Shown: positions 1-64,000 of the stretch, piece by piece | Position numbering within the stretch: the first letter of the stretch is position 1 | How the letters are laid out: each line of letters starts with the position of its first letter | DNA from: a virus | IMG/VR virus record: IMGVR_UViG_3300035459_000118 | Location: 34,972 to 98,971 of that record | Length of the DNA: 64,000 nucleotides | Strand: one strand, 5' to 3' | Made by a program: the position numbers and the translations under genes | The notes under the pieces: model-generated | What the model saw: the letters and a program-made list of their open reading frames with translations, nothing else | Database searches by the model: none | What the model was told of the DNA's origin: nothing

Positions 1-1628
1 GCAAAATCAACTCAACCAACTGCGAGAAGCACTTTGAAAAAAAACCAGGACAATATGTCATCACCAGCAAGATCGACGGCGGCAGTGTAGTCTGTTACTA
101 TGGAGACACCGGAAAATTTGAAAAGGCCGTCACTCGTGGGGACGGAACAATCGGGATTGACTGCACTGCCAAAATGAAATACATTGTCCCAAAAAATATC
201 GGACTATATGACGTGGCGATTCGTGGCGAAATCACCATGACAAAAGAGATGTTCAATCTTTTCTATCCTGATGCCGCAAGCCCAAGAAACACGGCAATGG
301 GGTTGCTCTCGAAAGACAATCCTACTCCAGAAGAGCTGCTTCGTCTTTCTTTTGTCTCGTATAACATCTATGGACCGGCAGGGGACAAAGAAATCCCTCC
401 CTATCATAAGAAATCAAAAGTCATGCAAGACCTCCACGAAAACGGATTCACCATTGTTCAATATACAAAACTTTTCGACATGGACCCGAGATTTTTGGAG
501 TCCCTTAAAGGCAAGCTCAGCCCAGAATTTCCTGCGGACGGACTGGTCATCACCAACGAATTAAATAGATTTGAAGAAATTGCCTATAAATTTGTAGCTG
601 AAACAGCAGAAACAACCGTGACAAAAATCGAATGGGAGACTTCTCGCCTTGGGAATGTTATCCCTGTTATCTATTTCAATCCGGTAAAACTTTCGGGAGC
701 AACCCTGCAAAAATGCTCCGGATTCAATGCAAAATGGGTCTGCGATAATCGAATTGGTCCAGGGGTCAAGATTATTGTTCACCGCGCTGGCGAGGTAATT
801 CCGGCAATAAAATCCGTTTTCCCAGAAATCCCAGGAAGAAGGCAAACAAATAGACCATCTGAATGCCCAGACTGTTCAACCGTGTTGGAATGGGTAGGTG
901 TTAATCTTTATTGTCCGAACAAAGACTGCTCTAAAAAAGTTGTTTCAAGACTCCTTCTATGGCTTGAATACATGGCTCCAGTGGATTCGCTCGGAGAAAA
1001 CATCTTGCTTCCATTCCTGAAGGAAATACGATGGACTTCCATTAAGGATATTTACAGTCAACGAAAATGGAATGATTTCATCGATAAATTTATCGCCGGA
1101 CATACGATGCACGCTTGCGAACTCCTATGGAAAATGCACGACAAACTCTACCAGGAATCGGTTGATCCAGGAAAATTCTTTGCAGCTTTTGGCCTGCCAA
1201 GTGTTGGAGGGACAATATCAAAAAAGATATCCGAAGAAATTGGGCTTGACCGGTATTTTGAGTATGGTCCCGATACAGCAATGAACCTCGGCAGAATCAC
1301 AAAACCGGCATTGAAATCCCTATATGAAAATTTCAGTTACATGAAAGAAATATACCAACAAATCAAATCCGCGCAAGGCTTTATCAAGAAAGAAAAAAGC
1401 GATGGTATCAAAGTTGCCATTACAGGGAAATTGTCAAAGCCAAGAAAAGATCTCATTTCGGAATTTGCAACCCATGAAATCGAGGTTGTTGATTCAGTTT
1501 CAAAAGGAGTTGCCTATCTCATTACCGACAACCCAAATTCAGGGTCAAGCAAAAATACCTCGGCACAAAAGCTGGGGGTACAAGTAGTTTCTGAAACAGA
1601 ATTCAGGGTTATTGTTAAAATGACGTAA
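1..1628 (+). CDS. ligA: NAD-dependent DNA ligase (5' end lies outside the window)
   Basis: Frame is open from position 3 and contains the KIDG adenylation motif and TRGDG upstream of the listed ATG at 174. RGE, DGLV and AYKF motifs, OB fold, CPDC..CPNKDC zinc finger and C-terminal BRCT (VAITGKL..K..AQKLGV) follow. Confidence 0.95.
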   Translation, partial: KINSTNCEKHFEKKPGQYVITSKIDGGSVVCYYGDTGKFEKAVTRGDGTIGIDCTAKMKYIVPKNIGLYDVAIRGEITMTKEMFNLFYPDAASPRNTAMGLLSKDNPTPEELLRLSFVSYNIYGPAGDKEIPPYHKKSKVMQDLHENGFTIVQYTKLFDMDPRFLESLKGKLSPEFPADGLVITNELNRFEEIAYKFVAETAETTVTKIEWETSRLGNVIPVIYFNPVKLSGATLQKCSGFNAKWVCDNRIGPGVKIIVHRAGEVIPAIKSVFPEIPGRRQTNRPSECPDCSTVLEWVGVNLYCPNKDCSKKVVSRLLLWLEYMAPVDSLGENILLPFLKEIRWTSIKDIYSQRKWNDFIDKFIAGHTMHACELLWKMHDKLYQESVDPGKFFAAFGLPSVGGTISKKISEEIGLDRYFEYGPDTAMNLGRITKPALKSLYENFSYMKEIYQQIKSAQGFIKKEKSDGIKVAITGKLSKPRKDLISEFATHEIEVVDSVSKGVAYLITDNPNSGSSKNTSAQKLGVQVVSETEFRVIVKMT

Positions 1629-1714
1629 CCCATTCTAATCATTAAGAAATAAAAATAAAATTTTTAGAAGCGTCACTTTTCCGCTTATATAAACGAAGGG
1701 AATAAAAAGGTTGA

Positions 1715-1873
1715 CCGAGGCGGCCTCCCTCAGAAAGAAAAACACAAGAAATGCGAAGATCCTTTATGTATGGGCTTGAGGTCATCGTCTTTTTAGATGG
1801 CCTCGGCCTCGGAAACTGAGTCCTTCGTCGCTTGTGTTTTGCTTCGATGGCTTTGAGTCCATACATAAAGGAT
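1715..1873 (+). ncRNA. Structured leader RNA domain 1 (29-bp helix with alternative pairings)
   Basis: 1759-1787 pairs with 1845-1873 without interruption; all 5 non-Watson-Crick pairs are G-U on the + strand. Confidence 0.6.
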
Positions 1874-1890
1874 TTTTTATTTTATGACAT

Positions 1891-2001
1891 AAAGAGATCC
1901 AAAATTATTGGCCCAAAACCAATAATAAGTTTGGCCGGAACCCAAATTTATTCTATCCCCTCGATCATCCCTTATGATCACTTTAGGTTTTGGATCTCTT
2001 T
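1891..2001 (+). promoter_or_regulatory. Four-way-junction structure just upstream of the initiator RBS
   Basis: 14-bp perfect closing stem 1891-1904/1988-2001 encloses three hairpins; GGAGG at 2012-2016. Confidence 0.55.
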
Positions 2002-2023
2002 CTTTTCTCCTGGAGGTTTCTCA

Positions 2024-3571
2024 ATGATTCAGTCTCCCCAACTAGAAGCAAGATATCGCGATGCAGAATTACGATCAAGAAACCAATTTACCCCTTCAAA
2101 TATAACCATCCCAATAGAAGCAGCAATTAATCCTTTCCTGTCAAATACAGAAAAACTACTTTTTGGATGGATTGCAAACACAGCAGCATCAAGCTGGGGA
2201 TGCCAAGATACAAACGAACGTCTTGCAGAAAAAATGGGAAAATGCCCTCAAACAATTACTAATTGCATCTCAAAACTAAAACAATTTCAATATATCGATA
2301 CAATAGACAAAAGAGAAGGATATGATCATTCCTCAAGGACTATATTGGTTGACCTTTCATACCCGCAAAGATATATGGAGGCAAAAGTATTTTATTACGA
2401 CAATTATGGGAGTATAAATCTTAAGGAATTAAACGAGAAACTCAAACCAATAATCGAAGCATGTCGACAAAATCAGGGTATAAGAAAATTTATATACTGG
2501 CATAATCAGGGTATAAAAAACTTTATACCAAATAATAGTATTAGTACAAGTATAGTAATGAAACCATTTACAGATAATAAAAAGAAATTATCTGTAAATA
2601 GGTTTCATATCCGTCCTACGGACGTGTCTGTCTCATCAACTGAAAATCTTCCTCCTGGGGATATTCAACTTGATCTTCCATTAGAACAACCAAAACTCCC
2701 AGTAAGCAGATTCAATCGTCCAGCAAAGCTAACTCCCAAACCAGTCACTTCTCCCACCGTCAAGCAAGCCAGCGTTGCGATGGATAAGATGTTCTGCCAG
2801 ATGGCTAAAGATGAACGCGCCGCCCGTCGAGAAAAGAAAAAGCAAACTCCATTTCAAAGTATCCCCCAAGAAATCCGCATCATGATGGAATCCTGGAAAA
2901 GTCTGGGGTTCAAGATCCCAAATCCAGAAACGGCGCCAAATACTTACAACAAAGCCATTCGTGCCCTGAAGAAGATTCAAACCGGAACCCTTATCCCCGG
3001 AGAAGAAAGAAAATTCAACCCTGACGACATAAACAATGCAATGCTTAAATTCTCACAGATTGTGTTTGACCCGGATTATGGACCCAAACAACCAGTAAAA
3101 GACCAGCTTGCCAAGATGAGCCTGGAGGGTTTTTTATTCAACGCGTATGGTAGAAACATCCGATCTTGGTTCCTCAAGTGTCACGAGGAGGAATTAAAGA
3201 AAAAGTCAGAGATGATTGAGGATAAGTGCCCAGAGGTCACTAACCGACTCAAGGGCTATTACGAGAGATATCCCTTGGCTGGAATGAAGAAGCGATTCAC
3301 AGAGTCCGAAGAGAACAAGTTCCGCTTTGCGACGGCACGCATTGTCGAGTTTTATGACAAGAAGAAACACCGAATGAGCGGTATCACAAGGGGATACCAC
3401 GAGATTGCCGATCTGCTCTGCGAGGCTATTAGAAAGCAATATGGTGATAAGGTCACGAACATTCATCCAGGATCATTTGCATCATCATTTGCATTCTCTT
3501 GCCTGATAAAGCTCATGAATGAGCAGGGCTACTTCACCGATTATCAGGCAACAAATGTTGATGGGTATTGA
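2024..3571 (+). CDS. Replication initiator protein (N-terminal winged HTH, lambda O/DnaD-like organisation)
   Basis: GGAGG before ATG 2024; HTH pattern LSNTEKLLFGWI..TNERLAEKMG..TITNCISKLKQFQYI; Pro-rich linker; internal repeats; directly upstream of dnaB. Confidence 0.7.
   Translation: MIQSPQLEARYRDAELRSRNQFTPSNITIPIEAAINPFLSNTEKLLFGWIANTAASSWGCQDTNERLAEKMGKCPQTITNCISKLKQFQYIDTIDKREGYDHSSRTILVDLSYPQRYMEAKVFYYDNYGSINLKELNEKLKPIIEACRQNQGIRKFIYWHNQGIKNFIPNNSISTSIVMKPFTDNKKKLSVNRFHIRPTDVSVSSTENLPPGDIQLDLPLEQPKLPVSRFNRPAKLTPKPVTSPTVKQASVAMDKMFCQMAKDERAARREKKKQTPFQSIPQEIRIMMESWKSLGFKIPNPETAPNTYNKAIRALKKIQTGTLIPGEERKFNPDDINNAMLKFSQIVFDPDYGPKQPVKDQLAKMSLEGFLFNAYGRNIRSWFLKCHEEELKKKSEMIEDKCPEVTNRLKGYYERYPLAGMKKRFTESEENKFRFATARIVEFYDKKKHRMSGITRGYHEIADLLCEAIRKQYGDKVTNIHPGSFASSFAFSCLIKLMNEQGYFTDYQATNVDGY
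2471..2560. repeat. Iteron-like direct repeats plus AT-rich tract (candidate origin)
   Basis: aatcagggtataagaaaatttatatac (2471) and aatcagggtataaaaaactttatacc (2504), 33 bp apart, with an internal GGTATAAA/TTTATACC dyad in the second copy. Confidence 0.55.
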
Positions 3572-3576
3572 AATTT

Positions 3577-3597
3577 TTCATTAAAGCCCGGTATAAT
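3577..3597 (+). promoter_or_regulatory. Phage promoter motif copy 1 (TTCATTAAA-N4-GGTATAAT)
   Basis: Intergenic, upstream of dnaB; the motif recurs 6 times with fixed spacing. Confidence 0.75.
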
Positions 3598-3630
3598 AAA
3601 CCCAGAAGGAACAATCCAGAAAGGAAATAA

Positions 3631-5202
3631 ATGTCATTATTAAAGCGCAGGGTGGTCGATGTCTCCGCCGAGGAGGATATGTTAACGGGGATGATCGTCA
3701 GTGATACTTTTTGTCGCGATGTAGCAAAGTTGGTCAGTCCATACACTATAGAAACACCATACATCGCACGAATTATCAAATGGTGCCAAGAATATTATTA
3801 CAAGCATAAAGAAGCTCCTGGGATGCTCATCCAGAACATCTTCAATGCTGAAAAGGATAAGATTGATCCAGCCGAACAAGAAGCTATTTCAGGCATCCTC
3901 GTCAAATTGTCCGAACAATATGCCACTTCAGAAATTAACGTCGATTACTTCAAGGATCGTGCAATGGAGCTTATTCGTTCCAGGGCACAAAAATATGCAG
4001 CAACACAAATCCTCTCTCTTAATGAGATTGGCAAAACAAAAGAAGCAGAAATTATCTTCAAGGAATATCACACAATATCAATAGAAACTTCTGGCTGGGA
4101 AGACCCATTCAATCCTGCCGTTATTCGAAATCACTTTGTTGATGAGCAACTCCGCAAAAGCTATCTTTTCCAACTAAAAGGGGAAGTAGGGAAATTTATT
4201 GGCCCTTTTGAACGCAACTGGTTAGTAGCATTCATGGCTCCAGTCAAAAGAGGTAAAACATTTTGGCTTATAGAATTGGCACTGCAAGCAGTCTTTATGG
4301 GGAGGAGGGTCATTTTCATCTCACTTGAAATGAACCTGGAAAGAGTAAGAAGAAGGTTTTACAAACGGTTGACCTCAATGGTCAACGAAACCCTTGATTA
4401 TATTTTCCCTGTATTTGATTGCTTAAAAAATCAGGACAATACTTGTAATAAAAAAGAGAGAGCAATTGATATGAGATTGCTTGATTCAGAAGGTAAAAAA
4501 CCAATCTACACTAGAGAGCTAAAATACAAAGCATGTGAAGCTTGCCGAGGAACAAAAGATTTTATCCCAGCTACTTGGTTCACAACCAACAAAGTCGAAA
4601 AGATGAAAACCCAGAAAGCAATAAAACTACTCGATGCTCAAGCCAAACATTTTGGTTACAATACGAATTTTGGGAGCAACATCAGGACTCTTGCTTATCC
4701 GGCATTTTCTGCCAATCTTAGCCGGGTAAAAAGGGATATAATGAATCTGGTTGAATCCGGACATTTTATTCCAGATGTTATCGTAATCGATTATGCTGAC
4801 ATTCTTGCTCCAGAGGATTCCAGGATTATTGGTCGAGAACGAATAGATCAAACCTGGAAATCCTTGAAAGGAATAAGCGATGAAATGCATTGCATGGTTG
4901 CAACAGCCAGTCAATCAAACCGTGGTTCTTTTGAAAAAAAGAACGTGGTTCAGACTGATGCGTCTGAAGATATCCGTAAACTTGCTAATAGCGATTTATT
5001 TTTAGCAATAAATCAGACCCCACAAGAAAAGAAAGACAGCATAACAAGAATCTCAAGAATCGCTTGTCGCGATGAAAATTTTGATCAGTACGAGGGGGCA
5101 ATCGTGTTGCAACAACTTGCCCTTGGTCAAATTTGCCTTGATAGTTATATGGATAGGCCTACTACGGTATCGCAAATTTCTTATGAAGATTTTTTTGTAT
5201 AA
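3631..5202 (+). CDS. dnaB: Replicative SF4 helicase (DnaB/gp41-like)
   Basis: Walker A APVKRGKT, ISLEM, VIVIDYAD, TASQSNR, SEDI. Confidence 0.9.
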   Translation: MSLLKRRVVDVSAEEDMLTGMIVSDTFCRDVAKLVSPYTIETPYIARIIKWCQEYYYKHKEAPGMLIQNIFNAEKDKIDPAEQEAISGILVKLSEQYATSEINVDYFKDRAMELIRSRAQKYAATQILSLNEIGKTKEAEIIFKEYHTISIETSGWEDPFNPAVIRNHFVDEQLRKSYLFQLKGEVGKFIGPFERNWLVAFMAPVKRGKTFWLIELALQAVFMGRRVIFISLEMNLERVRRRFYKRLTSMVNETLDYIFPVFDCLKNQDNTCNKKERAIDMRLLDSEGKKPIYTRELKYKACEACRGTKDFIPATWFTTNKVEKMKTQKAIKLLDAQAKHFGYNTNFGSNIRTLAYPAFSANLSRVKRDIMNLVESGHFIPDVIVIDYADILAPEDSRIIGRERIDQTWKSLKGISDEMHCMVATASQSNRGSFEKKNVVQTDASEDIRKLANSDLFLAINQTPQEKKDSITRISRIACRDENFDQYEGAIVLQQLALGQICLDSYMDRPTTVSQISYEDFFV

Positions 5203-5213
5203 ATCTTCAACAA

Positions 5214-5234
5214 TTCATTAAAGAGGGGTATAAT
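5214..5234 (+). promoter_or_regulatory. Phage promoter motif copy 2
   Basis: ttcattaaa-gagg-ggtataat. Confidence 0.75.
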
Positions 5235-5301
5235 CATAATACAGAGGATTGGGAGTTACCCAAAATAAAAAATAGAAGAACAAAATGAAAGGAGAAAGAA
5301 G

Positions 5302-5898
5302 ATGGAAAAGGCAAGATTGATCGAGGGAGTTACCACACTGAACGCAGCGGAGTACGAAGTCGATGGGAAGAAACTGCCCATCATTACCGAAAAGATCAAG
5401 TACGTCGCCGTCAAGCTGGAAAAGATCGAAGCGGCATTCAAAGCGGCATGTGAAGGCGTCGCCGGCAAACCCCAGGAGGAATTCGTTCCTCAGCTCGTCG
5501 TCGACGTGTACAATGAATTGGTCGAACCCGCTGCTGCATCTGCCGAGGCCGAAGCAGCTGCTGCCGCCACTACCGAGACAACCGCAACAGAGGCTGCCGG
5601 AACCAAAGCCGAGGAAAAGAAGGCAGACACCAAGGCAGATGCCAAGAAAAAGGCTCCCCCGGCTCGGGCAAAGGATGCCTTCGGCAACGCCATCGGTTCC
5701 ATGACCGGTGAAATCGCTGCTGCCCTGGTCACCGGAGCGAAAAAGGAAGACATCGTCAAAACCCTGATGACCAAATTCGGCCGGACCCAGGAAAAAGCAG
5801 AGGCGTACCTCAAGGGATGCCTCAAGTCGTGGAAGGAACGAGGATTCCAGATCACGGTAAAAGACGAAGTCTACACCATGGCTCTCCCCAAGAAATAA
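5302..5898 (+). CDS. Ala/Glu/Lys-rich putative DNA-binding protein
   Basis: Own promoter and strong RBS, biased codons, low-complexity linker, basic helical C-terminal domain. Confidence 0.5.
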   Translation: MEKARLIEGVTTLNAAEYEVDGKKLPIITEKIKYVAVKLEKIEAAFKAACEGVAGKPQEEFVPQLVVDVYNELVEPAAASAEAEAAAAATTETTATEAAGTKAEEKKADTKADAKKKAPPARAKDAFGNAIGSMTGEIAAALVTGAKKEDIVKTLMTKFGRTQEKAEAYLKGCLKSWKERGFQITVKDEVYTMALPKK

Positions 5899-5928
5899 CA
5901 TCACGGGGGACTGGGTTTTTCTATCAAC

Positions 5929-5961
5929 TTTCCGGGTCGGGAACCTTCTCCGACCCGGAAA
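5929..5961 (+). terminator. GC-rich hairpin (terminator or mRNA-stabilising stem)
   Basis: tttccgggtcgg/ccgacccggaaa 12-bp stem; no clear U-tract. Confidence 0.45.
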
Positions 5962-6050
5962 AGATAATTCCACTCAGGGGAAATCTGCCCTGTTCAACAG
6001 TGTAAAGCAACCTACAACTCAATAAGAGAAAGAAAGGAGGAATACCACCA

Positions 6051-6800
6051 TTGAAAACCGAAGGGGCAACTATCTCTCACCTTCTGAAGAAGGTTTACCT
6101 CGGCGGGATCGTGGAAGAAGCGATCGTAGACTTTGGAGCCAACACAGTCCAGGCTGTCGATCCGACCAATTCCGTTTTTCTTAAGGTGTCAGAAAAACCT
6201 TCGGGGGACGGCATCGGCAGGGTTGGGATTGGAAGCCCAACCCTTTCCATGATCATCAAGCATTTTGATGCAATCAAAGGCGAGATTGCCATCACCCACG
6301 AAAACAATCGCCTGGTCGTAGGGGCAAAAGGTCGAGGAGAGGTAAGGTACCTCACCGTCAAAGAAGAATTCGTAGCCAGTGCTGTCGCTGAGGACAACAT
6401 TGGCGCACTCGTTGACCCCTGCATACTCACAGCCACATTGCCGGCACAGTCCTGCTCCGATTTCATGGCCTACATGGCTTTGGTAAAAACCAAGTCTGCC
6501 AAGTTCCGCTATTCCCAAAAAACCAAGACCGTTCATATCGAAAGTGGGCTGGAAAGCGAACACCAGTTTAATGTCCCGGTCGGAGCGGCAGAATTACTGA
6601 CCGATGATAAACCCGAAGACTTCTCTGTTATGGTTTACGGCAGCCATATTGACCAGATCTTCGGTGTTCTGGAATGGTCGGAAAAAGAAAAACCAGCCAT
6701 CCTCATGGCTCCGAACCATCCCTTGCTCATCGTTCAGAATGACGAAAACATTTGGGCTTGCCTCCCGTTGACGGAGTCGGCCGAAGAACAACAATCGTAA
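6051..6800 (+). CDS. Sliding clamp (gp45/PCNA-like)
   Basis: 249 aa (two-domain clamp size), QAVDPTNSVFL resembles the PCNA N-terminal motif, directly upstream of the clamp loader. Confidence 0.65.
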   Translation: MKTEGATISHLLKKVYLGGIVEEAIVDFGANTVQAVDPTNSVFLKVSEKPSGDGIGRVGIGSPTLSMIIKHFDAIKGEIAITHENNRLVVGAKGRGEVRYLTVKEEFVASAVAEDNIGALVDPCILTATLPAQSCSDFMAYMALVKTKSAKFRYSQKTKTVHIESGLESEHQFNVPVGAAELLTDDKPEDFSVMVYGSHIDQIFGVLEWSEKEKPAILMAPNHPLLIVQNDENIWACLPLTESAEEQQS

Positions 6801-6823
6801 GGAAACCGGCAGGAGCTGAGCGT

Positions 6824-7768
6824 ATGCAATCGAATCTCTCGCAGTTTATCTGGTACGAAAAACACCGCCCATCAATGCTGGACGAAATGACTCTTCCCGT
6901 CCAGTATCGTCGCGCTTTCGAAGGTTACCTGAAAGAAGGGAATCTTCCGCACTTGTTGTTTCATGGTCCCCAGGGTAGCGGGAAAACCACGTTGGCCTTC
7001 GTTCTCATGAACAACATCGACTGCGTGCGGATGATTTTGAACGCTTCGTCGAGCGACCGTGGCGTTGAAACCATGCGAGGAAAAGTGAAGCAATTTGCCT
7101 CAAGCCGAACAGTTGACGGCTCTCTGAAAATCGTGTTTTTTGACGAGAGCGACGGTCTGACTCCTCAGGCACAAGAGGCGCTGCGAAACACTATCGAAAC
7201 ATATGCCCAGACCTGCCGGTTTATTTTCACCTGTAACGAGATCGACCGTATCATTGGTCCACTTCAATCTCGTTTTACCATTTTTGAATTCTCGGCGTTT
7301 CCACTTGATCAGGTTATTCAACAAGCTGAAAAGATCTTGGTCAAGGAACGCATCGAATATGATATAGAAAGCGTCAAAAAAATTGTCAACCAGCATTATC
7401 CAGATGTAAGAGCAATAATTAATAATCTCCAGTTATGTTCATCTGGAGGCGATTTAAATCCCGAAACAGTTTCCAAAACAACCGTTGACCCGGCGTTGTT
7501 GCTTGATTGCATTGCCAACGGGGAAGTTGCAAAGATACGGAAAATGCTCGTTGGGATGTCAAACTTCGTATTCGTCTACCGTTACCTGTTTGATACTCTA
7601 TTGATGTGTGACGACCTCACACAAGAGCAAAAGATAGAAATAACCCACGCCTTGGCCGAAGGGCTTTACCGTGACGCGCTGGTTGCCAATCGGGAAATCA
7701 ATTTCATCGACTGTGTTATAAACATTATGGGGATTATTAAATGCCCCACCATTTCATTTTTGGGATGA
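6824..7768 (+). CDS. Clamp loader AAA+ subunit (gp44/RFC-like)
   Basis: WYEKHRP, GPQGSGKTT, LNASS.RG, FDESD, LQSRF; AGGAG RBS before ATG 6824. Confidence 0.92.
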   Translation: MQSNLSQFIWYEKHRPSMLDEMTLPVQYRRAFEGYLKEGNLPHLLFHGPQGSGKTTLAFVLMNNIDCVRMILNASSSDRGVETMRGKVKQFASSRTVDGSLKIVFFDESDGLTPQAQEALRNTIETYAQTCRFIFTCNEIDRIIGPLQSRFTIFEFSAFPLDQVIQQAEKILVKERIEYDIESVKKIVNQHYPDVRAIINNLQLCSSGGDLNPETVSKTTVDPALLLDCIANGEVAKIRKMLVGMSNFVFVYRYLFDTLLMCDDLTQEQKIEITHALAEGLYRDALVANREINFIDCVINIMGIIKCPTISFLG

Positions 7769-7772
7769 ACAA

Positions 7773-8210
7773 ATGCCCCTTGACCTTTTTGGTTTCATAG
7801 AAAATTTGTTTTCTAAAAAGCAATTCATAGATTCCAGGGAGCCGTATAAAGAGACCTATATGGCGATAAAGTTTTTGTCGCTATATCCCGGGACATTTAT
7901 AATTGCTGCCGTTGCCAACCGGCTTTCCTCAAAGATACCGGCTTGGGCAACTAATGTCTTTTTATTCAACACGATCAAGAAACAAAGGCCTCCTCATTTT
8001 CAGTATCCAAAGGCAGAAGAGAAAGAAAAACAGAAATGGCCCAAAGAAGCCATTCAAAAAATATGTAACAAGTTTTGTTGTTCCGAAGAACATGCTATAC
8101 AAATTTTGCAAATTTTATCAATGAAGGATCATCAAATTCTTGAATCTCTTGGCATAGGGCCAGAAGGAGAAAAGAAAAGTGGCAACAAAAAGAATCGAAG
8201 AGTTCCTTAG
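7773..8210 (+). CDS. Clamp loader small subunit (gp62-like)
   Basis: Size, position after gp44, N-terminal LFGFIENLF, C-terminal helical segment. Confidence 0.6.
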   Translation: MPLDLFGFIENLFSKKQFIDSREPYKETYMAIKFLSLYPGTFIIAAVANRLSSKIPAWATNVFLFNTIKKQRPPHFQYPKAEEKEKQKWPKEAIQKICNKFCCSEEHAIQILQILSMKDHQILESLGIGPEGEKKSGNKKNRRVP

Positions 8211-8667
8211 TAAAGGTGCAAAGCCGGACCCGGTCAGGCAATTTGAAAAGCTTTCCGCCGGCAAAAATAAAGAAGAAGTTCGAGAACTGGAAATGGCGAT
8301 GCTTACTCCAGAACCAATTCCACAATACGTCGGCGAAGAACAACGGTATATCATGAACAGCGAATTTACCGTGAAAATGGTCTTTGCCTCACAAGAGGAC
8401 ATGGACTTCTTTGGTCGATTCATACCAATTGCCAACTATATGGAAAAATCTATAACCGACCTCAAGATCATGTTCGACCTTTTCCGTTCTATAGATGCCG
8501 GCAAAATTTCTTATGATAAAAAGACCGGAGTTTTTCAAATAGAAGCAGAAAAGTCAATAGAGTTACCAAAACTCCCCACCCCTCCATCTGCAAGAACAAT
8601 TATTGAAGGAGTAAAAATCATTGGAAACGACACAACAACACCCATTAAACGATTCTTCCGCCGTTAA
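8179..8667 (+). CDS. Hypothetical protein with C-terminal IKRFFRR tail
   Basis: AGGAG RBS; overlapping GTG start. Confidence 0.6.
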   Translation: MATKRIEEFLSKGAKPDPVRQFEKLSAGKNKEEVRELEMAMLTPEPIPQYVGEEQRYIMNSEFTVKMVFASQEDMDFFGRFIPIANYMEKSITDLKIMFDLFRSIDAGKISYDKKTGVFQIEAEKSIELPKLPTPPSARTIIEGVKIIGNDTTTPIKRFFRR

Positions 8668-8685
8668 ATAGAAAAGAATATAAAA

Positions 8686-9567
8686 ATGCCAAGACCCCAT
8701 AAATATAAGAAAAGACAAAAAGACCTAGGTGGTCCTTGTCCAATTTGTGGAGAACCAAGGAAACTATATAAAAAGACTTGTTCAAAAGAATGCAGTTCTA
8801 CCTTGAAGTCTAGAACTTTAAAGAAAATGTATGATTCTGGAGAATTAGATTTTTTAAAAGATATTCAAAAAATAGTTGGGACTGGGAACCTTGTCGCATT
8901 TAACAAAACAGAAAAAGGCAGAGAAAATGCTTCTGTTGCTTGCATAAAAAGAAATACAATCCATGGGAACCCTACAGAGAAAGAAACAATACGAATAAAG
9001 ATAAGTTCTTCTAGAAAAGAAGGATTGGCTTCTGGAAGAATTCAAAATCCAATGTTAGATCCGATAAAAGCCAAAGAAGCTGGGAGAAAAAGAAAAGCTG
9101 CCTATGATTCTGGTGAAAAAGTTCACCATATGAAAAACCCCTTAGTGGTAAAAAAAGTAAGCGAATCTCTCAAAAAAGCCTATGCATTAGGGAAAATAAC
9201 CCCAAATAGTGTTGTTTATCGGTGTCATTACCATAGAGGTTGGTATGTTGATAAGAATGGTAATTTCCAATTTTATGCAAGCAATTGGGAATTTTTAAGA
9301 ATGGAATTTTTAGATAGCTGTACAGATATAAAATGGAGAAAAATTAGACAAGAATACCGAATCCCATATATCGATATGACAGGAGTACATAGAACCTATT
9401 TTCCGGACTTCGAGGTTCAATTTGGTGATAAAATAATTATAGAAGAAATTGGAATTCATACAGAAGAAAAACAACATAAAATAAGATGTGCTAAGGAATA
9501 TTTTAATAACAAAACAGAAATTTTTGTTGCTCTTGGAGGAAACCAATTAAATGAAAGAACTTGGTAA
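8686..9567 (+). CDS. Putative homing endonuclease (zinc finger, NUMOD-like repeats, TnsA-like PD-(D/E)xK domain)
   Basis: CPIC..CSKEC, basic repeats, YASNWE..IPY..RTYFPDF..IIEEIG; AT-rich. Confidence 0.7.
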   Translation: MPRPHKYKKRQKDLGGPCPICGEPRKLYKKTCSKECSSTLKSRTLKKMYDSGELDFLKDIQKIVGTGNLVAFNKTEKGRENASVACIKRNTIHGNPTEKETIRIKISSSRKEGLASGRIQNPMLDPIKAKEAGRKRKAAYDSGEKVHHMKNPLVVKKVSESLKKAYALGKITPNSVVYRCHYHRGWYVDKNGNFQFYASNWEFLRMEFLDSCTDIKWRKIRQEYRIPYIDMTGVHRTYFPDFEVQFGDKIIIEEIGIHTEEKQHKIRCAKEYFNNKTEIFVALGGNQLNERTW

Positions 9568-10996
9568 AGATATTGACCCGCTGGAAATAGAAATCAGAAC
9601 AACCGCACAACGATGGCTCAATAATAACAAGAACCTTTTAATTTCTGGAAGTGACTACCAAAGCCCAAGAATTAGCAGTGAAATCCCTGATTGCAGTATG
9701 CCGCTCAGCATGGATACGTATAAATTTTGTTCTCTAAGTTGTTGTTATTGTTTCAGTTTTTTCTTTAAAGCAAATAATCCAGCAATAAAAAATTCTGAAA
9801 CAGGAATGGATCTTACCAGTATTAATGCAAAAAAATTTATAGCTGCAATTTCTGGAAAACCTATTGACAGTCGTGGAGCTATGATGCATAAGCTTTTCTA
9901 TAACCGTAAATTTCTTTTACACATAGGAGGATTGGCTGATCCCTTCTGTAATTTCGAGGCAAAAAACGGAGTAGGCTATGAAATAATGAATGCTCTGGGT
10001 GATTTGAACTACCCCACTTTATTCTCTACCAAAGGAGCCAATGTTGCATTAAGCAAAAAGTATACCGACCTCTTCGAAAGGTATGCCAAACAAAACAACT
10101 TCGCCTTTCAAGTCAGCATGGTGACCAATGATAAAAACATGGCTTCCAGGGTAGAAATTGGAGTCCCATCCCCAGAACAAAGAATCGAATTGATTCGTCG
10201 ATATAGTGCTATGGGGTATTGGACAATCCTCCGGTTACGACCTTATATTATTGGTATTACCGACGAGTCAATCGACAGTCTCCTGGAAGATGCTCTGGCA
10301 GCTGGCATCAATGCAATCAGCATGGAATTTTACGCTCTTGATGCAAGGGCTTCAGGGGAAGCCAAAAAACGCTACGATTGGCTCGGAAAGATCGTTGGCG
10401 CCAAGAACCTCATGGAATACTTCGCTCGACTTTCTCCCGGTGAACGTGGGGGATATCGTCGGTTGAATCGTCTTGTCAAAGAAATCCATGTCAAGAAGGT
10501 CTACAAGTTCTGTATCGAACATGGCCTAGAGTTTGGTTGTTCAGACCCTGATTTCAAGGAACTCACCACGACCGGATCATGTTGCGGGATGCCAGACAAA
10601 TACGAAAAGAATCATCTTCTGGAAAACTGGACCCGCCAGCAGATGACATTCCATCTTAAGGAAGCAAGAAGAATCTATCATTTAACCGGCAAATTGAATA
10701 CTTTCCGGTTTACCCAGGTATACAAAGACGAACCATATTTTGACTATCCTGGCCTAAGTCACGATCATGTTTGTGAAACAAGTATGTGCGCAGCCGACCG
10801 GGTAAACCTTACTTACCGTAGAATCCTACGCAACTATTGGAATAATCTCCGTTCGTATGCTGCTCCCCAAAACTACTTTCATGGGAAAGTCATCGCTTGC
10901 GGGATGGATGAAAACAAAGATTTGATCTATACGTATAATCCTATGCCGTATGAGAAACATTGGGCTGAAGAGGGGATTGACTTGAAAGGAAAGTAA
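9551..10996 (+). CDS. Radical SAM enzyme (spore-photoproduct-lyase-like family)
   Basis: CSLSCCYC CxxxCxxC motif, GGLADPF, STKG, RLRPYI, SCCG. Confidence 0.85.
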   Translation: MKELGKDIDPLEIEIRTTAQRWLNNNKNLLISGSDYQSPRISSEIPDCSMPLSMDTYKFCSLSCCYCFSFFFKANNPAIKNSETGMDLTSINAKKFIAAISGKPIDSRGAMMHKLFYNRKFLLHIGGLADPFCNFEAKNGVGYEIMNALGDLNYPTLFSTKGANVALSKKYTDLFERYAKQNNFAFQVSMVTNDKNMASRVEIGVPSPEQRIELIRRYSAMGYWTILRLRPYIIGITDESIDSLLEDALAAGINAISMEFYALDARASGEAKKRYDWLGKIVGAKNLMEYFARLSPGERGGYRRLNRLVKEIHVKKVYKFCIEHGLEFGCSDPDFKELTTTGSCCGMPDKYEKNHLLENWTRQQMTFHLKEARRIYHLTGKLNTFRFTQVYKDEPYFDYPGLSHDHVCETSMCAADRVNLTYRRILRNYWNNLRSYAAPQNYFHGKVIACGMDENKDLIYTYNPMPYEKHWAEEGIDLKGK

Positions 10997-11562
10997 TGAG
11001 TAAGTGCATTTTCATCGATACAGAAACTACATCCGCCAATCCCGATAGGGGTGGGCTGATTCAACTTTCAGGGATCATTGAAATTGATGGCACAATAGCC
11101 GAAGAATTCGATATTCATACCAACATTTTCAAGAATGACGAAGTGACAGAAGAAGCCCTTCAAACAAATGGATACACATTGGAACAAATCTATGGCTTCT
11201 CCCATCCCAACAAGGCTTTTGTCGAATTTAGAAAGCTCCTCGAAAAATATGTTGACCCGTATAATAAGGCTGACAAATTCATTGCCCTGGCCTATGTTGC
11301 GAATTTTGACAATACAGTCCTAAGAGAATGGTTTCGTAAAAACGGCTCCCAGTATTTTGGCAGTTATTTTTGGCACCCTTGGATTGATATATTCAATCTT
11401 GCGGCCTATTTATATCAAGACCAACGAGCGCAATTTGAGAATTTCAAAATGAAAACCGTTGCTGCTTATTTGGGAATTGAATGTGATCAAGAGCAATGCC
11501 ATGGAGCACTTTACGACACGAAAATTGCCCGGCAAATATACTACAAATTAACGAGTCAATAG
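10996..11562 (+). CDS. DEDDh 3'-5' exonuclease (DnaQ-like proofreader)
   Basis: FIDTETT, ANFD, HGALYD. Confidence 0.88.
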   Translation: MSKCIFIDTETTSANPDRGGLIQLSGIIEIDGTIAEEFDIHTNIFKNDEVTEEALQTNGYTLEQIYGFSHPNKAFVEFRKLLEKYVDPYNKADKFIALAYVANFDNTVLREWFRKNGSQYFGSYFWHPWIDIFNLAAYLYQDQRAQFENFKMKTVAAYLGIECDQEQCHGALYDTKIARQIYYKLTSQ

Positions 11563-11571
11563 GAGGAGAAA

Positions 11572-12669
11572 ATGGGAAACAAAAAAGTCAGGGTCGCTAT
11601 CATCGGGGTTGGGAACTGCGCATCGTCATTGGTGCAAGGTGTGCACTATTATCGGAATGCCAACGAAAAAGAAACAGTCCCAGGATTGATGCATGTCAAC
11701 TTGGGAGGGTACCATGTGAACGACATCGAATTTGTTGCAGCCATCGACGTTGCCGCAGCCAAAGTAGGCAAAGATCTTAACGAGGCGATCTTTGCCGGCG
11801 AGAATAATACGATTTGTTTTGACCAAGGACTCGTCAATATCCCAAGCGGAGTTACCGTCCAGAGGGGAATGGTCCATGATGGCATTGGGCAGTATCTCAA
11901 GGAGGTCATCCCAATTGCTCCTGGGTCGACCGAAGATATCGTTCAGCTGCTGAAAGACACCCATACCGATGTGGTCGTGAACTATTTGCCGGTCGGTTCC
12001 GAAGAAGGAACAAAATGGTATGTAGAACAAATCCTGCAAGCCGGTTGTGCCATGGTCAACTGCATTCCTGTTTTCATCGCCTCGGCACCGTTCTGGTCAA
12101 ACAGGTTTAAGGCAAAAAATCTTCCCATTGTGGGGGATGACATCAAATCGCAGGTCGGAGCGACAATTACGCACCGGGTATTATCGTCTCTGTTTCAGGC
12201 TCGGGGAGTCCGCCTTGACCAAACATACCAACTAAACTTTGGTGGCAATACGGATTTCCTCAATATGCTGGAACGTGGCAGGCTGGAGTCAAAGAAGATT
12301 TCCAAGACCAGTTCAGTCCAGTCTACTATGGAAAAGGAATTGAACTGTAACGATATTCATGTCGGTCCTTCAGACTATGTTCCGTTCCTCACCGACCGTA
12401 AGTTCTGTTACATCCTCATGGAAGGAACCACGTTCGGCAATGTTCCCCTGAAGCTCGAACTCAAGCTCGAAGTCTGGGACAGCCCCAACAGTGCCGGCGT
12501 CGTGATTGATGCCGTCAGGTGTGCAAAATTGGCTTTTGACAATGGGGTGTCAGGAGCCTTGAAATTACCCTCGGCCTATTTCATGAAACACCCAGCCGAG
12601 CAAATCGAGGATACCATTGCGAAGCTGAAGCTGGAAGAATGGATCAAAATGATTGGAGAAAAGGAATGA
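11572..12669 (+). CDS. ino1: Myo-inositol-1-phosphate synthase
   Basis: [60 protein letters not shown]; full length with intact motifs. Confidence 0.97.
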
Positions 12670-13370
12670 AAACAATACCAGGATTTGAGTTTCGGGAAGA
12701 TTCTAATGCAGACATACGAGCCTTTTCCGAAGCTCGACATGACTGGAAATTGTTTACGTTCCCTGGAGAGGCAAGGGTCTTGGACTTGGGTGCCCATATA
12801 GGGATATTTGCCTATTTTGCGGCACCCAATTGCCGTAAACTCTTGTGTGTAGAACCATCACGAGAATCGTTCAATATCCTCGAACGCAATGCCAAGCTGA
12901 TAAAAACCGTATTCCCAGCAGTGGAAATAGAAACACTTCCCGCTGCAGTGGTTCAAAGCGAATTGAACGGACAAAAAGTCCAGCTTTACCAAAAGAAAAA
13001 TTCCGAAACCAGCGACACCCTCCTCCCAACTAGGGGGAGGGTCGGAAGTTCAACCATGGGGGTAGGCATCCTGGAACTCTGCAAAAGGTTCCTCCCCACC
13101 ACAATCAAATGTGACATAGAATGTTCCGAATACAATGTCATCCCAGAAATCCTGTCATTCTCAAGCATACTGGAAATTGGGATTGAATTCCACCGGCTCC
13201 AACAGGGAGACAACTTGGAAAGGGCTAAAGCCATTTCCGAAGCCATCATCAATAACTGGGGAGGAGGCCATGTTATTATTAAACCTCCTGTTTTTGACAA
13301 AAAATATTGGAATACTGTAGCCATATACAGGCGTAACCTTTCCTCAAGATTCAGGAAGAACAATGGATAA
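12666..13370 (+). CDS. FkbM-family SAM methyltransferase
   Basis: [25 protein letters not shown]; ATGA overlap with ino1. Confidence 0.85.
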
Positions 13371-14481
13371 ATCCGTCGAAAGCGTCAGGAAAATTGCCGC
13401 CGAAGCCGATCAATGGAAGAACTTTGCCGATTTTTGTCGACTTGAAATGGCGGTAGGTGGGCCAGACCCTCACATGAAGTTGACCGCAGCAATGTGCAAT
13501 CTAGATTCGTGTCCCTGGTCAGAAAAGGCATGGAGGGGACTTTGTTACCTTGGAGTTTACAATGTTCCCACCGCCGAGCAAATATGGAATGCGTGGCACT
13601 TTGAGCGATCTATCATTGAGAGGGAAGAATTTCTTCCTTGGTTTACCAAACACTGGCAAGGGATTGCGCTCCGTCGGGAGCGTAAAAGTGCCCGTAGCCC
13701 AATCAAGATGGCAAAGTATTTTGAAACCGCTTCTGCTTGGCTTTCTGAAGCACTCCTTGATAAAAAAGAAGGGATCGGATGGATCGGAGGGATGAAAGAT
13801 TTATCCCCTTTTGACCGTTACGAATTTGCCTGGGAGAATGTCCAGCAAATATACTCGATGGGTCGCTACATTGCTTTCAAGTATCTTCAGTATGGGATGC
13901 AATATCTTGATTTCCCTATCAATCTGCAAGATATCCGAGCAAAAGGAGGATGGTCTCCTCGTGCCATGTTGGCAATTCTTTGGCCAGATCAGGCAGTTCC
14001 TATCCTGGGAGGGGATTCTCCAGAAGAAATTGCAGTTGTTGATACGTATGCTGCGAAAACAAAAGCATATTTATTAGAAGGGTATGGAGTAGACCTCTCT
14101 TGGTATAATTTGCAGGTCTTGCTATGCGACTACAAACAATGCTATGTTGGGAAAAGGCAATTCCCAGGGAGAAGTCAAGATAGTGAAATTGCCTATGCCA
14201 AGAAGATTGAAGATTATTGGGGAGGCGATACAATTATGTGGGAGGCTCGCTCCATGATCTTTCCTCATCAAGCCCTAGGAGAAATGAATGGTTGGTATTC
14301 TGTCCGTGAAGAATTAGGCAAGGTCCTTTACGACCATGGATATATGTGGTCTGATCTGATTTACGATTACAATCTTTCAAAAACCCGTCTTGCTACTCCA
14401 GTGAAACACGGGGAGAAGCCAGGGAAAAGTCAAAAAACCCTAGCCTGGGAGTCAGGATTCGGGAGGTTTTTTAAAAAGTGA
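13363..14481 (+). CDS. Amino acid:DNA transferase (aGPT-PPlase2/ADDT-like, HhH-glycosylase fold)
   Basis: GGPDP N-terminal motif, RRERK, HhH-like MGRYIAFKY, SPR, QVLLCDYK..FPGRSQD matching the E-x-x-L-C-x-x-K..Y-P-G pattern. Confidence 0.75.
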   Translation: MDKSVESVRKIAAEADQWKNFADFCRLEMAVGGPDPHMKLTAAMCNLDSCPWSEKAWRGLCYLGVYNVPTAEQIWNAWHFERSIIEREEFLPWFTKHWQGIALRRERKSARSPIKMAKYFETASAWLSEALLDKKEGIGWIGGMKDLSPFDRYEFAWENVQQIYSMGRYIAFKYLQYGMQYLDFPINLQDIRAKGGWSPRAMLAILWPDQAVPILGGDSPEEIAVVDTYAAKTKAYLLEGYGVDLSWYNLQVLLCDYKQCYVGKRQFPGRSQDSEIAYAKKIEDYWGGDTIMWEARSMIFPHQALGEMNGWYSVREELGKVLYDHGYMWSDLIYDYNLSKTRLATPVKHGEKPGKSQKTLAWESGFGRFFKK

Positions 14482-15542
14482 GCACCTTAAAGGTCCATAC
14501 TATTATTCCCGGAAAACTATACCAGAGAGGGGAATTTGTTAAACTCTCATTGAAAGAGAAGTTGAGCGAACTACAAAGGCTCAGGGTGAATATCATCGTC
14601 AACCTCTGGAATATCCCAGACATTCTTTTGAAGGATGAAATTCCTTATTATTATCACCTTCCAATCCCAGACAGCACCATAAAAGATAGTCAGTTATTGC
14701 TACATACCGTAAAAGAAGTTGCGCAGCTAATCAAAAATGGTGGAAATGCTATTGTTCATTGTCATGCTGGAAGAAACAGGAGTGGGTTGTTCAATGCTTT
14801 GTTGTGTATGAACTTATTGGGGATGTCGGGTACCGAGGCAATAGAACATGTCAGAAAACGCAGACCAAATGCGCTGGCGAATGAAAACTTCGTGAAGTTT
14901 ATTCTTGAACAAGGAGAAAATAAGATGCTCACGCGTAGAATAATCGCCATTGGTGGAGTCCCAGGAACAGGAAAAACCTGTTTGGTCAGAAAATTAATGG
15001 AGCCGGAAGATCAATGGGGTTGTTGCGAACTTGCAAAACTCTTGGTTGCCGAATATAACAAAACACTCAATTTATACGTTTTGGGGAAATACGAAAAAGG
15101 CGAGGTTTTCGCTGGAACCGATCGGCTTTCCATGGCCGTCCAGCCAGAAGCACAAAAATGGGTTGAATCAAGTTGTTCCAATATCCTTTTCGAAGGAGAC
15201 CGGCTTTTCAATGGATCTTTTCTGAGCTTCCTTTTGACCTTGCCGAATACTGAATTGCTCGTGATTTACCTGAAAGCCTCAGAATTTGAACTGAGGAAAA
15301 GATATCAACAACGAGGTTCCGACCAATCCTTACAATTCCTGAAGGGAAGAGAAACAAAATACGCCAAAATCAGACAAGATATGAGGCTCCGAAAATTCAG
15401 TTGCGAGTTTGCCCATGAAACCCCAGAAGATACAAAAAAGATCATTGCCACTGTTCAAGCCTTTCTTTCCACTGGAACTTTACCCCCTACATTGCAAACC
15501 GCTGCCCCCACAGGAATCATGAGCTTCCTTAAAAAGAGGTAA
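14478..15542 (+). CDS. CX5R (PTP/DSP) phosphatase fused to P-loop nucleotide/DNA kinase (5-hmdU-kinase-type family)
   Basis: PIPD loop and HCHAGRNRS; then GGVPGTGKT, VLGKY, FAGTDRLSMAVQP, ILFEGDRLF. Confidence 0.82.
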   Translation: MSTLKVHTIIPGKLYQRGEFVKLSLKEKLSELQRLRVNIIVNLWNIPDILLKDEIPYYYHLPIPDSTIKDSQLLLHTVKEVAQLIKNGGNAIVHCHAGRNRSGLFNALLCMNLLGMSGTEAIEHVRKRRPNALANENFVKFILEQGENKMLTRRIIAIGGVPGTGKTCLVRKLMEPEDQWGCCELAKLLVAEYNKTLNLYVLGKYEKGEVFAGTDRLSMAVQPEAQKWVESSCSNILFEGDRLFNGSFLSFLLTLPNTELLVIYLKASEFELRKRYQQRGSDQSLQFLKGRETKYAKIRQDMRLRKFSCEFAHETPEDTKKIIATVQAFLSTGTLPPTLQTAAPTGIMSFLKKR

Positions 15543-15544
15543 CA

Positions 15545-18500
15545 ATGTTTACACACCTGCATGTCCATAATCACTTCAGCTACCTCGATGGCTTCGGTAC
15601 CGAAGAAGAATACATCAAAAGAGCCAAAGAACTCGGAATGACACATCTTGCTATCACAAATCACGGGAACGTGGATGGCAATATCAAATTTCAAAAAGCC
15701 TGTAAGAAAGCTGGGATCACCCCCATCCATGGGTGCGAACTCTATGTTATTCCTGATGAATATCAAAAACCCAAAGGCGAAAAAAGAGGACATATAATCG
15801 TCCTTGTTAAAAACGCGAAGGGATGGCAGAATCTTTGTCAAATGCTCACCATCGCCCACCTTGAGGGCTTCTACTATAGGCCTCGCATCGGATACAAGAA
15901 TTTTCTGGAACGGTGCGAAGGGTTGGTCGTTCTGACAGGCTGTTCTTCTTCGTTTTTAGCAAAAGACACCACCGACAAAGCACTTGATTTCGTTTCCGCA
16001 TTGTATGACAAAATAGGGTCAGATTTATATCTGGAAACAATGCCCCACCGTCTGGAAGAACAAGACAAACAAAACGCTCTGTGCCTCGATTTTCAGGGAC
16101 AAGTAGGAAATATTAAGCTAGTTGCCACCAACGACTGTCATTATATCCATCCCGATGAAGCCGAATCCCAAGAAGTTCTTTTGGCAATTCAAACCAAAAA
16201 GAAATGGTCAGAAACCGACCGTTATCGCTTTACTATCAGAGGGCTTTACCTCAAGTCAGAAGAAGAAATGCGCCGAGCATTCAAATTACAAGCAATTCTC
16301 TCTGATTCCCAAATCGATCAGGCATTTGCTTCAACGATGGAAATAGCTGAAAAATGCCAATTTCTGATTCCTAAACAGGACATCTCTCTCCCAAAAGTTC
16401 CTGGATATGAAAACGAAGACCCAGGGAAATTTATATGGGACCTAGCCGAGAAGAAACTCTTAAAAATCAGCGAAAATTGGTCGACTGAAAAGATCAATAT
16501 ATACTTGGACCGGCTTTCAGAAGAATGGAAGTTGATAAATTCAAAGAACTTCAGTCAATATTTTATGATCATCTGGGAATTAACTTCTTGGTGCCGTAAG
16601 AATAAAATACCCGTTGGCCCTGGCCGTGGCAGCGTAGGAGGGAGCCTTCTGGCTTATCTTTTGGAAATCACTACGTGTCTAGACCCCATTGAGTATCATC
16701 TTTTGTTTTCTCGTTTTATCGCAGAAGACCGTATTGATTATCCTGATATCGACTTAGACTTTGCCGATATAGAACGTCTTAGAATTCGCGAACATCTTGA
16801 AGCCCTTTATGGGAAAGATCACATTTCCTCCCTTTCCACATTCACAACAATGAAAGGAAGGGGTTGTGTTCGTGATGTTTGCCGGGTATTTGAAGTTCCA
16901 ATATACGAAGTCGATGCATTGGCAAAATCTATTTTTGAAGACCCAGAATCAGATGAAAGTGGCGTTGAAAATGTTTTAAAAAACACCGATTTTGGGAAGG
17001 TATTTCTTGAAAAGAACCCCAAGGTATGTCAGCATATTCTAAAGCTGGAAGGTCAATGCCGTGGAGCCGGCCAACATGCAGCGGCAATAATGATTTCCGG
17101 AGAAAGCCTCCGCAACGGGACAAGAGGCAACCTTGTCATGCGCTCCGAGGAAACCGTCACCAATTGGGATATGGGGGACTCTGAATACGTAGGATTAATG
17201 AAACTCGATGTCCTTGGGTTGAATACCCTTTCCGTATTAGAAGAAGCCAAACGGCTCATTATCAAAAACTCAGCAAAAACAGGGTTTGATTTCGACTCAA
17301 TCCCATTGAATGATGAAAAAGTTTACCAGAGTCTTTATGAAGGAAACACCAATGGAGTTTTTCAGTTTTCAGCTTGGGCGACTACCAATCTTGCCAAACA
17401 ACTTAAAGCAACCAATATTTTTGAACTCGCCGACATCATCGCCCTAGTAAGGCCAGGTCCAGCAGACAGCGGACAAACCGACTTGTATATTAAACGAAAG
17501 AACGAAGGGTTGGAATGGCAACCAAAGCATCAAATTTATGAAGAAATAACTAGGAATACTTTTGGCATCATCGTGTATCAAGAACAAGTAATGGAAGTTA
17601 TTCATAAGGTCGCTGGATTACCTTATGCTACTGCTGATAAGATTCGCAAGATCATTGGTAAAAAAAGAGATGTTAAAGAATTCCAGCCTTATAAGGATGC
17701 CTTTATACAAGGTTGCGCAAAGATGAAAACCCTCTCCCATAAAGAGGCTGAAGAATTCTGGGAGATGCTTGAAAAACACGCACACTATAGTTTTAACAAA
17801 TCCCATTCTATCGCCTATGCCCTTATCGGTTATTGGACTTCTTGGATAAAGGTCCATTTCCCCGTTGAATTCATCTGCGCTTCTCTTACTTACGGTTCAG
17901 AAAGCAAGAAAGAAGATCTCCTACAAGAAGCCTTCGATATGGGGTTGAAAATCATTACCCCCAAAATTGGTATTTCTGATGCAACAGTATGGGTAGCAAA
18001 AGACGACTCCCTCTATATCCCATTCAATGAAATAAAAGGGGTCGGAGATACGACCGCCAAGAAACTGAGTGAGGTTAAAGAAGCCGCAATTCCTATACGC
18101 AAGGGCTTCTTTTGGCCAACCAAGCAAATTAAAGCTCCTCAAAAATCGGTTAATAAAAAAGTAGACTCATTGCTTGCTCAAATTGCCGAGGCTGAAAATA
18201 CTTCTAAAGATTTATCGGAATTCTTCTCTTTCAAAATCCCTTCTGATCGGCAAAAAAATTACGATATTCTGAAAAGAACTATACCTCAATTTGACGGGAA
18301 CAAAAGATGGTTGAACCTCGATGTCCCTGAAATTAAAAGCAACCAACCATTAATTTATGAAAAATCTTTTGTCCCAAAACGATCGCTCGGAAGATGTAAC
18401 GATTGCGAACTGCACAAGGAATGCGACGGTCCAGTCCCATCTTCGCCAGGAATATTCAATGTCGGAATAATAGGAGAGGCTCCAGGATTTGATGAAAATC

Positions 18501-18919
18501 AACAAAAGAAAGGTTTTGTTGGTAAGTCTGGGAAGATGCTTTGGGATGAACTGATAAAATATGATCTTCGGAGAGAAGACTTCCATGTCGGTAATGCTGC
18601 TAAATGTTATCCCGGGATCAACAAAACTCCATCTGCCGAACAACTGAAAATTTGTTCAGAAAAATGGTTGTTCCCCGAACTAAAAGAAATTGACTGTAAA
18701 TTGATACTGGCTTTTGGCAATTGTTGCCTCCAGGCATTTATGGGGAAGAAATCGGGGATAACTCAGATAAGCGGAACCACGGAATGGTGCGAGAAAGCTG
18801 GAGCCTGGATATGCTTTTGTGTTCACCCCGCATTTGTTTTAAGAAGCCCAGAAAATAAAAACCTCTTTAAGTCTGGAATTAAAAACTTCGTCGATAAAAT
18901 TCGTCTATTAGAAGGGTAA
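15545..18919 (+). CDS. dnaE: DNA polymerase III alpha with C-terminal family-4 uracil-DNA glycosylase domain
   Basis: PHP HLHVH..SYLDG, GPGRGS, PDIDLDF, KLDVLG, YSFNKSH; C-terminal CNDC..GEAPG..FVG..KCYP..C..HPA. Confidence 0.95.
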   Translation: MFTHLHVHNHFSYLDGFGTEEEYIKRAKELGMTHLAITNHGNVDGNIKFQKACKKAGITPIHGCELYVIPDEYQKPKGEKRGHIIVLVKNAKGWQNLCQMLTIAHLEGFYYRPRIGYKNFLERCEGLVVLTGCSSSFLAKDTTDKALDFVSALYDKIGSDLYLETMPHRLEEQDKQNALCLDFQGQVGNIKLVATNDCHYIHPDEAESQEVLLAIQTKKKWSETDRYRFTIRGLYLKSEEEMRRAFKLQAILSDSQIDQAFASTMEIAEKCQFLIPKQDISLPKVPGYENEDPGKFIWDLAEKKLLKISENWSTEKINIYLDRLSEEWKLINSKNFSQYFMIIWELTSWCRKNKIPVGPGRGSVGGSLLAYLLEITTCLDPIEYHLLFSRFIAEDRIDYPDIDLDFADIERLRIREHLEALYGKDHISSLSTFTTMKGRGCVRDVCRVFEVPIYEVDALAKSIFEDPESDESGVENVLKNTDFGKVFLEKNPKVCQHILKLEGQCRGAGQHAAAIMISGESLRNGTRGNLVMRSEETVTNWDMGDSEYVGLMKLDVLGLNTLSVLEEAKRLIIKNSAKTGFDFDSIPLNDEKVYQSLYEGNTNGVFQFSAWATTNLAKQLKATNIFELADIIALVRPGPADSGQTDLYIKRKNEGLEWQPKHQIYEEITRNTFGIIVYQEQVMEVIHKVAGLPYATADKIRKIIGKKRDVKEFQPYKDAFIQGCAKMKTLSHKEAEEFWEMLEKHAHYSFNKSHSIAYALIGYWTSWIKVHFPVEFICASLTYGSESKKEDLLQEAFDMGLKIITPKIGISDATVWVAKDDSLYIPFNEIKGVGDTTAKKLSEVKEAAIPIRKGFFWPTKQIKAPQKSVNKKVDSLLAQIAEAENTSKDLSEFFSFKIPSDRQKNYDILKRTIPQFDGNKRWLNLDVPEIKSNQPLIYEKSFVPKRSLGRCNDCELHKECDGPVPSSPGIFNVGIIGEAPGFDENQQKKGFVGKSGKMLWDELIKYDLRREDFHVGNAAKCYPGINKTPSAEQLKICSEKWLFPELKEIDCKLILAFGNCCLQAFMGKKSGITQISGTTEWCEKAGAWICFCVHPAFVLRSPENKNLFKSGIKNFVDKIRLLEG

Positions 18920-18927
18920 CTTATTAT

Positions 18928-19740
18928 ATGATAATTTATAAAATTGAAAATAAAATTAATGGTAAAATTTACATTGGAAAAACAACAAAATTATTAAATC
19001 AAAGAATTGCTGGTCATATAAAACAAAATCACTCTCGTATTCAAAAAGCCTTAAGAAAATACGGGATTGAATCTTTTATAATTTCTACTATTGATTCCGC
19101 AACTTCGCAAGAATCCCTCAATGAAAAAGAAAAGTATTGGATTAAAACTTTGAATTGTCAACACCCTAATGGATATAATTTTACTATCGGTGGAGATGGG
19201 GGACCAACATGGACAGGAGGAAGACACACCCAAGAAACAATAAAGAAAATGAAAGAAAGAAAATTTTCAGAAGAACATAAACAAAAATTAAAAGGTCCTA
19301 AATCAGAAGAACATAAACAAAAAATTTCAAAAGCTCTTTCCGGAGAAAGAAATCCTAATTATGGGAAGCCTCTTTCTGAAGAAACAAAATTAAAAAAGAG
19401 ATTAGCGATGTTAGGGAGAAAAGATTCAGAAGAAACAAAACTAAAAAAGAAAAATGCAGCGACAGGGAAACATCCTTCTGATGAAACGAGGATTAAACAA
19501 AGGGAATCGCATTTAGGGCAAATTTGGAGCGATGAAGCAAGAGAAAAAAGTCGAAAAGCCCATTTAAATAAATCACATATTTGTAGCGACGAGACAAAAG
19601 AAAAAATACGTAAGTCTCGCTTAAACATAAAGCATTCCAAAGAATCAAAAGAAAAAATGAGTAAAATCAAGAAAGGGAAACCATGGAATCAAGCGAGAAG
19701 AGATGCATATAATAAAAAATATCAAAAACTTCGTCAATAA
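18928..19740 (+). CDS. GIY-YIG homing endonuclease with NUMOD3 repeats
   Basis: IIYKI..KIYIG, GYNFT.GG, SEEHKQK/SEETK repeats; AT-rich. Confidence 0.9.
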   Translation: MIIYKIENKINGKIYIGKTTKLLNQRIAGHIKQNHSRIQKALRKYGIESFIISTIDSATSQESLNEKEKYWIKTLNCQHPNGYNFTIGGDGGPTWTGGRHTQETIKKMKERKFSEEHKQKLKGPKSEEHKQKISKALSGERNPNYGKPLSEETKLKKRLAMLGRKDSEETKLKKKNAATGKHPSDETRIKQRESHLGQIWSDEAREKSRKAHLNKSHICSDETKEKIRKSRLNIKHSKESKEKMSKIKKGKPWNQARRDAYNKKYQKLRQ

Positions 19741-19765
19741 AATTTATCTGCTGCAAGGGAATTAA
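19721..19765 (+). pseudogene. Displaced original 3' end of dnaE-UDG
   Basis: Encodes IKNFVNKIYLLQGN*, versus the current end IKNFVDKIRLLEG* at 18878-18919. Confidence 0.8.
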
Positions 19766-19767
19766 AA

Positions 19768-19788
19768 TTCATTAAAAAACGGTATAAT
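19768..19788 (+). promoter_or_regulatory. Phage promoter motif copy 3
   Basis: ttcattaaa-aaac-ggtataat. Confidence 0.75.
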
Positions 19789-19811
19789 AAAAATACGGAG
19801 GAGAATATAAA

Positions 19812-20147
19812 ATGGCTTCAAGATTCAATATGTCCAAAGCTCCCGAAAAAGCGGAAGAACCCAAACCGATCCTTATTCCTGTGAAGTCCTCGACGCTTGA
19901 TGCTATTGGGTATGATCGGGAAAAGGAAGAATTGACCATCGCATTCAAAGGTGGGTCCCAGTACCTTTATACGAAGGTTCCCGCCAAGACATTCGATACC
20001 CTTATGACTCCGCCCGAAGGCTCCTCGCATGGGAAGTTCTTCCACTCTAACATCAAAGGGAAATTTGATTTCGTAAAAATCAAGCAGGGCATCAAGAAGG
20101 AGAAGAAGGCAGGAGCAATAAATGATAACAATAACAACTCCATATAA
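19812..20147 (+). CDS. KTSC domain protein
   Basis: VKSSTL.AIGYD..L.I.F..G..Y.Y..VP..SHGKFF..NIK. Confidence 0.88.
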   Translation: MASRFNMSKAPEKAEEPKPILIPVKSSTLDAIGYDREKEELTIAFKGGSQYLYTKVPAKTFDTLMTPPEGSSHGKFFHSNIKGKFDFVKIKQGIKKEKKAGAINDNNNNSI

Positions 20148-20328
20148 GGAAAAAAGACTCGGAGTTGGGGAATGTGTTACTCTAACATATGAACATGCAA
20201 AAGCACTAGAGTCTTTGTTAGCACGTACAAATTTTGGATATGGCGATCAAATTAAAATCATTAATAGTAAAGTTTTTGTTTTAAATGAACAAGAAGAAGA
20301 AACAGATCAAGAAGAAATAGAAATATAG
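20122..20328 (+). CDS. Small hypothetical protein
   Basis: GGAG RBS; AT-rich. Confidence 0.5.
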   Translation: MITITTPYKEKRLGVGECVTLTYEHAKALESLLARTNFGYGDQIKIINSKVFVLNEQEEETDQEEIEI

Positions 20329-20338
20329 GACTGTAATA

Positions 20339-20878
20339 ATGTCATTTGAAACTCCCGACCTCAATTATGCCGAAGACATCAAGGTAGACCCATACAACCT
20401 TGACCTTGAATGGGCTCAGTTGCCAGGTTTGCATTCCAAGTGGGCAACCAGGCTTATTGAGGTTGAGAATCAGCGCGACCGGCTCAGGGAACAGATCGAG
20501 CTGAAATATGCCGAATTGGATCTGGAAATCCGATCCAACCTCGCGCAATACAAACTGGGAGAAGGCTCTCCGGAACGTGCGATTAAATCCACCATCGTAA
20601 AGAATGAACAATATAAAACCCTCCAGCAGCAATACCTGAACGCGAAGTATGCGGCGAAAGTCTTGAGGATCGCCGTTAAGGGAATAAAAGATAAAGAGAA
20701 AACCATCGATCGTTTGACCAAGCTCTATCATGATCAGTATTACATGAAGCCGTACAAAGGCAAAGAGGAGGGTGAGTTGTCAGAAAGAAAGCCGGAAGAT
20801 GAGGCAACCGAAAACACGGCAGGGGCAACGGCAGCCCTTAATGCCCATATGAACGTAAAAAGGTTTTTCAGGAGATAA
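20339..20878 (+). CDS. Recombination mediator (UvsY-like)
   Basis: DIKVDPYNLDLEW, helical coiled coil, located near ssb and uvsX. Confidence 0.7.
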   Translation: MSFETPDLNYAEDIKVDPYNLDLEWAQLPGLHSKWATRLIEVENQRDRLREQIELKYAELDLEIRSNLAQYKLGEGSPERAIKSTIVKNEQYKTLQQQYLNAKYAAKVLRIAVKGIKDKEKTIDRLTKLYHDQYYMKPYKGKEEGELSERKPEDEATENTAGATAALNAHMNVKRFFRR

Positions 20879-20880
20879 TA

Positions 20881-21018
20881 ATGGACCTTCTAAAGTGGGT
20901 CGGAGTAACAATTTTGGCAATAATAGGCGTCTGGATCTTCGGGAGACTTTTCTGGGGATCTTTGTTCGTCAGTTTTTTTAAGGCAAAAGAAAGATATACA
21001 AACAAAAAGGAAGAATAG
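20881..21018 (+). CDS. Small membrane protein (45 aa, not in the ORF track)
   Basis: MDLLKWVGVTILAIIGVWIFGRLF.., GGAG upstream. Confidence 0.55.
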   Translation: MDLLKWVGVTILAIIGVWIFGRLFWGSLFVSFFKAKERYTNKKEE

Positions 21019-21032
21019 AAAGGAGAAAAGAA

Positions 21033-21401
21033 ATGAATCAGCAGCAACGAAGTTATGCATTGAATCGAATAAACGAGATTCAAAAAGAGAAGGTGGCCGC
21101 GATTAAAGCCCGATTCACCATGCCGGCGAAGAAATTGGAAGGGGAGGAATTTGTCTCTCTTATCCGGGCCGGAAAAGTGAAGCTAAGGGCCGACGCCCAG
21201 TATTATCATGATCTCAACAAGGCATTTGATTTCTCGAAATATGAACACGCGGAGCGGTACGACTCGACCAAGGGAGATCCCATCATCTTCAAGGTAGAAA
21301 AAGAGGCAGGCAAAGCAAAAGATATCGTCATGTTTACCAACGAGGAACCGCGATGTGAGGCGGCAATCGCTAATTTCATCGCACAAATCGATAAGTTATA
21401 A
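21033..21401 (+). CDS. Hypothetical protein
   Basis: Strong RBS aaggag. Confidence 0.65.
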   Translation: MNQQQRSYALNRINEIQKEKVAAIKARFTMPAKKLEGEEFVSLIRAGKVKLRADAQYYHDLNKAFDFSKYEHAERYDSTKGDPIIFKVEKEAGKAKDIVMFTNEEPRCEAAIANFIAQIDKL

Positions 21402-21426
21402 TTAAATCAAAGTGAAAGGAGAAAGT

Positions 21427-22587
21427 ATGGGAGTTGATCGTGAAAAGATGAAGCAAGACCTGCTCAACAGGACTAAGGAGTCCTATGACAGGAAGGATGG
21501 GGAGGCGGGTCAAAACCACTTCGATCCGGAACTGGAGATCCCGTTCTGGAAACCGGGAACAACCCAGGGAAAGCCTCATATCATTGACACCATACCGTTC
21601 CTGGCGGGACCAAATTTTCCCACCAACGTCCCCAGACCGGTGCGGGAAGGAGACTTTGCCTACGTATTGGACTTATGGGTTCACAAAGCTGTCGGTCCCG
21701 GAAAGGCTACTGTCGTTTGCCCGGCACGAAACTACGGCAAAAGATGCCCAGTCTGCGAAGACGTCGAGAACCTCATGACAACAACAGGTCAGGAATACCT
21801 CGACATTCCCCATCACGCAAAGCGTCAGTGCACCTACAACGTCCTCGTGATGGATGATGCAGTTACTGAGGCCAAAGGTGTTCAGGTCTGGGATGTCAGC
21901 CACAAGTATTCCGAAAAGGCCATTGCCTCCCTAGCGATTTCGGCAAGAGGAGGGGGGTACATTGCCTTCTCCTCCCCGGAAAAGGGCATCGGCAAATCCA
22001 TTGCCTTTGATGTCGCCAAGGATAAGTACAAGACGATCAGTGGGCATCGGTTCGAGGAAAGAAATTACGATATCCCCCAGGAAATACTAGACCAAGCAAT
22101 TCCCCTTGATACCATCATCAAAATCTACACGGCGGAAGAGCTGATCGAGATCCTCTATCCGGATGGAGTTAAGCCTGAGGCGGCAGGCACTGGGAATCCT
22201 CCCGTTGAGACTGCCGGCACCGGCGGACTGCGATCATTGAGAAATCAAGGCGGAGCTCCTGATGCTGGAACGGTAGCCGGTCCAGGTCCCGTCCGTACCT
22301 TGAAAGGAACTGCAGGATTAACTCCGAAGACGGATACCTGCCCCATCGGCGGAAACTATGCCGACGACCATGATAAGTATGAGGAATGCAAGGCCTGCGA
22401 AAAGTTCAAGGCATGTGCCGAAGCCCTCGATCTCAAGGATGCCGCTCGATCTCAGAATAAAACGGCCGAGACCACACAGACAACTACGACACAGGCAGCA
22501 GCGACCGGAGCTGCCGCAACTACCGCTGGAGCAGGGACAGTTGCCCCTCCTAGGAGAACGCTACTCCGTCGTCCTCCCGCAGTATAG
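21427..22587 (+). CDS. ssDNA-binding protein (gp32-like)
   Basis: WVH..VVCPARNYGKRCPVCE zinc subdomain, YNV, GVQVWD; adjacent to uvsX. Confidence 0.75.
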   Translation: MGVDREKMKQDLLNRTKESYDRKDGEAGQNHFDPELEIPFWKPGTTQGKPHIIDTIPFLAGPNFPTNVPRPVREGDFAYVLDLWVHKAVGPGKATVVCPARNYGKRCPVCEDVENLMTTTGQEYLDIPHHAKRQCTYNVLVMDDAVTEAKGVQVWDVSHKYSEKAIASLAISARGGGYIAFSSPEKGIGKSIAFDVAKDKYKTISGHRFEERNYDIPQEILDQAIPLDTIIKIYTAEELIEILYPDGVKPEAAGTGNPPVETAGTGGLRSLRNQGGAPDAGTVAGPGPVRTLKGTAGLTPKTDTCPIGGNYADDHDKYEECKACEKFKACAEALDLKDAARSQNKTAETTQTTTTQAAATGAAATTAGAGTVAPPRRTLLRRPPAV

Positions 22588-22606
22588 TTCGGAAAAGAAA
22601 GCACAT

Positions 22607-22630
22607 GGACCGGGAAATTGTCCCCGGTCC
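22607..22630 (+). terminator. Hairpin after ssb
   Basis: ggaccggg/cccggtcc stem; weak U-tract. Confidence 0.4.
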
Positions 22631-22658
22631 TCCGCAATCATAAAAAGAGGAATCTTAC

Positions 22659-23708
22659 ATGCCATTTAATGTCCCGAAGAAAAAGCAGGATACAAAAGAA
22701 TTAATTTCTGACATCAAAGATACTATCGAAAACGGGGAACTTACCCCCATTGAACAAAAGCCAATCGAATGGGATAAGGTCCCAATCATAAGCACCGGAT
22801 CAACTCTTCTTGACCTTACAATAAGCGGAGGAAAAACCTACGAAGGTGGCATTCCTGCTAGCATTTTCTGCGAAGTTCATGGTCCTCCAGGTTCCGGAAA
22901 AACAGCCATTCTTTCTACTGTTGGAGCCAATGCTCAGCTCATGGGAGGGGACATGAGGCTTCAGGACCCTGAATCCAGAACTGATCAGGAATATGCCAGA
23001 ATATATGAAATCGCATTGGACAAAACCAATTATTCGCGACCAGCAAGAGTCGAAGATATATTTGAAGTTATCAAAACATGGGATACCCCAAAAAAACCAA
23101 AAGTCCTATTGACCGATTCCCTTGCTGCCTTAACCACTCAGATGGAACAAGACGATAAGGATGGAATGAGTCAACAAAGAGCCAAGCAATTTCATAAAGG
23201 ATTCAGAACAAATGCAAGGATTATTGCCGAAATGCTTTGGCTTTGCTCAAACCAGGAAATTGATGGCCCCAAAGGAATGAATACTCCAGGAGGGAATGCT
23301 ATCAAGTTCTATGCTTCACTTCGTATTCGTCTCCACCAAGTTGAAAAAATCGAAGTTAAAAAAGAGAACAAATATGGGGTTAAAGTAACCGACATTATTG
23401 GTATCGAAAGTGAGTGCTTTGTTACCAAAAGCACAGTTGACGATCCCTACCGTTCATGTCCTATCTGCATCGTCTTCGGCCTCGGGCTTGACGACGTCCG
23501 TGCAAATTTGCAATATTTGAAGGATATGCAAAAGCTTACTGGATACCCCACTCCTGATGGAAAGAAGTATATGGGAATGGATCAGGCAATTCTTCATATT
23601 GAAGAAAATGGGATGCAAAAGGCATTGAGAGATCAAACCATAATCATGTGGCATGAAATTCAGGAATTGTTCAAATTTAACCGAAGCCGAAAAAAGATTC
23701 ACTATTAA
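22659..23708 (+). CDS. recA: RecA/UvsX recombinase
   Basis: ISTGS..LD, GPPGSGKT, DSLAAL, TPGGNAIKFYASLRI. Confidence 0.93.
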   Translation: MPFNVPKKKQDTKELISDIKDTIENGELTPIEQKPIEWDKVPIISTGSTLLDLTISGGKTYEGGIPASIFCEVHGPPGSGKTAILSTVGANAQLMGGDMRLQDPESRTDQEYARIYEIALDKTNYSRPARVEDIFEVIKTWDTPKKPKVLLTDSLAALTTQMEQDDKDGMSQQRAKQFHKGFRTNARIIAEMLWLCSNQEIDGPKGMNTPGGNAIKFYASLRIRLHQVEKIEVKKENKYGVKVTDIIGIESECFVTKSTVDDPYRSCPICIVFGLGLDDVRANLQYLKDMQKLTGYPTPDGKKYMGMDQAILHIEENGMQKALRDQTIIMWHEIQELFKFNRSRKKIHY

Positions 23709-23719
23709 AGGAGGAAAAT

Positions 23720-24277
23720 ATGTCTACAAGATTCATCGAAGCCTCAAAAGAGGCGTGTGAAATGACGGTCAAAGTTCAGCAGGAATGGTTCCCACAACTG
23801 GAAAAGGCCGTCATCAAATGCCTGTTTGACACCAAGATGCGCAAACGGGGGAACAAGGTTGTCCTCGGCAGGATACTCAAGGCCAACGACCTGATCCGTC
23901 GGCTTACCGACACCATGGCCGAGGAAGGCTGCGACTATATCCTTTTCCTGGACGAAGTCGCCTTCACCAATATCCCTGATGCCGACAAAGTTCGGCTAGT
24001 GAGGCACGAACTCCGGCACTGCAAAGTCACGGGAACCATCGAGAAACCAAAGTATAAGATCATACCCCATGACATTGAGGATTTTGTCATTGAGATCGAA
24101 CTTAATAAAGACAAAATCAACTGGGCTACCGATGCTGCTCGGCTCGTTACCGACATCTACGAGCAGATCGAAGAGACCAAAAATGAAGAAGAACAAAAGA
24201 AAGAAACTCAAGAACCTCCGGCACAGCAGCAAGCGGTTGCCCCCAAAAGCCGATTTGGCTCACCGAGGACTGCATAG
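23720..24277 (+). CDS. Putative phage metallopeptidase
   Basis: RHELRH (HExxH) and PHDIEDF. Confidence 0.75.
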   Translation: MSTRFIEASKEACEMTVKVQQEWFPQLEKAVIKCLFDTKMRKRGNKVVLGRILKANDLIRRLTDTMAEEGCDYILFLDEVAFTNIPDADKVRLVRHELRHCKVTGTIEKPKYKIIPHDIEDFVIEIELNKDKINWATDAARLVTDIYEQIEETKNEEEQKKETQEPPAQQQAVAPKSRFGSPRTA

Positions 24278-25131
24278 TGCTACTTATTATTGACAGTAAT
24301 TACGTTTCATGGGTCTGCGCCTATGCCCTTTCCCGAGGGATGGAGTATAAAGGAGGCAGGACGGAAGTTGTCTTCGGCTTTATGCGTCAACTGTTTTCTC
24401 TATTTGAGAACTTCGAGCCGACACAGGTAGCCTTCTGCTGGGACTCCAGACAAAGCAAGCGTCGGGAAATCTATCCCGAATACAAGGCAAACCGCCACAA
24501 AGAAAAAACCGAAGATGAAAAGGAATCCCAGTCTCTTATTCTTGAACAATTTGAAGAGATAAAAAAGGAAGTCTTGCCATTCTTGGGGTTTGCTAATATC
24601 TTTGAGGTTTCCGGGTATGAGTCCGATGACCTGATCGCAGTCCTGGTTCAACAAGGGCTTTATCCGGCCGACAAAACCATCGTAATCAGCTCTGATGCCG
24701 ATCTTTACCAGTTATTAGGCCAATGCTCCCTTTATTCCATAACGAAGGCGCAAACGACAAATCTGGACGGTTTCCAGAGGAATTACGGAATAACCCCCGA
24801 CGACTGGGTCAAAGTCAAAGCCATGGCGGGTTGTTCTTCTGACAATGTAAAAGGCATCAGTGGAATTGGGGAGAAAAAAGCCATCGACTATCTGACAGGC
24901 AAACTGAATCATGGCAAGATGTTCTTGAAAATAAAAGACTCACAGGAAATCATCGACCGCAATCTTCAGTTGGTAGAGCTACCCTTTATTGGGACTCCCA
25001 TCCCAAAGCTCCGCAGGAACGGTCTTATGCTGGACTGTTTTACTGTTGTTGCTCAAACCTACGGACTGAAATCCCTGCTTGACAAGAAGAGCCTCTTACG
25101 GTGGGAAAAGATTATTCGGAGAATTGATTAA
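24277..25131 (+). CDS. 5'-3' exonuclease / flap endonuclease
   Basis: LIID, YKANR, YESDDLI, SSDAD, GCSSDNVKG..GIG.K.A. Confidence 0.92.
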   Translation: MLLIIDSNYVSWVCAYALSRGMEYKGGRTEVVFGFMRQLFSLFENFEPTQVAFCWDSRQSKRREIYPEYKANRHKEKTEDEKESQSLILEQFEEIKKEVLPFLGFANIFEVSGYESDDLIAVLVQQGLYPADKTIVISSDADLYQLLGQCSLYSITKAQTTNLDGFQRNYGITPDDWVKVKAMAGCSSDNVKGISGIGEKKAIDYLTGKLNHGKMFLKIKDSQEIIDRNLQLVELPFIGTPIPKLRRNGLMLDCFTVVAQTYGLKSLLDKKSLLRWEKIIRRID

Positions 25132-25144
25132 AGTGAGGTATAAT
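25124..25144 (+). promoter_or_regulatory. Phage promoter motif copy 4
   Basis: ttgattaaa-gtga-ggtataat. Confidence 0.7.
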
Positions 25145-25219
25145 AATTTTAAGGAAGGCAAAGGATTTATTAATATTGATTATGATACTCTTACTGTTAA
25201 TGGAGTCCCGTTAGAACAA

Positions 25220-25462
25220 ATGGAAGCTGGAAAAATCAGAACCTGTCGATATTGCGAATATCTCGGAGAAAATGAATGCCCTTATTATCCTATAAGATGG
25301 AAATTCCCAAGAAAAGTTGATGACCCTTCTTGCAGTCAATTTATCGCTCTAAAGGATGTTTCAAGATTCAAAGAACGGGCAAAGATAGATCAAGTTGCTA
25401 TTGAAAAAAAGAAGATTGCAGACAAGATCAAAGGACCCCTTAAAAGAAGTATAGAATTATGA
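25220..25462 (+). CDS. Small Cys-rich hypothetical protein (start uncertain)
   Basis: CRYC..C..C; start placed after the promoter motif. Confidence 0.4.
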   Translation: MEAGKIRTCRYCEYLGENECPYYPIRWKFPRKVDDPSCSQFIALKDVSRFKERAKIDQVAIEKKKIADKIKGPLKRSIEL

Positions 25463-25584
25463 AAAACAAAAATGGGTGTTTTATTGAAGCCCGTCTCGAA
25501 ACACCTGTAGCTAACAGTATGGGATTGAGAAATTTTCACAGTCCATTATTGGTTAAAACATTTGAGGTGAAAGGAGAAAAGAAA

Positions 25585-25911
25585 ATGGCAAAGAAAACGT
25601 ATGTTAAACCCATCCCCAAAAGCATTATGAAGGAACACCTCGAGAATATTCTTCCTACGAAGAAGGTCGGCGAGGTCGTCATCCAGACCAAACAGTACAA
25701 CATCCTGATGAATACTCTCTCCCGCGCCACGAACGAACTGGAAGAAAAACTGGCAGCAGTTCTGCCCATAGAGCGCAAGGAAATCATCGACCGAAGTTCT
25801 TCTCCGACAGTCTCAGTGACTCCGCAATCGATCCAGTTGGAGAGGTTGAACTATCGGCTCAAGGACATAATCGGCCGAATCAACGCAATGAAGAATACCT
25901 GCGAACTGTAG
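25585..25911 (+). CDS. Hypothetical coiled-coil protein
   Basis: aaggag RBS before ATG 25585. Confidence 0.6.
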   Translation: MAKKTYVKPIPKSIMKEHLENILPTKKVGEVVIQTKQYNILMNTLSRATNELEEKLAAVLPIERKEIIDRSSSPTVSVTPQSIQLERLNYRLKDIIGRINAMKNTCEL

Positions 25912-25925
25912 ATCTTTGAAAAAAG

Positions 25926-26208
25926 GGGTCGGCGGCGTAGTGATGGTTACGCGCAGCTGAGTAGGCAGATGAGGTAACAAATCATGTCAATGAGTGGAAA
26001 TCCGGGAAAACGTGAACGACAGGCTAGAAAATGTCATGGACGTGCCCTTTGGTTGAAGGGAACGGGTGTTGCTCCGTTGAAGGTCGGTCACGAACATTTC
26101 CGGAGGTTGCTCAAAGCATCAATTTGTGGCCAATGCCGAAAGGTCAACTTGCAAAAGGTGTCAAGGAGAGCAACAGCAACACCAGCCGGTTAAATCCGGC
26201 CCGACCCT
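25926..26208 (+). ncRNA. tRNA-like scaffold (acceptor, D and T arms) with an ORF in place of the anticodon arm
   Basis: GGGTCGG/CCGACCC 7-bp stem; GCGT-AGTGATGGTT-ACGC D arm; GCCGG-TTAAAT-CCGGC T arm. Confidence 0.65.
25984..26193 (+). CDS. Small basic protein encoded inside the tRNA-like element
   Basis: GAGGT RBS at 25971; the stop TAA lies in the T loop. Confidence 0.5.
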   Translation: MSMSGNPGKRERQARKCHGRALWLKGTGVAPLKVGHEHFRRLLKASICGQCRKVNLQKVSRRATATPAG

Positions 26209-26212
26209 GATT

Positions 26213-26305
26213 AGAACTTGGCCAAGGAGAGACTGCTGAACGTATATGGGTCAGGCTCAAGCGTTATTAGTGGGGAACGATCGTGAAATCCCTGGGCCAA
26301 GTTCT
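26213..26305 (+). ncRNA. Candidate structured RNA
   Basis: 11-bp closing stem agaacttggcc/ggccaagttct followed by a U-rich run. Confidence 0.45.
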
Positions 26306-26324
26306 TTTATTTTTATTATTTATT

Positions 26325-26406
26325 TCGGGAGGGACGAAATTTGTGAAGGGGAAACCGAGATTATAACGGCGTGAAAGACGCGACGACGGACTCCTGGCCC
26401 TCCCGA
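26325..26406 (+). ncRNA. Candidate multi-stem RNA with GAAA-containing loops
   Basis: tcgggaggg/ccctcccga closing stem; gg-gaaa-cc and gcgt-gaaag-acgc hairpins. Confidence 0.45.
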
Positions 26407-26425
26407 TTTTTAAAGAAAGAAAAAA

Positions 26426-26611
26426 ATGAAAGTCATTTGTGTTGATAATTTTAACAGAGAAACCAGGAATGATTTCTTAATTGTTGCAAAGGTTGATAAA
26501 GAAACAGGAGAACAAATGGTGACCCGTCTTAATAATGAAGCTGATCCTGACGGACCAAACTTTTACAGGTTAGTTGGGGATGATTATGTCCTTTATGTCT
26601 GGGAACCATAA
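26426..26611 (+). CDS. Small hypothetical protein
   Basis: Plausible composition; fills the operon gap. Confidence 0.55.
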   Translation: MKVICVDNFNRETRNDFLIVAKVDKETGEQMVTRLNNEADPDGPNFYRLVGDDYVLYVWEP

Positions 26612-26625
26612 GAAAGGAAACTACC

Positions 26626-27234
26626 ATGAACTACAATGACATGTTCCTGAAACTCAAGTGTTCGACTGATGTTCTGAATGCAGTATATCCCCTTACTCGG
26701 CCTCGCAAGGAAATCTCCGAATCGATGGCTATCATCCAGAAAATCAAGGGATTGATCCTAAAGTATCCCGGAAGATTCAATATTATCGACCTTTGCGCAG
26801 GCAATGCACTGACCTCAATCATCGCTGCTCACCTGCTTTCGATCACGGACGCCAAGGCGGTAGACGTCAGAGTAAATCCACGCGATCTTACGGGTGTGAA
26901 AAAGTTCACATACTGCAACCTGGATATCCTGAACCAGATAAAGAGCTTCGGAGTCAATTCCATCGTAATCTCTTCCCATCCGTGCAAACTTGCGACGAAG
27001 ATCATCGAATTGTATAATCTGTCAAAGTCTCCGGCGATCTGTATAATTCCTTGCTGTTTTGGGGAATGGGATCTGCCCAACCGGCACTTTTTACAGAACT
27101 TCGCGCCGAACTATGATCTTTGGAGCTATTATCTTTCTACGTTGATCAAAGATTCCGAAGTCCGGGTTGTTAAGGACCATAGAATTCTGAGTCCCTGCAA
27201 TGATGTGATCTATGCGGAAAGGACAATCAAATGA
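26626..27234 (+). CDS. SAM-dependent methyltransferase
   Basis: IIDLCAGNALTS, HPC..A, IPCC, SPCN. Confidence 0.75.
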   Translation: MNYNDMFLKLKCSTDVLNAVYPLTRPRKEISESMAIIQKIKGLILKYPGRFNIIDLCAGNALTSIIAAHLLSITDAKAVDVRVNPRDLTGVKKFTYCNLDILNQIKSFGVNSIVISSHPCKLATKIIELYNLSKSPAICIIPCCFGEWDLPNRHFLQNFAPNYDLWSYYLSTLIKDSEVRVVKDHRILSPCNDVIYAERTIK

Positions 27235-27779
27235 ATGGAAATTGGGTCCTGACATTTACAGGCAAGGCGTTTCCTCTAATTAATATTGATCCTGAAAAGA
27301 TAGATATTCAAGATATTGCGCATTCTCTTTCTAATCAATGCAGATGGAACGGACATTGTCGACAATTTTATTCAGTTGCTGAACATTGCATTGAAATGTC
27401 GTTGATGGAAGGTATCAATCCTTTGGTTGGGTTACTTCATGATGCAGCAGAAGCATATATCGGGGACATCGTTTCCCCTTTGAAAAGAATTTTAAAAGGA
27501 GGATTTCAACCTCCATCATTAGGGTTGATCGAAGACAAATTGAACAGGACAATCGAAAAGAAATTTTCTTTACCTTTTTACAGTATAAATTCTCCATCCA
27601 TAGAACATGCCGACTGGATTCTCGTCGCGACCGAAAAGAGAGATATTGTTTCTCCTTGTGAGGCCGAATGGGGAATAGGTTTGCCGGCTCCCATGGAAAA
27701 GAAAATCGTCCCGGTTTTGGTTCCGCCACTCATTGAATTAAATTTCCTGGATAGGTTCAGAAAATTGACGGAGAAATAA
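27231..27779 (+). CDS. HD-domain 5'-deoxynucleotidase (YfbR/YfdR-like)
   Basis: CRWNGH, YSVAEH, LLHDAAEAYIGD. Confidence 0.88.
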   Translation: MNGNWVLTFTGKAFPLINIDPEKIDIQDIAHSLSNQCRWNGHCRQFYSVAEHCIEMSLMEGINPLVGLLHDAAEAYIGDIVSPLKRILKGGFQPPSLGLIEDKLNRTIEKKFSLPFYSINSPSIEHADWILVATEKRDIVSPCEAEWGIGLPAPMEKKIVPVLVPPLIELNFLDRFRKLTEK

Positions 27780-27780
27780 A

Positions 27781-28044
27781 ATGGCTGAAAACGGAGAATA
27801 TAGAGTCGTTTCAAATGGTTTCGTTTTCCTCGTTGAGCAATATGTAAAGAAACGATTTTTATTTTTTAGTTGGGGAAAATGGTATCTTTTGCATTCAATG
27901 TCACCAGATGGAGATTTCGATCAACCAAAAGAATTCAATACAGAAAAAGAAGCACGAGATAGAATTAAAGAACTCAAAAAACAAGATGAGGCAGAAAGTA
28001 AAAAACACCCGTTCGTTGAGGTTCCAGAATGGCCGAGAGCCTAG
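27781..28044 (+). CDS. Hypothetical protein
   Basis: GGAG RBS. Confidence 0.55.
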   Translation: MAENGEYRVVSNGFVFLVEQYVKKRFLFFSWGKWYLLHSMSPDGDFDQPKEFNTEKEARDRIKELKKQDEAESKKHPFVEVPEWPRA

Positions 28045-28214
28045 GGCAAATCCCTTTTGGGAATACACATAAAGGAAAAGACATTGAAGATTGTCCGACT
28101 GATTATCTGACTTGGCTCAAAGGCGAAAAATGGTTCCAGGATAAGTATCCTGCATTGCGCAAGAATATACTTGCGGAATTGAAATACAGAGAAAGATTTG
28201 GTGACCCGGAATGA
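28029..28214 (+). CDS. Small PFG-K-G domain protein (DUF3820-like)
   Basis: IPFGNTHKGKDIEDCPTDYLTWL. Confidence 0.65.
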   Translation: MAESLGQIPFGNTHKGKDIEDCPTDYLTWLKGEKWFQDKYPALRKNILAELKYRERFGDPE

Positions 28215-28840
28215 AAATCATAGGCATTATAGGCAAAAAGGGATCGGGTAAAACAACCTTTGCTAATTACCTTCAAGCTGAGTTTGAAAAGGCTCCCAAG
28301 GAACTTGCTCTCCGATTTTCATTCGGGAAACCCCTGAAACAGATGATCGAACAAGCCGAAATTTGTTCACATAAAGAACTCTATGAAGAAAAAACGGCAT
28401 TTTCGCGCCTGATGATGCAAAAGATCGGAACGGAGATTATTCGTCGTATTGATCCTGATTATTTTTGCAAGCAAATGTGGAATGGCTTACATACAGCCTT
28501 TTCACACGAACCAACCTCTATTATCATTATTGATGATGTCCGTTTTAAAAACGAAGCCCAGCTTATCCGGTCATTGGGAGGAATTTTAATCAAAATAGAA
28601 AGAGAGATTCAAAAGCAAGAAGATAATCATACCTCAGAAATTGAACAAGATACGATTCGTTATCATCTTCTTTACCAAAATAATGTCTCATTAGAAAACC
28701 TCCAGAAACAAGCACAATATTTTTGTTCATGGTCCTCAGAAGAAAACGCTAACTGTATGCCAACCCGAAAAGAACATTTCCGAAAGGAGAATACAAAATC
28801 ATGGAGATCATTCGTCCCTCGTTCCAGATACTCGCTATGA
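28211..28840 (+). CDS. Deoxynucleoside monophosphate kinase
   Basis: GKKGSGKT, MQKIGTE, IDDVRFKNE, HTSE. Confidence 0.88.
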   Translation: MKIIGIIGKKGSGKTTFANYLQAEFEKAPKELALRFSFGKPLKQMIEQAEICSHKELYEEKTAFSRLMMQKIGTEIIRRIDPDYFCKQMWNGLHTAFSHEPTSIIIIDDVRFKNEAQLIRSLGGILIKIEREIQKQEDNHTSEIEQDTIRYHLLYQNNVSLENLQKQAQYFCSWSSEENANCMPTRKEHFRKENTKSWRSFVPRSRYSL

Positions 28841-29928
28841 CCGGTCACCCGGAGCTTCCGTATCAATATCAGCCAAACCCGGAACTGTTGATCGAAGCTG
28901 CCGGGAGAACCTGTTACAAATCCGAAGACAAGATCACCGAAGGGTCGGCAAAGGATTTCGTTGCAATGGCCCAGGAAAAGAAACACCTAACTGTCCTGGA
29001 ACATTCCTGGGAGGTGAGAAGGTATCCAACAGGATTGATGACTCCGTTGCAATATTCTGGAAACTGGAGTAAATATCTTCATATTTCAGAATTTACTGAC
29101 AGTGGGAAAGAGCTTACCATTGCGGGAAGCACAAGGGCATTTAATGAAGCAAAAACAAACAAGAAAGAATTAGAAGAGTACGCATATTTTGATTTACAAG
29201 AAAAAGAAATAAGGCTTTACTCTCAAGAATTCAACGAACCGTTCCTCATGGCTGCAACCGTCCGCTTTATCTGCGATCGCGGAGCCTCCCATGAAATCGT
29301 CCGGCACCGTCCGCCTGGAATTTCTCAGGAAAGCACACGGTACGTGAACTATTCCAAAAAGGGAATGCAGTTCATTCAACCTTGTTGGTGGGATGAATCC
29401 AGTGAATATGCCAAGAACCTCTGGATATTTCAGATGCAAGATAGCGAAAGACGATATAACGAATTGATTAAAGAAGGCTGGATTCCTCAGCGAGCACGCG
29501 CAGTGCTTCCCAATTCCCTCAAGACAGAATTGGTCTTGACGGCTCCGCTTTCGGAATGGCAACATATCTTCCGGCAACGGGCATTGTCATTGATGGGGAA
29601 AGCCCATGAACAAATGGAAGAGGTTATGATTCCCACCTGGGAGACTTTTAAGAAACTGGAACCGCAGTTCTTTGGTGAAGAAGTTTTAAACGATAAAAAG
29701 AAAATGCTTTGGCAAATACACCATCAGTTTCAGGATGGCCATACCGAAATGATTGCTCAGCACGAAGAAATGTTGCCAGAACAAATGAGAGATTGGCAAA
29801 AAGAGATTGCGTTGGATTGGCCTTTACCCGAAGGAGCTCAATGGCTTTTGTGTAATGAAAAATCTGAATATTTCGTCTGGATAACCACCGAGGAAGAAAT
29901 GGAGCGGACCAAGGCAAAATATAAGTAA
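28801..29928 (+). CDS. thyX: Flavin-dependent thymidylate synthase with an extra C-terminal domain
   Basis: AGRTCYKS, H..VLEH, SHEIVRHR..SQESTRY, ARAVLP. Confidence 0.93.
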   Translation: MEIIRPSFQILAMTGHPELPYQYQPNPELLIEAAGRTCYKSEDKITEGSAKDFVAMAQEKKHLTVLEHSWEVRRYPTGLMTPLQYSGNWSKYLHISEFTDSGKELTIAGSTRAFNEAKTNKKELEEYAYFDLQEKEIRLYSQEFNEPFLMAATVRFICDRGASHEIVRHRPPGISQESTRYVNYSKKGMQFIQPCWWDESSEYAKNLWIFQMQDSERRYNELIKEGWIPQRARAVLPNSLKTELVLTAPLSEWQHIFRQRALSLMGKAHEQMEEVMIPTWETFKKLEPQFFGEEVLNDKKKMLWQIHHQFQDGHTEMIAQHEEMLPEQMRDWQKEIALDWPLPEGAQWLLCNEKSEYFVWITTEEEMERTKAKYK

Positions 29929-29932
29929 AAAA

Positions 29933-29953
29933 TCCTTTAAACCAAGGTATAAT
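29933..29953 (+). promoter_or_regulatory. Phage promoter motif copy 5
   Basis: tcctttaaa-ccaa-ggtataat. Confidence 0.65.
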
Positions 29954-29970
29954 AAATATAGGAGGAAGAA

Positions 29971-30110
29971 ATGGAATTTATGATTTTCTTTTGGATTATT
30001 GGAGCCGGATTTACCACTGGACTTCAATCTATTTTACACGACCCTAAATGAATTTTTTTATCTGGCCCTTTTACCTTGGGACTTTAATTGGCGAGATTGC
30101 TAAAAAATGA
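29971..30110 (+). pseudogene. Small two-helix membrane protein gene broken by a 1-nt frameshift
   Basis: MEFMIFFWIIGAGFTTG..PK* then in the -1 frame MNFFIWPFYLGTLIGEIAKK*, whose stop overlaps the sbcC ATG. Confidence 0.45.
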
Positions 30111-31366
30111 CTGAATATCTCAAAAGCTTGGGCATCGTCAACTTCCTCAATCACAAGGAACTTCTGGTCGAATTTTGCCCAGGGTTTAACGTGATTGCGG
30201 GAGCAAGCGACTCTGGGAAGTCGGCTATTCTAAGATCAATTTCGTGGATAACCAAAAATGATCCTACAGGAGACGCAATAAAGAACTGGGATGCAAACAA
30301 GAAAGAGTCTGTTTGCGCAGAAATGACGTTTGAAGATACAGATTCCAAAGCGCAAAGGTCCGTTATAAAAGAGCGTGTCGGTTCAACCTCATCATATACA
30401 CTTTCAACCCTCCCGAATAAACTTGATGTTGTCGGCCGGGGAGTCCCAACCGAAGTACAGGAATTCTTGAATTTCTCCGATCTCAACTTCAAAGGCCAGC
30501 ACGACCCATACCTCCTCCAGCTTTCTGGTGGGGAAATGGCAAAGAAGATCAATGACCTGGTTGGGACAAGTGACATTGATATTTCCCTCAAGAACCTCAA
30601 CAGCAAAGCACTTACCGTAAAAAGAAATTGCGAAGAACTCACCGCAGGAATAAAACAGAAAACCGAAGAAATCGAGAAGATGTCCTATCTGGAACAATTG
30701 GGCCAGGATATCTCGGAAATAGAAAGTCTAGAGAAAAAACGCACAGAATCTTTTGCATTATTGGGGAATATCAACAAAACTGTTACAGACATCAAAACTA
30801 TTCAAGACGAGATTGCTTATAATGATTCTGTTCTCGAAGTTGCAGAGCCTGCCGAAGAAGTCAACGCAATGATTTCTTCTCTTGAACAAAAAGAAACAAG
30901 ACTTTTAACAATACATAAAACCATCGAATTCATCAGGGTCCTTAAAGAATCAATTGATAAAGAAACCCGCTTATTGAAAGCCGAACCACTATGGAATGAA
31001 CTTGCTAACCTTATCGTAGAATTGGAAGAGAAACAAAAAAGGAAGAACGAAATATCTTCACTCGTTACTTCTATTGAACATCTTTCCTCTTCCATCGAAA
31101 CAGAAAATGCATGGCTGGAAGCAGATGCTCCTCGAAACGAAACTACAAATTTGATAACTCAGTTACAAGAAAAAGAAACAAGGCTTGCCAGAATAAAATT
31201 AAGGCTCCAAGCAATAGATCGCTTACGAGAAGATATTGATAAACAAGAAAAAGAAGTAACTGCAAAGAAAAATGATTTAGAGGAATTTCTCAAAACATCA
31301 GGAATATGTCCGACATGCCTCAGAGAATATGAACAAGATACAATTTGCAGGATGGTGAACCGATGA
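30107..31366 (+). CDS. sbcC: SbcC/Rad50/gp46 N-terminal half (Walker A, coiled coil, zinc hook)
   Basis: GASDSGKS, Q-loop region, long coil ending in CPTC. Confidence 0.85.
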   Translation: MTEYLKSLGIVNFLNHKELLVEFCPGFNVIAGASDSGKSAILRSISWITKNDPTGDAIKNWDANKKESVCAEMTFEDTDSKAQRSVIKERVGSTSSYTLSTLPNKLDVVGRGVPTEVQEFLNFSDLNFKGQHDPYLLQLSGGEMAKKINDLVGTSDIDISLKNLNSKALTVKRNCEELTAGIKQKTEEIEKMSYLEQLGQDISEIESLEKKRTESFALLGNINKTVTDIKTIQDEIAYNDSVLEVAEPAEEVNAMISSLEQKETRLLTIHKTIEFIRVLKESIDKETRLLKAEPLWNELANLIVELEEKQKRKNEISSLVTSIEHLSSSIETENAWLEADAPRNETTNLITQLQEKETRLARIKLRLQAIDRLREDIDKQEKEVTAKKNDLEEFLKTSGICPTCLREYEQDTICRMVNR

Positions 31367-32277
31367 AACTTCTCTGCCTTGGTGACCTACATCTTACCGA
31401 CAATCGGCCAGTCAACAGAACGGACGATTATTGGGAAACCTGTAAACGAAAAGTAAACTTCGTCTTTGATACAGCAGAGCAAGAAGAAGTCAATGCAATA
31501 GTTTCTCCTGGTGATTTAACCGATACCCCTACTCTTTCCAACCTCGAACTCAAAGAACTCATTCAATTATTTCAGCGAAGGCTAAATATTGACTGGCTTT
31601 GTACTTGGGGCCAGCACGATCTTCGTTACAGGACCAAACCCAACAGTGCACTGAGTGTCCTGGAACAATCTATCCCTAATTTATTTATCGTCCAGTATAA
31701 AAACTTGAAAGATATGATTAGGAGCCAAGTTGTTGTTCAAGGTTCGGGATACGGGGAGGAAATCCCCAAGCCAGTTGAAGAGCATTTCAATGTTCTTCTT
31801 GTCCACCGAATGATCATTGAAGAAAAACTCTGGAGTACCCAGGAAGTCTATGAACCTTCCAATATTTTCCTTCGCCAACATCCTTTTGATCTCATTGTCT
31901 CGGGAGACAATCACCAAGGGTTTGTCGCTCAAGCTGCCGGGAGCAAAAGGCTGCTGATAAATTGCGGGGCAATGATGAGAAATTCCATTGCTCTCATGAA
32001 CCACAAACCATTCGTCGTTGTATTCGATACTGAAACCCGCAAGCACAAACAGATATTCATTCCCATCGAACCTGCGGAGACGGTCTTTCGGATGGAAAAG
32101 GTAATTGTCGAAAAAGAACGCAACGAGAATCTGGATGCTTTTGTCTCCGGTCTTGAAAGCCAAAAAGAAGTAGGTTTGTTGTTCCAGGATAATCTTCTTC
32201 GATATGCGGAAAAGAACAATATCGGTCAAGAAATCCTTGATGAAATTTATGAATCATTTAAAAAGAAGAAAGGATAA
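31363..32277 (+). CDS. sbcD: SbcD/Mre11/gp47 nuclease
   Basis: GDLH, PGD, GQHD, H, SGDNH, NCGA metallophosphoesterase motifs. Confidence 0.9.
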   Translation: MKLLCLGDLHLTDNRPVNRTDDYWETCKRKVNFVFDTAEQEEVNAIVSPGDLTDTPTLSNLELKELIQLFQRRLNIDWLCTWGQHDLRYRTKPNSALSVLEQSIPNLFIVQYKNLKDMIRSQVVVQGSGYGEEIPKPVEEHFNVLLVHRMIIEEKLWSTQEVYEPSNIFLRQHPFDLIVSGDNHQGFVAQAAGSKRLLINCGAMMRNSIALMNHKPFVVVFDTETRKHKQIFIPIEPAETVFRMEKVIVEKERNENLDAFVSGLESQKEVGLLFQDNLLRYAEKNNIGQEILDEIYESFKKKKG

Positions 32278-32280
32278 ATT

Positions 32281-32565
32281 ATGCCTTTATTTATCGGAGG
32301 GATAAAAGATGGAGAATGGGTTGATGTTCTTCTTCCCTACCCTCGTACTTTTAAAACTCGTAAAACATTTAGTATTTTTGATGCCCATAAATGGTTAGAA
32401 GAAAATAAAGAATTAACTGGACCAGATTTGGAAACTCAAACATATAGAAGAGAAGAATTCATTGAAGGAAATATAACTTTTACGGTGTACGTTCCTATTG
32501 AAATGAAAGAATCCATCTTTAATCAATTATTACAATGGTATCGAAAACCAAAGGAGGAGTCGTAA
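32281..32565 (+). CDS. Hypothetical protein
   Basis: LFIGGIKDG start; AT-rich. Confidence 0.55.
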   Translation: MPLFIGGIKDGEWVDVLLPYPRTFKTRKTFSIFDAHKWLEENKELTGPDLETQTYRREEFIEGNITFTVYVPIEMKESIFNQLLQWYRKPKEES

Positions 32566-32567
32566 TC

Positions 32568-32828
32568 ATGCCAACAAAAGAAATCAATATTGAAGAAATT
32601 AAAACAGAGATGGATCGCCTTGGTAAAGTTTTGGAGACAGCCAAAACTAACAAGGCCACTTTCACCGGGAGACTCCAGGAAGCGATGAAGCGTTTAAAGG
32701 AGGATCTTAAATTCTCTTCGGTTGAAGAAGCCTCTGCCGAAGCTGTTCTTCTGGACGCTGACTGCAAGAAATTGCAAGAACAAATCAATTCCAAGTATAC
32801 CAGTCTTCAGGAGAACTACGAATGGTAA
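32568..32828 (+). CDS. Short coiled-coil protein (possible middle piece of SbcC)
   Basis: GGAGG RBS; heptad pattern. Confidence 0.6.
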   Translation: MPTKEINIEEIKTEMDRLGKVLETAKTNKATFTGRLQEAMKRLKEDLKFSSVEEASAEAVLLDADCKKLQEQINSKYTSLQENYEW

Positions 32829-33031
32829 GGGAAGAATGGTTAAGCCTTCCAATCTGGATAAGAATATGGCGTGTCCTTTTCTGCTCACATCCTTTTAATA
32901 AGAGCGAAAAGATTGGAATTGTTAAATGCCCTCCACTTGATGAATTCGGATACGTGTTTGTAATCCATGTCAGAAGGTGTAATCTTTGCAATAAATTTTT
33001 TATAGACAGCGGAATGGAGAGGGAATCATGA
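32822..33031 (+). CDS. Small zinc-ribbon-like protein
   Basis: CSH..CNLC; coupled to the next gene. Confidence 0.5.
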   Translation: MVREEWLSLPIWIRIWRVLFCSHPFNKSEKIGIVKCPPLDEFGYVFVIHVRRCNLCNKFFIDSGMERES

Positions 33032-33639
33032 TTACTTCCATCCAAGATGCCAGGAAAATATACGAACAGCGCATCGGCAGTCGTGATACCTATGCCAAAC
33101 AAAAGGCCGAAAAGGAACAAGAACTTGTCCTGGCAAATCAAAAATATGAAAACGTCATAAAAGCCCGAGCAGTAGTTCAAGCTGTTGCCAAGGAAACCCA
33201 ACAGAGTATTGAAATTCATATCAGCAATTTAGTTACAATGGCTTTGGCTTCGGTATTTCCTGAACCTTATGAATTCAAACTTGAGTTTGTCGAGCGCAGG
33301 AATTCCACCGAGGCAGACAGAGTCTTTTTAAAGAATGATAATCGAATAGATGATATTCTGAACTTTGGTGGTGGAGGGGTTGCAGACGTAGCCAATTTTG
33401 CTTTGATCATATCTCTTTGGGCATTAAAAAAGACCCGGCCCATATTCATCAACGATGAACCAGACAAATTCCTTCATAACATTGCCTACCAGGAACGAGC
33501 CAGTGCTATGATGAAAATGCTTTGCGAGAAGCTTAGCATTCAAATGATCATTGTTTCAGATCAGCAAAACATTATTGCAGCCGCAGACAAAGTGATCAGA
33601 ATCGGATGCAAAGACGGAATATCTTTTGTGGAGGAATGA
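33028..33639 (+). CDS. sbcC: SbcC/Rad50 C-terminal half (signature and Walker B)
   Basis: FGGG signature, IFINDEP, IIVSD, ADKVI. Confidence 0.85.
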   Translation: MITSIQDARKIYEQRIGSRDTYAKQKAEKEQELVLANQKYENVIKARAVVQAVAKETQQSIEIHISNLVTMALASVFPEPYEFKLEFVERRNSTEADRVFLKNDNRIDDILNFGGGGVADVANFALIISLWALKKTRPIFINDEPDKFLHNIAYQERASAMMKMLCEKLSIQMIIVSDQQNIIAAADKVIRIGCKDGISFVEE

Positions 33640-33642
33640 AAA

Positions 33643-34095
33643 ATGGATTTCAAGGAAGAATATGGTGAGAAAAGAAAACCTGATGCAGATGAAGAAGACT
33701 ATTTCATCGGGGTAAAAGGACTGGAAAGAAAAGCCAAAAGAGATGGATTGAATATCATTTTGCCGGGACCAAATGAACTGTTTATAGACATCGATTCCGA
33801 AGAAGAGTATCAGCAATTTCAAGAAAAAATGAAGTGGTTCCGCGACGTTATGCCCGAACAGTATGGGATGTATTTAAGTATTGTAAAAGAAATGCCATCA
33901 AAAAGTGGATTGCCAAGAAGGCATATTACTGTCTATGTTGAGTTTCCCGAAGATCATGACTTAAATCCTTGGGAAAGGATTTGTCTCCAATTTTGTCTCG
34001 GGTCAGACTTCAAACGAGAACGTCTTTCAACTTGCCGCATGTTGATCGGCGAAGAAGAATACGCAACCGCCTTTTTGGAAAAGAAGGAGGAATAA
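33643..34095 (+). CDS. Hypothetical protein with AEP-like motifs
   Basis: ELFIDID, SKSG..RH. Confidence 0.55.
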   Translation: MDFKEEYGEKRKPDADEEDYFIGVKGLERKAKRDGLNIILPGPNELFIDIDSEEEYQQFQEKMKWFRDVMPEQYGMYLSIVKEMPSKSGLPRRHITVYVEFPEDHDLNPWERICLQFCLGSDFKRERLSTCRMLIGEEEYATAFLEKKEE

Positions 34096-34236
34096 ATGAC
34101 CCTTTCCTTCTGGCAAATCGTTGCGATCAGTTACATCGCGGGTTTGATTTCTTCCCCATTCATTATATGGGGAGTCTGCAAATTAACCTTCTGGGGTTTC
34201 AACAGAATATTCGATGGATTGGCAGAAGGAGACTAA
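34096..34236 (+). CDS. Small membrane protein (46 aa, not in the ORF track)
   Basis: GGAGG RBS; MTLSFWQIVAISYIAGLISSPFIIWG.. Confidence 0.55.
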   Translation: MTLSFWQIVAISYIAGLISSPFIIWGVCKLTFWGFNRIFDGLAEGD

Positions 34237-34237
34237 G

Positions 34238-34942
34238 ATGGCCAAAGGCGGAGGATTTGAAAGAGAAGTTTGTTATATCTTGTCAAAATGGATTACCAAT
34301 GGCAAGATGGATGACGCTCTAGGTCGCAGCGACGGTTCTGGAAGCAGGTTTACAGCCAGAAAGAAATCCGGAAAAGACACCGCTAACATGGCAGGAGATA
34401 TTACTTTTACGCACAAGGCAGGAATGTCGCTCATAAAAGTATGGAGCCTTGAGTGTAAATCGGGCTACGGAAGAAAGAAAAAAATCAAAGACAAAGAAGG
34501 AAAATTAGTCAAGAAGATTCAGGACCGTTGGGATATCCTTGACTGCCTTGACTCCAGACAAGAAGAGCCAACATTTCTTGCGATGTGGAGTCAATGCAAA
34601 AGGGATGCAGGACTTTCTCATAGGGAGTCGGTGCTTATTTTTCGGAGAAACCTACATGGGATTTGCATAGCTATGCAACATGAATATTTTCTTCGGCTGA
34701 CAGGTTTCTTCGGGGATTACCCTTCAACAGCCCTTGTTTTACATCTGCCTCAGCAAGAAAGAAAAAATCCATATTTTTTAACTGCTAAAGATTTAAAAGA
34801 ACTTCCTAATAGACGTTTTCGCACTCCGTTACCAACCCCCCAGATAGAAAAGGAGAAAATCATGATCATGTTCTTGAAAGATTTCGTCAAATGGTTGCCG
34901 AATAACTTCGTCAATCTTGTCCATGGAAAAAATCAGCCGTGA
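34238..34942 (+). CDS. Holliday junction resolvase (Hjc-like PD-(D/E)xK)
   Basis: KGGGFERE, SGS, GDI, LECK. Confidence 0.8.
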   Translation: MAKGGGFEREVCYILSKWITNGKMDDALGRSDGSGSRFTARKKSGKDTANMAGDITFTHKAGMSLIKVWSLECKSGYGRKKKIKDKEGKLVKKIQDRWDILDCLDSRQEEPTFLAMWSQCKRDAGLSHRESVLIFRRNLHGICIAMQHEYFLRLTGFFGDYPSTALVLHLPQQERKNPYFLTAKDLKELPNRRFRTPLPTPQIEKEKIMIMFLKDFVKWLPNNFVNLVHGKNQP

Positions 34943-35418
34943 AGCGTTACTTCTGGTTGATAGTCGTCTTTCTGGTATTATCCCCTTCTAAACTTCCTGG
35001 AGGTTTGTTTTCTCTTTCCTTAACTGACGAGATTCGCACCAAGTTGTTGATGAATCATTTTCCTGAAAAATTAACCGATCCAATAGAAATAGCTGCTCTT
35101 AGATGGGGAATTGATCCCAACTTAATAATCGCAATCATACAAACAGAAAGCGAATTTAAAAAATATGCAAAGTCCAGCAAGAGATACCATGGCTACATGC
35201 AAATCCCAAAGCCGATATACGATGAATATCTCAATATTGATATTGGGACTGGTATCCTGAGGGAAAAGATCAATAGAGCAAATGGCAATATTCGTATTGC
35301 AAACTTTTACTATAAAGGATTCAAAGTCACTTCTAGTAGAGGAAAATGGGCTGTCAACCGAGTAATGAAAATATACGCAAATTTAAAAGAGGGAAAATAT
35401 GCAGAACATGGAATGTAG
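34939..35418 (+). CDS. Lytic transglycosylase (SLT) with N-terminal signal/anchor
   Basis: AIIQTESEF, GYMQI, NIDIG, Y. Confidence 0.8.
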   Translation: MKRYFWLIVVFLVLSPSKLPGGLFSLSLTDEIRTKLLMNHFPEKLTDPIEIAALRWGIDPNLIIAIIQTESEFKKYAKSSKRYHGYMQIPKPIYDEYLNIDIGTGILREKINRANGNIRIANFYYKGFKVTSSRGKWAVNRVMKIYANLKEGKYAEHGM

Positions 35419-35577
35419 ATTCTTCATTTTAACGTCTAGGAGCCGTTCCAGCAAACCGAACGGGGAAAGTCCCACCTTAGAAAAGAAAACTCTGCCTGCC
35501 TTAAATTTGACCTGTTCAACCGGGTAAAGCAACGCATAATCCAAATAAAACTGATCTGGTAGGTGGAGGAAAAGTCA

Positions 35578-36156
35578 ATGGATAGTGAAGATATCGAAAA
35601 ATGTGAAATCCTGATCAAGCAATGGGAACAAGCTACCGATAAATCAGAAAAATCCAATCTACGCAATCATCTTTTTGAAATCATTCGCCCATCGATCAAT
35701 CAATGGGTATCTTCTATTGTCGGAAAGAAAGGCATGCATTTTACTCCTCAGGAAGTCCAGTCGAAAAGCTGGGACTGCTTTGAGTATTGCCTGAAGCACT
35801 TCAAGCCAGAAAGCAAGGTCCCCTTACTAGGGCACTTTTACTCATATACGCGATTCATGCTGTCTGTCGTTCCAAAAAATAAAGAAATCGACGATGAAGA
35901 TATAGATCAGAAGAAAGATCCGGAAGACGACCTATTTTTTGTGTATGCCCAGATTGAAGAACTGAGGGCTTTCAGGCATTTGCTTCCTCCAGAATACGGA
36001 ATGGTCTTTGACGATGCTTTGATGAGCCTTGTCCCGGACTGCCGTCAAAGAGTAGACCGGATTAAAAGTCTTGGAGATTCCACCTCACGATATGTGAAAT
36101 ATCGTGAGGCAAAGAGGATATTCAAGATTGTGATAAGCTTTTTGCTTATGCGATAA
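35578..36156 (+). CDS. Putative phage sigma factor (region-2-like)
   Basis: RNHLFE..QEVQSKSWDCFEYCLKHFKPESKVPLLGHFYSYTR resembles sigma70 region 2; GGAGG RBS. Confidence 0.5.
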   Translation: MDSEDIEKCEILIKQWEQATDKSEKSNLRNHLFEIIRPSINQWVSSIVGKKGMHFTPQEVQSKSWDCFEYCLKHFKPESKVPLLGHFYSYTRFMLSVVPKNKEIDDEDIDQKKDPEDDLFFVYAQIEELRAFRHLLPPEYGMVFDDALMSLVPDCRQRVDRIKSLGDSTSRYVKYREAKRIFKIVISFLLMR

Positions 36157-36158
36157 AA

Positions 36159-36179
36159 TTCGTTAAAAGATGGTATAAA
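36159..36179 (+). promoter_or_regulatory. Phage promoter motif copy 6 (variant)
   Basis: ttcgttaaa-agat-ggtataaa. Confidence 0.55.
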
Positions 36180-36309
36180 AGGGCAGGAGTGGTGGCGAAA
36201 CTTCTGTGACGACTCTATGTATCTCCAGCCTATAGAGTTCTTCCTTATTGACCCTATTAAATTCCCCGAACTCATAGCCGCCTTCGGGCGAGAAAGGTTA
36301 GGGTGGTGA

Positions 36310-36843
36310 GTGATGGCAGCAAGCAATACAGCACCACATTATAGCGTTTATATGAGCGAGCAAGAGAAGGTTGCAGAGATACAGAGACTCCAATCCGCCT
36401 TCGCCGCGTCAGAGGAGCGGGTGAAGGAGCTGGAGGCCCGTCCCATGTATGGCAACGATGAAGTGGCGAGGATAAAAGAAAAGTATGAATCCGACAACGC
36501 CGCCCTCCAGGAGAGGGTGAAGGAGTTGGAGAAAGTAGGAGCTGCGGCGGACAGATACGAAGCCCTACGAGCAGCCTTGGTTCCCTACTTATGGATGGCA
36601 GAGGGAAGAGGGGCATACTCTTATGACGACCCACGGTATGGCGAAGATGTAAAACGCTGTATGCGATCCTTACTGGAATGTCTACCTCCTTATCAAGTAA
36701 TCAGCAAGCAAATAATCGATATAGAAAAAGATTTTTGGGAATCAATCAAAAGATCCGCCGCAGAATCAAGATGGATTCCTGAACAGTATACAATGAATGA
36801 TTGGATCCTTGATGTTTGCTGTTTTTTAAACTTTAAGAAATAA
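36310..36843 (+). CDS. Hypothetical coiled-coil protein
   Basis: Repeated ERVKELE. Confidence 0.55.
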   Translation: MMAASNTAPHYSVYMSEQEKVAEIQRLQSAFAASEERVKELEARPMYGNDEVARIKEKYESDNAALQERVKELEKVGAAADRYEALRAALVPYLWMAEGRGAYSYDDPRYGEDVKRCMRSLLECLPPYQVISKQIIDIEKDFWESIKRSAAESRWIPEQYTMNDWILDVCCFLNFKK

Positions 36844-36850
36844 ATTAAGA

Positions 36851-36883
36851 GTGCGGGGAGTAAAGGAGAAAACCTCCCCGCAC
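36851..36883 (-). terminator. Intrinsic terminator at the convergence of the two arms
   Basis: gtgcggggag/ctccccgcac 10-bp stem with a T-rich tail on the - strand; second hairpin at 36893-36908. Confidence 0.65.
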
Positions 36884-36912
36884 CCGTAACCCAGCCTCCC
36901 CCGAGGCTAAGA

Positions 36913-37470
36913 TTAACTTCTTCCAATAGTAATATACCTCCTGGGATGTTCTGGACTTGGAAAAGATTCCACGACAGGCCAATATTTTTTCATTTCATCA
37001 GACCAAAATCTTGCATCCCCTTTTATCAAGGTCATTTCCTTCCCAAGTCTCTTGTCTGACATATCGTAAACTTCAATTATCAAATTATGACAAGTTCTTC
37101 GCATCTCATGCATGATTACTTCGAGCTTCGCCGGATCAACAGTCATAAGTACATTGATACAGATGCCCCAATCCGCCACGGGGAAATCTGTTGGTAAGGT
37201 TTCAAGAGGAGAAACACAATAGGTCAATCTTTTTCCGATGAGAGCCTTAGCAACACCCTCCAGGGCGACACCAGAGAAGTCGACCATGTTGACTTTTGAA
37301 CAGAAGGTTAATAAGTCTGGCTCAGCTCTCCCTGTACCACTACCATAGTCATTTACCGTGCTTCCCTCTGGAATATGCTTCCTAAGGAAAGGAATGAGCC
37401 TTTGACACGTCGATCCTCGGCGATAGTCTCCCTTTTGCCACACTTCATCGAAGAACTTGCCTGTCGTCAT
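36913..37470 (-). CDS. Class I SAM methyltransferase
   Basis: DYGSGTG, VD, D...C.NVL. Confidence 0.8.
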   Translation of the reverse strand: MTTGKFFDEVWQKGDYRRGSTCQRLIPFLRKHIPEGSTVNDYGSGTGRAEPDLLTFCSKVNMVDFSGVALEGVAKALIGKRLTYCVSPLETLPTDFPVADWGICINVLMTVDPAKLEVIMHEMRRTCHNLIIEVYDMSDKRLGKEMTLIKGDARFWSDEMKKYWPVVESFPSPEHPRRYITIGRS

Positions 37471-37675
37471 TTTGGGATCCTTTCATAAAATTCTTGAATT
37501 TTAATTTTGACATTCTTAATCTCTTGTAGCTCGTGTTCCCAAATAATAAGGGTGTCATATCCGAATTCACGAAATATAGCTTTTCTATTTTCTGGATCGC
37601 ATCCTTGATGCCAGTAATCTTCACAATTTGCCCACAACCACATTCACAAAATTTTATTTTATTGAATTTACACAT
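37467..37675 (-). pseudogene. Internally deleted homing endonuclease (CECGCG N-terminus plus Vsr/DUF559-like C-terminus)
   Basis: After CECGCGQIV the shifted frame reads DYWHQG..FREFGYDTLIIWEHEL, and its TGA overlaps the next ATG. Confidence 0.75.
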
Positions 37676-38332
37676 TTATTTTCGTCCCCAGGGGTCTATA
37701 TCTCGACATGTATATACTGGAAATTTGCTGAGATCTGGATAAGGCATTTCAATGTCTTCATTCTCTTTTGGGTTGCCTTCTATGTCGTAAAACTGAAGCA
37801 TAAGTTGAAGTCCTCTAGCTGCAAGTTCAGGAGTAAGATAGCAATTAATCCCAATCATATCAAAGAAGTCCGTGTGATATGAACATTCCCTACGTCCAGA
37901 AAACCTTGCCCTCTTGAACCATAGATAGGCATCCCTATCATCAGTAAGGATTGCCCCCCCTTTTCCTAATTTCAAATGCTTATAAGGACCAGTGAACGCA
38001 AGGCACATAAAGGTCCCGGGAAGATACATCTTTGAGGTAAATCGAAGTGCGCTGTCCCAAGTCTTTGACCCTATTAAATTATATGCTCCTTTTAAGGTCT
38101 TTCCTTTGACAGAAAAAAAATTGACATATCCACCAGCATGAATTATCGCACACGGAACCGAAGGATATGTCCTCGCTGGGATTGTAATTTCCTTACCTTC
38201 AATATTCTCATATTTCAAGGTCAGGAACAAAGCATTACTGCAATTGTCAACCGCGACAACATAGGGAGCTCCAGTATAACGGCAAAGCTCTTGCTCGAAT
38301 TGTTCGGTAATCCTATAGACACCTTCAGCCAT
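37676..38332 (-). CDS. DegT/DnrJ/EryC1/StrS sugar aminotransferase (short form)
   Basis: FEQEL..Y.GA.Y.VAV..CSNAL, DSA, F..YKHL..GKGGAILTDD. Confidence 0.85.
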   Translation of the reverse strand: MAEGVYRITEQFEQELCRYTGAPYVVAVDNCSNALFLTLKYENIEGKEITIPARTYPSVPCAIIHAGGYVNFFSVKGKTLKGAYNLIGSKTWDSALRFTSKMYLPGTFMCLAFTGPYKHLKLGKGGAILTDDRDAYLWFKRARFSGRRECSYHTDFFDMIGINCYLTPELAARGLQLMLQFYDIEGNPKENEDIEMPYPDLSKFPVYTCRDIDPWGRK

Positions 38333-38335
38333 GAC

Positions 38336-40654
38336 TTACCTCCAATCTGGTGGCAAAATGCGATTTCCAATTCTTACTGGTTTTGGAGCGGTTACTCTTA
38401 ATATTTTTTGCCTAACATTAGATTGTTTTCCTGGAGGGTGAGGATGTGCTATTGCTGGTTTTGAGACAACAACAGGATTCCCTCCCGCCATTTTTTGCAA
38501 TGGAGCAACTTCGGCTTGAATTAATTTTGCGCTTTCAAGACTTTGGCCAACATGATCCATATAAAGACAGGCATTTCCCTCTCCTACCCAAGAAATAAGA
38601 CGCCCAAGGCCAACATCAGGTTGGTAACCATGCAATTTCCTGTCGTGACCATTCCCTATTCCCTTTCGCCCCTGCATACCCTTCATCGAACAATGGATTC
38701 TCAGGCGATCATCAGTATCGTCTATCAGGAACTTATTTCCTTTGAAAGTGGCCCATAACCTGATGTCGATATACGGATTTCCCTCCAGGCATTCCTTGAA
38801 GAACGGTAATATCTTCGATGTGAATCCCGTCTGACAGAAACTTGCATGTTCCCTGTTGTATATTCTGCTGTACTTCATCAGGGGAAGGTAATAATAACGG
38901 GCGCACATTTCTCCAACAAGGTCATAAGACCTGAGGAGCCGTTCCATTGTTATTATGTAATCATGGCCGTACCAATCATCGTCCTCGAAGATCAATACGA
39001 TGTCCCCTTTTATAAGAGGAAAAGCCTTCTTCATGTTAAGTGTTAAGGTATGACCTTCCAAGGGCTTTGGGTCGCGGCGAACATATTCGCACCCTTCACG
39101 CAAGCGTTCCTGCAATGGGGTTCTTCCGTCGTCAATAACAAGCCATTGGTCAGGCTTTCTCGACTGGCTTGCTATCCATCGACGGGTAAGTTCAAAGGCC
39201 TCTGGCCTATCACCAGTAGGGGTTATCACCGTAATTGTTTTTGATGAACCACCAAGATCCCAAGCCCCTTCAATTTGTGGCTGTCCGTTCATTTGTCTTA
39301 AATTTCGCGTCCCTGCCAAATCATGGGAGACGTAATCCTTGATCCATGCCCCCGTTGTAGAGGCTCCCAATCCGGGAAGTTGTTTGAGTATTTTGCCTGA
39401 GAGTCCTTTATTATGAATGTCCAGCATGGTCAAAAAACAAGGAGCTCCATGATGAACATAAGGATGAAATTTCTTGTAGGCCGACACCTGAACAAGCTGA
39501 AAAAACGGATGCAAATACTTCATTGATTTTTTATCTTTGTGCCTTGTTTCAGGATCATACTCATATCCATCAAGGCCAGTCTCATGGATATACCCAACCC
39601 CGAACGTATCGCTTTCCATCATGGAGATCATCTTCTTGATCGGAGATTTCAACATCTGGATATCTGAATCAAAAAATAGCACATACGGGGTCCTCGCATT
39701 GTATATGCCAAGGCACATCCCCCTCCCATGCCCAATGTTGTACTCGGCATGAATGACTTCCAAGGACTTGTCTTCCTTTTCAAGAGACTCGACATAAAGT
39801 TGACATTCGTCCCCTTCAGAAGAGCCGTCTATGATTATGAGCTTCATCTTGGGATGAAAACTCCTGATCGATTCGTAGGCTCTTTTTATCAGTCCTTTTG
39901 TGTTATAGGTGACGACTACCCCTGTAACAAGATCATTCTCCGCGTTGTGCTCTTCCCCTCTCACGTATCCCTCCGTTTCATGGAAACAAGTAAGAGAATT
40001 GACGCAATAACTTTTCAGCCCTTTTTCCTTAAAATAGATGGAGCATCTCTTCCATAGGTCAGCATCACAAGGAGAAGAGGTTCCAGTTTCAGCATAAACA
40101 TCCCGGTACCTCAAGGGAATTTTCCGGAAATTGATACACGTCGAGGAATGGATCAACCCGCATGGCTTTGGGTAAAACTCCACTAAAGGTTGTTCTGTAG
40201 ATAGATGGGGAAGATATGAATTGATATGGGTGGACTTTGTGCAAACCCAAACCGTGCCCGTCTTTTCAATCGCAGCATTGAGCAAGCTCAAATGGTCGGG
40301 AGTCCAATAATCATCGTGATCTAAATGACAAAGATAGTCAAACCCATCCTTAAGAATCAATTCGATGCAATAATTCGCAAGGGCAAGCCCCACAACATTC
40401 CAAAGGATTTCCTTATCATGCCCGTACTTGTCCCTTTCCGCCGCTACAGACAGGTTTTCAATATACATCTTTTCCTGGGGGTATTCAGCGGCAATGTCAA
40501 GCAATTCTTTCTCATCGTCGTACTTGTCCCCGATCAGATATACCCGGAAATCCTGATGAGTCTGAGCGAAAATAGAGTCCAGTGCCCTCCTCAAGAAAAA
40601 AGGAGTCCTGCCATCTGGCCTCTGATAAGTTCCGATGATTATGGCAAATTTCAT
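38336..40654 (-). CDS. Triple GT-A (GT2-like) glycosyltransferase
   Basis: Three domains: IIIGTY..LDHDD; VVVTYN..DG..FDSD; VITPT..DDG..EDDD. Confidence 0.85.
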   Translation of the reverse strand: MKFAIIIGTYQRPDGRTPFFLRRALDSIFAQTHQDFRVYLIGDKYDDEKELLDIAAEYPQEKMYIENLSVAAERDKYGHDKEILWNVVGLALANYCIELILKDGFDYLCHLDHDDYWTPDHLSLLNAAIEKTGTVWVCTKSTHINSYLPHLSTEQPLVEFYPKPCGLIHSSTCINFRKIPLRYRDVYAETGTSSPCDADLWKRCSIYFKEKGLKSYCVNSLTCFHETEGYVRGEEHNAENDLVTGVVVTYNTKGLIKRAYESIRSFHPKMKLIIIDGSSEGDECQLYVESLEKEDKSLEVIHAEYNIGHGRGMCLGIYNARTPYVLFFDSDIQMLKSPIKKMISMMESDTFGVGYIHETGLDGYEYDPETRHKDKKSMKYLHPFFQLVQVSAYKKFHPYVHHGAPCFLTMLDIHNKGLSGKILKQLPGLGASTTGAWIKDYVSHDLAGTRNLRQMNGQPQIEGAWDLGGSSKTITVITPTGDRPEAFELTRRWIASQSRKPDQWLVIDDGRTPLQERLREGCEYVRRDPKPLEGHTLTLNMKKAFPLIKGDIVLIFEDDDWYGHDYIITMERLLRSYDLVGEMCARYYYLPLMKYSRIYNREHASFCQTGFTSKILPFFKECLEGNPYIDIRLWATFKGNKFLIDDTDDRLRIHCSMKGMQGRKGIGNGHDRKLHGYQPDVGLGRLISWVGEGNACLYMDHVGQSLESAKLIQAEVAPLQKMAGGNPVVVSKPAIAHPHPPGKQSNVRQKILRVTAPKPVRIGNRILPPDWR

Positions 40655-41247
40655 AGTTTAGTTCCACAAAGCATTGTACTTACAATCGAAATATCCTTGA
40701 ACCTATCATTAGACATAAGGAACTTGGAATTACACACTCCCCCTTTGGTAGACTTTGACAACTGCCCTATAGTCCAGTTTATATCATGGATGTATAGTCT
40801 TCCTCCAGGAACAATCCTTGGGAAAATCATTTTAAATCCGGTATAAACACATTCAAGCTCATGGCAACCGTCTATGAAAGCAACTGAGACCTCTGGGATC
40901 TGATCGATGCAATCCGTAAGGTCGCAGTTGTATTGAATAGCCCCATATTTATTGCCGGCCAAAATGTTCTTATAGAATTCCTTTTTCAAGGCGGACATCA
41001 GTCCTTTTGGGTAATCGTTCGCAACCTCTTCTATCTCTTCCGGATAGGGATCAACTGAGATCACCTTTTTCCCAACCTGTTCAGCGGCAGCAATCAAAAC
41101 AATGGTCGTCCCTCCTGAAGCTGAACCGATTTCCACAACTGCACCTGGAGGGGTTTCTAAAATCCCCCGATATAATTCTTCCCTCTCCCCAAGGGCAGTC
41201 TGGGTTTGAAATCCCTGAGATAATAGTAATGCCTGGTCCAGATCCAT
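40651..41247 (-). CDS. SAM methyltransferase (Methyltransf_24-like)
   Basis: VEIGSASG, SVDP, FIDGCH, GG...HD. Confidence 0.85.
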   Translation of the reverse strand: MDLDQALLLSQGFQTQTALGEREELYRGILETPPGAVVEIGSASGGTTIVLIAAAEQVGKKVISVDPYPEEIEEVANDYPKGLMSALKKEFYKNILAGNKYGAIQYNCDLTDCIDQIPEVSVAFIDGCHELECVYTGFKMIFPRIVPGGRLYIHDINWTIGQLSKSTKGGVCNSKFLMSNDRFKDISIVSTMLCGTKL

Positions 41248-41249
41248 TT

Positions 41250-41951
41250 TTAACCCCTTTCACACAGTAAGAATATGCTTGAACACAAGTCTGGATATTC
41301 CTTCCCAAATTGGTAACAACCCTCCAAGTATTCTGCAGAAACAATTCCCTCGGCTATGGCTCTGTCCCACTGGAAATTAGCAAGAACTTTGAAGAAAATT
41401 CCTGAGCAATGAGAAACTCTCATTCCAGACAACATGACATCCATTCCCAATGAATCAAAAGAATACGTTCTTTTGTGTCCATGGTTTTCCTCTTGCGGAG
41501 TGACGGCTGTGTTGCTTTTGATCAGTCCCATCTTGACCGCGATTTGCCGTGAGGCAGCGTTGGCATTGGGGCACACAAGAAAGAGCCTCCCCTCCTCGGT
41601 CAACCATTCATTCTTGATCATTTTCAGTATTGCGATCGGGTCTTCAACATGCTCCAGGACATGGGTCATTATGATATTTTCATACTTCGTCGAAAGTTTA
41701 AGATCCTCAAATGAAGAACAGATAAAGGTAATTCCATCCCCAAATTCCTCCCACTTCGCCGATTCGATAGATTTCCGATCAGAATCAACACAAGTGATGT
41801 CCTCAAAATACGGGAGAAGTCTCTGAGTAAAATCGCCTTTCCCAGAACCCAATTCCAACATATTGCCTTTTTTAAAAAAAGGAAGGAACGACGTCAGCAT
41901 ATATGGATGCATTACTTCCGTATCAAAAAGATAAGAATACTTGCTATCCAT
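41250..41951 (-). CDS. Class I SAM methyltransferase
   Basis: LELGSGKG, HVLEH, CPNA, GHKRTY. Confidence 0.88.
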   Translation of the reverse strand: MDSKYSYLFDTEVMHPYMLTSFLPFFKKGNMLELGSGKGDFTQRLLPYFEDITCVDSDRKSIESAKWEEFGDGITFICSSFEDLKLSTKYENIIMTHVLEHVEDPIAILKMIKNEWLTEEGRLFLVCPNANAASRQIAVKMGLIKSNTAVTPQEENHGHKRTYSFDSLGMDVMLSGMRVSHCSGIFFKVLANFQWDRAIAEGIVSAEYLEGCYQFGKEYPDLCSSIFLLCERG

Positions 41952-42510
41952 CTTTCCTGCCCCAATAGTTGGTCGCCTTAACGACCCGATCATAATCCTC
42001 TTTAACAACCCCGGTAACTATCCTATTCCAATATCTCCCTTTGCGGAAGAAATAATTTCTTATCAAACCTTCATCTTCCCAACCAAGTTTTTTATAAAAC
42101 ACACCAGAAATTTCATTGTATTCTATTCTTCCTCCATTCAACCTCTCAAGATTGAGCTCGTCAAAGGCATAGCGCATTGTAGTCATGACAGCATCAGTAC
42201 CGTATCCTTTGCTTCTCACGGCGTTGCTGCCCAGCATCAAACCATGATATGCGTGCCTATTTCGCCAGTCGATTTCTATTACGCTTGAGATCCCGATTAA
42301 GCCAATTTCTGGAGCATCCACTGCAAACCGCTTATTCAACTGGTCGTTCTTCTGTCTCTGAAACCAATCCCGGTGAAAATCCATAGAACTTGGAAAGTGA
42401 ATATCCCCAAGAAGATCTTGCAGATCTGGGTCATTCGCCCATTGATGAAGTAGGGGTAAGTCTTCTTCTTCAATTGCCCTCAGGGTAACAATGTTCCCTT
42501 TGATATTCAT
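41944..42510 (-). CDS. GNAT N-acetyltransferase (RimJ/PseH-like)
   Basis: LRAIE.EDL, RSKGYG, YAF.ELNL, YKKLGW..EG. Confidence 0.88.
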   Translation of the reverse strand: MNIKGNIVTLRAIEEEDLPLLHQWANDPDLQDLLGDIHFPSSMDFHRDWFQRQKNDQLNKRFAVDAPEIGLIGISSVIEIDWRNRHAYHGLMLGSNAVRSKGYGTDAVMTTMRYAFDELNLERLNGGRIEYNEISGVFYKKLGWEDEGLIRNYFFRKGRYWNRIVTGVVKEDYDRVVKATNYWGRKDG

Positions 42511-43463
42511 AATGCCCCTTCCAGAACGGCAAGTCCAAAACCATTCCTGCCAAATTCGTTTCCATTATAGAGCATATACGTGCTTCCTTCCAGAAAGAAC
42601 ACATGGGGATACCTGACCATCTCTGAATCCCAACCCTCATCGGAGACCGTAATCCCCGCTTTGGAATCGTCACGCTCCCAATGGAAAGCGTCGTGACTCG
42701 AAGCGTACCCTATCCTCAATCCATTCTTTCTTCCCCGATGGTTTCCACTTGGGCGATAACAAAAGAACATATGGAACTTGCCGTTTGCGTAGATGACATC
42801 GGGACCGGACTGGGCCTCGTCTTTTTCAAGAACACTTGGGATCAGGTCTTTATTCTCCCTTTTCCATTCAATCCCATCGAGAGACGTGGCCATCCGAATC
42901 TTGTAGACAGGTTCTGGCCTCCCATCCATCATTTTCCACTTCCGGCCAGCAATATAATATAGATAAAAACGATCATTAAATTTCCTGATCTTTGGCCCAC
43001 TCAAAACAAAAGGTTCATGAGGGGAATTTGCAAGTACAGGTCCCCGGCCAAACTTGACGAACGTCTTGCCATCAAGGCTCGTTGCCATTCCAATATTTGT
43101 GTATAGGGGTACTGAAACCCCTCTTGTAATCCCCGCATAGTACGCCCGGATAAGTCTTCCGTCATGGATAACAGACATAATATAAGTTCCGAACTCGTCG
43201 AACTCACCCAATCCACCCAAATCGAATATAGGCTTCTCAGCCACCCGCAAAACTTTCAACGGGTTCTTCCGGTCAAGATCAACATAGGCACAATAACTAA
43301 CATACTTTCCATCAAGATCCGCCTCAGGACGGCAAGAAAAATAAACACGGATATATTCACCATAGATTAATGTTGCCGGTCCTTGGGCGAATTCACGAAG
43401 CCAAGGACGACCTTCAACTTCTTGTGGGGTGAACACCTTGCCGAGCTTCTTCCATTTGAACAT
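42507..43463 (-). CDS. Five-bladed beta-propeller glycosidase-like protein (GH32/43/130-like)
   Basis: WKKLG, GEFDEFG, A.S.DG..W repeats, GWDSEM..YP, YNGN.FG..GFG. Confidence 0.75.
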   Translation of the reverse strand: MFKWKKLGKVFTPQEVEGRPWLREFAQGPATLIYGEYIRVYFSCRPEADLDGKYVSYCAYVDLDRKNPLKVLRVAEKPIFDLGGLGEFDEFGTYIMSVIHDGRLIRAYYAGITRGVSVPLYTNIGMATSLDGKTFVKFGRGPVLANSPHEPFVLSGPKIRKFNDRFYLYYIAGRKWKMMDGRPEPVYKIRMATSLDGIEWKRENKDLIPSVLEKDEAQSGPDVIYANGKFHMFFCYRPSGNHRGRKNGLRIGYASSHDAFHWERDDSKAGITVSDEGWDSEMVRYPHVFFLEGSTYMLYNGNEFGRNGFGLAVLEGAL

Positions 43464-43474
43464 GACATTTCCTT

Positions 43475-44173
43475 TCAAGCGAGAATATATTGCTTTAGAT
43501 ACTCTTTTATCTTTTCTTTTGGATTGAACATCATGATATCTATAATCGATAACCATGGGACAAAATCATTGCCGAACTGCGCATATTCTATATATGCAGA
43601 CTCAATAAATTTAAGCCTCAGTCCTTCTTCGCGGAATTTCTGAAATGAATAAAGTTTCGTCCCTCCAATAGTGTTGATATAGGTCTCACCCTTTAGAACT
43701 TTGCACAAGGCAAGCACTTTATCTTGGCTTTTAAGGCCATTGTGATCGATAGGAATCTCAGACGAAATTATTATCCTCGTTTCTATCTCAAGAAATTGAA
43801 GGATCTTCGCAATCGAATAAAGGAGATAAAAGAACAAATTTTTTTCGTCGTTGCTTATAATGCCCTCCACTAAAGGAAAGACCTGCTGAAAATATGGAGC
43901 TTTTACATAGGCTCCTTTGATCTTATTTGATAATTTCTCTCGGGGGAATTCATCCGCAAGGCTTCTTTGTCGAACATCAAGAAAATCAGAATCTTTTTTC
44001 AAGGGTAAAGAAAAAAGAGTAGGTGCCCCGTTCTGCAACATCCTGTTGCGGTTTATCCAGCCCTTCTTTGTATATTGAATATTATCATAAACGACGAAAA
44101 CATCGACGGAAGAAATAAGTTGCCAGTATCCAATGTAAGGGAAAAAATACGGCTGCATTATACCGATTTTCAT
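43475..44173 (-). CDS. wbqC: WbqC-family protein
   Basis: IMQPYFFPYIGY, YDNIQY.K.GWINRNR, YIN..GG, LSIID. Confidence 0.93.
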   Translation of the reverse strand: MKIGIMQPYFFPYIGYWQLISSVDVFVVYDNIQYTKKGWINRNRMLQNGAPTLFSLPLKKDSDFLDVRQRSLADEFPREKLSNKIKGAYVKAPYFQQVFPLVEGIISNDEKNLFFYLLYSIAKILQFLEIETRIIISSEIPIDHNGLKSQDKVLALCKVLKGETYINTIGGTKLYSFQKFREEGLRLKFIESAYIEYAQFGNDFVPWLSIIDIMMFNPKEKIKEYLKQYILA

Positions 44174-44955
44174 TTCAGGAAGCCCTTTCTGATAGCAATC
44201 CATTCTGGATTTCCTATCTCTACCATCCTATCATAAATTCTCTGTCTGATTTCCCTCGTCTTTATTTTCATTGCTCTTTGAGACAGACTACACCAGGAAT
44301 TTCCACCATGCATCCTCCGAAAAACAGAAGGCTCAATCCCGGGAATATATTTACAAGGGCCATACATACCCATCATAACCGTCAGCGCGTAATCACCCCA
44401 AAAGACCTCAAAATTTTTCTTGGTCTGTTCGTTATATAGATTTCTCCAGAGTTTTGTGGAGGGGTGAATATCGTAGCCACTGCTGTCATACTTGATAAGA
44501 TCAAGGGCAGAATAATCCCGGGGTTTTTTACTTGAAGGGATAACAATTATATTTCTATCAACATGGTGGATCTTGTAATCATGATAGCATAAAACATATT
44601 CTGGATTGGCCTCCATAAAATCAACTTGTTTCTGCAGCTTCAGAGGATCTGTCCAATAATCGTCTCCGTCGCAATCTGCTACATATTCCCCCTTTGCAAC
44701 TGAGTACATATTGAAAAGAGGGTATATCCCTGTCTTAGAAAATTGATTTTCCTTTTGGAATATAGCACGAATGACCCCAGGGTCTTTTTGTTGATAATCT
44801 CGAATGATTTCTTGCGTTCCGTCGGTTGAGGCGTCGTCATGAACAATGACCTCAAAGGGAAATGTCGTCAGTTGCGTGAGGAAGCCGTTCAGGGCGTCCT
44901 TAATGAGATTCCTATGGTTATATGTCTGGCAACAAATAGAGACGACAGGCTTCAC
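44170..44955 (-). CDS. GT2 glycosyltransferase
   Basis: VSICC.TYNH, HDDASTDGT, CDGDDYWTDP.KLQKQ. Confidence 0.92.
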   Translation of the reverse strand: MKPVVSICCQTYNHRNLIKDALNGFLTQLTTFPFEVIVHDDASTDGTQEIIRDYQQKDPGVIRAIFQKENQFSKTGIYPLFNMYSVAKGEYVADCDGDDYWTDPLKLQKQVDFMEANPEYVLCYHDYKIHHVDRNIIVIPSSKKPRDYSALDLIKYDSSGYDIHPSTKLWRNLYNEQTKKNFEVFWGDYALTVMMGMYGPCKYIPGIEPSVFRRMHGGNSWCSLSQRAMKIKTREIRQRIYDRMVEIGNPEWIAIRKGFLK

Positions 44956-45602
44956 GACCAAAGCTCCTTTACCCAGCCGCCGCATTCTGGAGGCTTCGGT
45001 TTCCCGTGGAACATTACTATCTTGCAGTCAAGGCAAACTTTGTTTTCAAGACGATGCAATTTATAACTCTGAACGATTTTATCCGGGAACAAGTCAAAGC
45101 TCTTGCCAAATCGATCATTCACCCAACCCTGTTGGCTCTTTTGGCAAGGGAATCCGGCTTGTTTGAATGCTTCCCAAATCTCGGCGCGAGAACCTATCTT
45201 GAGTAGAATGACAGAGCTGTTTGGGACTTTGGATTTTGGGTCCCCTTCTGGCCACCATCCTTCCGGCCAATCTCTAGCCATAACATGATCAGAAGGCCAT
45301 TCTATTGCTTCGTCAATGCTGCCGGTGATTACAATGTCTAAGTCTAAGAATAAAAGACGTTCGGTAGAAATTCCTGGGATAGAAGGCATATAAAGTCCCA
45401 TTTTCCCCCACCATCCAGGGGCATCAAATGGCAAGGGGAGAACACGGACTTTCTTTGAAATTCCAATTGGATTATCTGTGAAACAAACAAAATCAAAGAG
45501 CAACCTACGAACATTATGGCTGACCATTGATTCTAAAATGTTTACATATTCGGGACCATATTTGTCCCCCTTTTTGATGCAGCAAATAGTTATCTTATTC
45601 AT
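44952..45602 (-). CDS. GT-A glycosyltransferase
   Basis: GDKYGPEYV, CFTD, GWWGK, FLDLD, NSS, FHGKPKP. Confidence 0.85.
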   Translation of the reverse strand: MNKITICCIKKGDKYGPEYVNILESMVSHNVRRLLFDFVCFTDNPIGISKKVRVLPLPFDAPGWWGKMGLYMPSIPGISTERLLFLDLDIVITGSIDEAIEWPSDHVMARDWPEGWWPEGDPKSKVPNSSVILLKIGSRAEIWEAFKQAGFPCQKSQQGWVNDRFGKSFDLFPDKIVQSYKLHRLENKVCLDCKIVMFHGKPKPPECGGWVKELWS

Positions 45603-46161
45603 TGAGCCATTCTTTCGTTGGATATCCGAGGAAATCTTTTGTCCATCCAGACATTGACCGGACCTTGTCTCCGAACATCTTTTTTGCAAACAAGAGCCAG
45701 CCTTCCTGAAAACAATTATACTGGGCTTTCTTTGGAGTCGTTAGATTCGTCCCTTGCATCGGACAACCGCAAAGAATTATCTTCTTATATCCCATCCCGA
45801 CAGAAGCTTGGCAACCAAGAAAGGCCGAGCTTCCAGATTTTGGGGAGGGAGCTACTAAAGGCCAAAGCATATCAATGCCTTTCTTTTTCTTGATTTCTTC
45901 TATTTTCTGTTCTTGCTTTTTATTGAAATGACCGTGGACAAGATAATCTAGATTCCCTCCAATCCTCTGCCTCCGCATACGGAAGGCAACAAAATCTTCA
46001 GGATGATATGATGCGACATGTTGAATATCAAAAATTACTCGATCTGAACAATCGAGGCCAATCGCCATGAAATCAAAATTCACACGGCAAATCTTGGCAA
46101 ATTCAGCAAGATCCTCTTCGAGACAAGGCGCAATACCCAAGGCAACAATAACCGAATTCAA
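45595..46161 (-). CDS. Rossmann-like glycan-associated protein (DUF115/GT29-like)
   Basis: G.APCL, SGSSA..G...GYKKIILCG. Confidence 0.5.
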   Translation of the reverse strand: MNSVIVALGIAPCLEEDLAEFAKICRVNFDFMAIGLDCSDRVIFDIQHVASYHPEDFVAFRMRRQRIGGNLDYLVHGHFNKKQEQKIEEIKKKKGIDMLWPLVAPSPKSGSSAFLGCQASVGMGYKKIILCGCPMQGTNLTTPKKAQYNCFQEGWLLFAKKMFGDKVRSMSGWTKDFLGYPTKEWLNE

Positions 46162-46176
46162 GTCTACCCTTTCTAA

Positions 46177-47076
46177 TTAATACCCAATTGCTTGCCAAAA
46201 GAATCCCGTCCCCCTATTTGCCAAATCGTAACATTGAGCGTAAACCGTGAAAGCCGACAATGTCTTTGACACGACCTGCATCCCCTGATGAATATTGTCC
46301 GCGGCCGCAGAATTCTCTATGGTCGCACTTATGTTCAAGAAGGCATTGGGAAATGCTATCGGCAGATTCACCGCGATGGTGTTGTCCATGGGCAGAGTCC
46401 CGGTATACCTTCCCCACTGTAGGATCAACCCTCCCGGCAACTTCTGGTATCCGCTCTCCGTTTTCGAGGAGGTAAAGTCATACGAGGAAGCTCCGGCTAT
46501 GACCTTGCCCTTCCAAGCCGTCCCGTCTGTAAAGACCGTCACCTCATCATTCTGGGCCATCGTGGGGTTGCTTACCCCGTCGACGGTCCCTGTCAGGGTC
46601 AATGTCCCCGCTCCAATGTTTTTGATCTTTATCCAGGAACCGCTGGTAGGGACCGCAGCCGCCTGCAATGTGAATGAAATCGCAGTCGCTTTGTTCGCCT
46701 CGAATATCTTGTAATAGTCCGCAGCAAGGAAAGCGTAATTGTCCGTCTTCACAACGACGGCATTCTTAGGGACATACGCTGTAAGACTAGTCGTCAAAGC
46801 GTAGGTCGTCATGTCCGCAACAGTCATAATATTTCCCAAAATAGAAATCAGGGTAGCAAGGCTCGCATCTGAGACGACATACCCCTTGGCTGCCATCATC
46901 TCCCCAATGGCAGCTACCATCGTGCTCAACTGATAAAACAGTTTATTGTGAACATTGGAGTGCGCTGCCCCGGTCTGCACGCCTTGCGCCCTGTCTGACG
47001 ATGCGCTATACCCAGCATCAGATAGTATATTATTTTTAGCCGGGTCAAACTGTAAAAAATTGCTGCTGCCTGCCAT
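46177..47076 (-). CDS. Tail fibre protein
   Basis: Baseplate-attachment N-terminus (GVQTG.A.S..NK); C-terminal GYQKLPGGLILQWG..PIAFPN..WQAIGY. Confidence 0.85.
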   Translation of the reverse strand: MAGSSNFLQFDPAKNNILSDAGYSASSDRAQGVQTGAAHSNVHNKLFYQLSTMVAAIGEMMAAKGYVVSDASLATLISILGNIMTVADMTTYALTTSLTAYVPKNAVVVKTDNYAFLAADYYKIFEANKATAISFTLQAAAVPTSGSWIKIKNIGAGTLTLTGTVDGVSNPTMAQNDEVTVFTDGTAWKGKVIAGASSYDFTSSKTESGYQKLPGGLILQWGRYTGTLPMDNTIAVNLPIAFPNAFLNISATIENSAAADNIHQGMQVVSKTLSAFTVYAQCYDLANRGTGFFWQAIGY

Positions 47077-47094
47077 GATTCAATCCTCCATATC

Positions 47095-48936
47095 CTATTC
47101 GGTGTCACCCCAATATCCGGTACCGTAACCGCCATAGTCTTTGTTGACCATATCGTATGCAAATATCTTTCTGGGAGTCGTTGCCCAGGAAAGTTTGATT
47201 TGAACTCCTTGAGGGCGAGGAATGACCATGTCATTCTCAATCATATCCTGAATGATCGAGGCAAGCTCCCCCGTAACGGAAATCGTCATTGACATGTCCT
47301 GGTTGTCTACAATGAAGATCCCAATCCCTGTATGCTTGGTTATCAAAGTGGTTGGGTACCACCCTGTATACATCTGGTTATTAATCTGGCCAGCCGCCAA
47401 AAAGGCAACCCACAATTCGGAAACCGTCTCGCCACCAGCAGCTTCTCTTGCCGTCCAATAAGCCAATTCAGATGCGCTGGGGGTCCTACCAAAAGCACCC
47501 ACATACCAACTGCTCCAATTGATCGCGACTTGGGTGGCAGAAATATCGGTATATGTATCTGGGAATATCTCTCTCCATGCTTCTTCAATGGATTGCAATT
47601 TCCCGTCCCAATGATTGAGGGCAATTTTGGCCTTTATTAGTTGCCGGTAGAATTCATCTTCAAGAAGAGGCGAAGATCCATCTGTCGGTTCAAAGGGAAG
47701 GGTCCTTGACATCCCTACAATTTCACCAATTATGTCAAGTTGAGGCCCTACCGCCGTCTCAACATATATCCCGTTATCCAATCCGTATAATGCATCGCGA
47801 TCCTCGGCGAAATATTTCAATCGATCATACGAGAAATCCTGCAACATGGTCGACAAACGATATTGATGCGTGTACAGCCGAAGATACTGAGATAAATCGT
47901 AGTCCCCTTCAACAGCAGGGGTATAAGTACTACCTAGAATATAGGTTTTTCCTGTTGCGGCAACATTCCTACCATATAAAACTAGGCTTTGATCGAAAAA
48001 AGCCCCTTGCATTGTTACGTTCTCAGGGTTTACTTGCTCAACCCAAGTCTCTCCTCCGTCAACGGATAGGACTATGTATCCATCCCCACTGGCCGCATCT
48101 CCAACGGCATAAATCCCTCCCGGCGAAGCAGCGACTCCTCGTAACGGAACCGACCTGGGGGTGTCAACCTCTATCCAATTGATTCCCGTTGCCGACTTAT
48201 ACGTTTTTCCGTTTGCGCCTACGGCTATCCAAACTCCGTTTGTTTCGTCATAGGTAACGGCATACAAAGTATTCGCAGTTCCGGTGATTGGGGCATTTAA
48301 CCAGGACACGCCATGGTCAGTAGAGTAGTAAATATACCCTAAAGAATTGCTCGCTCCCCCTCCTACGGCGACAAACTTTCCATTGCCATAGGCAACTCCA
48401 TAAAGAACAATAAGATTTGGATTGGATGCAATAGTCTTGTCTGTCCAGGTCCCTCCATCATTTACTGATCTTGCAAAATATATCCCAGCCTGGGCGTAAA
48501 TTCCGCCGACACCAATTACCGTGCCAACACCAAGAGCCGCGTCGTAACCATAGGCCAGTCCGTTAAAATTCCTGAAGTTCGTGGCCATCCCTGTTGATAT
48601 TTTCGTCCAGATTTTTCCATCTGGAGATGTGCCTACATATCCATGCGTATTGCTGTTTGCCGACCCACCAGCGGCAACAAACTTTGCCCCAGTCCATACC
48701 ATCGCGTTTATAGAATCGGTTCCGCTGAAGGTCGCCGTAGCCAAGACCCAAGTGTCTAAATCCAGCGACCAGTAAATCAAAGCCGGAGGACCCATTTGAC
48801 CCAGGCAATACACGCCCAATGTCGGAGAGAATGTCATGGCACCCGCATACTGCGGAGTAATATGAGGTCCCACATGCTCCACAAAAGGAGAAGTTGTCGC
48901 CGGGACCGTGGGGATTTTTGGAATTCTGTAGTCCAT
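47095..48936 (-). CDS. Baseplate wedge protein (DUF2612-like) with N-terminal beta-propeller and inserted DUF4214-like domain
   Basis: S.DG..W repeats, TAVGPQLDIIGEIVG, YRQLIKAKIALNHWDG, DNQDMSM, PRPQGV. Confidence 0.8.
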   Translation of the reverse strand: MDYRIPKIPTVPATTSPFVEHVGPHITPQYAGAMTFSPTLGVYCLGQMGPPALIYWSLDLDTWVLATATFSGTDSINAMVWTGAKFVAAGGSANSNTHGYVGTSPDGKIWTKISTGMATNFRNFNGLAYGYDAALGVGTVIGVGGIYAQAGIYFARSVNDGGTWTDKTIASNPNLIVLYGVAYGNGKFVAVGGGASNSLGYIYYSTDHGVSWLNAPITGTANTLYAVTYDETNGVWIAVGANGKTYKSATGINWIEVDTPRSVPLRGVAASPGGIYAVGDAASGDGYIVLSVDGGETWVEQVNPENVTMQGAFFDQSLVLYGRNVAATGKTYILGSTYTPAVEGDYDLSQYLRLYTHQYRLSTMLQDFSYDRLKYFAEDRDALYGLDNGIYVETAVGPQLDIIGEIVGMSRTLPFEPTDGSSPLLEDEFYRQLIKAKIALNHWDGKLQSIEEAWREIFPDTYTDISATQVAINWSSWYVGAFGRTPSASELAYWTAREAAGGETVSELWVAFLAAGQINNQMYTGWYPTTLITKHTGIGIFIVDNQDMSMTISVTGELASIIQDMIENDMVIPRPQGVQIKLSWATTPRKIFAYDMVNKDYGGYGTGYWGDTE

Positions 48937-48939
48937 CTT

Positions 48940-50145
48940 TTAAACCCCATTCACCGTAATATTGATTATGTTTCCCTGGGTAACTTCATAATATGCCAGA
49001 ACAATATCTTCGTCTGAAAGAGGTGAGGTCCCAACCTTCCCTGCCGTCAATGAGGTTATGGAAAACAAAGGCTTTGTCAAATCGGCCATGACCGCAAGGG
49101 CAACGCCATACAGTGCAGATATCGTCAAACTCTCACCGATCTGGAGACTGTTCAAGTATTCAAGGATCGCAGCCTTGACTGCTGCTGTTGTGGCAGATGT
49201 ATACCCTCCGAATCCGGTTATCTCCAAAGCCACGGCAATCGAGATATAAGACGGCCGATAAAAATTAATAGTAGAAACAATCTTGGAAATCGGGTCTATC
49301 ACAACTTGGTGGACCGCTCCATCCTCTTCGGGAGATCCGGCCAAGGGGTTGGTAAGGGGACCAATCCCCTTGTTTTCCCAAATCGCAGTGGCCACGTCAA
49401 GGTCCGTTCCGCCTTCTACCACACACGACAACGAATGAGGAGGGAGTCCGTCTTCATCGACATCATTGGTCGGATTCTCCAGAACGCTCACCCTTGCGAC
49501 ATTATCCAGGGCCAATAATGCAGCCCAAGTTCCCGTCAGCAACGTCATGGAAGGCTTCTCTGTGCTAATCACTTGACGCGCCCGTAACTCCGCATCCGTT
49601 TCGATAGGCAGCCCAGCGGTCGCAGCAGCAGCATTTGTTACGCTGGTCCACCCGGAGACAGGGGTCGAAATGGAAGTCAAAGTCCCAATGGCAGCTGTAA
49701 TCGCCCCTATGGTTTGACAGGTAGCCACCGCCGAGGCTGTACCAGCAACAAGAGTTACTGTTGCCGGCAAATTCCATGCATTGCCGTTCGTATCGGTGAC
49801 AATTCCATTCGTTATGATTGTTCCGGTCGTACCAGTCAATGTAACCGTGCAGGTAGAATACGTCGCCTCCTTCCTGGATATTCCATTGCAAGCAACGATC
49901 TGATCAAGACCAGAGCCAACCCCAGTCAATGGCCCCCTGTTGTTGTAAACAAGCTGAATCGCTTGCAGGGTATCATAAAGCATCAGAGCAAAAACGGAAA
50001 GCTCCTGATAATCCGAAGAGTCGATTTCCAGATAGATATCAGAACCATAAATCGCTTTCTTCTGTTCTATTAGATTATCGAGGATATCTTGATAAGAAGG
50101 GATAACCAATCCCTCGGGGCCAACATATGGAGCAAGATATGGCAT
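48940..50145 (-). CDS. Baseplate J-like protein
   Basis: G.GLD..NGI.R, ETDAELR.R, VVEGG. Confidence 0.9.
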   Translation of the reverse strand: MPYLAPYVGPEGLVIPSYQDILDNLIEQKKAIYGSDIYLEIDSSDYQELSVFALMLYDTLQAIQLVYNNRGPLTGVGSGLDQIVACNGISRKEATYSTCTVTLTGTTGTIITNGIVTDTNGNAWNLPATVTLVAGTASAVATCQTIGAITAAIGTLTSISTPVSGWTSVTNAAAATAGLPIETDAELRARQVISTEKPSMTLLTGTWAALLALDNVARVSVLENPTNDVDEDGLPPHSLSCVVEGGTDLDVATAIWENKGIGPLTNPLAGSPEEDGAVHQVVIDPISKIVSTINFYRPSYISIAVALEITGFGGYTSATTAAVKAAILEYLNSLQIGESLTISALYGVALAVMADLTKPLFSITSLTAGKVGTSPLSDEDIVLAYYEVTQGNIINITVNGV

Positions 50146-50522
50146 TACGAAAGTCCTCCCCCGGTATTCGTCACTGCGATTGTCCCGAAAATTGTGTCGA
50201 CATGCATTGTACAAGAATAAGCTCTTGTCGAAGAATCAAAAGACGAAGAATACGATTTGATCTTCAATATAATTCCCGGCAAAGTGGTCTGTACCCTTTT
50301 TTGGATCAACCGGTCTATCAATGCCTTATCTGTCTTGCCAAGGATCTTTTCGATCATTGGGAGGCCCTCGTTCAGGTCCTCCCACCACTCTGCCAGCCAT
50401 AATTTCAAGCGGGTCTGGATGATCTGAATGACGGCATCAAGGTCAAAGACATAATCGTTCTGACCATCCCCATAAACAGGATCCCAGTTTTCGTCAAGTT
50501 TTCTCACTCGTATCGTGCTCAT
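50145..50522 (-). CDS. Baseplate wedge/sheath initiator protein
   Basis: R.LD..D..G, TRL.LW..EWW.D..G.P, DTIFG. Confidence 0.8.
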   Translation of the reverse strand: MSTIRVRKLDENWDPVYGDGQNDYVFDLDAVIQIIQTRLKLWLAEWWEDLNEGLPMIEKILGKTDKALIDRLIQKRVQTTLPGIILKIKSYSSSFDSSTRAYSCTMHVDTIFGTIAVTNTGGGLS

Positions 50523-50527
50523 AATCT

Positions 50528-51178
50528 TTATCCTGGGAGAATTACTCCTGTTGTCATTTCATCGCCGGAAGTTACGCCACCATGAATGTGGGTAAGGAAT
50601 TCTACCCCTTGAATTTTTACCGAAGTTGCATCCAAAGATATCTCTCCATTCTTTACGGAGATGGAACTGCCGCCAAAAACAAGCGAAGCCTCGGAATCAG
50701 AAAGTTCTACGTAATTCGTTCCCTCTGCATTCCTCAATTGCGCGGAGTCAGCAGAGTAATTCGCAATGACGTTTGGCTTCGATTTAATCCCCACTATGGC
50801 AAAGGCATCTGAGAGATCATGCCGACGCAATTCCATTTGATTCTGGACATCCCCATTCTGCCACCAAGCATCAAAACAAGTATCAGAAAAGATTATCAGG
50901 CACTCGTCCCCGGCAACAATAGGGAGAGAAAGAGAATATCCCCCAGCTGAAGGGATACAAATAGGAACGTCCAGAAGAATAGGGATCTTCTCAATCCTTT
51001 CTTCTCCATTCACTTTGATCCGTTCTGTAATGGCTACTTCCACTTCAACAGTTTGGGCTTCCTTGTCAAAAGCCCGGATTATCCCCGGAGAAGCACACCG
51101 AAGGCTCCAATCAAAATTATCGAAGGCTTTTTTTATCCCTTCGTCTTTTATATCTTGTCTTTCCGGAATCGTTATCAC
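50528..51178 (-). CDS. Baseplate central spike (Gp138-like)
   Basis: PG.I..FD, GDECL, RRHDLSDA, C-terminal HIH metal motif. Confidence 0.9.
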   Translation of the reverse strand: MITIPERQDIKDEGIKKAFDNFDWSLRCASPGIIRAFDKEAQTVEVEVAITERIKVNGEERIEKIPILLDVPICIPSAGGYSLSLPIVAGDECLIIFSDTCFDAWWQNGDVQNQMELRRHDLSDAFAIVGIKSKPNVIANYSADSAQLRNAEGTNYVELSDSEASLVFGGSSISVKNGEISLDATSVKIQGVEFLTHIHGGVTSGDEMTTGVILPG

Positions 51179-51187
51179 TTCAATGCC

Positions 51188-52168
51188 TCAATTCGGATTA
51201 ATAGCAGGGTCAGAAAGCATTTCTGGGACCGTCAATTGCAATCCGGCCTTTCCTGTCAACGAATATCCGACAACATCGGTATACCAATCATTACCTCTAG
51301 TATCCCCGGTATGCCTGATACCTCCGACCTTAAAATATCCATCCTTCGGCAACACTGGAACCAAATTTTGACCTGGTGTTGCTTTTTGCTGCTTAACATT
51401 TATCGAACTCAAATCAAGCTTTACCCATTTTGGAGGATTGGTTAAGATCAGTTCTGGGTTTAACAGGGTGCGGAAACTTATCCCAAAATCTATTTGTTGT
51501 GGGGTCCCAATCAATCCAGAATTCGTATCGACAATAATCGCCTCTCCTTGAGGGGAATCGGTTGCCTTTAAGATATTCAAGGAATCATTCACCATGAACA
51601 TTTGTGCTGCATTATTCCGTACTATCTCTCTTAAAGCCGTTACAGGAGAACCAAAAACAACACGTCCTCTGGGCTTTTTAGCAGTGCTTATTTTTGAGGA
51701 AACCGTTCCAATGGGAATTACCGTTGTTGATCTTGCAGCTATTTCATTTATCAAGGTCTGATCCGAGTAATCCTTCAAATGAAAACTTGCAAAATTATCC
51801 TTGAACAATCTGGCTCCATCCATACACATCAATGTCAATTTATAATCTGTCACATTTTCTCGGGTAAATAAGGTCTGAAAAACCTTCCCACCGAATATCT
51901 GGCCATACTTGCCACCGTATTTTTCCTGATACCCAGCGTAAAAATAAACCTCTGCGCCTTCTTGGATAATCTTCTTTTCTGTTTCCCTTGTAGGGTTGTA
52001 GATAATAAACTCTGAAAAATACCAGCCTTCGTATCCAGGATAATTAATTTCAAAAGTGCATTTCAAGGACTCAAGGCCAGAGAAACCATCATTCCCAATA
52101 GAAAGGACAGTTCCATCGGAACATAGAATCTTCAAGAGCCATTTTCTGCCGTAATGAGACCTATTCAT
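51188..52168 (-). CDS. Baseplate hub protein
   Basis: IYN, AGY, GLIGTP, HTGDTRGNDWY. Confidence 0.85.
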   Translation of the reverse strand: MNRSHYGRKWLLKILCSDGTVLSIGNDGFSGLESLKCTFEINYPGYEGWYFSEFIIYNPTRETEKKIIQEGAEVYFYAGYQEKYGGKYGQIFGGKVFQTLFTRENVTDYKLTLMCMDGARLFKDNFASFHLKDYSDQTLINEIAARSTTVIPIGTVSSKISTAKKPRGRVVFGSPVTALREIVRNNAAQMFMVNDSLNILKATDSPQGEAIIVDTNSGLIGTPQQIDFGISFRTLLNPELILTNPPKWVKLDLSSINVKQQKATPGQNLVPVLPKDGYFKVGGIRHTGDTRGNDWYTDVVGYSLTGKAGLQLTVPEMLSDPAINPN

Positions 52169-52496
52169 TGTCTCCCCATGCCAATATAAAATTTATCCCA
52201 AGATCCTTATCATTGGGATTGCTGGAAACATTGCCAACGTTCACCAAATACGCGCTTCCAATTTTCAGGTACCCATATTGATGCAAAATATTGGCCGCTG
52301 GATAATCACCCGTCAATAAAGGGACAGAATCCAATAAAACAACTGATGTCTTTGGGTCTGTTATTTTCATTGTCCAATACTCGGCGATTTCATTGTATCT
52401 TATAAAAAATTGCAAAGTAATATTGGCCCCATCAACAGCCAAAACCGCCTGGAAGCTTTGATTCGGTGAACTGCTTAAAGGGACAACCTGAAACAT
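52161..52496 (-). CDS. Small baseplate protein
   Basis: PL...PNQ, RYN...W, synteny. Confidence 0.75.
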   Translation of the reverse strand: MFQVVPLSSSPNQSFQAVLAVDGANITLQFFIRYNEIAEYWTMKITDPKTSVVLLDSVPLLTGDYPAANILHQYGYLKIGSAYLVNVGNVSSNPNDKDLGINFILAWGDNE

Positions 52497-52506
52497 CTAA
52501 TTCTCC

Positions 52507-53181
52507 TTAAGGAGCCGGTAAAAAAGGAATCTGGACGCCTTTGATTGCAGAGCCGTCCAGTGGGGCAATCGAAATTGTCCCAATATTGGTATTATCAGTA
52601 GTGGATGGTCTCAAACTTGTTTTCTGCACTTCTATGGACGCAACAAAAATCTGCTGGAAAGAAACCATGCATTTCAAACCATATAATGTCCTAAGGTCGT
52701 CAGGCGAAGTAACACTGGCGACGACCATGTTTTCATACGTATCAAGCCTTGTCGTTATGACAAGAGGAATCCCTTTGTTTTTCCAATCAACCAGCTTTTG
52801 ATACGCAACAACGGACTTGGTGGGATCTGAACTATCATTCCCCCACTGACCAGGAGAAAAGCTGTCCATAACATCAGACATCTGAATCTCCATGGACAAC
52901 TGAGCCGGTAGGGAAAATGAATGATCTGAAATGTTTGCCTTATCCTGAACCGGGTGCTGCGTTATTCTCTGGGACTGGGAATGGTCATTCCGAACAACTG
53001 CGTCAAAATACCAGATTGTACCATCGTCATCCTCAATGAATGTTTTCGGAACTTCTTTTCCCCAACCTACCGGTCTGTATGCTCCAGGTTCCACCTGAGG
53101 ATTCGGGGTGACTGTCACCAAATATGCCCGCCATGGAGAGTATTGAATATCGGCAGTATCAATAAAGACTTTATTTATCAT
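52507..53181 (-). CDS. Distal tail/tube initiator protein
   Basis: FDAV...H...IT.HPV...ISDH, TRL.TY.NM. Confidence 0.8.
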   Translation of the reverse strand: MINKVFIDTADIQYSPWRAYLVTVTPNPQVEPGAYRPVGWGKEVPKTFIEDDDGTIWYFDAVVRNDHSQSQRITQHPVQDKANISDHSFSLPAQLSMEIQMSDVMDSFSPGQWGNDSSDPTKSVVAYQKLVDWKNKGIPLVITTRLDTYENMVVASVTSPDDLRTLYGLKCMVSFQQIFVASIEVQKTSLRPSTTDNTNIGTISIAPLDGSAIKGVQIPFLPAP

Positions 53182-54785
53182 GGTGTCACACCAGAGAAGG
53201 CAGGAAATCTATTCCCCATCAAAGTCTCTTTAGAATTATACTTGCGGACGATGGCCTCTATCTGACGAACTTGCTCATCAGATGTTGGGCCATTAAATGT
53301 CAAATCAATATTATTGGTAACATTGAACTCGTGGCCTTGGGTCTGGCGGATATATTCTCCAACTGACGGACCAGCAATCCCGGCATTAGGACGAGTATTA
53401 AGAGCGTTCAAATCTCCCGCAGACAACCTTTTCGCAATCCCTTCCCCTCCATACCAGGCGGCAGCGGCGAGGTCATTGCTTCCATATTTCCTATGCAACC
53501 GAGCCCATTCGGCCTGTGCGACCCTTTCTTGATTCTCCGGGGTAGTGGGCGCGTTTGGGGCGAGTCCCGCTTGTACAGCCCATTTGGGCCAGTTCTCGGG
53601 CATAATTTGATACTTTCCTATCGCCATACCGCGACCCGGAATATACTGCCCCATCGCGTCATAATTACCACCAGACTCTTGACGGGCAATTCCCGCCAAA
53701 CCTCCAGATCCTTCTCCTCTTTTATAAGGTTGATTTCTGCTTTCCCAGAACTTCAAAAAATCTTCGCGTCTCTTTTCGGTACCTTCCCACCTTTTCGGGT
53801 CGAAGATACCATTCAATAGGCCACCAGCACCGGCAGTCCTGTTCAACTCGCCGATATAGAATACGGCCATTGCTATTGATCTTGAAATTCGATGAGAATA
53901 ATCCAACATCTTTTCCCAGATAGGAGCCAATTGGGGATTGGATTTCCTTCCATCAATATAAGCGTAAAAATCATCAATTAAAAGGACCAGAGTAGAAATA
54001 GCAAGAATTGCTCTACCTATTGGCCCAGCCAGGAATACCCCTGCGATAATAGCCCCAAAAGTAATCAGCCCCTTACCCCATTCTGGAAGCCTATTGTACA
54101 AATATTCTATCCCGCCTGCAAGATCCTTTATTGCTCGCCATGCAGACCCACCAAGCTGCATCAACATCGCAAGTCCCCTTGCGATCTTCTCAGTCCATTC
54201 GGGCATCTTCGCCTGAATCCAATCGTTCAAATCTTTGAAGCCGTTTTTCGCTCCAGTGATCGGTTCATTGAGATATTTGAAAAGATAATACCCAACCCAC
54301 TGAAGACCATATGTCGCCTCAACTTTGAGACGGGTAAACTCATAACGAATATCCCGAATATATCTGAGCTGAGCTGCTGCATCCTTGGGCTGTTCCATAC
54401 GAGCAGCCTCTCCCATCAAAGACTTATAACGCCCTTGAAGTTCCGGCAGCCACGCGATGTCATTGATTGACTCTCCCATGGAATCGGTGACAATCTTGAA
54501 TGACTTGGCGGCATCTCGCGCCATGTACATGCGAAGAGCGAACTTCTGATAGCCAAGGTCTGCCTGGGAAACTTTGTCGAGGAGGTCAATGGTAGCAAAT
54601 GCAATGCTTGAAAGGGAAGATACTATCGCGGTGGAGGCAATAGCGTAATCCTTCGCCATGCCAGAGGTCTTTTGCTTCACGGTGTCATCGAGCTTCTTCA
54701 GCGTGTCCTGCATCTTGTTAAAAGATACATTGTCCACCTGGAAGCCCAACGCCATCAAGTAAGATTTTATGACATCATCTGCCAC
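53178..54785 (-). CDS. Tape measure protein with C-terminal lytic transglycosylase
   Basis: IKSYL.ALGF.VD, helical body, QESGGNY..GKYQIMP..WYGG. Confidence 0.88.
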   Translation of the reverse strand: MADDVIKSYLMALGFQVDNVSFNKMQDTLKKLDDTVKQKTSGMAKDYAIASTAIVSSLSSIAFATIDLLDKVSQADLGYQKFALRMYMARDAAKSFKIVTDSMGESINDIAWLPELQGRYKSLMGEAARMEQPKDAAAQLRYIRDIRYEFTRLKVEATYGLQWVGYYLFKYLNEPITGAKNGFKDLNDWIQAKMPEWTEKIARGLAMLMQLGGSAWRAIKDLAGGIEYLYNRLPEWGKGLITFGAIIAGVFLAGPIGRAILAISTLVLLIDDFYAYIDGRKSNPQLAPIWEKMLDYSHRISRSIAMAVFYIGELNRTAGAGGLLNGIFDPKRWEGTEKRREDFLKFWESRNQPYKRGEGSGGLAGIARQESGGNYDAMGQYIPGRGMAIGKYQIMPENWPKWAVQAGLAPNAPTTPENQERVAQAEWARLHRKYGSNDLAAAAWYGGEGIAKRLSAGDLNALNTRPNAGIAGPSVGEYIRQTQGHEFNVTNNIDLTFNGPTSDEQVRQIEAIVRKYNSKETLMGNRFPAFSGVTP

Positions 54786-54799
54786 AAGCCGTTCTCCTT

Positions 54800-55030
54800 T
54801 TAAGACTTGCCTATGTCAGCAGCCCTTCTCTCGTTCTCATACTTTATGGCGGTGTATTCATGCCAATCCAAAAGATCATCATAAGTATAAGTTCCGTCCC
54901 AGAGCTCGTGTTGCTGCCAATCTCCATTCCTCACTGGCGCAAAAGCGTAATCATCTATATTGACGCATTGGAGGGGATCAAACCTTTGAAGCTGTTCCCT
55001 AAGTCCTTCAATGCGTCTTCGACGAAAAAA
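54800..55030 (-). CDS. Tail assembly chaperone, -1 frameshift extension (not in the ORF track)
   Basis: In-frame T_TTT_TTC at 55030-55024; -1 frame open to TAA at 54800, encoding APV..ELWDGTY..DLLD.HE..ENERR. Confidence 0.8.
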   Translation of the reverse strand, partial: FFRRRRIEGLREQLQRFDPLQCVNIDDYAFAPVRNGDWQQHELWDGTYTYDDLLDWHEYTAIKYENERRAADIGKS

Positions 55031-55455
55031 CCGGCCAGGTTAAACAATAAGGCATGGGAAACCAAGCCCATAACCAGAAGAGGATCATTTTCAACATCGG
55101 CAACACCCCACCTACCATCAGGGAGGCGAACTGGGTTGTCAATATCTTTCCCTTGTGATTGATCTTGACCCTTAACCTCGACAACCTCAGAAACGACATG
55201 AAGAGCATTCGCGGAAATCTCGAAGAACTCATCCTTGGATAAAGAACCAATCTCCTGAATCAAAGACATGGCTATCACGGCCTGATCCTCTTTTTTCGAG
55301 ATATCAAGTCGACCAGAAATTACTCCAGATATCGCACCAGACAGTTTTGAAGCCAATTTAGTAGCCATAAAGCTTCCCGTCAAGGCGTCAAACTTTGTTA
55401 TTTTCCACCTACGCCCGGAGATCGTCACGATCCGCGAAGTCTCTCGAATTGGCAT
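54955..55455 (-). CDS. Tail assembly chaperone
   Basis: Lies between tube and tape measure genes; slippery site near the end. Confidence 0.8.
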   Translation of the reverse strand: MPIRETSRIVTISGRRWKITKFDALTGSFMATKLASKLSGAISGVISGRLDISKKEDQAVIAMSLIQEIGSLSKDEFFEISANALHVVSEVVEVKGQDQSQGKDIDNPVRLPDGRWGVADVENDPLLVMGLVSHALLFNLAGFFVEDALKDLGNSFKGLIPSNASI

Positions 55456-55492
55456 CCTGAAACCTTTCTGATCAATCAAGATCGGCTAGAGA

Positions 55493-55921
55493 TTAGAACG
55501 GAGTGGACTGGATGTCTCCACAGAGCAGGGTCCAAGTAACCATCTTGCTCTGCTTTTCATAGCTCTTGTCGGGGACCTTCAGAAAACAAGCCCCGGAAAA
55601 GGTGTGGGTCGTCCCATCGCTCAGGCACCTCATAATCCCGGTCGCTTGCGCCCATAGAGAAGGAGGCTGAACGATCAGGGCATTATACATCCCGAGCAAA
55701 AACCGATGAGCAGCAGAAGTCTGCTGGACATTGATCACGATAGAGCCCCCGTTACCGGCTATTTTGGAGATGACGGGGTTGCCGTCATTGGCATAGTCTA
55801 TCGCAGACCGGTCCTGGGACATGTTCACCGAGACATCCCCAATGCCCTGCCCGGTGATAGACATGGCTCCTGTTGGGAAGGCAATGTTCAAAATGCAATC
55901 AAGAAATGAGTAGGTCTCCAT
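55493..55921 (-). CDS. Tail tube protein (DUF3277-like)
   Basis: YSF.D, DG...S, QTS, K.PD..Y, W. Confidence 0.85.
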   Translation of the reverse strand: METYSFLDCILNIAFPTGAMSITGQGIGDVSVNMSQDRSAIDYANDGNPVISKIAGNGGSIVINVQQTSAAHRFLLGMYNALIVQPPSLWAQATGIMRCLSDGTTHTFSGACFLKVPDKSYEKQSKMVTWTLLCGDIQSTPF

Positions 55922-55954
55922 CGTATATCCTCCTTTACGATTTTTCTTTTAATA

Positions 55955-57115
55955 TTAACGATTTACGTATACCCCAAGAACCAGCGAATGAACGGCTCCT
56001 GCCTCCTTGATTGCAACATAAATCGGGGGAGACTTCCTTGCCTGCCGGTCTGCCGTGGACTGGTCTGCCAAAGATCCTGCTTGAACCAGATATCCCTTGG
56101 GAAGAGTGTCCCCATTCCGGAGGTTAAGGATGTCAACCCCAGTCCATTCTCCAGGAGCCAAGAAGCCGACCGACACAGCCTGTTCACAAGCCTGGTTGAT
56201 GGCATGGATTATCTGGGTGATTCCCGGATCCGTCTGGGGAACTTTCGGAGTCGAATTCAGAAGGTCCAGAACCGAAAGCTGGATGTTGTTGACCAGCATG
56301 TCCAGATTGATCTTTTCGTCAAAGAAGCTCCCGTCCGCCATGACGCCCTGCTCGAAGAACGAGTAGGAATCACCATACGAGAGGTAGACATTCCCGTTCT
56401 GATTTTCGATGTAACCAACCTGGGTAGTTGTCAGAGGCTCCGTAGAGATCCCGACTTCCTGCTTGAACTTGAGGGTAAAGGCCGACCCGGCGAGGCCGGT
56501 ATTCTGCCCACAGGCATATCCCATGATCGCGACTACCGCGTAGACATTATTGGGATATGCAACTGGAGACCCGCCCTGATCAGTCGAATACTGACCGATG
56601 GTCCGGCTGTAATCAAGACCCTTCAGGTATTCGAAGATGCCTGCCGGCGAAGGCGCAGCAGCTATGGCATCTGCATCATCCGTTGTAAAGGCGTAAATCG
56701 TCGAGGGAGCAGCAGCCTCGGCCCAAAGAGCGATTGCTTCATGATCAGCCTTTACTGCATTAAGACAAATCCCGATATACCAATCGAAACTTGCGTCACG
56801 ACAGGCTGTGATTGCAACCAAGCAAGATTCGGGAGTCCCCGTCAAATCCTGCCGGCCGACCCAGAGCCTTCTGGGAGACGGGCTCTGCGAAAAATAAATC
56901 AAGGCGGCAATGTACTCCGGGTCATCGACATCAAACCCGTCGTCGAGCATGTCTGCCGCAGCTTCATAAACCCTCACCCGCTCCGCTTTGGTAATGTTGA
57001 CGGTAGATCCGACAATCAAGAGCTCATTAAACGTCGCTCTTGGAGCGGCCAATGGAGATACCTCAACAGAGATATCAACAATTCGATCCAATGAAAGGGT
57101 ATTTGGTGTTGTCAT
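55955..57115 (-). CDS. Tail sheath protein (DUF3383-like)
   Basis: PEY.AA..YFSQ.P.P, FTLKFK...G, KVPQTD.G, RQARKSPPI...AGAVH. Confidence 0.9.
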   Translation of the reverse strand: MTTPNTLSLDRIVDISVEVSPLAAPRATFNELLIVGSTVNITKAERVRVYEAAADMLDDGFDVDDPEYIAALIYFSQSPSPRRLWVGRQDLTGTPESCLVAITACRDASFDWYIGICLNAVKADHEAIALWAEAAAPSTIYAFTTDDADAIAAAPSPAGIFEYLKGLDYSRTIGQYSTDQGGSPVAYPNNVYAVVAIMGYACGQNTGLAGSAFTLKFKQEVGISTEPLTTTQVGYIENQNGNVYLSYGDSYSFFEQGVMADGSFFDEKINLDMLVNNIQLSVLDLLNSTPKVPQTDPGITQIIHAINQACEQAVSVGFLAPGEWTGVDILNLRNGDTLPKGYLVQAGSLADQSTADRQARKSPPIYVAIKEAGAVHSLVLGVYVNR

Positions 57116-57143
57116 ATTCTTTTCCTCCCCATTTAAGTTCTGG

Positions 57144-58577
57144 CTACATCATAAATCCAACAACCTGAAGTGTATAATTGTAAGTGCCCGCCATATTGCC
57201 CACAATGGTTATCTTACCGTCATTTGATTTCACCCAGCCTTGAGCATAATTAGAAGACGTATTGGTTGGGGTATTCAATACCAAAATACCTCCAAACGTC
57301 AATATGGCAGTTGAAGTGGCGGTCGTATGCTTCCCCTTAACCAAGATCAGATACGCCGTAGCATCCCAGGGAATCAAACCTTGAGTCTCTCCCCGGACAT
57401 CTATCGTCTCCTGGAAAGATGTGACCGTGTCGTCAATGCAATGAGGCAGGGTCAAGGGCGGAATAAAAAAAGCATTGGGAACCGGCTTTGTAGATGCTCC
57501 CCAAGAGAGGTCCAACAACGTAGGGGCATATATAAGAGTAGGCACCGAATACATCGAATAAATCCCGATACTAAATGTTGTAGCAATATCAGGAACCTTT
57601 GCAGATATCTGTATCCGTTGCCATGTCCCCGCAGGACCCCAATACCAAGGACTGTCGTCCCACAAAGTTGCAGGAACCCCAGGACCTCCCGTTGTATATG
57701 GAACTTCTGCAGAAGTCCGAAGACGGGTACAGGTAATATACGGGGCATTAACCCAACAATGAAAATGGAAGACACGCCCCTTCCATCTATTGACCCAATT
57801 CGGATCACTGGGATCGTACGGGTATGTTAATGTTACGACATTTTCCCCTGCTTGGCTTCCAGGCTGTAAATATGCGCATTCCCTATACCCACCATAGGGA
57901 TCATTGCAGAAAACCTTTTTCACGTAATGGGTGACTGCTGCGGGGTCCGGACGTTTCCAGTACAAGAATCCTGTATAATTGCCCGTCCGGGAATCCGGAA
58001 CATCCGAAGACAATGTCGGAGCAACCCCTTTGAGAACAACATCCTTAAAGTAAAACGTGGAATTGGAAAGAAGATTACCAATCTTGACCACAATCGAATT
58101 CCAGCCCAAGGGAAGGAAAAAATCAACTGTTACTGGAGTCAGACCCGTCGCTATTGGGCTTGTCCCTCTTACCAATACGGAGACGGCACCGTCGGCTGGA
58201 TTACTTTCTATGGAATAATATACAGCAGGACCTCCGCCATCACGATAAAAGTTAAATGTCAGACGATTATACTGGCCTTGGGTCAATTTAGCTTGGGATG
58301 GAGATTGGAAGGTGATCCCATCTAAATTCATGCTGGCTAGCACGATTGTACTGGCCCAACTACCCACAAGAGGATCAATCCCCGCACCAGTAACAACCTT
58401 GTTCATATTCCCGTAAGACGAAACACTTTCCACGGAAAGCGTAGCATTGACTGCCGTCCAGGTCTCAGGGACAGACTCTGCTCCCCAGGCTACCATTGTA
58501 TCCGCAGCCTTCATGAAAAACCGACCGTTATCTTCTATCAAATTGACCGAAGATTGTTCCGTAATATCAATTAACAT
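57144..58577 (-). CDS. Accessory virion protein, beta-rich with carbohydrate-binding-like domains
   Basis: T/S/G/W-rich; FHCWV..GTWQRI.I pattern typical of galactose-binding-like folds. Confidence 0.5.
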   Translation of the reverse strand: MLIDITEQSSVNLIEDNGRFFMKAADTMVAWGAESVPETWTAVNATLSVESVSSYGNMNKVVTGAGIDPLVGSWASTIVLASMNLDGITFQSPSQAKLTQGQYNRLTFNFYRDGGGPAVYYSIESNPADGAVSVLVRGTSPIATGLTPVTVDFFLPLGWNSIVVKIGNLLSNSTFYFKDVVLKGVAPTLSSDVPDSRTGNYTGFLYWKRPDPAAVTHYVKKVFCNDPYGGYRECAYLQPGSQAGENVVTLTYPYDPSDPNWVNRWKGRVFHFHCWVNAPYITCTRLRTSAEVPYTTGGPGVPATLWDDSPWYWGPAGTWQRIQISAKVPDIATTFSIGIYSMYSVPTLIYAPTLLDLSWGASTKPVPNAFFIPPLTLPHCIDDTVTSFQETIDVRGETQGLIPWDATAYLILVKGKHTTATSTAILTFGGILVLNTPTNTSSNYAQGWVKSNDGKITIVGNMAGTYNYTLQVVGFMM

Positions 58578-58585
58578 AGTTTCAC

Positions 58586-58864
58586 CTACATCCTATACCA
58601 GGTTGAAAGACCATCGGATTCAAGGGTCACAGAAGAATATTGATTCACGAGAGAAATAGAAGGCTGGCCTTCTATGGTGTTTCCCTCTCCGGCAGAGATC
58701 GTTACCACGGTGTCGCTGGAATCAGACTTGGCGTACTTCAGTCTCCACGAGCCGGTGATCACTGGCAATACGATATCCGGAGTCAATGCCCCCGAGACAA
58801 AAGAAGTACTCCCAGCAAGCCGCAATGAAGCCTCTTCAAATTGCTGTAGGGTTTGAATTATCAT
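58586..58864 (-). CDS. Small structural/fibre-associated protein
   Basis: K.D.S...VTI...TIEG...L..QY.SVTL.SDG..W. Confidence 0.55.
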   Translation of the reverse strand: MIIQTLQQFEEASLRLAGSTSFVSGALTPDIVLPVITGSWRLKYAKSDSSDTVVTISAGEGNTIEGQPSISLVNQYSSVTLESDGLSTWYRM

Positions 58865-59449
58865 TTAATTTACCAATCCTTCTTCATTGTAAATAAGAAT
58901 TTCTGCACTTTCTATCGTAGATATGCCGAGATTCTTTTCTATCCCCTCATTGAATCTCAATTCCAAATCGACCCGCTCCCACCACTGGGAAGCAAACTGC
59001 TCTGGTGCCCTCCGAGGAGAGACGATATCTGGGATAAGATATATCTTTTCCTGAGTCAAAAGGAACCGATATGTATCCCGGAAAACGCCGTCCCTTACGG
59101 TCTGAGCGTTCTCAAAAGAGTTGGGGCCATAGAATATAAGGTTCAGACTGACGACCCTTGTATACGTCGTTTTCTCGTTTAAAACGAGATCGTCAACAGT
59201 ATCCGTGTTCTCAACTTCCCTCTGGCGGTTGACAGGATCATCGTCCTCTGCAACCTGTATGAATGCAATGTCCTCGGTAACCTTCCAAGAAGGAGCACCT
59301 CCGGTCGGCCAGTCCACCCGGACATGATAATAGTCGTCATTCGTAAAAGCAGCTGGGGACCCTGTTCTCGTATATCCAAGCATTTCCAAGACCATTTCTT
59401 GGAAAATGATATTTAACTCATTTAAAGTCTGGTTCGTGTCGGTTGGCAT
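58865..59449 (-). CDS. Tail completion/neck terminator protein
   Basis: VRV.WP..G.P, YGPN, WWER.D; synteny. Confidence 0.75.
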   Translation of the reverse strand: MPTDTNQTLNELNIIFQEMVLEMLGYTRTGSPAAFTNDDYYHVRVDWPTGGAPSWKVTEDIAFIQVAEDDDPVNRQREVENTDTVDDLVLNEKTTYTRVVSLNLIFYGPNSFENAQTVRDGVFRDTYRFLLTQEKIYLIPDIVSPRRAPEQFASQWWERVDLELRFNEGIEKNLGISTIESAEILIYNEEGLVN

Positions 59450-59452
59450 TTA

Positions 59453-60109
59453 CTATTCCTTTAAGGCCGATAATTTTGCTAATCTATTTCTTTTCTTTGC
59501 TTCTTCTATATGTTTAATATGTTCTTTCGTTTTAACTCTTCCTTTTAAAGCGATACTTTTCTTTTCTCTTGTTTCTTCAGATTCTTTATCTCCTAATCCC
59601 ATCCCTTTCATTGCAGCTTTTCTTTTATTTGAAACCTCCAATGAGTAAACATTCGTTTTTCCTTTATTCCAAGGAGACCGACCAGTTTTTATTCCCTTAA
59701 GAGGAGAAGGTTTGCCTTTATTTCCTGGAGGTCTTCCGTGTTTTATTCCTTTAGTCGAATAAGTTTTCCCTTTATTTTTACCTGTCATAATAATACTTCT
59801 TTTATTCTTTTCTTCTTGCGTTTGAATTCTTCCGCAACACCCTTCTCCTCCATCAGTAAGATTATAACCATTAGGATGTTTACAGTTTAATTCTTTAATC
59901 CAATATTTTTCTTTTTCATTCGCTACTTCTTTTAAACCCGCAATTCCAATAACTTTAATCTCAAAAGATTCAATTCCATATTTTCTAAGAGCAAAACCAA
60001 TATGTGTTTTTGCCTCCATATGTTCAGCAATCCGAGAATTTAAAAATCGAATTGTCTGGCCAATATAAATCTTACCATTGATTTTATTTCGAATCTTATA
60101 GATTATCAT
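59453..60109 (-). CDS. GIY-YIG homing endonuclease
   Basis: MIIYKIRNKINGKIYIG, GYNLTDGG, PWNKG and SEET repeats; AT-rich. Confidence 0.9.
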   Translation of the reverse strand: MIIYKIRNKINGKIYIGQTIRFLNSRIAEHMEAKTHIGFALRKYGIESFEIKVIGIAGLKEVANEKEKYWIKELNCKHPNGYNLTDGGEGCCGRIQTQEEKNKRSIIMTGKNKGKTYSTKGIKHGRPPGNKGKPSPLKGIKTGRSPWNKGKTNVYSLEVSNKRKAAMKGMGLGDKESEETREKKSIALKGRVKTKEHIKHIEEAKKRNRLAKLSALKE

Positions 60110-60477
60110 TATGCCCCTTCCAATCTCGCCCCTACAACAACACAAAAACCATAATCATCAAAAGATAATTTCTGAATAATTTTATACTGTTCATTGCGCC
60201 ATTCAATCCTATCACTTGTCCCGGGAACTCCGGAAGCATGAGTAACAAAAAGTTCTGTGGCCGAAGCGAATGTATGCATCCCCTGGACTCTATCTGCTTC
60301 CGGAACCTGCTCGATCTCTTTCGCAGAAGAAGGCCATGCAACCCCAACCATCTCGAAATATGCAGGGGAAGGAATATCCTCTATCCAACCGCCTTGCCCA
60401 AAATGACCGCTCGACCTGAAAACTTTCCAGGTTTGACGGAAATGAGGGTGAACAAGAACACGGCTGGGATTTATCAT
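60109..60477 (-). CDS. Head closure protein
   Basis: PEADR, SD.I.W...Y, YGF; synteny. Confidence 0.7.
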   Translation of the reverse strand: MINPSRVLVHPHFRQTWKVFRSSGHFGQGGWIEDIPSPAYFEMVGVAWPSSAKEIEQVPEADRVQGMHTFASATELFVTHASGVPGTSDRIEWRNEQYKIIQKLSFDDYGFCVVVGARLEGA

Positions 60478-61109
60478 TTGCCATCCTCCACGACGTAAAC
60501 TATGGACTTGAGCATTTGATTTGTGTCCATCAATGGGTGCATGCTGGACATCAATTCTTCCCTCTTTTGCTTTCGCAATGACCCCCGCTGAGACTTGTCA
60601 ATCCCAGCCATTTCAGCCTTGGATAACTGAAACCAAAGGTATCCCCTCCTCCGGCTCCGGGCAAGCAACGTCGCTCGTTTCAACGGAACAAACCCCTCTC
60701 CCTGACGAATGACGTTCCGGATAGAATTCTGAGCGATGAGTCCCGCCCGATGCAGGCGAGTATTCATCTCTTCTTTGTTGCCGGCAAGCATCGCCTGAGC
60801 AGCAGCCTTGAATTCTGTATTGATCCTACTCTGAGCCTTGGAAATCCCAGGCTTCATGAACGCACGCTTGGGAATGCCCTGTGCGGGAGACCCGTTATCG
60901 TGAACGTAGGCAAGCATTGCGTTGTTCACCCGGCCGAGAGGGTTCTTCTTGCGGTTCTCCCATTCCTCTGGAGTGAAACTACGAGACGACTTCTCACTAG
61001 GAACCCCCACGAGAACACGATTGTTGGAAAGAGCCTTCAGCTCCGTCATCAACCCTTCCAAGTCCAGCTTGGTCTTTGGGGAGGAAACTGTCACGCTTGC
61101 ACCGATCAT
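60474..61109 (-). CDS. Neck/virion morphogenesis protein
   Basis: VLVGVP, NA.LAY.H..GSP..IP.R.F, PL.DT.QM..SI.YVV. Confidence 0.8.
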   Translation of the reverse strand: MIGASVTVSSPKTKLDLEGLMTELKALSNNRVLVGVPSEKSSRSFTPEEWENRKKNPLGRVNNAMLAYVHDNGSPAQGIPKRAFMKPGISKAQSRINTEFKAAAQAMLAGNKEEMNTRLHRAGLIAQNSIRNVIRQGEGFVPLKRATLLARSRRRGYLWFQLSKAEMAGIDKSQRGSLRKQKREELMSSMHPLMDTNQMLKSIVYVVEDGK

Positions 61110-61498
61110 ACGACGAATCCTCCCATCCCAACAAGTTCCGAAAGCTGAAAAAACTGAACTCCGTATGTCGTCAAGTTCCAATTACCGGCATTCTGCATTG
61201 ACCCTGTCTGAGTATCAATACTTTCTGATATTGGCCCTGCCGACTGGGAGCTCTGGAGTCCCGTACCAGTACCCGGAACTCCACCACCTGTAGCGTTATT
61301 CTTGTCTTGTTTCGCTAAGGCAATCTTATGGGCCACGAAGAGCTGAAGCCCAAAAGTCCTCCTGTCTCCCCAACGACGAATGTTGAGCAGGGAATCACCT
61401 ACCTCTGCCCAAAAATTTATCGTCGCATCCGGATAGTCAGTCTCGCTGGCAAACTCCGGAAAATTGATGCGAAACGTAGCGAGAACAAAATCATCCAT
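61106..61498 (-). CDS. Head-tail adaptor (DUF4054-like)
   Basis: FR..FPEF...YPD, LFVAH, WNLTTYG.QF. Confidence 0.88.
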   Translation of the reverse strand: MDDFVLATFRINFPEFASETDYPDATINFWAEVGDSLLNIRRWGDRRTFGLQLFVAHKIALAKQDKNNATGGGVPGTGTGLQSSQSAGPISESIDTQTGSMQNAGNWNLTTYGVQFFQLSELVGMGGFVV

Positions 61499-61877
61499 CG
61501 GTCTTCTTGAACCTACCTGAAGGTTTCTTCTCTTTAACCGGACCAGCGGCCTTACCAAGATTGCTCTTGGCTTCGGCCACCTCTACAACCGTACTCTGCA
61601 CGGCTGTGACATAGTTGTCGGTGATAACCTGGCGCAAGGGCGGAGGAGGAACTCCCGAGGTAAGAATAGTCTCCTCCGGAGCCGCCTTCTCTACTTGGGT
61701 ATCTGTCTGAGCCGGAGCGTCTTTGATGAAGATATCGCCCTTCTTCAAAAGAGAGGCAATATACCAACCCTGAAGGTAGCGATCATCGATGATGTTTTCA
61801 CCTACCTTCAGGGTCGGACTTTTCAACCCGTTTCCGAGGCACAAAGGCCTCTTTGATGTTACGATCTTGGTCGCCAT
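61491..61877 (-). CDS. Hypothetical head-region protein
   Basis: AAGGAG RBS; position after the capsid gene. Confidence 0.6.
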   Translation of the reverse strand: MATKIVTSKRPLCLGNGLKSPTLKVGENIIDDRYLQGWYIASLLKKGDIFIKDAPAQTDTQVEKAAPEETILTSGVPPPPLRQVITDNYVTAVQSTVVEVAEAKSNLGKAAGPVKEKKPSGRFKKTDG

Positions 61878-61900
61878 GTGAAATCTCCTTTCTGGCTACC

Positions 61901-62674
61901 TTACTGAAGTATTATTGCTCTAGCAAATCGACTTATTGCATTTCCAATTCTCATTGCTAAAGCGTGATGTGGAGATTTTGGGACTCCTCTCCGTTGAGTA
62001 CTTTGTTTTATCCTTGTCTCTTCAGAAGCCTTTAACCCTCTCCTAGCCCTGTTTCTTTCTGCAAGATCAGGTCTTTTCTTTCCAGCCATAGGGTTTACAT
62101 ATCCCGGTTGAGAAGCAAATTCCTTCATTCTTTCAGAAAAAAGCTGAGCATCTGTTCTGGGTTTTCCTGTTTTGATTTTCCTGATTTTCTCTCGTGTTTC
62201 CAAGGAAACCGGAGGAAGTTTCTTTCCTCTCTTCTGCATATCAGACTGTTTCTTTTTCTCCGAATTCCTTAAGATTATAGAAATTTTATCTCTTGTTTCT
62301 TGAGAATGGGTATGCCCTTCGAAAGTAAAATCAGGGGGACGCTCAAGCTCCTTGACCTTCTTGGCAATACGGTCACGAACCTCTTGAACAGGATTAACCA
62401 ACCCATCGCCACCATCGGTTAGATTATACCCGCCAGGATGGCGGGTATTAAGTTTGGCAATGAAATACTTTTCCCAATAATTTAGTTCTTCTTTCCGATA
62501 AGCAAGCTGCTGAATATCAAATCCATCAAGACCATACTTACGCAAAGCCTTGCCGATATAAGAATCGTTTTTGAAATGACTATTCAGCCGAGAGGCAAAA
62601 GACTTACGAGCCAAACCAATATAGCTCTTGCCGTTCTGCTTATTGGTTAAAATATAAATTACTGGGAAATCCAT
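61901..62674 (-). CDS. GIY-YIG homing endonuclease
   Basis: VIYILTN..NGKSYIG, GYNLTDGG, HSQETR/SEETR repeats. Confidence 0.88.
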   Translation of the reverse strand: MDFPVIYILTNKQNGKSYIGLARKSFASRLNSHFKNDSYIGKALRKYGLDGFDIQQLAYRKEELNYWEKYFIAKLNTRHPGGYNLTDGGDGLVNPVQEVRDRIAKKVKELERPPDFTFEGHTHSQETRDKISIILRNSEKKKQSDMQKRGKKLPPVSLETREKIRKIKTGKPRTDAQLFSERMKEFASQPGYVNPMAGKKRPDLAERNRARRGLKASEETRIKQSTQRRGVPKSPHHALAMRIGNAISRFARAIILQ

Positions 62675-62708
62675 TGCAAAAACCTTTCTAACCATTCGGA
62701 ACTATTGA

Positions 62709-63689
62709 TCAAAGTCCGTCCGCATAGCGAATTACTTCTGGATAGACCAGCTCCAATACCCCCAATTTTCCGAAGTAAGTTACGCACTGGAACAGCGATC
62801 GGTATTCAAGGGGAGTCCTCTGGATCGGGACCAGCGGAAACCGCACCCGGTTCTTATCCTGCGTGTAGCAGACCATCCGGTCGGTAGCCGTCGAAGGAGA
62901 GCCAGCAGCTTCGCCACGCCCAACCAGCCACTTCAAAGGCTGAATGTCGAGCTCCTTGCCGTTCTTCTCCATGCAGATCGAATTCTTCTTCAGATACTGG
63001 AGGATGGAGATATTCCCGGCAGTGGACACCGTCTGGGTGACAATCCACCCGAACTGAAGCGGGGGGAGAAGGAGCTTGGTCGGGCAAACGGCATAGCCAG
63101 CCGCTGCCCAGGCAGCCGTCAGGAGAGCATTGACATCGCCGAGGATCTCTGCGGGTGTCTTGGAAGTCCACTCTCTGGAGGTTCCACCAGCATTGGAATC
63201 GACGAAGCCAGTGGTGACCTTGGCGGTGTTGTTGACCAGGCCGTAAACCCCAAGCCCGGAGTCTCCGATGTAGACCTGCTCGTCAACGTCCATGTTCCAC
63301 TTGAACTTCATACCCTGGTATTTCTGCTCGTCGATGGGACGGCCAACCTTCTGGGCCGAGAGGAGCTCCAGGATGGTATAGGCAACTTCCAGTCCCCACG
63401 GATAGAGGGCATTGGCCGTCTTGCCGATGTCAACTCCCATCCCCGGAATGGCATTGGAAACCTTGCCGATCCAGTTTTTGCCGGACGAATTGAGCCCACC
63501 AGCAGCCGCGAACGTGCTGTTCGTGAAAGACGACGTCTCGTCGACCATACTTACGTCTTCCCGCAGATCGATGTCGCGGTTCCACGTTACATCGACCAGG
63601 GGCATATGCAGGGTCTGATCGAGCCTCTCAAGTTCGCCGACGTAAAATGCGCCGGTTCCATCGAGTGTTTGCTTATCGAATGTGAACAT
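62709..63689 (-). CDS. Major capsid protein (DUF2184-like)
   Basis: ELERLD..L..PL, W.RDI.LREDV, GRPID.QK, D.QVYIGD, DRMV.Y, Y.DG. Confidence 0.92.
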   Translation of the reverse strand: MFTFDKQTLDGTGAFYVGELERLDQTLHMPLVDVTWNRDIDLREDVSMVDETSSFTNSTFAAAGGLNSSGKNWIGKVSNAIPGMGVDIGKTANALYPWGLEVAYTILELLSAQKVGRPIDEQKYQGMKFKWNMDVDEQVYIGDSGLGVYGLVNNTAKVTTGFVDSNAGGTSREWTSKTPAEILGDVNALLTAAWAAAGYAVCPTKLLLPPLQFGWIVTQTVSTAGNISILQYLKKNSICMEKNGKELDIQPLKWLVGRGEAAGSPSTATDRMVCYTQDKNRVRFPLVPIQRTPLEYRSLFQCVTYFGKLGVLELVYPEVIRYADGL

Positions 63690-63760
63690 ATCTTTTTCCT
63701 CCTTAAAGGGATCTTTGATTTTTATCCATTTCCAGGCCAAGCCCGAAATTCCATTGCCGC

Positions 63761-64000
63761 TTATGAGAAATTGTTGTGCATGTTGAACTCGATCTCCACG
63801 TTGCCGTTGCTGTCGCCGGTACCCATAAAGCGGCAGTTGATGATCTTCTCGTTATCCGTCGGAGAACCGGCCGAATCGACCTCAAGCCGACCCAGGTTTT
63901 CAGCAGGAGACCCTGCCTGGCTCCGGTAATAAACCGCTCCATCCTTCGCAGGAGTCCCTTCAAGGACCTGAACAGTCAGGTAGCCTCTGACCAGGACGTC
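63761..64000 (-). CDS. Capsid cement/decoration protein, C-terminal part (not in the ORF track)
   Basis: Open frame DVLVRGYLTV..G.VY.R..G..DSNGNVEIEFN..*, upstream of the major capsid gene. Confidence 0.75.
   Translation of the reverse strand, partial: DVLVRGYLTVQVLEGTPAKDGAVYYRSQAGSPAENLGRLEVDSAGSPTDNEKIINCRFMGTGDSNGNVEIEFNMHNNFS

Follow-up and report, generated by a model that had tools for sequence, protein, structure and literature searches.

Shared basic C-terminal tails as probable sliding-clamp docking peptides on the DNA-hypermodification enzymes of a 99-kb phage

DNA-hypermodification enzymes of a 99-kb phage share short basic C-terminal tails with proteins of its replication and recombination apparatus, and these tails are probably docking peptides for the sliding clamp encoded at 6051..6800, an arrangement that would couple hypermodification to replication. 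Positions refer to the 64,000-nucleotide stretch of phage DNA that was analyzed (the window), and all genes given with coordinates lie on its plus strand. A first-pass annotation of the window had ascribed one shared motif to the ends of five proteins, and re-reading of the translations bore out all five C-termini: QISYEDFFV of a DnaB-like helicase (3631..5202; Pfam DnaB_C, phrog_19; tail at 5173-5199), TPIKRFFRR of ORF 8179 (8179..8667; PIKRFFRR at 8641-8664), SGFGRFFKK of an amino-acid:DNA transferase (ADDT; 13363..14481; Pfam PF18724; GFGRFFKK at 14455-14478), TGIMSFLKKR of a dual-specificity phosphatase/P-loop nucleotide kinase 3 fusion (14478..15542; Pfam DSPc and Ploopntkinase3; GIMSFLKKR at 15513-15539), and MNVKRFFRR of a UvsY-like mediator (20339..20878; phrog_231, E 6e-5; NVKRFFRR at 20852-20875). 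KDLSEFF was likewise found at residues 888-894 (18206-18226) in the linker of a fusion of DnaE (Pol III alpha) with a family-4-like UDG (15545..18919; Pfam PHP, DNA_pol3_alpha, finger, and UDG). The observation of shared tails was thus confirmed and its clamp interpretation partly supported. The claim of a single motif stood for the four basic tails but not for the helicase tail and KDLSEFF, which are acidic and of a different flavor; a hydrophobic residue three positions before the FF pair is present in the basic tails of the window (I, F, I, and V) but is not kept in the ORF 8179 family.

The C-terminal tail pattern is far beyond chance. Across the genome scanned for tails (98,971 bp, 148 ORFs, 31,454 aa), RFF[RK][RK] occurs three times, always as the final five residues (ORF 8179, ADDT, and the UvsY-like protein), and since the three are encoded by differing codons, the motif lies at the protein level. 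F[FL][RK][RK] occurs 10 times in the whole proteome, four of them C-terminal. With the regular expression fixed beforehand, a hold-out test on 13 related loci recovered six C-terminal carriers where 0.29 were expected (P ~7e-7). The basic tails, with a net charge of +3 to +4 across the final 20 residues, behave as short linear motifs, each a conserved end on a variable, disordered linker. The helicase tail is a separate acidic motif class: close orthologues end in NYIDEYFE or DLTKDFSI, distant ones have no tail, and both it and KDLSEFF may make a contact other than that of the basic tails. A third C-terminal motif, PLKRSIEL or KRSLDF, is also encoded, and with basic RFFRR and acidic EDFF in the same genome, at least one of the three probably binds something else.

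Among the hypermodification enzymes, the tail is a lineage-specific addition. Only seven of 118 ADDT homologues, the window protein and its six closest relatives (68-76% identical), carry the tail, on a variable extension of 8-20 aa, while the remaining 111 stop at the core with DLxxPVxR. Approximately 11 of 148 representative kinase homologues have a variable linker and a terminal [GS]-h-x-x-F-h, whose flanks are either basic (GIMGFLKKK, GIMKFLRR, ILNFLKKR) or acidic (SLDDFFS, SMDDFFA, SLEDFF). The myo-inositol-1-phosphate synthase of the same cassette (MIPS; 11572..12669; Pfam PF01658, E 4e-35) has a metabolite as its substrate and so provides an internal control for the association of tails with DNA enzymes: it ends without a tail. 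In related phages, tails terminate TAGTs (GILNFMKKR in L001, GISKFL in L003), an N6/N4 DNA methylase (LRRLFLKWKK in L013), and a SNF2 helicase (IKKFIKKL in L004). Hence, the tail goes with DNA-acting enzymes, whatever their family. That such enzymes work on DNA rather than on free metabolites had been inferred from the tails, in agreement with published work; the point is not new, as ADDT and 5-hmdU kinases were already known to act on DNA after replication (PMC8989533).

ORF 8179 consists of a globular domain (approximately residues 1-125), a disordered linker (residues 125-155, AF2 pLDDT < 50), and the tail. Neither fold nor family was found for its domain in Pfam, PHROG, and further searches, and it is not RegA. 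In an alignment of nine family members, the linker carries indels and the tail is conserved as [RK][RK][FL][FL][RKL][RK]; position 4 (PIP numbering) is I, G, R, V, or S, and some members have LL rather than FF, such as P0024 and P0026, which end in RKLLRR. With the tail kept in eight of the nine, its suggested membership of the same machine is plausible.

Conservation in homologues, proposed as a check in the first-pass annotation, was found for ORF 8179, the closest ADDTs, and some kinases but not for the UvsY-like protein (Pfam UvsY E 0.005, below the cut-off), as three orthologues end in basic tails without FF (MRLISRKKKDGD, KSIMRSSKQNP, and LKISMRRRKK). A gp32-like SSB (21412..22587; Pfam gp32, E 1.5e-5), overlooked in the first-pass annotation, ends in PPRRTLLRRPPAV, a Leu-Leu variant of the motif (RRTLLRR at 22552-22572) that follows a Thr/Ala/Gln-rich linker; the G001 orthologue has a similar linker and then SGRRLLLRRNK. 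The DnaE-UDG fusion carries FF motifs internally only, and its own end, KIRLLEG, is probably the last UDG helix. Its linker holds two FF islands, RKGFFWP (18098-18118) and KDLSEFFSF (18206-18232), and in a comparison of three orthologues both were kept in L001 (HKGFWP; INEFFSF) and L004 (NDGFFKRKK; AQEYFKF), with the linker around them varying.

The proposed hub is a 249-aa, two-domain protein of PCNA/gp45 type, and its clamp fold, assumed in the first-pass annotation, was confirmed by structural modeling. The AF2 model (pLDDT 90.1, pTM 0.87) aligned with PCNA from A. fulgidus (1rwz; VIA Z 19.6, 219 aligned) and T4 gp45 (6drt; VIA Z 19.5, 214 aligned, rmsd 2.6), matched PCNA and DnaN in Foldseek (E 1e-10, TM 0.65-0.73), and has the two-domain topology of PCNA/gp45 clamps (repeated beta-alpha-beta-beta-beta, interdomain loop). 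At the sequence level, 20 homologues were found; there was no match in Pfam or PHROG, in a PDB profile search at E<0.6, or by tblastn against phages. The protein is the most acidic of the replication proteins (pI 5.0, net charge -12), with an acidic C-terminal tail. Directly downstream lie the cognate loader genes, encoding a gp44-like AAA+ large subunit (6752..7768; Pfam AAA, DNA_pol3_delta2, and Gp44_lid; 34% identity to T4 gp44, E 4e-37) and a gp62-like small subunit (7773..8210; phrog_225 clamp loader, E 4e-12). The latter ends in KKSGNKKNRRVP, a generic basic tail without a hydrophobic pair, and its orthologues in distant relatives end in PEKFFGIKT (L012) and PKHIFGLK (L004). Obligate clamp partners in this lineage carry motifs of the same flavor as the basic tails, namely RKGFFWP/NDGFFKRKK in DnaE and EKFFGIKT/HIFGLK in gp62-like subunits of the distant relatives.

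In the proposed mechanism, tails of the form [RK][RK]-F/L-F/L-[RK][RK], carried by a flexible linker at the C-terminus or close to it, would act as short docking peptides, the hydrophobic pair inserting into the partner-binding pocket of the clamp and the flanking Arg/Lys contacting the acidic surface of the clamp and its likewise acidic C-terminal end. Clamps that stay behind on new DNA would concentrate the kinase, ADDT, and ORF 8179 there, probably together with gp32 and the UvsY-like mediator, coupling modification to replication in the manner of DNMT1 and UNG2 with PCNA, or T4 gp33 and gp55 with gp45. The strongest support for clamp docking comes from the match between enzyme and polymerase tails in three T4-like lineages, each of which encodes a gp45 homologue and in which 5-hmdU kinases, ADDT, and TET/JBP share the lineage-specific gp43 tail. 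In G004, a 247-kb IMG/VR phage, such ends occur on only four of 391 ORFs: gp43 (SLEDFFN), TET/JBP (DLADFFN), ADDT (ALEDFFN), and the kinase (SLDDFFS). Salmonella phage SKML-39 has NLLAMMQKKKG on gp43, SLLDLMKKG on HMUD2, NLMALLKR on ADDT, and NLLSLMRK on phrog_4789, and in Vibrio phage D506 a terminal [KR][KR]LW closes gp43, HMUD2, ADDT, HMUDK_hel, and phrog_4789, all five occurrences in 49,429 aa being C-terminal. The arrangement is not universal, because the kinase of T4-like Cr30 and the glucosyltransferases of T4 itself have no tail. As the window DnaE-UDG has no terminal tail, the decisive enzyme/polymerase match is missing from the DnaE-using window lineage, where the two internal FF islands, seen in only three orthologues, stand in its place and for which we infer both that the clamp is the hub and that binding occurs. 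Also against the clamp, neither gp32 nor the UvsY-like protein counts as a classical clamp client, and the FF pair of the latter is not kept.

Besides the polymerase, T4 gp33, gp55, and a loop of ligase use gp45. The gp45 pocket is the binding site of the T4 gp43 tail (EKASLDFLFG) and of its RB69 polymerase counterpart (PMC6212786). Like the window tails, both present a hydrophobic/aromatic cluster at the extreme C-terminus that is common to several phage proteins; T4 also has a gp45/PCNA-fold clamp beside gp44/62-like loaders. The T4 and RB69 tails are, however, acidic (LDFLF) whereas those of the window are basic (RFFRR), and the T4 polymerase carries the tail, as do gp43 of G004, SKML-39, and D506, whereas DnaE-UDG has internal motifs only. 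Unlike T4 gp45 clients, those proposed here are hypermodification enzymes, gp32, and the UvsY-like protein, for which no report as gp45 clients was found in the literature searched.

The first-pass annotation likened the tails to PIP boxes (Qxx[LIM]xxFF), but they depart from the canonical form, Qxx[LIVM]xx[FY][FY]. Of the five, the helicase tail alone (QISYEDFF) has Gln at position 1, the other four having T (ORF 8179), E (ADDT), P (the kinase), or H (UvsY) there. Position 4 is I/F/I/V and positions 7-8 are FF or FL, with h-x-x-F-h in the kinase homologues. As in PIP boxes, an aromatic pair flanked by positive charge is found in a disordered segment, the linkers being variable and that of ORF 8179 modeled with low confidence, and archaeal PIP boxes are also C-terminal. 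Affinity for PCNA can rise by as much as four orders of magnitude when the flanks are positively charged (PMC6881253). The APIM pattern, [KR][FYW][LIVA][LIVA][KR] (PMC6881253), was rejected: RFFRR, RFFKK, and SFLKK fail it because they have F/R or L/K where the pattern requires two aliphatic residues, in positions three and four. With PCNA the window clamp has its fold in common and no sequence similarity. The window polymerase, like that of the bacterial beta-clamp system, is of the Pol III alpha family, and its FF islands lie directly after the HhH region, the place of the internal clamp motif of E. coli Pol III alpha (920-QADMF-924; PMC3201878). In contrast to the 249-aa two-domain window clamp, the bacterial beta-clamp is the three-domain DnaN, and its motif, QL[SD]LF, differs from those described here.

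A less probable reading is that the tails dock elsewhere in the replisome, with gp32 or gp32-coated ssDNA the most plausible hub. RRTLLRR could mediate gp32-gp32 cooperativity, and other proteins could imitate it to gain access to the fork; alternatively, the hub could be the helicase, the primase, or DnaE. This would suit the conserved tail variant on a disordered gp32 linker, the lack of an acidic tail like the one with which T4 gp32 contacts its partners, and the position of UvsY and UvsX as classical gp32 partners in T4, and the second and third C-terminal motif classes make more than one hub likely. We know of no precedent, however, for an SSB that takes up a basic-aromatic tail from its partners; the TAGT of L003 keeps its tail although the L003 gp32 end differs (acidic-then-basic), and clamp-loader small subunits of distant relatives have FF ends. 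Moreover, these enzyme families carry the polymerase tail in G004, SKML-39, and D506, and the partner of that tail is gp45 (PMC6212786).

Less likely still, the tails could be nonspecific nucleic-acid anchors with no protein partner, their Arg/Lys binding phosphates and their Phe stacking on bases, so that each protein would hold DNA more tightly. In favor, every carrier acts on DNA, the strongly basic character of the tails is kept by the UvsY orthologues without the FF, and TTRFIRKK ends a GIY-YIG endonuclease encoded outside the window. Yet the hydrophobic pair holds a fixed terminal place across families and is missing from generic basic tails (gp62-like), and the acidic SLDDFFS and SLEDFFN at the same position in homologous kinases cannot anchor DNA. 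Coincidence or a nucleotide-level by-product, such as downstream ribosome-binding sites in the last codons, is effectively refuted by protein-level conservation with differing codons in dozens of homologues and different contexts and by the extreme statistics (window, relatives, D506, and G004), for although the codons of the ADDT tail (GGGAGG-TTTTTT-AAAAAG) lie ahead of the GTG start at 14478 and resemble a Shine-Dalgarno site plus spacer and the UvsY tail contains AGGAGA, those of ORF 8179 (CGA TTC TTC CGC CGT) hold no such signal.

Hypermodification of thymidine and cytosine takes place on DNA that has already been synthesized, and it has to be complete before host nucleases strike. The pathway literature searched does not address how the modifying enzymes reach new DNA fast enough; PMC8989533 nowhere mentions the clamp, gp45, or the replisome, and we found no paper describing a link between hypermodification enzymes and the sliding clamp. 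[quoted passage not shown] A broader view, slightly more likely than not, is that clamp tethering is a general, so far undescribed organizing principle of phage DNA hypermodification in unrelated phage lineages, spanning enzymes that act on DNA once it is replicated, namely 5-hmdU kinases, ADDT/aGPT-Pplase, TET/JBP dioxygenases, TAGT glycosyltransferases, and DNA methylases, with lineage-specific tails acquired by these enzymes and coevolving with the polymerase tail. The docking-tail answer applies to cultured phages (ViI relatives, Ackermannviridae) and to enzyme families already studied in vitro, and because cultured ViI-relative phages carry these families, experiments are immediately possible; in-vitro assays of tailed enzymes may improve on clamp-loaded DNA. 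For uncultured phages, the annotation rule would be that a clamp client is a protein whose last 5-8 residues are those of the polymerase, or one of several proteins with the same last residues as one another; if the broader view is true, a common C-terminal tail could be used to find new clamp clients and DNA-modifying enzymes, such as ORF 8179 and phrog_4789.

The phage contig is a single 98,971-bp sequence whose bases 34,972 to 98,971 form the window, and a plus-strand module for replication and recombination occupies 3.6 to 25 kb of the latter. A DnaB-like helicase (3631-5202) comes first, followed by a 198-aa protein (5302-5898), ORF 6051-6800, gp44-like and gp62-like clamp-loader subunits, ORF 8179, two unknown ORFs, and a DnaQ-like exonuclease. 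The modification cassette then encodes, in order, myo-inositol-1-phosphate synthase (MIPS), a methyltransferase-like ORF, an amino-acid:DNA transferase (ADDT, PF18724), and a dual-specificity phosphatase/P-loop nucleotide kinase 3 fusion (14478-15542; hereafter kinase), and the module ends with a DnaE-UDG fusion, a GIY-YIG endonuclease, a UvsY-like protein, gp32, a RecA/UvsX-like protein, and FEN, all on the plus strand. A minus-strand ORF at 5218-5973, proposed by a greedy gene caller, was rejected as an antisense artefact, the real gene being that at 5302-5898. The 198-aa product of the latter has an Ala/Glu/Lys-rich central linker, is found at a conserved place before the clamp in relatives, and gave a weak PHROG match (E 0.003) to a DnaD-like helicase loader; it ends VYTMALPKK, and its orthologues end VYKLFKK and IVRFAKKK. 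The highest conservation in the module was recorded for a 481-aa protein at 9551-10996 (75% identity in the closest relative, L001, and 52% in the distant relative L003), which matched only phrog_13321, of unknown function, and, below threshold, a radical-SAM family (E 0.04); its L003 homologue adjoins a TET-associated glycosyltransferase (TAGT) and a radical SAM/SPASM protein.

The first-pass annotation had proposed that short C-terminal tails dock the modification enzymes on a sliding clamp encoded at 6051-6800. All five C-termini on which it drew, those of the helicase, ORF 8179, ADDT, kinase, and UvsY-like protein, read exactly as described, and KDLSEFF was confirmed at residues 888-894 of the DnaE-UDG fusion. 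Across the whole genome (148 ORFs, 31,454 residues), RFF[RK][RK] occurs three times, each time as the last five residues, and F[FL][RK][RK] ten times, four of them C-terminal. Codons differ among the three RFF tails, which places the motif at the protein level. To these carriers we added gp32, which ends PPRRTLLRRPPAV behind a Thr/Ala/Gln-rich linker and has a 54% identical orthologue ending SGRRLLLRRNK. Window gp32 has an uncharged linker and the RRTLLRR tail; its homologue in the distant relative G002 (L003:19016-20056) instead has a run of approximately 60 Asp/Glu residues and then a Lys-rich end. MIPS, whose substrate is a metabolite, lacks a tail. Conservation failed for the UvsY-like protein, with FF not kept in three orthologues. 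The tail codons of ADDT (GGG AGG TTT TTT AAA AAG TGA, 14455-14481), though not those of ORF 8179, resemble a ribosome-binding site for the gene that follows; this DNA may serve a double purpose, since GGGAGG is a Shine-Dalgarno-like site and the end of ADDT overlaps the GTG start of the kinase at 14478.

ORF 6051-6800 had no sequence match in Pfam, PHROG, or the PDB. Its predicted structure (AF2 with 20 homologues, pLDDT 90) bore out the clamp fold, matching PCNA (Z 19.6) and T4 gp45 (Z 19.5; rmsd 2.6 over 214 of 230 residues), with DnaN and 9-1-1 clamps as the next matches, and the clamp-loader genes follow it immediately, an arrangement shared with gene 45 of T4. The clamp is the most acidic of the replication proteins (pI 5.0, net charge -12) and has an acidic C-terminal tail. 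Its acidity complements the basic tails, a fit in line with the increase in PCNA affinity, up to four orders of magnitude, conferred by positive flanks (PMC6881253).

The tails have the properties of short linear motifs. In the ORF 8179 family, nine aligned sequences share a conserved domain of approximately 125 residues, then a linker variable in length and sequence (pLDDT <50 in the AF2 model), and the tails are PIKRFFRR, PIRKFFRR, PGRKLLRR (twice), PIRKFFLRRKSA, TRRKLFRKRNS, AVRRFFRR, and ASRKFFLRRKQA. The ORF 8179 model was poor overall (pLDDT 62), and searches with it gave a best Z of 3.3 VIA-wide and nothing in BFVD at E<0.1; no match was found in the ESM Atlas. RegA, suggested by the position after the gp62-like gene, was ruled out (hhalign probability 0.1). 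The window ADDT and its six closest relatives (68 to 76% identical) have a variable extension of 8 to 20 residues ending [GR][KRG]F[FL][KS][KR], whereas the other 111 of 118 homologues stop at the end of the conserved core; because the extension is confined to these seven, the ADDT tail is a lineage-specific addition. For the kinase, a linker and terminal [GS]-h-x-x-F-h were present in about 11 of 148 cluster representatives, the tails being either basic (GIMGFLKKK, GIMKFLRR, ILNFLKKR) or acidic (SLDDFFS, SMDDFFA, SLEDFF). In the cultured, T4-like Caulobacter phage Cr30 (NC_025422, 49306-54833), an annotated inositol-1-phosphate synthase lies a few genes from a tailless homologue 38% identical to the window P-loop kinase, so the inositol-kinase link is not unique to the window contig.

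No cultured phage is close to the window phage. Neither megablast of the region nor tblastn with the clamp gave a match among 50,697 phage records, and the nearest DnaE matches, from Streptomyces phages, were only 35% identical. IMG/VR scans with ADDT, the C-terminal part of DnaE, and proteins P0152, P0157, and P0189 returned zero relatives, and those compared here are IMG/VR and metagenome contigs reached via clamp homologues. In the closest, L001 (~60% amino-acid identity), a single TAGT (PF20691; L001:5172-5975) ending GSGILNFMKKR replaces the inositol/ADDT/kinase cassette (window 11572-15542), in the same slot after the DnaQ-like exonuclease and before DnaE. The modification cassette is thus swappable, with the tail retained. 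In distant lineages (clamp 25 to 29% identical), tails occur on a TAGT (RGISKFL), an N6/N4 DNA methylase (LRRLFLKWKK), and a SNF2 helicase (IKKFIKKL), and the gp62-like clamp-loader subunit ends PEKFFGIKT or PKHIFGLK. When a regular expression set beforehand on the window was applied to the relatives' loci, it picked out six C-terminal carriers against 0.29 expected.

Independent lineages provide the strongest evidence. G004, a 247-kb IMG/VR contig found via a kinase homologue ending SLDDFFS, has the T4 gene order gp45-gp44-gp62-regA-gp43, and exactly four of its 391 ORFs end L-x-D-F-F-[NS], namely the kinase, the family-B polymerase (gp43 homologue; KVDSLEDFFN), a TET/JBP dioxygenase (TSDLADFFN), and ADDT (KSALEDFFN). 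Its clamp was detected by blastp with T4 gp45; neither the A1 clamp profile nor PF02916 matched it, a search that its control showed to be uninformative. In the cultured Salmonella phage SKML-39 (Ackermannviridae), gp43 ends VNLLAMMQKKKG, alongside tails on the HMUD2 5-hmdU DNA kinase (SLLDLMKKG), ADDT (VNLMALLKR), and a phrog_4789 protein (VNLLSLMRK). In the cultured Vibrio phage D506, all five occurrences of [KR][KR]LW among 49,429 residues form the very end of a protein, the carriers being gp43, HMUD2, ADDT, a HMUDK_hel protein, and a phrog_4789 orthologue. Both phages encode gp45 homologues, and experiments have established the gp43 C-terminal tail of T4 and RB69 as the element that binds gp45 (PMC6212786). 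Tails that agree within a genome, differ between lineages, and are common to polymerase and modification enzymes are as expected of ligands of a single coevolving pocket. The phrog_4789 orthologues, of unknown function (D506, L055:15591-15890, 99 aa, KTKRLW; SKML-39, L049:18062-18277, 71 aa), each bear their own phage's polymerase tail and are candidate new gp45 clients, perhaps like T4 gp33.

Because the window polymerase lacks a terminal tail, the clamp argument for the window is one of analogy, supported by internal FF islands. Two such islands, RKGFFWP (NDGFFKRKK in L004) and LSEFFSF, are conserved in the DnaE linker, as seen in three orthologues only; their position corresponds to that of the internal clamp motif in E. 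coli Pol III alpha (PMC3201878). The C-terminus GIKNFVDKI, which resembles kinase and TAGT tails, directly follows the UDG HPxxVLR motif, is probably the last UDG helix, and was not counted. The helicase tail QISYEDFFV and KDLSEFF are acidic, and helicase orthologues end NYIDEYFE and DLTKDFSI. Both may use the same pocket, as seems to be the case for the G004 acidic tails, or the helicase tail may have a different protein partner, in the way that T7 gp4 and gp2.5 contact T7 polymerase through acidic aromatic C-terminal tails. At locus L002, the helicase gene is immediately followed by one (8254-9081) for a homing-endonuclease-like NUMOD3-domain protein, which ends LNLSEDFFE, nearly the same as the NYIDEYFE of that helicase and the DnaE island LSEFF.

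A second C-terminal motif, P-L-[KR]-[KR]-[SA]-[ILV]-[DE]-[LF]-COOH, occurs on proteins without a Pfam family (window 25079-25462; genome 25880-26767, 9091 to 8204 bases before the window start; L018:4362-4613 and 10868-11473; L021:15193-16770), with variants GPLKRSIEL, IPLRRAIEL, GQKRSLDF, PLKRSLDF, and YPLVKSVDF and two instances in this genome against 0.04 expected. It resembles the T4 SLDF/SLDFLF clamp tail at least as well as RFFRR does. With this motif present in the same phages, docking is likely to involve at least two sites or hubs.

By analogy with these lineages, we consider docking of the window tails on clamp 6051-6800 reasonably probable. Docking on another protein hub is unlikely, gp32 being kept alive in that role by carrying a tail itself; that the tails, basic on some proteins and acidic on others, are plain DNA anchors is more doubtful still, and an artefactual pattern can practically be dismissed. 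The tails are not canonical PIP boxes (Gln-1 is absent in four of five) and do not fit APIM; they are like T4-type gp45 tails in position and logic and unlike them in sequence. ADDT and 5-hmdU kinases are already known to act on DNA after replication (PMC8989533), and DNMT1-PCNA is a eukaryotic precedent for a clamp recruiting a DNA-modifying enzyme (PMC9690074). Because no paper in the literature searched tied the hypermodification enzymes of phages to a sliding clamp, what is known here is the docking logic, and what would be new is the class of clients and the motif flavours.

Follow-up and report, generated by a model that had tools for sequence, protein, structure and literature searches.

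The replication operon of an uncultured phage includes a probable DNA hypermodification cassette, and a gene for an inositol synthase (Ino1) is part of it. The phage genome is 98,971 bp (~99 kb) and has terminal repeats. The pairing of Ino1 with an ADDT-type DNA transferase recurs among very divergent phages. On balance, the cassette as a whole appears to attach a cyclitol made by Ino1 to an activated pyrimidine in DNA.

Organization of the gene block

Coordinates refer to the window, i.e. the whole 64,000-nt stretch of DNA that was analyzed, and all genes of the block are on the + strand. The first gene (positions 9551–10996) encodes a 481 amino acid radical SAM protein that is similar to SplB and “DNA repair photolyase” sequences. 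Between it and ino1 is a replication gene (positions 10996–11562) for a DnaQ-like 3′-5′ exonuclease of 188 aa (PF00929 RNase_T, 53.5 bits; phrog_192, DNA polymerase exonuclease subunit). The open reading frames that follow encode Ino1, myo-inositol-3-phosphate synthase (positions 11572–12669, 365 aa), an FkbM-family SAM methyltransferase (open frame 12639–13370; 234 aa when read from the ATG at 12666), an ADDT-family 5-(phospho)methyl-pyrimidine:nucleophile DNA transferase (positions 13363–14481, 372 aa), a phosphatase-kinase fusion protein (positions 14478–15542) and a DnaE-type replicative polymerase (positions 15545–18919). In the fusion protein, a Cys-based dual-specificity/PTP phosphatase domain (14478–14927) precedes a P-loop kinase domain of the Ploopntkinase3 type (14928–15542), presumed to be a hydroxymethyl-pyrimidine DNA kinase. 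The polymerase is a full C-family enzyme with PHP, DNA_pol3_alpha and finger domains. A profile search places a UDG domain (PF03167, 65.8 bits) at its residues 973–1107, at the C-terminal end (~18461–18865).

The original prediction gave the gene order from ino1 to dnaE together with four close junctions. The open reading frames and profile matches bear out the gene set and order, and direct reading of the sequence confirms the junctions. An in-frame ATG at 12666 overlaps the TGA stop of ino1 (ATGA), the fkbM and ADDT genes overlap by 8 nt (ATGGATAA), the ADDT and phosphatase-kinase genes overlap by GTGA, and dnaE starts 2 nt past the TAA stop of the phosphatase-kinase gene. ADDT and the phosphatase-kinase also have the C-terminal tails RFFKK and SFLKKR, as in two other replication-module proteins. 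Tails of this type are missing from Ino1 and FkbM, a distribution consistent with a precursor that is soluble and transferases that are bound to DNA.

The inositol synthase

The phage Ino1 aligns over its full length (residues 4–358) with Ino1 of M. tuberculosis (1GR0, E-value = 2e-138) and matches PF01658 in a profile search (120.7 bits, E-value = 4e-35), in agreement with its earlier identification as an inositol synthase. The score with TIGR03450, the mycothiol-type INO1 model, is 496 bits, under the equivalog cut-off of 638; this model is tuned to actinobacterial enzymes, and the closest cellular relatives of the phage protein are Ino1 sequences of Chloroflexota. Ari2 (6K96), a synthase of a five-membered cyclitol, scores 177 bits vs 465 for true Ino1. 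This favors MIPS activity, i.e. formation of a six-membered cyclitol from glucose-6-phosphate. The DSPNSAG block and a second, longer block are preserved in an alignment of viral Ino1 sequences. Judged by sequence, the phage Ino1 is a true inositol-3-phosphate synthase in its predicted activity.

The phage protein is 70%–72% identical to the cellular enzymes of Chloroflexota and Verrucomicrobiota. This closeness to the housekeeping enzymes of Chloroflexota and other bacteria would suit a generic auxiliary metabolic gene that came from a host and was parked in the replication operon by chance. Such an origin is highly improbable. Among relatives, Ino1 is the most conserved protein of the block (80%–84% identity in the relatives L050 and L051, with DnaE at 53%–58%), and the same strand and immediate adjacency have been held over deep divergence. 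Moreover, Ino1 occurs in ~1 in 10,000 viral contigs vs 43% of the loci that carry this ADDT clade.

The DNA transferase and its nucleophile

The claimed ADDT homology is upheld by both profile and fold. The protein matches PF18724 with 42.5 bits (cut-off 26.2), with the same result in a whole-genome scan. Its AlphaFold model (pLDDT 92) has PaMx11 gp46 as the best solved match (VIA-align Z 16.7, rmsd 3.4 Å, 244/287 residues), the next structural match or family being at Z 9.1. PaMx11 gp46 is also the top Foldseek match (probability 1.00). The sequence is too divergent to give a sequence-level match to PDB entries. PaMx11 gp46 is the 5-PmdU glycinyltransferase (PUGT), with a helical HhH-glycosylase-like fold. 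Its catalytic Cys is C247, its Arg-rich DNA loop R94/H95/R97 and its aromatic base-clamp W146. In the phage protein R104–R107, W197 and C255 are invariant over 28 homologues and are candidates for the corresponding residues.

For every characterized ADDT, the transferred group is an amino acid or an amine (PMC8989533, PMC11472151). In the ADDT tree, Ino1-linked and Ino1-free members are close and very similar sisters with at least 8 changes, so that the presence of Ino1 has no visible counterpart in the specificity of ADDT. These observations favor an alternative in which ADDT installs an amino acid or amine, and Ino1 acts indirectly or otherwise in infected cells, with inositol or inositol phosphate being, for example, a regulator, a decoy against host defence or a glycan building block. 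Viral Ino1 loci that lack ADDT point the same way, as does a glycan biosynthesis cluster of ten genes at positions 36913–45689 (− strand), 21 kb from the block. This cluster was overlooked in the original statement that no nearby gene offered another use for inositol. Against the alternative, the cluster is syntenic with Ino1 in no relative, while ADDT is no more than 1 kb from Ino1 in 49 of the 80 best viral loci. Amino acid tailoring genes (PLP decarboxylase, FAD lyase) are not found at the place of Ino1 in these loci, radical SAM/SPASM genes are an alternative neighbor, and translational coupling spans ino1, fkbM and ADDT. The gene context argues for a cyclitol rather than an amino acid or amine as nucleophile, and a role of Ino1 apart from the transfer is considered unlikely.

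Association of Ino1 with ADDT in other phages

A search based on ADDT gave 42 IMG/VR loci, 35 of them with upstream sequence, plus loci from metagenomes. In 17 of the 42, Ino1 (51%–71% identical) is directly upstream of ADDT and has the same orientation, and in one more it is at 10 kb. When loci with upstream sequence are considered, Ino1 is upstream in 15/35 IMG/VR loci and in 5/5 metagenome loci. ADDT records without an adjacent Ino1 have it elsewhere in just one case (1/25). Ino1-free members form over half of the ADDT clade, three complete genomes among them.

The search based on Ino1 showed that 292 of ~2.9 million IMG/VR contigs carry this gene. The best 80 loci have ADDT within 10 kb in 50 cases, all on the same strand; of the 49 within 1 kb already mentioned, 24 show a distance of 100 bp or less. 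The pairing covers two ADDT subfamilies that are separated by a very long branch, and three types of substrate supply (ThyA + HMUDK, Tet/JBP + kinase3, and radical SAM + kinase3). The arrangement of the block is not due to chance: it is kept in the two close relatives L050 and L051 (64%–84% protein identity) and recurs widely. The expected co-occurrence and linkage of ino1 with ADDT were found. As the adjacency is conserved over highly divergent phages, whether the search starts from ADDT or from Ino1, sequence comparison supports a functional wiring of Ino1 to the ADDT/kinase hypermodification machinery.

Caulobacter phage Cr30 has an ADDT sequence (180 bits) two genes from Ino1, with Tet/JBP-like and kinase3 matches. 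Ralstonia phage RP13 shows a weak ADDT-like match 4.8 kb from Ino1 (23.8% identity over 73% of the Cr30 ADDT, E-value = 1e-6; no PF18724 match). RP13 DNA is reported to be hypermodified, and the phage to encode an aGPT-Pplase (PMC13697223). Phosphatases of the HAD type accompany Ino1 in several loci: in 6 loci a capped HAD_2 enzyme separates Ino1 from ADDT, and in phage Moby and 14 loci a capless HAD enzyme comes directly after Ino1. Ino1 is also found in ADDT-free viral loci, i.e. 7-deazaguanine clusters, ThyA/C5-methylase loci and plain replication modules.

The phosphatase-kinase fusion and the methyltransferase

The predicted fusion of a CX5R phosphatase with a P-loop kinase is present. 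The phosphatase domain matches PF00782 DSPc (52.3 bits, cut-off 33.5, residues 29–145) and has the HCX5R P-loop motif HCHAGRNRS. The kinase domain gives a marginal match to PF18751 Ploopntkinase3 (27.7 bits, cut-off 27, residues 152–305) and has the Walker A motif GVPGTGKT. In Cr30 and in seven ADDT loci, Tet/JBP is accompanied by a kinase of this type, and stand-alone homologues are present in Tet/JBP-ADDT loci.

A Cys phosphatase follows ADDT in 40 of the 42 loci, the majority of which lack Ino1, and in some it is fused to ADDT. It is a core partner of the ADDT clade. It is absent from the Cr30-type Ino1-ADDT systems and was not found in the genomes of Cr30, Moby or RP13. The CX5R enzyme had been assigned to dephosphorylation of inositol phosphate, but a dedicated role of this kind is ruled out by its occurrence irrespective of Ino1. 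There is also no specific similarity to the inositol-phosphate phosphatase class (PTEN, PTP-like phytase, Siw14). Its closest relatives of solved structure are generic small PTP/DSPs, among them archaeal PTPs and DUSP10, together with a polynucleotide 5′-phosphatase.

The methyltransferase matches TIGR01444 (45.4 bits, cut-off 37.7), which agrees with the FkbM family call; no Pfam match was obtained at E ≤ 0.01. A homologue is at the same position in L050 and in other loci (L009/L055/L063, L010/L062, L015/L101 and L083). The gene is optional, as it is missing from L051 and present in some Ino1-free ADDT loci.

Supply of the putative modified base

The original prediction took 5-hmU as the substrate base. 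Searches of the whole 98,971-bp genome gave no match at E ≤ 1 to a ThyA-like hydroxymethylase (PF00303) or to Tet/JBP (PF12851), and a dUTPase was not found in the whole genome. The sole thymidylate-related genes of the genome, both on the + strand, encode a dNMP kinase (positions 28211–28840; PF21448 DNMK, 71 bits) and, overlapping it, ThyX (positions 28801–29928; PF02511 Thy1, 109 bits), in which the canonical substrate motif RHR..S..S.RY is kept. Since hydroxymethylase and Tet/JBP are absent and ThyX is canonical, no 5-hmU source was identified in the genome, and this part of the original prediction is without a counterpart there. Relatives do carry a ThyA-like hydroxymethylase or Tet/JBP. 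In L050 a canonical ThyX is located between the phosphatase-kinase and dnaE.

The cyclitol might be attached differently: as inositol-3-phosphate through a phosphodiester, or to a base that is 5-hydroxymethylcytosine or a direct thymine product and not 5-hmU from the nucleotide pool. SP-15-type phages have sugar acids that are phosphodiester-linked to a thymine derivative (cited in PMC13697223). C5 cytosine methylase together with Tet/JBP is common in Cr30-type Ino1-ADDT loci, the genome has ThyX and no hydroxymethylase, and the phosphatases that accompany Ino1 include capless HAD and DSP enzymes, types that usually act on macromolecules. On the other hand, the location of capped HAD_2 phosphatases between Ino1 and ADDT points to free inositol as the earlier product, and no cytosine methylase was seen in the 64-kb window. 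Attachment by such another chemistry is rated as quite unlikely.

The radical SAM protein scores 63 bits with NCBIfam rSAM_PA0069 and 52 bits with the Rv2578c family, both under the cut-off, and has the CX3CX2C motif at C60/C64/C67. Its gene is syntenic in L050 and L051 and adjoins the kinase in L016/L040. Five systems have neither Tet/JBP nor ThyA, and these carry an SplB-like radical SAM gene. In 37 other loci, mostly ADDT-free, the gene likewise belongs to the core of the replication module, and the evidence for its connection to the modification pathway is circumstantial. A (methyl)inositol thymine might be formed with neither oxygen nor a hydroxymethyl-dUTP pool, by functionalization of the methyl group of ThyX-derived thymine by the radical SAM enzyme, followed by the kinase and by ADDT with the Ino1 cyclitol. 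This route is very doubtful.

Proposed pathway

In the favored reading, a cyclitol ether on 5-hmU, Ino1 would convert glucose-6-phosphate to inositol-3-phosphate. The substrate of the P-loop kinase would be a 5-hydroxymethyl pyrimidine of freshly synthesized DNA, most likely 5-hmU, which it would phosphorylate. ADDT would then allow a hydroxyl of the cyclitol, not an amino acid, to displace the phosphate, giving 5-(inosityl-oxymethyl)uracil, and in phages that have FkbM the cyclitol would be O-methylated. The kinase-fused Cys phosphatase may act on DNA, where it would remove either the phosphate from an inositol phosphate already attached or 5-phosphomethyl groups that did not react.

Linkage to Ino1, its breadth, the HAD phosphatases alongside Ino1 and the conservation of Ino1 were counted in favor of an inositol pathway. 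Counted against it were the missing 5-hmU source, the sister ADDTs without Ino1, the marginal kinase match, the ADDT-free Ino1 loci and the amino acid or amine substrates of characterized ADDTs (PMC8989533, PMC11472151). The original inositol-DNA reading is partly supported, namely for the linkage of Ino1 to ADDT and kinase; it is not supported as given for the phosphatase role, the lack of an alternative sink, the source of 5-hmU and the FkbM gene, which is optional.

Relationship to known systems

The thymidine hypermodifications of PaMx11, M6, ViI, PhiW-14 and SP10 reportedly depend on a 5-hmdU DNA kinase and aGPT-Pplase2/ADDT (Lee et al. 2018, 2021). The block resembles these pathways in that a P-loop DNA-base kinase and ADDT are encoded together among replication genes and in the ADDT fold shared with PaMx11 gp46; the classic genes for ThyA-like hydroxymethylase, HMUDK and HMUDK_hel are present in relatives of the phage. 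It differs in that Ino1, with or without FkbM and with or without a HAD phosphatase, takes the place of the PLP decarboxylase, radical SAM isomerase, FAD lyase or acetyltransferase of known phages, and in that the genome has no hydroxymethylase or dioxygenase. The Cys phosphatase, a constant partner here, is a further difference; no mention of it was found in the literature on the studied thymidine hypermodification systems.

Phage T-dioxygenase systems (Tet/JBP with or without ParB) form 5-hmU post-replicatively (PMC13229309; PMC8989533 section 21). Seven related loci combine Tet/JBP and ParB with a Ploopntkinase3-type kinase, ADDT and PTP, unlike the phage genome, which has no Tet/JBP.

In the mycothiol pathway, Ino1 is followed by MshA, which acts on inositol-3-phosphate, and by the MshA2 phosphatase. 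The phage Ino1 is of the same bacterial type, and the order of synthase, transferase and phosphatase may follow a similar logic, with inositol phosphate as the acceptor and its dephosphorylation afterwards. Unlike in this pathway, an MshA-type glycosyltransferase, MshB, MshC and MshD are not in the block, and the transferase is a DNA-base enzyme.

A UDG is fused to the A-family polymerases of the T-modified phages SP-15, YerA41, Carin-5 and RP13 (PMC13697223). The block likewise has a UDG domain on its replicative polymerase, at the C-terminus of a C-family DnaE and not on an A-family enzyme; RP13 has Ino1 too.

A literature search yielded no report of an inositol base modification, as the original prediction had supposed. 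To our knowledge, every described thymidine hypermodification of the kinase/transferase type is made from an amino acid or a polyamine. The pairing of Ino1 with ADDT is frequent, being found in dozens of unrelated uncultured phage contigs as well as in cultured Cr30, for which a standard laboratory strain serves as host, and, more weakly, RP13. If the proposed pathway is true, DNA bases decorated with a cyclitol would add a new class to the natural chemistry of DNA, and the known range of nucleophiles of ADDT enzymes would be widened. Such a modification would probably alter encounters with restriction enzymes, CRISPR nucleases, glycosylases and sequencing chemistry.

Organization of the ino1 operon

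The virus record is 98,971 bp long with direct terminal repeats, the window being its final 64 kb. The block is on the + strand and consists of open reading frames for an SplB-like radical SAM enzyme (positions 9551–10996, 481 aa), an exonuclease (10996–11562, 188 aa), Ino1 (11572–12669, 365 aa), an FkbM methyltransferase (12639 or 12666–13370, 243 or 234 aa depending on the start), the DNA transferase ADDT (13363–14481, 372 aa), a phosphatase-kinase (14478–15542, 354 aa) and DnaE (15545–18919, 1124 aa). An in-frame ATG at 12666 shares ATGA with the ino1 stop codon, the methyltransferase and ADDT genes overlap by 8 nt (ATGGATAA), ADDT and the phosphatase-kinase overlap by GTGA, and a 2-nt spacer separates the phosphatase-kinase TAA from the dnaE start. 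The open reading frames and the junction sequence bear out the gene order and all four junctions of the original prediction. A GIY-YIG/NUMOD3 homing endonuclease (18928–19740, +) is found immediately 3′ of dnaE; endonucleases related to it split the Ino1-ADDT pair in another locus, L048.

A blastn search of cultured phages with the block gave no match. Two close relatives, L050 and L051, were obtained by a metagenome scan. The order in L050 is radical SAM, Dam-like methylase, exonuclease, Ino1, FkbM, a 362-aa protein, ADDT, phosphatase-kinase, canonical ThyX and dnaE, with identities to the window of 84% (Ino1), 65% (FkbM), 76% (ADDT) and 70% (phosphatase-kinase). L051 displays radical SAM, a 133-aa open reading frame, exonuclease, Ino1, ADDT, phosphatase-kinase and dnaE, without FkbM (Ino1 80%, ADDT 75%, phosphatase-kinase 64%, dnaE 53%). 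Ino1 is the most highly conserved protein of the block in these comparisons. L050 is the closest relative and has two additional genes in the block: its Dam-like N6-adenine methylase (positions 995–1975) is 3′ of radical SAM, and the 362-aa protein (4429–5517), between FkbM and ADDT, has no family match.

Four window proteins have a basic-aromatic C-terminal tail: ADDT (...GFGRFFKK, 14440–14481), the phosphatase-kinase (...IMSFLKKR, 15500–15542), a 162-aa replication-module protein (...KRFFRR, 8620–8667) and a UvsY-like replication-module protein (...KRFFRR, 20830–20878). The C-termini of Ino1 and FkbM do not have it. The tails may dock these proteins onto a clamp or the replisome; that ADDT and the phosphatase-kinase have them, and Ino1 and FkbM do not, agrees with a soluble precursor and with DNA enzymes tethered to the replisome.

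Identity of the encoded proteins

Ino1 matches PF01658 (E-value = 4e-35) and scores 496 bits against TIGR03450, under the 638-bit equivalog cut-off. The alignment with Mycobacterium tuberculosis Ino1 covers its full length (E-value = 2e-138); Ari2, a synthase of five-membered cyclitols, gives only 177 bits. Cellular Ino1 sequences with 70%–72% identity are present on long contigs of Anaerolineales, Ornatilinea, Thermomicrobiales, Dehalococcoidia and Verrucomicrobiae. From these similarities the window protein is taken to be a true synthase of inositol-3-phosphate from glucose-6-phosphate, probably of recent bacterial origin. In the Ino1 tree the cellular sequences that were sampled group together in a single clade inside the viral part, and clearly independent captures are not seen among these sequences.

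The methyltransferase matches the FkbM model TIGR01444 (45.4 bits, cut-off 37.7) and has no Pfam match. ADDT matches PF18724 with 42.5 bits (cut-off 26.2). Its AlphaFold model (pLDDT 92, built on 28 homologues) has as closest solved fold the 5-phosphomethyl-dU glycinyltransferase gp46 of PaMx11 (Z = 16.7, rmsd 3.4 Å over 244 residues), while HhH glycosylases are far below this, with Z of about 9 or less. The predicted relationship to gp46 came from the fold search only; at the sequence level the PDB yielded no match to the window ADDT, whether one sequence or a profile was used, and none to the ADDT of Caulobacter phage Cr30. The phosphatase-kinase displays a DSP/PTP domain (52.3 bits, motif HCHAGRNRS) and a Ploopntkinase3 domain (27.7 bits against a cut-off of 27, motif GVPGTGKT). 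DnaE is complete and carries a UDG domain at its C-terminus (about 18461–18865). This domain is on a C-family polymerase, whereas the published fusions in T-modified phages are on A-family polymerases (PMC13697223).

Linkage of Ino1 with ADDT

Pattern scans with one protein yielded nothing in viral or metagenome contigs, whereas alignment-based scans of these did match. ADDT has 118 homologues in a protein search; an alignment of ADDT homologues yielded 42 IMG/VR loci for context reading. Genome contigs scanned with it showed no relative, hence no prophage or cellular copy within this pattern-limited search.

In 17 of the 42 loci Ino1 is the gene immediately 5′ of ADDT, in the same orientation (15 of 35 if only those with an upstream stretch of 1.2 kb or more are counted), and in one more it is at 10 kb; the aa identity to the window Ino1 is 51%–71%. 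This 10-kb case is the only one of the 25 records lacking an adjacent Ino1 that has it elsewhere, and three complete genomes of ADDT records are without Ino1. Across the roughly 2.9 million contigs of IMG/VR, an Ino1 relative is encoded on 292; among the best 80 Ino1 loci, ADDT is within 10 kb in 50, always on the same strand (within 1 kb in 49 and within 100 bp in 24). The co-occurrence of ino1 with ADDT across phage genomes, which was put forward as a check, is found in both search directions (18/42 and 50/80). Two apparent Ino1 fusions were rejected: Ino1-FkbM in L083 is two genes that overlap by ATGA and are read in different frames, and the 590-aa “Ino1” P0241 is an internal duplication, not a methyltransferase fusion.

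Ino1 is rare in cultured phages (19 of 50,697 records). In Cr30 a strong ADDT (180 bits) is located two genes away from Ino1, and Tet/JBP-like and kinase3-type matches are present as well. The ADDT-like match of Ralstonia phage RP13, at 4.8 kb from Ino1, is weak (23.8% identity across 73% of the Cr30 ADDT, E-value = 1e-6), and RP13 has no match to PF18724; this phage is termed hypermodified, with an aGPT-Pplase gene, in a paper on UDG-fused polymerases (PMC13697223).

In the ADDT tree the Ino1-linked genes are spread over many subclades and over two subfamilies that a very long branch separates. A weak point is the close sister relationship of ADDTs with and without a linked Ino1. Judged from these loci and sequences, the pairing exceeds chance by far and is more than a single inherited arrangement.

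Supply of the substrate base

Pfam searches of representatives show that the modules of the relatives include HMUDK_HMUD1 kinase, HMUDK_hel, a ThyA-like hydroxymethylase, HD dNMP-ases, radical SAM/SPASM, PolA (some with UDG) and ParB with Tet/JBP. By these family assignments, the genes show the classic thymidine hypermodification set. Three supply types are seen, all of which include Ino1 cases: ThyA/HMUDK (36 loci), Tet/JBP with a Ploopntkinase3-type kinase (7 loci, plus Cr30), and an SplB-like radical SAM with the same kinase and without ThyA or Tet/JBP (the window genome, L050, L051, L016 and L040).

The whole window genome has no ThyA-like enzyme, Tet/JBP or dUTPase. Its ThyX retains the canonical RHR..S..S.RY motif and has no sequence mark of a hydroxymethylase, and this candidate was rejected. 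ThyX has an insertion of ~30 aa and an 80-aa C-terminal extension, and overlaps a T4 gp1-like dNMP kinase by 40 nt (28211–29928, +). The ThyX of L050, between the phosphatase-kinase and dnaE, is short.

The radical SAM protein (9551–10996, +) resembles SplB, or “DNA repair photolyase”, with CX3CX2C at aa positions 60–67. In kinase3 systems its presence coincides exactly with the absence of both ThyA and Tet/JBP. Its family is however very large and highly conserved (at least 516 matches, 52%–80% identical, some with inteins) and is found in the replication module of 37 other loci (L134–L170), mostly without ADDT. As a widespread core replication-module gene it was set aside as a dedicated part of the pathway; that it stands in for the dioxygenase is an improbable idea. 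In many phage contigs the gene has the clamp loader on one side and a UDG-bearing polymerase on the other.

Phosphatases and FkbM

A DSP/PTP gene is 3′ of ADDT in 40 of the 42 loci, with or without Ino1, and some proteins are ADDT-PTP fusions; Cr30, RP13 and Stenotrophomonas phage Moby lack the gene. The solved sequences nearest to the domain are small archaeal PTPs, DUSP10 and a baculovirus polynucleotide 5′-phosphatase. Because of this presence irrespective of Ino1, and of these nearest relatives, the DSP/PTP protein is a core partner of the window's ADDT clade and not a dedicated inositol monophosphatase, the role originally proposed for the CX5R enzyme.

Other phosphatases accompany Ino1. 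Six loci have a capped HAD_2 enzyme between Ino1 and ADDT, and 14 loci plus Moby have a 116–169-aa protein right after Ino1 with HAD motifs (DxDGV, TGRS, K, EDD), whose predicted fold (pLDDT 91) is nearest to the T4 Pnkp 3′-phosphatase, lipin and Nir2 LNS2 domains. The Cr30 gene after Ino1 is unrelated to this small HAD family and was rejected as a member. A synthase and a phosphatase make a complete route to free inositol, which strengthens the view that the cyclitol is the wanted product.

FkbM adjoins Ino1 in 17 of the best 80 Ino1 loci, including loci without ADDT. Four ADDT loci that are free of Ino1 also have it, and L051 lacks it. From this distribution it appears to be an optional tailoring step.

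Other contexts of Ino1

The original prediction held that no PLP decarboxylase or lipid/mycothiol gene was nearby to give an alternative use. This overlooks a glycan biosynthesis cluster of ten genes (36913–45689, −), adjoining a tail-fibre gene (46177–47076), which is an alternative sink in the window genome. It includes methyltransferases, a 218-aa DegT fragment, a 772-aa double GT2, GNAT, a GH130/43-like propeller, WbqC and GT2, and may act in glycosylation of the virion or the host surface. In no relative is the cluster syntenic with Ino1.

Ino1 is also found inside 7-deazaguanine DNA-modification clusters, in Moby (L001, 6201–11615; order FolE, Ino1, HAD, QueC, DpdA, QueE), L075, L080, L113, L119, L121 and L125; in Moby and L125 a small HAD phosphatase follows it. 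A further context without ADDT (L110, L111, L117, L122, L127, L128 and L130–L133) has beside Ino1 a 350–375-aa protein with a faint GDSL-esterase match, directly upstream in most and downstream in L110 and L111. Ino1 is often followed there by FkbM and the small HAD phosphatase, and most have a ThyA-like gene and/or a C5 cytosine DNA methylase close by.

Proposed pathway

A full-text literature search yielded no paper tying inositol or Ino1 to phage base modification, and in a metavirome survey of thymidine hypermodification clusters there is no mention of Ino1 or of a phosphatase. In the order of steps that we infer, Ino1 would make inositol-3-phosphate, the kinase would activate a 5-hydroxymethyl pyrimidine in DNA, and a cyclitol hydroxyl would replace the phosphate through ADDT, where the ViI enzyme uses the hydroxyl of serine (PMC8989533). 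FkbM may methylate the product, and the fused phosphatase would work on DNA-bound phosphate. The parts given here to the phosphatase and the methyltransferase, the base to be modified and the product are proposals. Comparative genomics upholds the core of the original prediction: that Ino1 is wired into ADDT/kinase hypermodification is well supported by the conserved gene contexts.

Follow-up and report, generated by a model that had tools for sequence, protein, structure and literature searches.

Phages of mycobacteria encode transferases that glycosylate their own virions (PMC12363180, citing Freeman 2023), and the glycans are described as placed on capsid and tail-tube subunits in the cytoplasm (PMC12363180, PMC12619734). 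The phage glycosyltransferases described there (Che8 gp110, Corndog gp38 and Myrna; PMC12363180, PMC12619734) are soluble and serve an accessory function, and in both respects the locus described here may be analogous. That system has a few transferases, no sugar-tailoring enzymes and hosts among the Actinobacteria, whereas the cluster here combines six transferase modules with an amino-sugar tailoring set, a lead enzyme (g01) of sialyltransferase/Maf fold, and a fixed position within structural operons. Giant viruses also decorate their particles using their own amino-deoxysugar tailoring enzymes and transferases, as in the viosamine pathway of Mimivirus and in the chloroviruses. The virus-encoded DegT-type aminotransferase, acetyltransferase and methylation suggest a parallel, although these are viruses of eukaryotes and encode their own dehydratase.

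The flagellin O-glycosylation island of Campylobacter offers another possible analogy, with cytoplasmic glycosylation of protein that uses neither lipid carrier nor flippase, as we propose here, and with a Maf/MptE-fold transferase (g01 against Maf, Z 10.8). The best NCBIfam matches of the phage cluster are to a PseC/LegC-like aminotransferase and a PseH-like GNAT, and in the island the N-acyl group is remodelled by an enzyme, PtmG (Cj1324), which we take to be a WbqC family member. PtmG makes the acetamidino form (PMC3766260). The differences are several: no NeuB/PseI synthase or CMP-transferase is seen in the phage cluster, its PseH and PseC scores are far under the equivalog cut-offs, g01 is about one third the size of Maf with no Pfam MptE-like match, and in most loci the related bacterial cassette described below is accompanied by genes for dTDP-sugars (Rml) rather than for nonulosonic acids.

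In the pmg operon of phage P1 (PmgO, PmgP, PmgQ) and in Citrobacter phage phiNP (phiNP_031/030) a small sialyltransferase-like protein adjoins a homologue of g02, which places this gene pair in the late operon of a cultured phage; PmgO is annotated as an alpha-2,3-sialyltransferase. Pairwise comparison matches g02 to phiNP_030 (E 2e-22) and PmgQ (7e-14), tblastn gives 8e-16 for phiNP and 9e-8 for PmgQ, and g02 is by sequence a distant homologue of PmgQ. One member of the g01 family matches PmgO (E 7e-5), and in one natural fusion protein a half resembling PmgP/phiNP_031 is combined with a half resembling g01; a direct comparison of g01 with PmgO gives no significant similarity (hhalign E 0.003, prob 11%; HMMER <10 bits). 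Unlike the cluster here, the P1 operon has no sugar-tailoring genes, and the designation 'putative morphogenetic' of its genes is a late-promoter-based annotation only.

Flavobacterium phage vB_FspM_immuto (NC_055915) encodes the same short DegT (66% identity), and its IMG/VR relatives carry a cassette of short DegT, WbqC, propeller and GNAT-methyltransferase; there are many glycosyltransferases in this group, and no membrane proteins were noted. These clusters differ in adjoining a PD-(D/E)XK nuclease and small genes rather than tail or structural genes, in encoding their own dehydratases/epimerases and GT-B enzymes, and in the absence of g01, and their propellers group in a phage clade of their own. 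The location of an immuto-type short-DegT/WbqC cassette outside the structural genes counts against a virion reading.

Finally, a surface-polysaccharide cassette found in many bacterial phyla contains DegT, WbqC, two DUF377/GH130-like propellers, a GNAT and a methyltransferase, with the same gene order as the phage genes and identities of 45–64% for WbqC, 57–70% for the propeller and 44–64% for the methyltransferase. In contrast to the phage version, its DegT is full-length (368 aa), there are two propellers and the GNAT is not the same; the surrounding genes encode Rml enzymes, flippases and other polytopic membrane proteins. Judged from these sequences, the WbqC-propeller-methyltransferase block of the phage came from bacterial O-antigen-type loci.

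Location and organization of the cluster

All coordinates (Table 1) are those of a 64,000-nt window, the whole stretch of DNA analysed, from the ~99-kb genome of an uncultured phage. The glycan cluster (46161–36913, minus strand) is the distal end of a ~50-kb virion arm and consists of eleven tightly coupled genes and one small doubtful ORF. The final structural gene upstream encodes a Gp53-like tail fibre, itself a candidate glycan acceptor, whose stop codon lies 15 nt from the start of the cluster with no terminator-like site in this junction with g01. With the best start codons, junctions within the cluster are overlaps of 4–8 nt or gaps of at most 15 nt, and GGAG/AAGGG motifs resembling ribosome binding sites are present at them. 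The coordinates agree with the initial annotation, which described eleven genes on one strand, mostly with overlapping junctions, directly after the tail fibre, and the small ORF region is added as a twelfth. Late expression, also proposed there, is predicted from the coupling to the tail fibre, the terminator-free junction and the end position in the virion arm. Two hairpins directly 3′ of the g12 stop fold with −39.7 kcal/mol (76 nt; z −5.67, with 0/200 shuffles as stable), and the GC-rich hairpin, at the junction of two convergent arms, is the predicted terminator of the late arm.

Table 1. Features of the glycan cluster and its borders, in window coordinates.
Feature	Position	Strand	Assignment and evidence
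Tail fibre gene, 299 aa	46177..47076	-	Pfam Gp53-like_C 9e-18; PHROG tail fibre families
g01, 188 aa	45595..46161	-	Minimal sialyltransferase (GT42)/Maf/MptE-like fold
g02, 216 aa, ATG 45602	44952..45602	-	GT-A (GT8/Nucleotid_trans-like), DXD motif FLDLDIV
g03, GT2 glycosyltransferase	44170..44985, likely start GTG 44955	-	Pfam Glycos_transf_2 4e-19, 69.5 bits; DXD motif DCDGDD
g04, WbqC family	43475..44203, likely start ATG 44173	-	Pfam WbqC 1e-66, 225 bits
g05, 318 aa, five-bladed propeller, GH130/GH32/GH43 (DUF377) kind	42507..43463	-	Pfam GH130 9e-7, GH32N 1e-6
g06, GNAT N-acetyltransferase	41944..42510	-	Pfam Acetyltransf_3 3e-17
g07, SAM methyltransferase	41250..42008, likely start ATG 41951	-	Pfam Methyltransf_23/11/12
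g08, SAM methyltransferase	40651..41247	-	Pfam Methyltransf_24 9e-14
g09, 772 aa, three fused GT-A (GT2-like) domains	38336..40654	-	Pfam GT2; DXD motifs
g10, short DegT-like PLP enzyme, 218 aa	37676..38332	-	Pfam DegT 1.7e-16, profile positions 26-98 only
Small doubtful ORF region, between g10 and g12	37445..37675	-	Translations only
g12, small SAM methyltransferase, 185 aa	36913..37470	-	Pfam Methyltransf_25/11, weak
12-bp GC-rich hairpin, then U-rich tail	36849..36885	-	Sequence and folding

Glycosyltransferase-like modules

The cluster holds six glycosyltransferase-like modules, g01 and five DXD-bearing GT-A domains. The latter had been recognized in three genes at the outset, and they are supported by Pfam GT2 matches for g03 and two domains of g09, and by language-model neighbours together with DXD motifs for g02 and the C-terminal domain of g09.

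The lead gene g01, first labelled only as Rossmann-like, has no Pfam, NCBIfam or PHROG match, and its label is refined by an AF2 model (pLDDT 95.4). Foldseek aligns this model with CstII/CstI, which are CMP-sugar transferases (prob 1.0, TMq 0.61–0.66), and VIA with CstI (Z 12.8, 171 aligned), SteA (11.2), the flagellin glycosyltransferase Maf (5mu5, 10.8) and MptE-like HPPK (9.4). Homologues number 2,127 cluster representatives at E≤1e-3 and, among the matches listed, come only from viral or metagenomic sources; g01 is absent from 80 bacterial cassette loci and has no match among 50,697 deposited phage records. On this sequence evidence g01 founds a large family that is virus-only among the sources seen. 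Natural fusions link g01 to g02 in both orders, and also to a methyltransferase fragment. With its sialyltransferase/Maf fold, g01 invariably leads such modules and is a candidate initiating transferase, probably placing the first sugar on a protein acceptor.

g02 matches phrog_1962 (2e-23), has viral glycosyltransferase clusters as its neighbours in the ESM Atlas, and is structurally similar (TM 0.87) to domains in viral MptE-like fusion proteins. In g09 the DXD motifs lie at residues ~112, ~329 and ~557, Pfam GT2 covers residues 1–240 and 236–480, and the C-terminal 303 aa have GT2-like features in 26 of 30 Atlas neighbours; the pieces of g09 are separate genes in other loci.

Sugar-tailoring genes and proposed pathway steps

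The WbqC, GNAT and three methyltransferases reported initially are all present by Pfam matches (g04, g06, g07, g08 and g12), and together with the DegT-like gene these families support the claim that the phage performs its own sugar tailoring. The DegT assignment stands as to family, with 48 viral homologues, mostly 207–216 aa, in which D93 and the PLP lysine K118 are conserved in at least 95%, but not as a full-length aminotransferase: compared to canonical DegT, g10 is without the N-terminal ~25 residues, an internal stretch of ~45 residues and the entire C-terminal domain. PDB alignment shows that the Schiff-base lysine is kept. No match to this type is found in the 80 bacterial loci, and in this analysis it occurs in viral loci only. 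Similarly, the glycosidase-like propeller g05 is upheld as to family but is shorter than the 349 aa originally given, its homologues comprising more than 7,000 clusters of 320 aa; it also matches the PDB 1,2-beta-oligomannan phosphorylase (6e-6).

The AF2 model of g04 (pLDDT 94) has a HUP/class-I-aaRS-like fold, with BshC closest by VIA (Z 14.2, 231/242 residues aligned; class I LysRS 12.2, MshC 7.2) and by Foldseek (E 8e-4). BshC and MshC are the cysteine:aminosugar ligases of bacillithiol and mycothiol synthesis, and attach an amino acid as the acyl group to a sugar amine; g04 would therefore suit a step after the aminotransferase. The predicted fold matches both BshC and class I aminoacyl-tRNA synthetase cores, although WbqC is half as large and has no sequence similarity (no PDB match by sequence), and we regard g04 as a candidate ATP-dependent ligase acting on a sugar amine.

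Among the remaining genes, g06 matches NCBIfam PseH (4.5e-15) with 56 bits, below the equivalog cut-off of 93, and g07 shares 54–64% identity with the cassette methyltransferase of 72/80 bacterial loci and of most phage loci. Homologues of g08 are also present in two other modules (L013 and L140), and g12 is the commonest partner of g01 in other phages (45/80 g01 loci, 40–73% identity). The small ORF region has no family match. One of its frames encodes 76 aa with a CxCGCG motif, and an alternative frame (37467–37643), overlapping the g12 start by ATGA, encodes 58 aa with a C-terminal motif that we presume to be Vsr-like. In one relative (L116) the DegT and methyltransferase genes adjoin directly without this insert, which is possibly a decayed homing endonuclease.

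Apart from one buried strand, a hydropathy scan finds no TM-like segment in the proteins of the cluster, and nowhere in the 99-kb genome does it find an ORF with at least four such segments, in keeping with the original statements that no membrane protein is present and, all cluster proteins being predicted soluble, that the pathway is cytoplasmic. The genome also encodes no sugar dehydratase or nucleotidyltransferase, so the pathway is not self-sufficient.

Recurrence of the module in virion operons

We surveyed the context of g01 homologues in 80 IMG/VR viral loci, and 76 of these lie within virion operons, which belong to two tail types unrelated to each other. In 14 loci, all of myoviruses, g01 directly follows a homologous tail fibre/baseplate module; in the 62 siphovirus loci it is located between Neck1/S_164 and a putative major tail protein with the tape measure, in a structural module that has no other protein in common with the genome studied here. 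The g01 start overlaps the upstream structural stop or is within 10 nt of it in 29/40 siphovirus loci. The modules of the siphoviruses differ in content, spanning 1.1 to 8.3 kb, and the partners of g01 are nearly always sugar enzymes or methyltransferases. The module is accessory, as the flanking structural genes adjoin each other in distant relatives, and, being dispensable, it would equally fit a moron. Among the records with the module, one is classified as a provirus.

Target of the glycan

The best reading, to which we give somewhat better than an even chance, is virion glycosylation, with the product of the cluster attached to proteins of the phage particle. Of the late cytoplasmic virion-glycan pathway first envisaged, the predicted timing, compartment and tailoring are supported and the virion target gains comparative support from the 76/80 contigs; the lack of self-sufficiency is a limit. 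No acceptor sequon or Ser/Thr-rich tract was found in the virion proteins, and the G-S-P motif is not significantly enriched in them (6 observed against 2.7 expected, with 21/300 shuffles at or above the observed count).

An alternative that we consider unlikely is remodelling of the host envelope. Here the host's undecaprenyl-linked pathway for O-antigen or capsule would receive an altered sugar and additional glycosyltransferase steps from the soluble enzymes of the phage and be completed by the host flippase, polymerase and ligase, such that the surface changes during infection or lysogeny and superinfection is blocked or progeny are kept off debris. The native setting of the WbqC-propeller-GNAT-methyltransferase cassette is in surface-polysaccharide loci of bacteria with RmlA-D, Wzx-type flippases, GT1/GT2/GT4 enzymes and polytopic membrane proteins, g05 nests within the bacterial copies in the propeller tree, and both the accessory nature of the module and its provirus record fit host remodelling. 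Phage sugar clusters have also been read as agents of capsule/O-antigen diversification (PMC7824862; also PMC12801897). Against this, no membrane initiating transferase, flippase, polymerase, ligase, Gtr-type protein or acyltransferase is encoded anywhere in the genome, although O-antigen glycosyltransferases are also soluble or peripheral, such that the lack of membrane proteins is still compatible with a host lipid-linked pathway. Moreover, the module is translationally coupled within late structural operons rather than lying near genes for integrase or immunity under a promoter of its own, late expression would leave little time for rebuilding a surface, and the invariant g01 has the viral distribution described above and no counterpart in the bacterial loci.

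It seems quite improbable that the glycan is destined for something other than the virion, be it a small molecule, a protein of the host or a soluble protein of the phage, or that g01 is no transferase but a nucleotide-binding assembly factor and the other genes are unrelated passengers at an insertion hot spot. The g01 fold does occur in HPPK, thiamine pyrophosphokinase and the division regulator SteA, and what lies between S_164 and the major tail gene is very variable, sometimes including other small genes; but fusions of g01 to a GT-A glycosyltransferase recur, and it keeps the same set of mainly sugar-enzyme and methyltransferase partners in two unrelated structural contexts.

Transfer of a tailored oligosaccharide to a hydroxylated base of phage DNA shortly before packaging, as protection against restriction, is very improbable, even though phage GT-A/GT-B enzymes hypermodify DNA with diverse glycans and transfer groups late (bioRxiv 10.1101/2023.12.21.572611; PMC13326640). 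The phage does encode DNA-modification genes (ADDT, phosphatase-kinase and inositol-phosphate synthase, 11572–15542), but these are 21 kb away on the opposite strand in the replication arm, whereas the g01 module is fixed among tail and neck genes. The known routes to hydroxylated bases bearing DNA sugars are ThyA-type enzymes and C5 methylases, and the genome encodes no ThyA-like hydroxymethylase/hydroxylase and no C5 methylase (this negative does not extend to TET/JBP), while among five CheckV-complete siphovirus genomes with the module none has a ThyA homologue and one has a C5 cytosine methylase.

For glycosylation of the virion, we propose that ordinary activated sugars come from the host, among them an NDP-4-keto-6-deoxyhexose, for instance dTDP-4-keto-6-deoxyglucose. 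From its family and conserved Lys and Asp, g10 would aminate the keto sugar, and from its fold g04 would couple the new amine to a carboxylate, perhaps that of an amino acid, at the expense of ATP. Family membership suggests acetylation by g06 and methylation by g07, g08 and g12, with the GH130-like propeller g05 presumably acting at one step; after g01 sets the first sugar, g02, g03 and the triple-domain g09 may extend the chain. Because the same enzyme set recurs in the virion operons of unrelated phages, it probably serves to coat the phage particle with sugar.

Genomic setting and organization of the cluster

The window covers the final 64 kb of a single virus record of 98,971 bp whose ends overlap by 123 bp, which IMG/VR places in its direct terminal repeat class, and in which no tRNA genes were found. 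By strand the genes fall into three blocks: head genes (1–23 kb of the genome) on the minus strand, replication genes on the plus strand, and tail genes (window 64000 to 36913) again on the minus strand. The first and last of these blocks join on the circle into a single late arm of about 50 kb. There are no close relatives among deposited phages, with sheath identity of about 40% at best, and neither megablast searches with the cluster nor tblastn searches with the lead protein g01 or the propeller protein g05 gave any match to them. The replication block carries a thymidine-hypermodification module that would need 5-hydroxymethyluracil; a ThyA-like hydroxymethylase (PF00303) was not found in the genome.

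The cluster begins 15 nt beyond the stop codon of the tail fibre gene, with an RBS-like GAAAGGG, and contains eleven genes (g01–g10 and g12) and one small doubtful ORF, all on the minus strand, the last gene ending at 36913. When start codons are chosen by their support among homologues, neighbouring genes overlap by 4–8 nt or are at most 15 nt apart. Nothing resembling a terminator lies between the fibre gene and g01, and a promoter scan gave no more sites than shuffled sequence. The initial annotation of an eleven-gene glycan cluster behind the tail fibre, on the same strand and with mostly overlapping junctions, is borne out, with the corrections described below; its count of five GT-A domains in three genes (g02, g03 and g09) also holds, and g01 adds a sixth transferase-like module. 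It had also noted the lack of a membrane protein, and a hydropathy scan indeed found no transmembrane segment in the cluster, nor is there any ORF in the whole genome with four or more TM-like segments. Two hairpins follow the last cluster stop codon (fold energy −39.7 kcal/mol, z −5.67), and the second, lying between the convergent early and late arms, could terminate both. Among the last plus-arm genes before the convergence point is one for a small SLT-domain protein, possibly an endolysin.

Features of the cluster, its surroundings and the homologous loci (window coordinates unless a locus or accession is given)
Feature	Location	Strand	Description
Tail block	64000–36913	−	Sheath (DUF3383), tape-measure-like SLT protein, baseplate hub, Baseplate_J, DUF2612, Gp53-like tail fibre
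Gp53-like tail fibre	46177–47076	−	In tail block
g01	45595–46161	−	188 aa; sialyltransferase/Maf-type predicted fold
Small doubtful ORF region	37445–37675		About 230 nt between g10 (DegT) and g12; two overlapping frames
Terminator hairpins	36849–36885 (second hairpin)		Two, right after last cluster stop; second has a 12-bp GC-rich stem, then a U-rich tail
Last plus-arm genes	34214–35418	+	Include PDDEXK_15 nuclease-like protein and small SLT-domain protein
Thymidine-hypermodification module	11572–15542	+	Inositol-1-phosphate synthase, ADDT, phosphatase/P-loop kinase
343-aa protein	L140:14428–15459		phrog_30644; fills place of major tail protein
Bacterial six-gene cassette	L035–L114, e.g. L065:8146–13134		Propellers DUF377/GH130-like
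PmgO/PmgP/PmgQ	L244, phage P1 NC_005856 79592–82150		Late operon
phiNP_031/030	L245, Citrobacter phage phiNP 22510–23695		Late operon

A family with a predicted sialyltransferase fold leads the cluster

The lead protein g01 has no match in Pfam (E≤0.01), NCBIfam or PHROG, and does not belong by profile to GT42 or Maf (MptE-like, PF01973). A structural model built from 41 homologues (pLDDT 95.4) is predicted to share the fold of the GT42 sialyltransferases and Maf: the Campylobacter CstII and CstI sialyltransferases are the top Foldseek matches (probability 1.0, TMq 0.61–0.66), and exhaustive structural alignment gives CstI (Z 12.8, rmsd 3.8, 171 residues), SteA (11.2), the flagellin glycosyltransferase Maf (Z 10.8, 170 residues) and an MptE-like HPPK (9.4). 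Residues H53, G110, S111-S112, G132, P134 and W155 are invariant. One database contains 106 clusters of the g01 family, and a search of another at E≤1e-3 gives 2,127 representatives. The named sources of these homologues are all metagenomic or viral among the matches listed, and no match was found in 50,697 deposited phage records.

In 80 IMG/VR loci g01 is followed by varying combinations of genes related to g12 (45 loci), g02 (39), the short DegT-like gene (21), g03 (17) and g09 (11). The module core of the lineage is g01-g02-g03-DegT-g12, and in the present phage the block g04–g09 is inserted between g03 and DegT. In L140, a siphovirus-type locus, the order is terminase, portal, protease-capsid fusion, head decoration, Neck1, a 164-aa protein, the module (g01-g02-g03-DegT followed by two methyltransferases), a conserved 343-aa protein that is probably the major tail protein, and the tape measure. 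Typing with the L140 structural proteins and the tail proteins of the present phage as probes assigned 62 of the 80 loci to a siphovirus type with g01 right behind the 164-aa gene, and 14 to a myovirus type with g01 right behind the tail fibre as here; the other four were too short to type. By gene position the module is therefore embedded in structural operons in 76 of the 80 loci. The present genome has no homologues of the siphovirus structural proteins, and the glycan module is the only shared element found between the two lineages.

In 29 of 40 siphovirus loci the start of g01 overlaps the stop codon of the upstream structural gene or lies within 10 nt of it, and between the same two structural genes the module varies from 1.1 to 8.3 kb. 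These two genes adjoin in more distant relatives, and the module is therefore accessory. Loci L121–L194 represent a large group of uncultured siphoviruses of 30–55 kb with the protease-capsid fusion and the 343-aa protein, and 16 of 47 relatives are missing the module.

The other transferases and counterparts in cultured phages

The g03 protein is a GT2 enzyme by Pfam (69.5 bits against a cut-off of 23.3), as is the 772-aa g09 (110.6 bits against 23.3), which from its sequence is predicted to contain three GT-A domains: residues 1–240 and 236–480 match Pfam GT2 at 35.2 and 67.9 bits, and for the C-terminal domain 26 of 30 Atlas neighbours have GT2-like features. For the g02 protein (216 aa from the ATG at 45602) PHROG gives a 'glycosyltransferase' family, and the language model groups it with clusters of viral glycosyltransferases, GT8/Nucleotid_trans being the nearest Pfam families. 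Neither g02 nor the g09 C-terminal domain has a Pfam GT match, their assignment coming from the language model and PHROG. Putative DXD motifs are present in g03 (DCDGDD), g09 (LDHDD, FDSD, EDDD) and g02 (LDLD), and the third g09 domain carries PTGDRPE, WLVIDDG and FEDDDW. Kinship between the g09 C-terminal domain and g02 was considered and rejected, BLASTP showing no similarity.

Members of the g01 and g02 families are found fused in nature in both orders (g01-g02 and g02-g01), and g01 is also fused to a second g01 or to a Methyltransf_24 fragment; in the Atlas, g02-like domains occur inside viral proteins with MptE-like plus GT2 or Methyltransf_24 domains. Relatives of g02 are present in cultured phages, including PmgQ of P1 (tblastn 9e-8, pairwise 7e-14) and Citrobacter phage phiNP_030 (tblastn 8e-16, pairwise 2e-22), with P7 HdmD and Pelagibacter phage Mosig as further significant distant homologues. 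The genes beside them in P1 (PmgO) and phiNP (phiNP_031) are annotated as alpha-2,3-sialyltransferases and lie in late operons. We know of no function for P1 PmgO, PmgP or PmgQ. Direct homology of g01 to PmgO was not significant by HMMER or hhalign, and the links are transitive or by fusion only: PmgO is matched at E 7e-5 by one member of the g01 family, and in one natural protein a half resembling PmgP/phiNP_031 is fused to a half resembling g01.

Sugar-tailoring enzymes

The g04 protein is a full-length WbqC (PF08889; 225 bits against a cut-off of 21.3, profile positions 1–217 of 218). A literature search on WbqC function returned no paper. Its model (pLDDT 94) aligns with BshC over 231 of 242 residues (Z 14.2; BshC is also found by Foldseek), with a class I lysyl-tRNA synthetase (Z 12.2) and, less closely, with MshC and PanC. 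BshC and MshC act in the acylation of a sugar amine with cysteine. The most economical reading of the model is that WbqC would catalyse ATP-dependent acylation of the new amine, after the aminotransferase and before the GNAT and methyltransferase. In Campylobacter the family presumably includes PtmG, which we take to be a WbqC protein. PtmG acts on legionaminic acid, turning its acetamido group into an acetamidino group (PMC3766260).

The 318-aa propeller g05 has weak matches to GH130, GH32 and GH43: Pfam GH130 gives 28.5 bits against a cut-off of 26, yet no single stretch passes, GH32N gives 28.5 against 22.1, and the NCBIfam beta-1,2-mannobiose phosphorylase gives 59.5 against 450. The g06 protein is a GNAT (Pfam, 64 bits against 25.4). 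Among named families it comes closest to PseH, the UDP-4-amino-4,6-dideoxy-AltNAc N-acetyltransferase, although its NCBIfam score of 56.1 bits falls below the equivalog cut-off of 93.1. The g07, g08 and g12 proteins are SAM methyltransferases.

The DegT assignment of g10 needs revision, since by sequence this 218-aa protein represents a short DegT-like family and not a canonical member with the two-domain DegT/DnrJ/EryC1/StrS architecture of about 360–400 aa. Its profile match in one stretch covers only positions 26–98 of 360, and because alignment to canonical enzymes is confined to residues 34–87 and 174–243, ending near residue 243 of a 382-aa enzyme, it is missing an internal segment as well as the C-terminal domain. 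In the alignment K118 takes the place of the Schiff-base lysine of PDB 9bgp, and across 49 sequences this PLP lysine and the pyridine-binding D93 each show at least 95% conservation. As the 48 viral homologues are mostly 207–216 aa and retain D93 and K118, g10 is a real short family and not a broken gene; a frameshift-truncated DegT is also rejected because the ORFs that follow are a methyltransferase and a tiny ORF, and because the short length is common to the 48 homologues. No SDR dehydratase/epimerase or sugar nucleotidyltransferase is present in the genome, so that phage-encoded sugar activation is rejected and the keto-sugar nucleotide must come from the host.

The small doubtful ORF region can be read in two ways, one frame encoding 76 aa with a CxCGCG motif, and the other (37467–37643) encoding 58 aa with the C-terminus ...FGYDTLIIWEHEL, an ending we take to be Vsr-like, and overlapping the next start by ATGA. 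In the related locus L116 the DegT and methyltransferase genes adjoin, without this insert; a homing endonuclease in decay, or a small gene with a frameshift, are candidate explanations for it.

A cassette shared with bacteria

Part of the cluster recurs elsewhere. Twenty-nine viral contigs carry a cassette of short DegT, WbqC, propeller and GNAT-methyltransferase, which the cultured Flavobacterium phage vB_FspM_immuto has in part; its neighbours are GT1/GT2 genes, full-length DegT and dehydratases. Homologues of the propeller fall into more than 7,000 clusters. Bacteria have a fixed cassette of full-length DegT, WbqC, propeller, second propeller, GNAT and methyltransferase, at 57–70% identity, seen in 80 genomes from many phyla (including Proteobacteria, Bacteroidota, Chlamydiota, Patescibacteria and Actinomycetota). 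It lies within surface-polysaccharide loci, flanked by Rml genes, Wzx-type flippases, GT1/GT2/GT4 genes and polytopic membrane proteins, the Pfam families in batch-scanned neighbourhoods being among the 25 commonest listed. In the propeller tree the immuto-type phage copies form one clade (support 1.0) and g05 nests separately among bacterial copies; phages have therefore captured the cassette at least twice.

Target of the glycan

We lean, with modest confidence, towards virion proteins as the target, on the basis of synteny, coupling to structural genes, predicted solubility of the enzymes, the fusions, and the precedent of mycobacteriophage virion glycosylation (PMC12363180), with which the cluster shares, by gene position, phage transferases encoded with virion genes. 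Against virion proteins count the lack of any acceptor signal found in them and the observation that immuto-type clusters do not adjoin structural genes. In the virion proteins at 49330–63913 the enrichment of G-S-P tripeptides is not significant (6 observed and 2.7 expected, with 21 of 300 shuffles reaching 6), and there are no mucin-like tracts, the richest Ser/Thr window being 47%.

Phage sugar clusters have been interpreted in the literature as remodelling the host envelope (PMC7824862, PMC12801897), and the bacterial origin of some of the present genes is in keeping with that. We consider this reading unlikely: the membrane and initiating components are wholly absent, g01 is virus-only among the matches listed, and the module is coupled within late structural operons. 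Unlike the serotype-converting Gtr/O-antigen systems, with their GtrA flippase, GtrB with TM helices, GtrC/GT-C and Oac, the cluster encodes proteins predicted to be soluble, and PHROG matches to GtrB-like proteins cover the soluble GT2 core only. Other targets, or a role for g01 other than as a transferase, seem improbable. Glycosylation of DNA is a real phenomenon (bioRxiv 10.1101/2023.12.21.572611; PMC13326640) and this phage does have a thymidine-hypermodification module, but that module is in the replication arm, the genome lacks a ThyA homologue (PF00303) and a C5 methylase (PF00145), and among five complete module-bearing siphovirus genomes all lack PF00303 and four lack PF00145. A ThyA homologue, or a C5 methylase acting with TET, would be the source of the hydroxylated pyrimidine in such pathways. 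We regard DNA as a very unlikely target.

Implications

Phage virion glycosylation and virus-encoded sugar tailoring are already known in kind. What is new is the enzyme set, led by a family with a predicted sialyltransferase fold that has no match in deposited phage genomes, its fixed place in the structural operons of two tail types, and the plug-in amino-sugar cassette. A tentative joint reading, somewhat short of probable, is that of a widespread, modular, phage-specific protein glycosylation system, led by g01 (more than 2,000 sequence clusters) and wired into unrelated siphovirus and myovirus virion operons, in which swappable tailoring cassettes from bacterial O-antigen loci would place N-acylated, methylated amino-deoxysugar glycans on the tails or heads of uncultured phages whose hosts are probably Gram-negative, with P1 PmgO/PmgP/PmgQ as the cultured counterpart.

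Several leads follow: a large virus-only family with a predicted sialyltransferase fold, a truncated yet conserved DegT-like PLP enzyme, a candidate role for WbqC proteins, derived from their fold, as BshC-like amino-sugar ligases, a bacterial cassette of six genes with 57–70% identity across phyla, and a concrete hypothesis for three late P1 genes that have lacked an assigned function ever since P1 was sequenced. Were the particle to carry the glycan, glycosylated virions would be a common and modular feature among environmental phages and not an actinobacteriophage oddity. This would bear on how phages recognize their hosts, how stable the particles are, how they stick to polysaccharide matrices, and how the immune system recognizes therapeutic phages.
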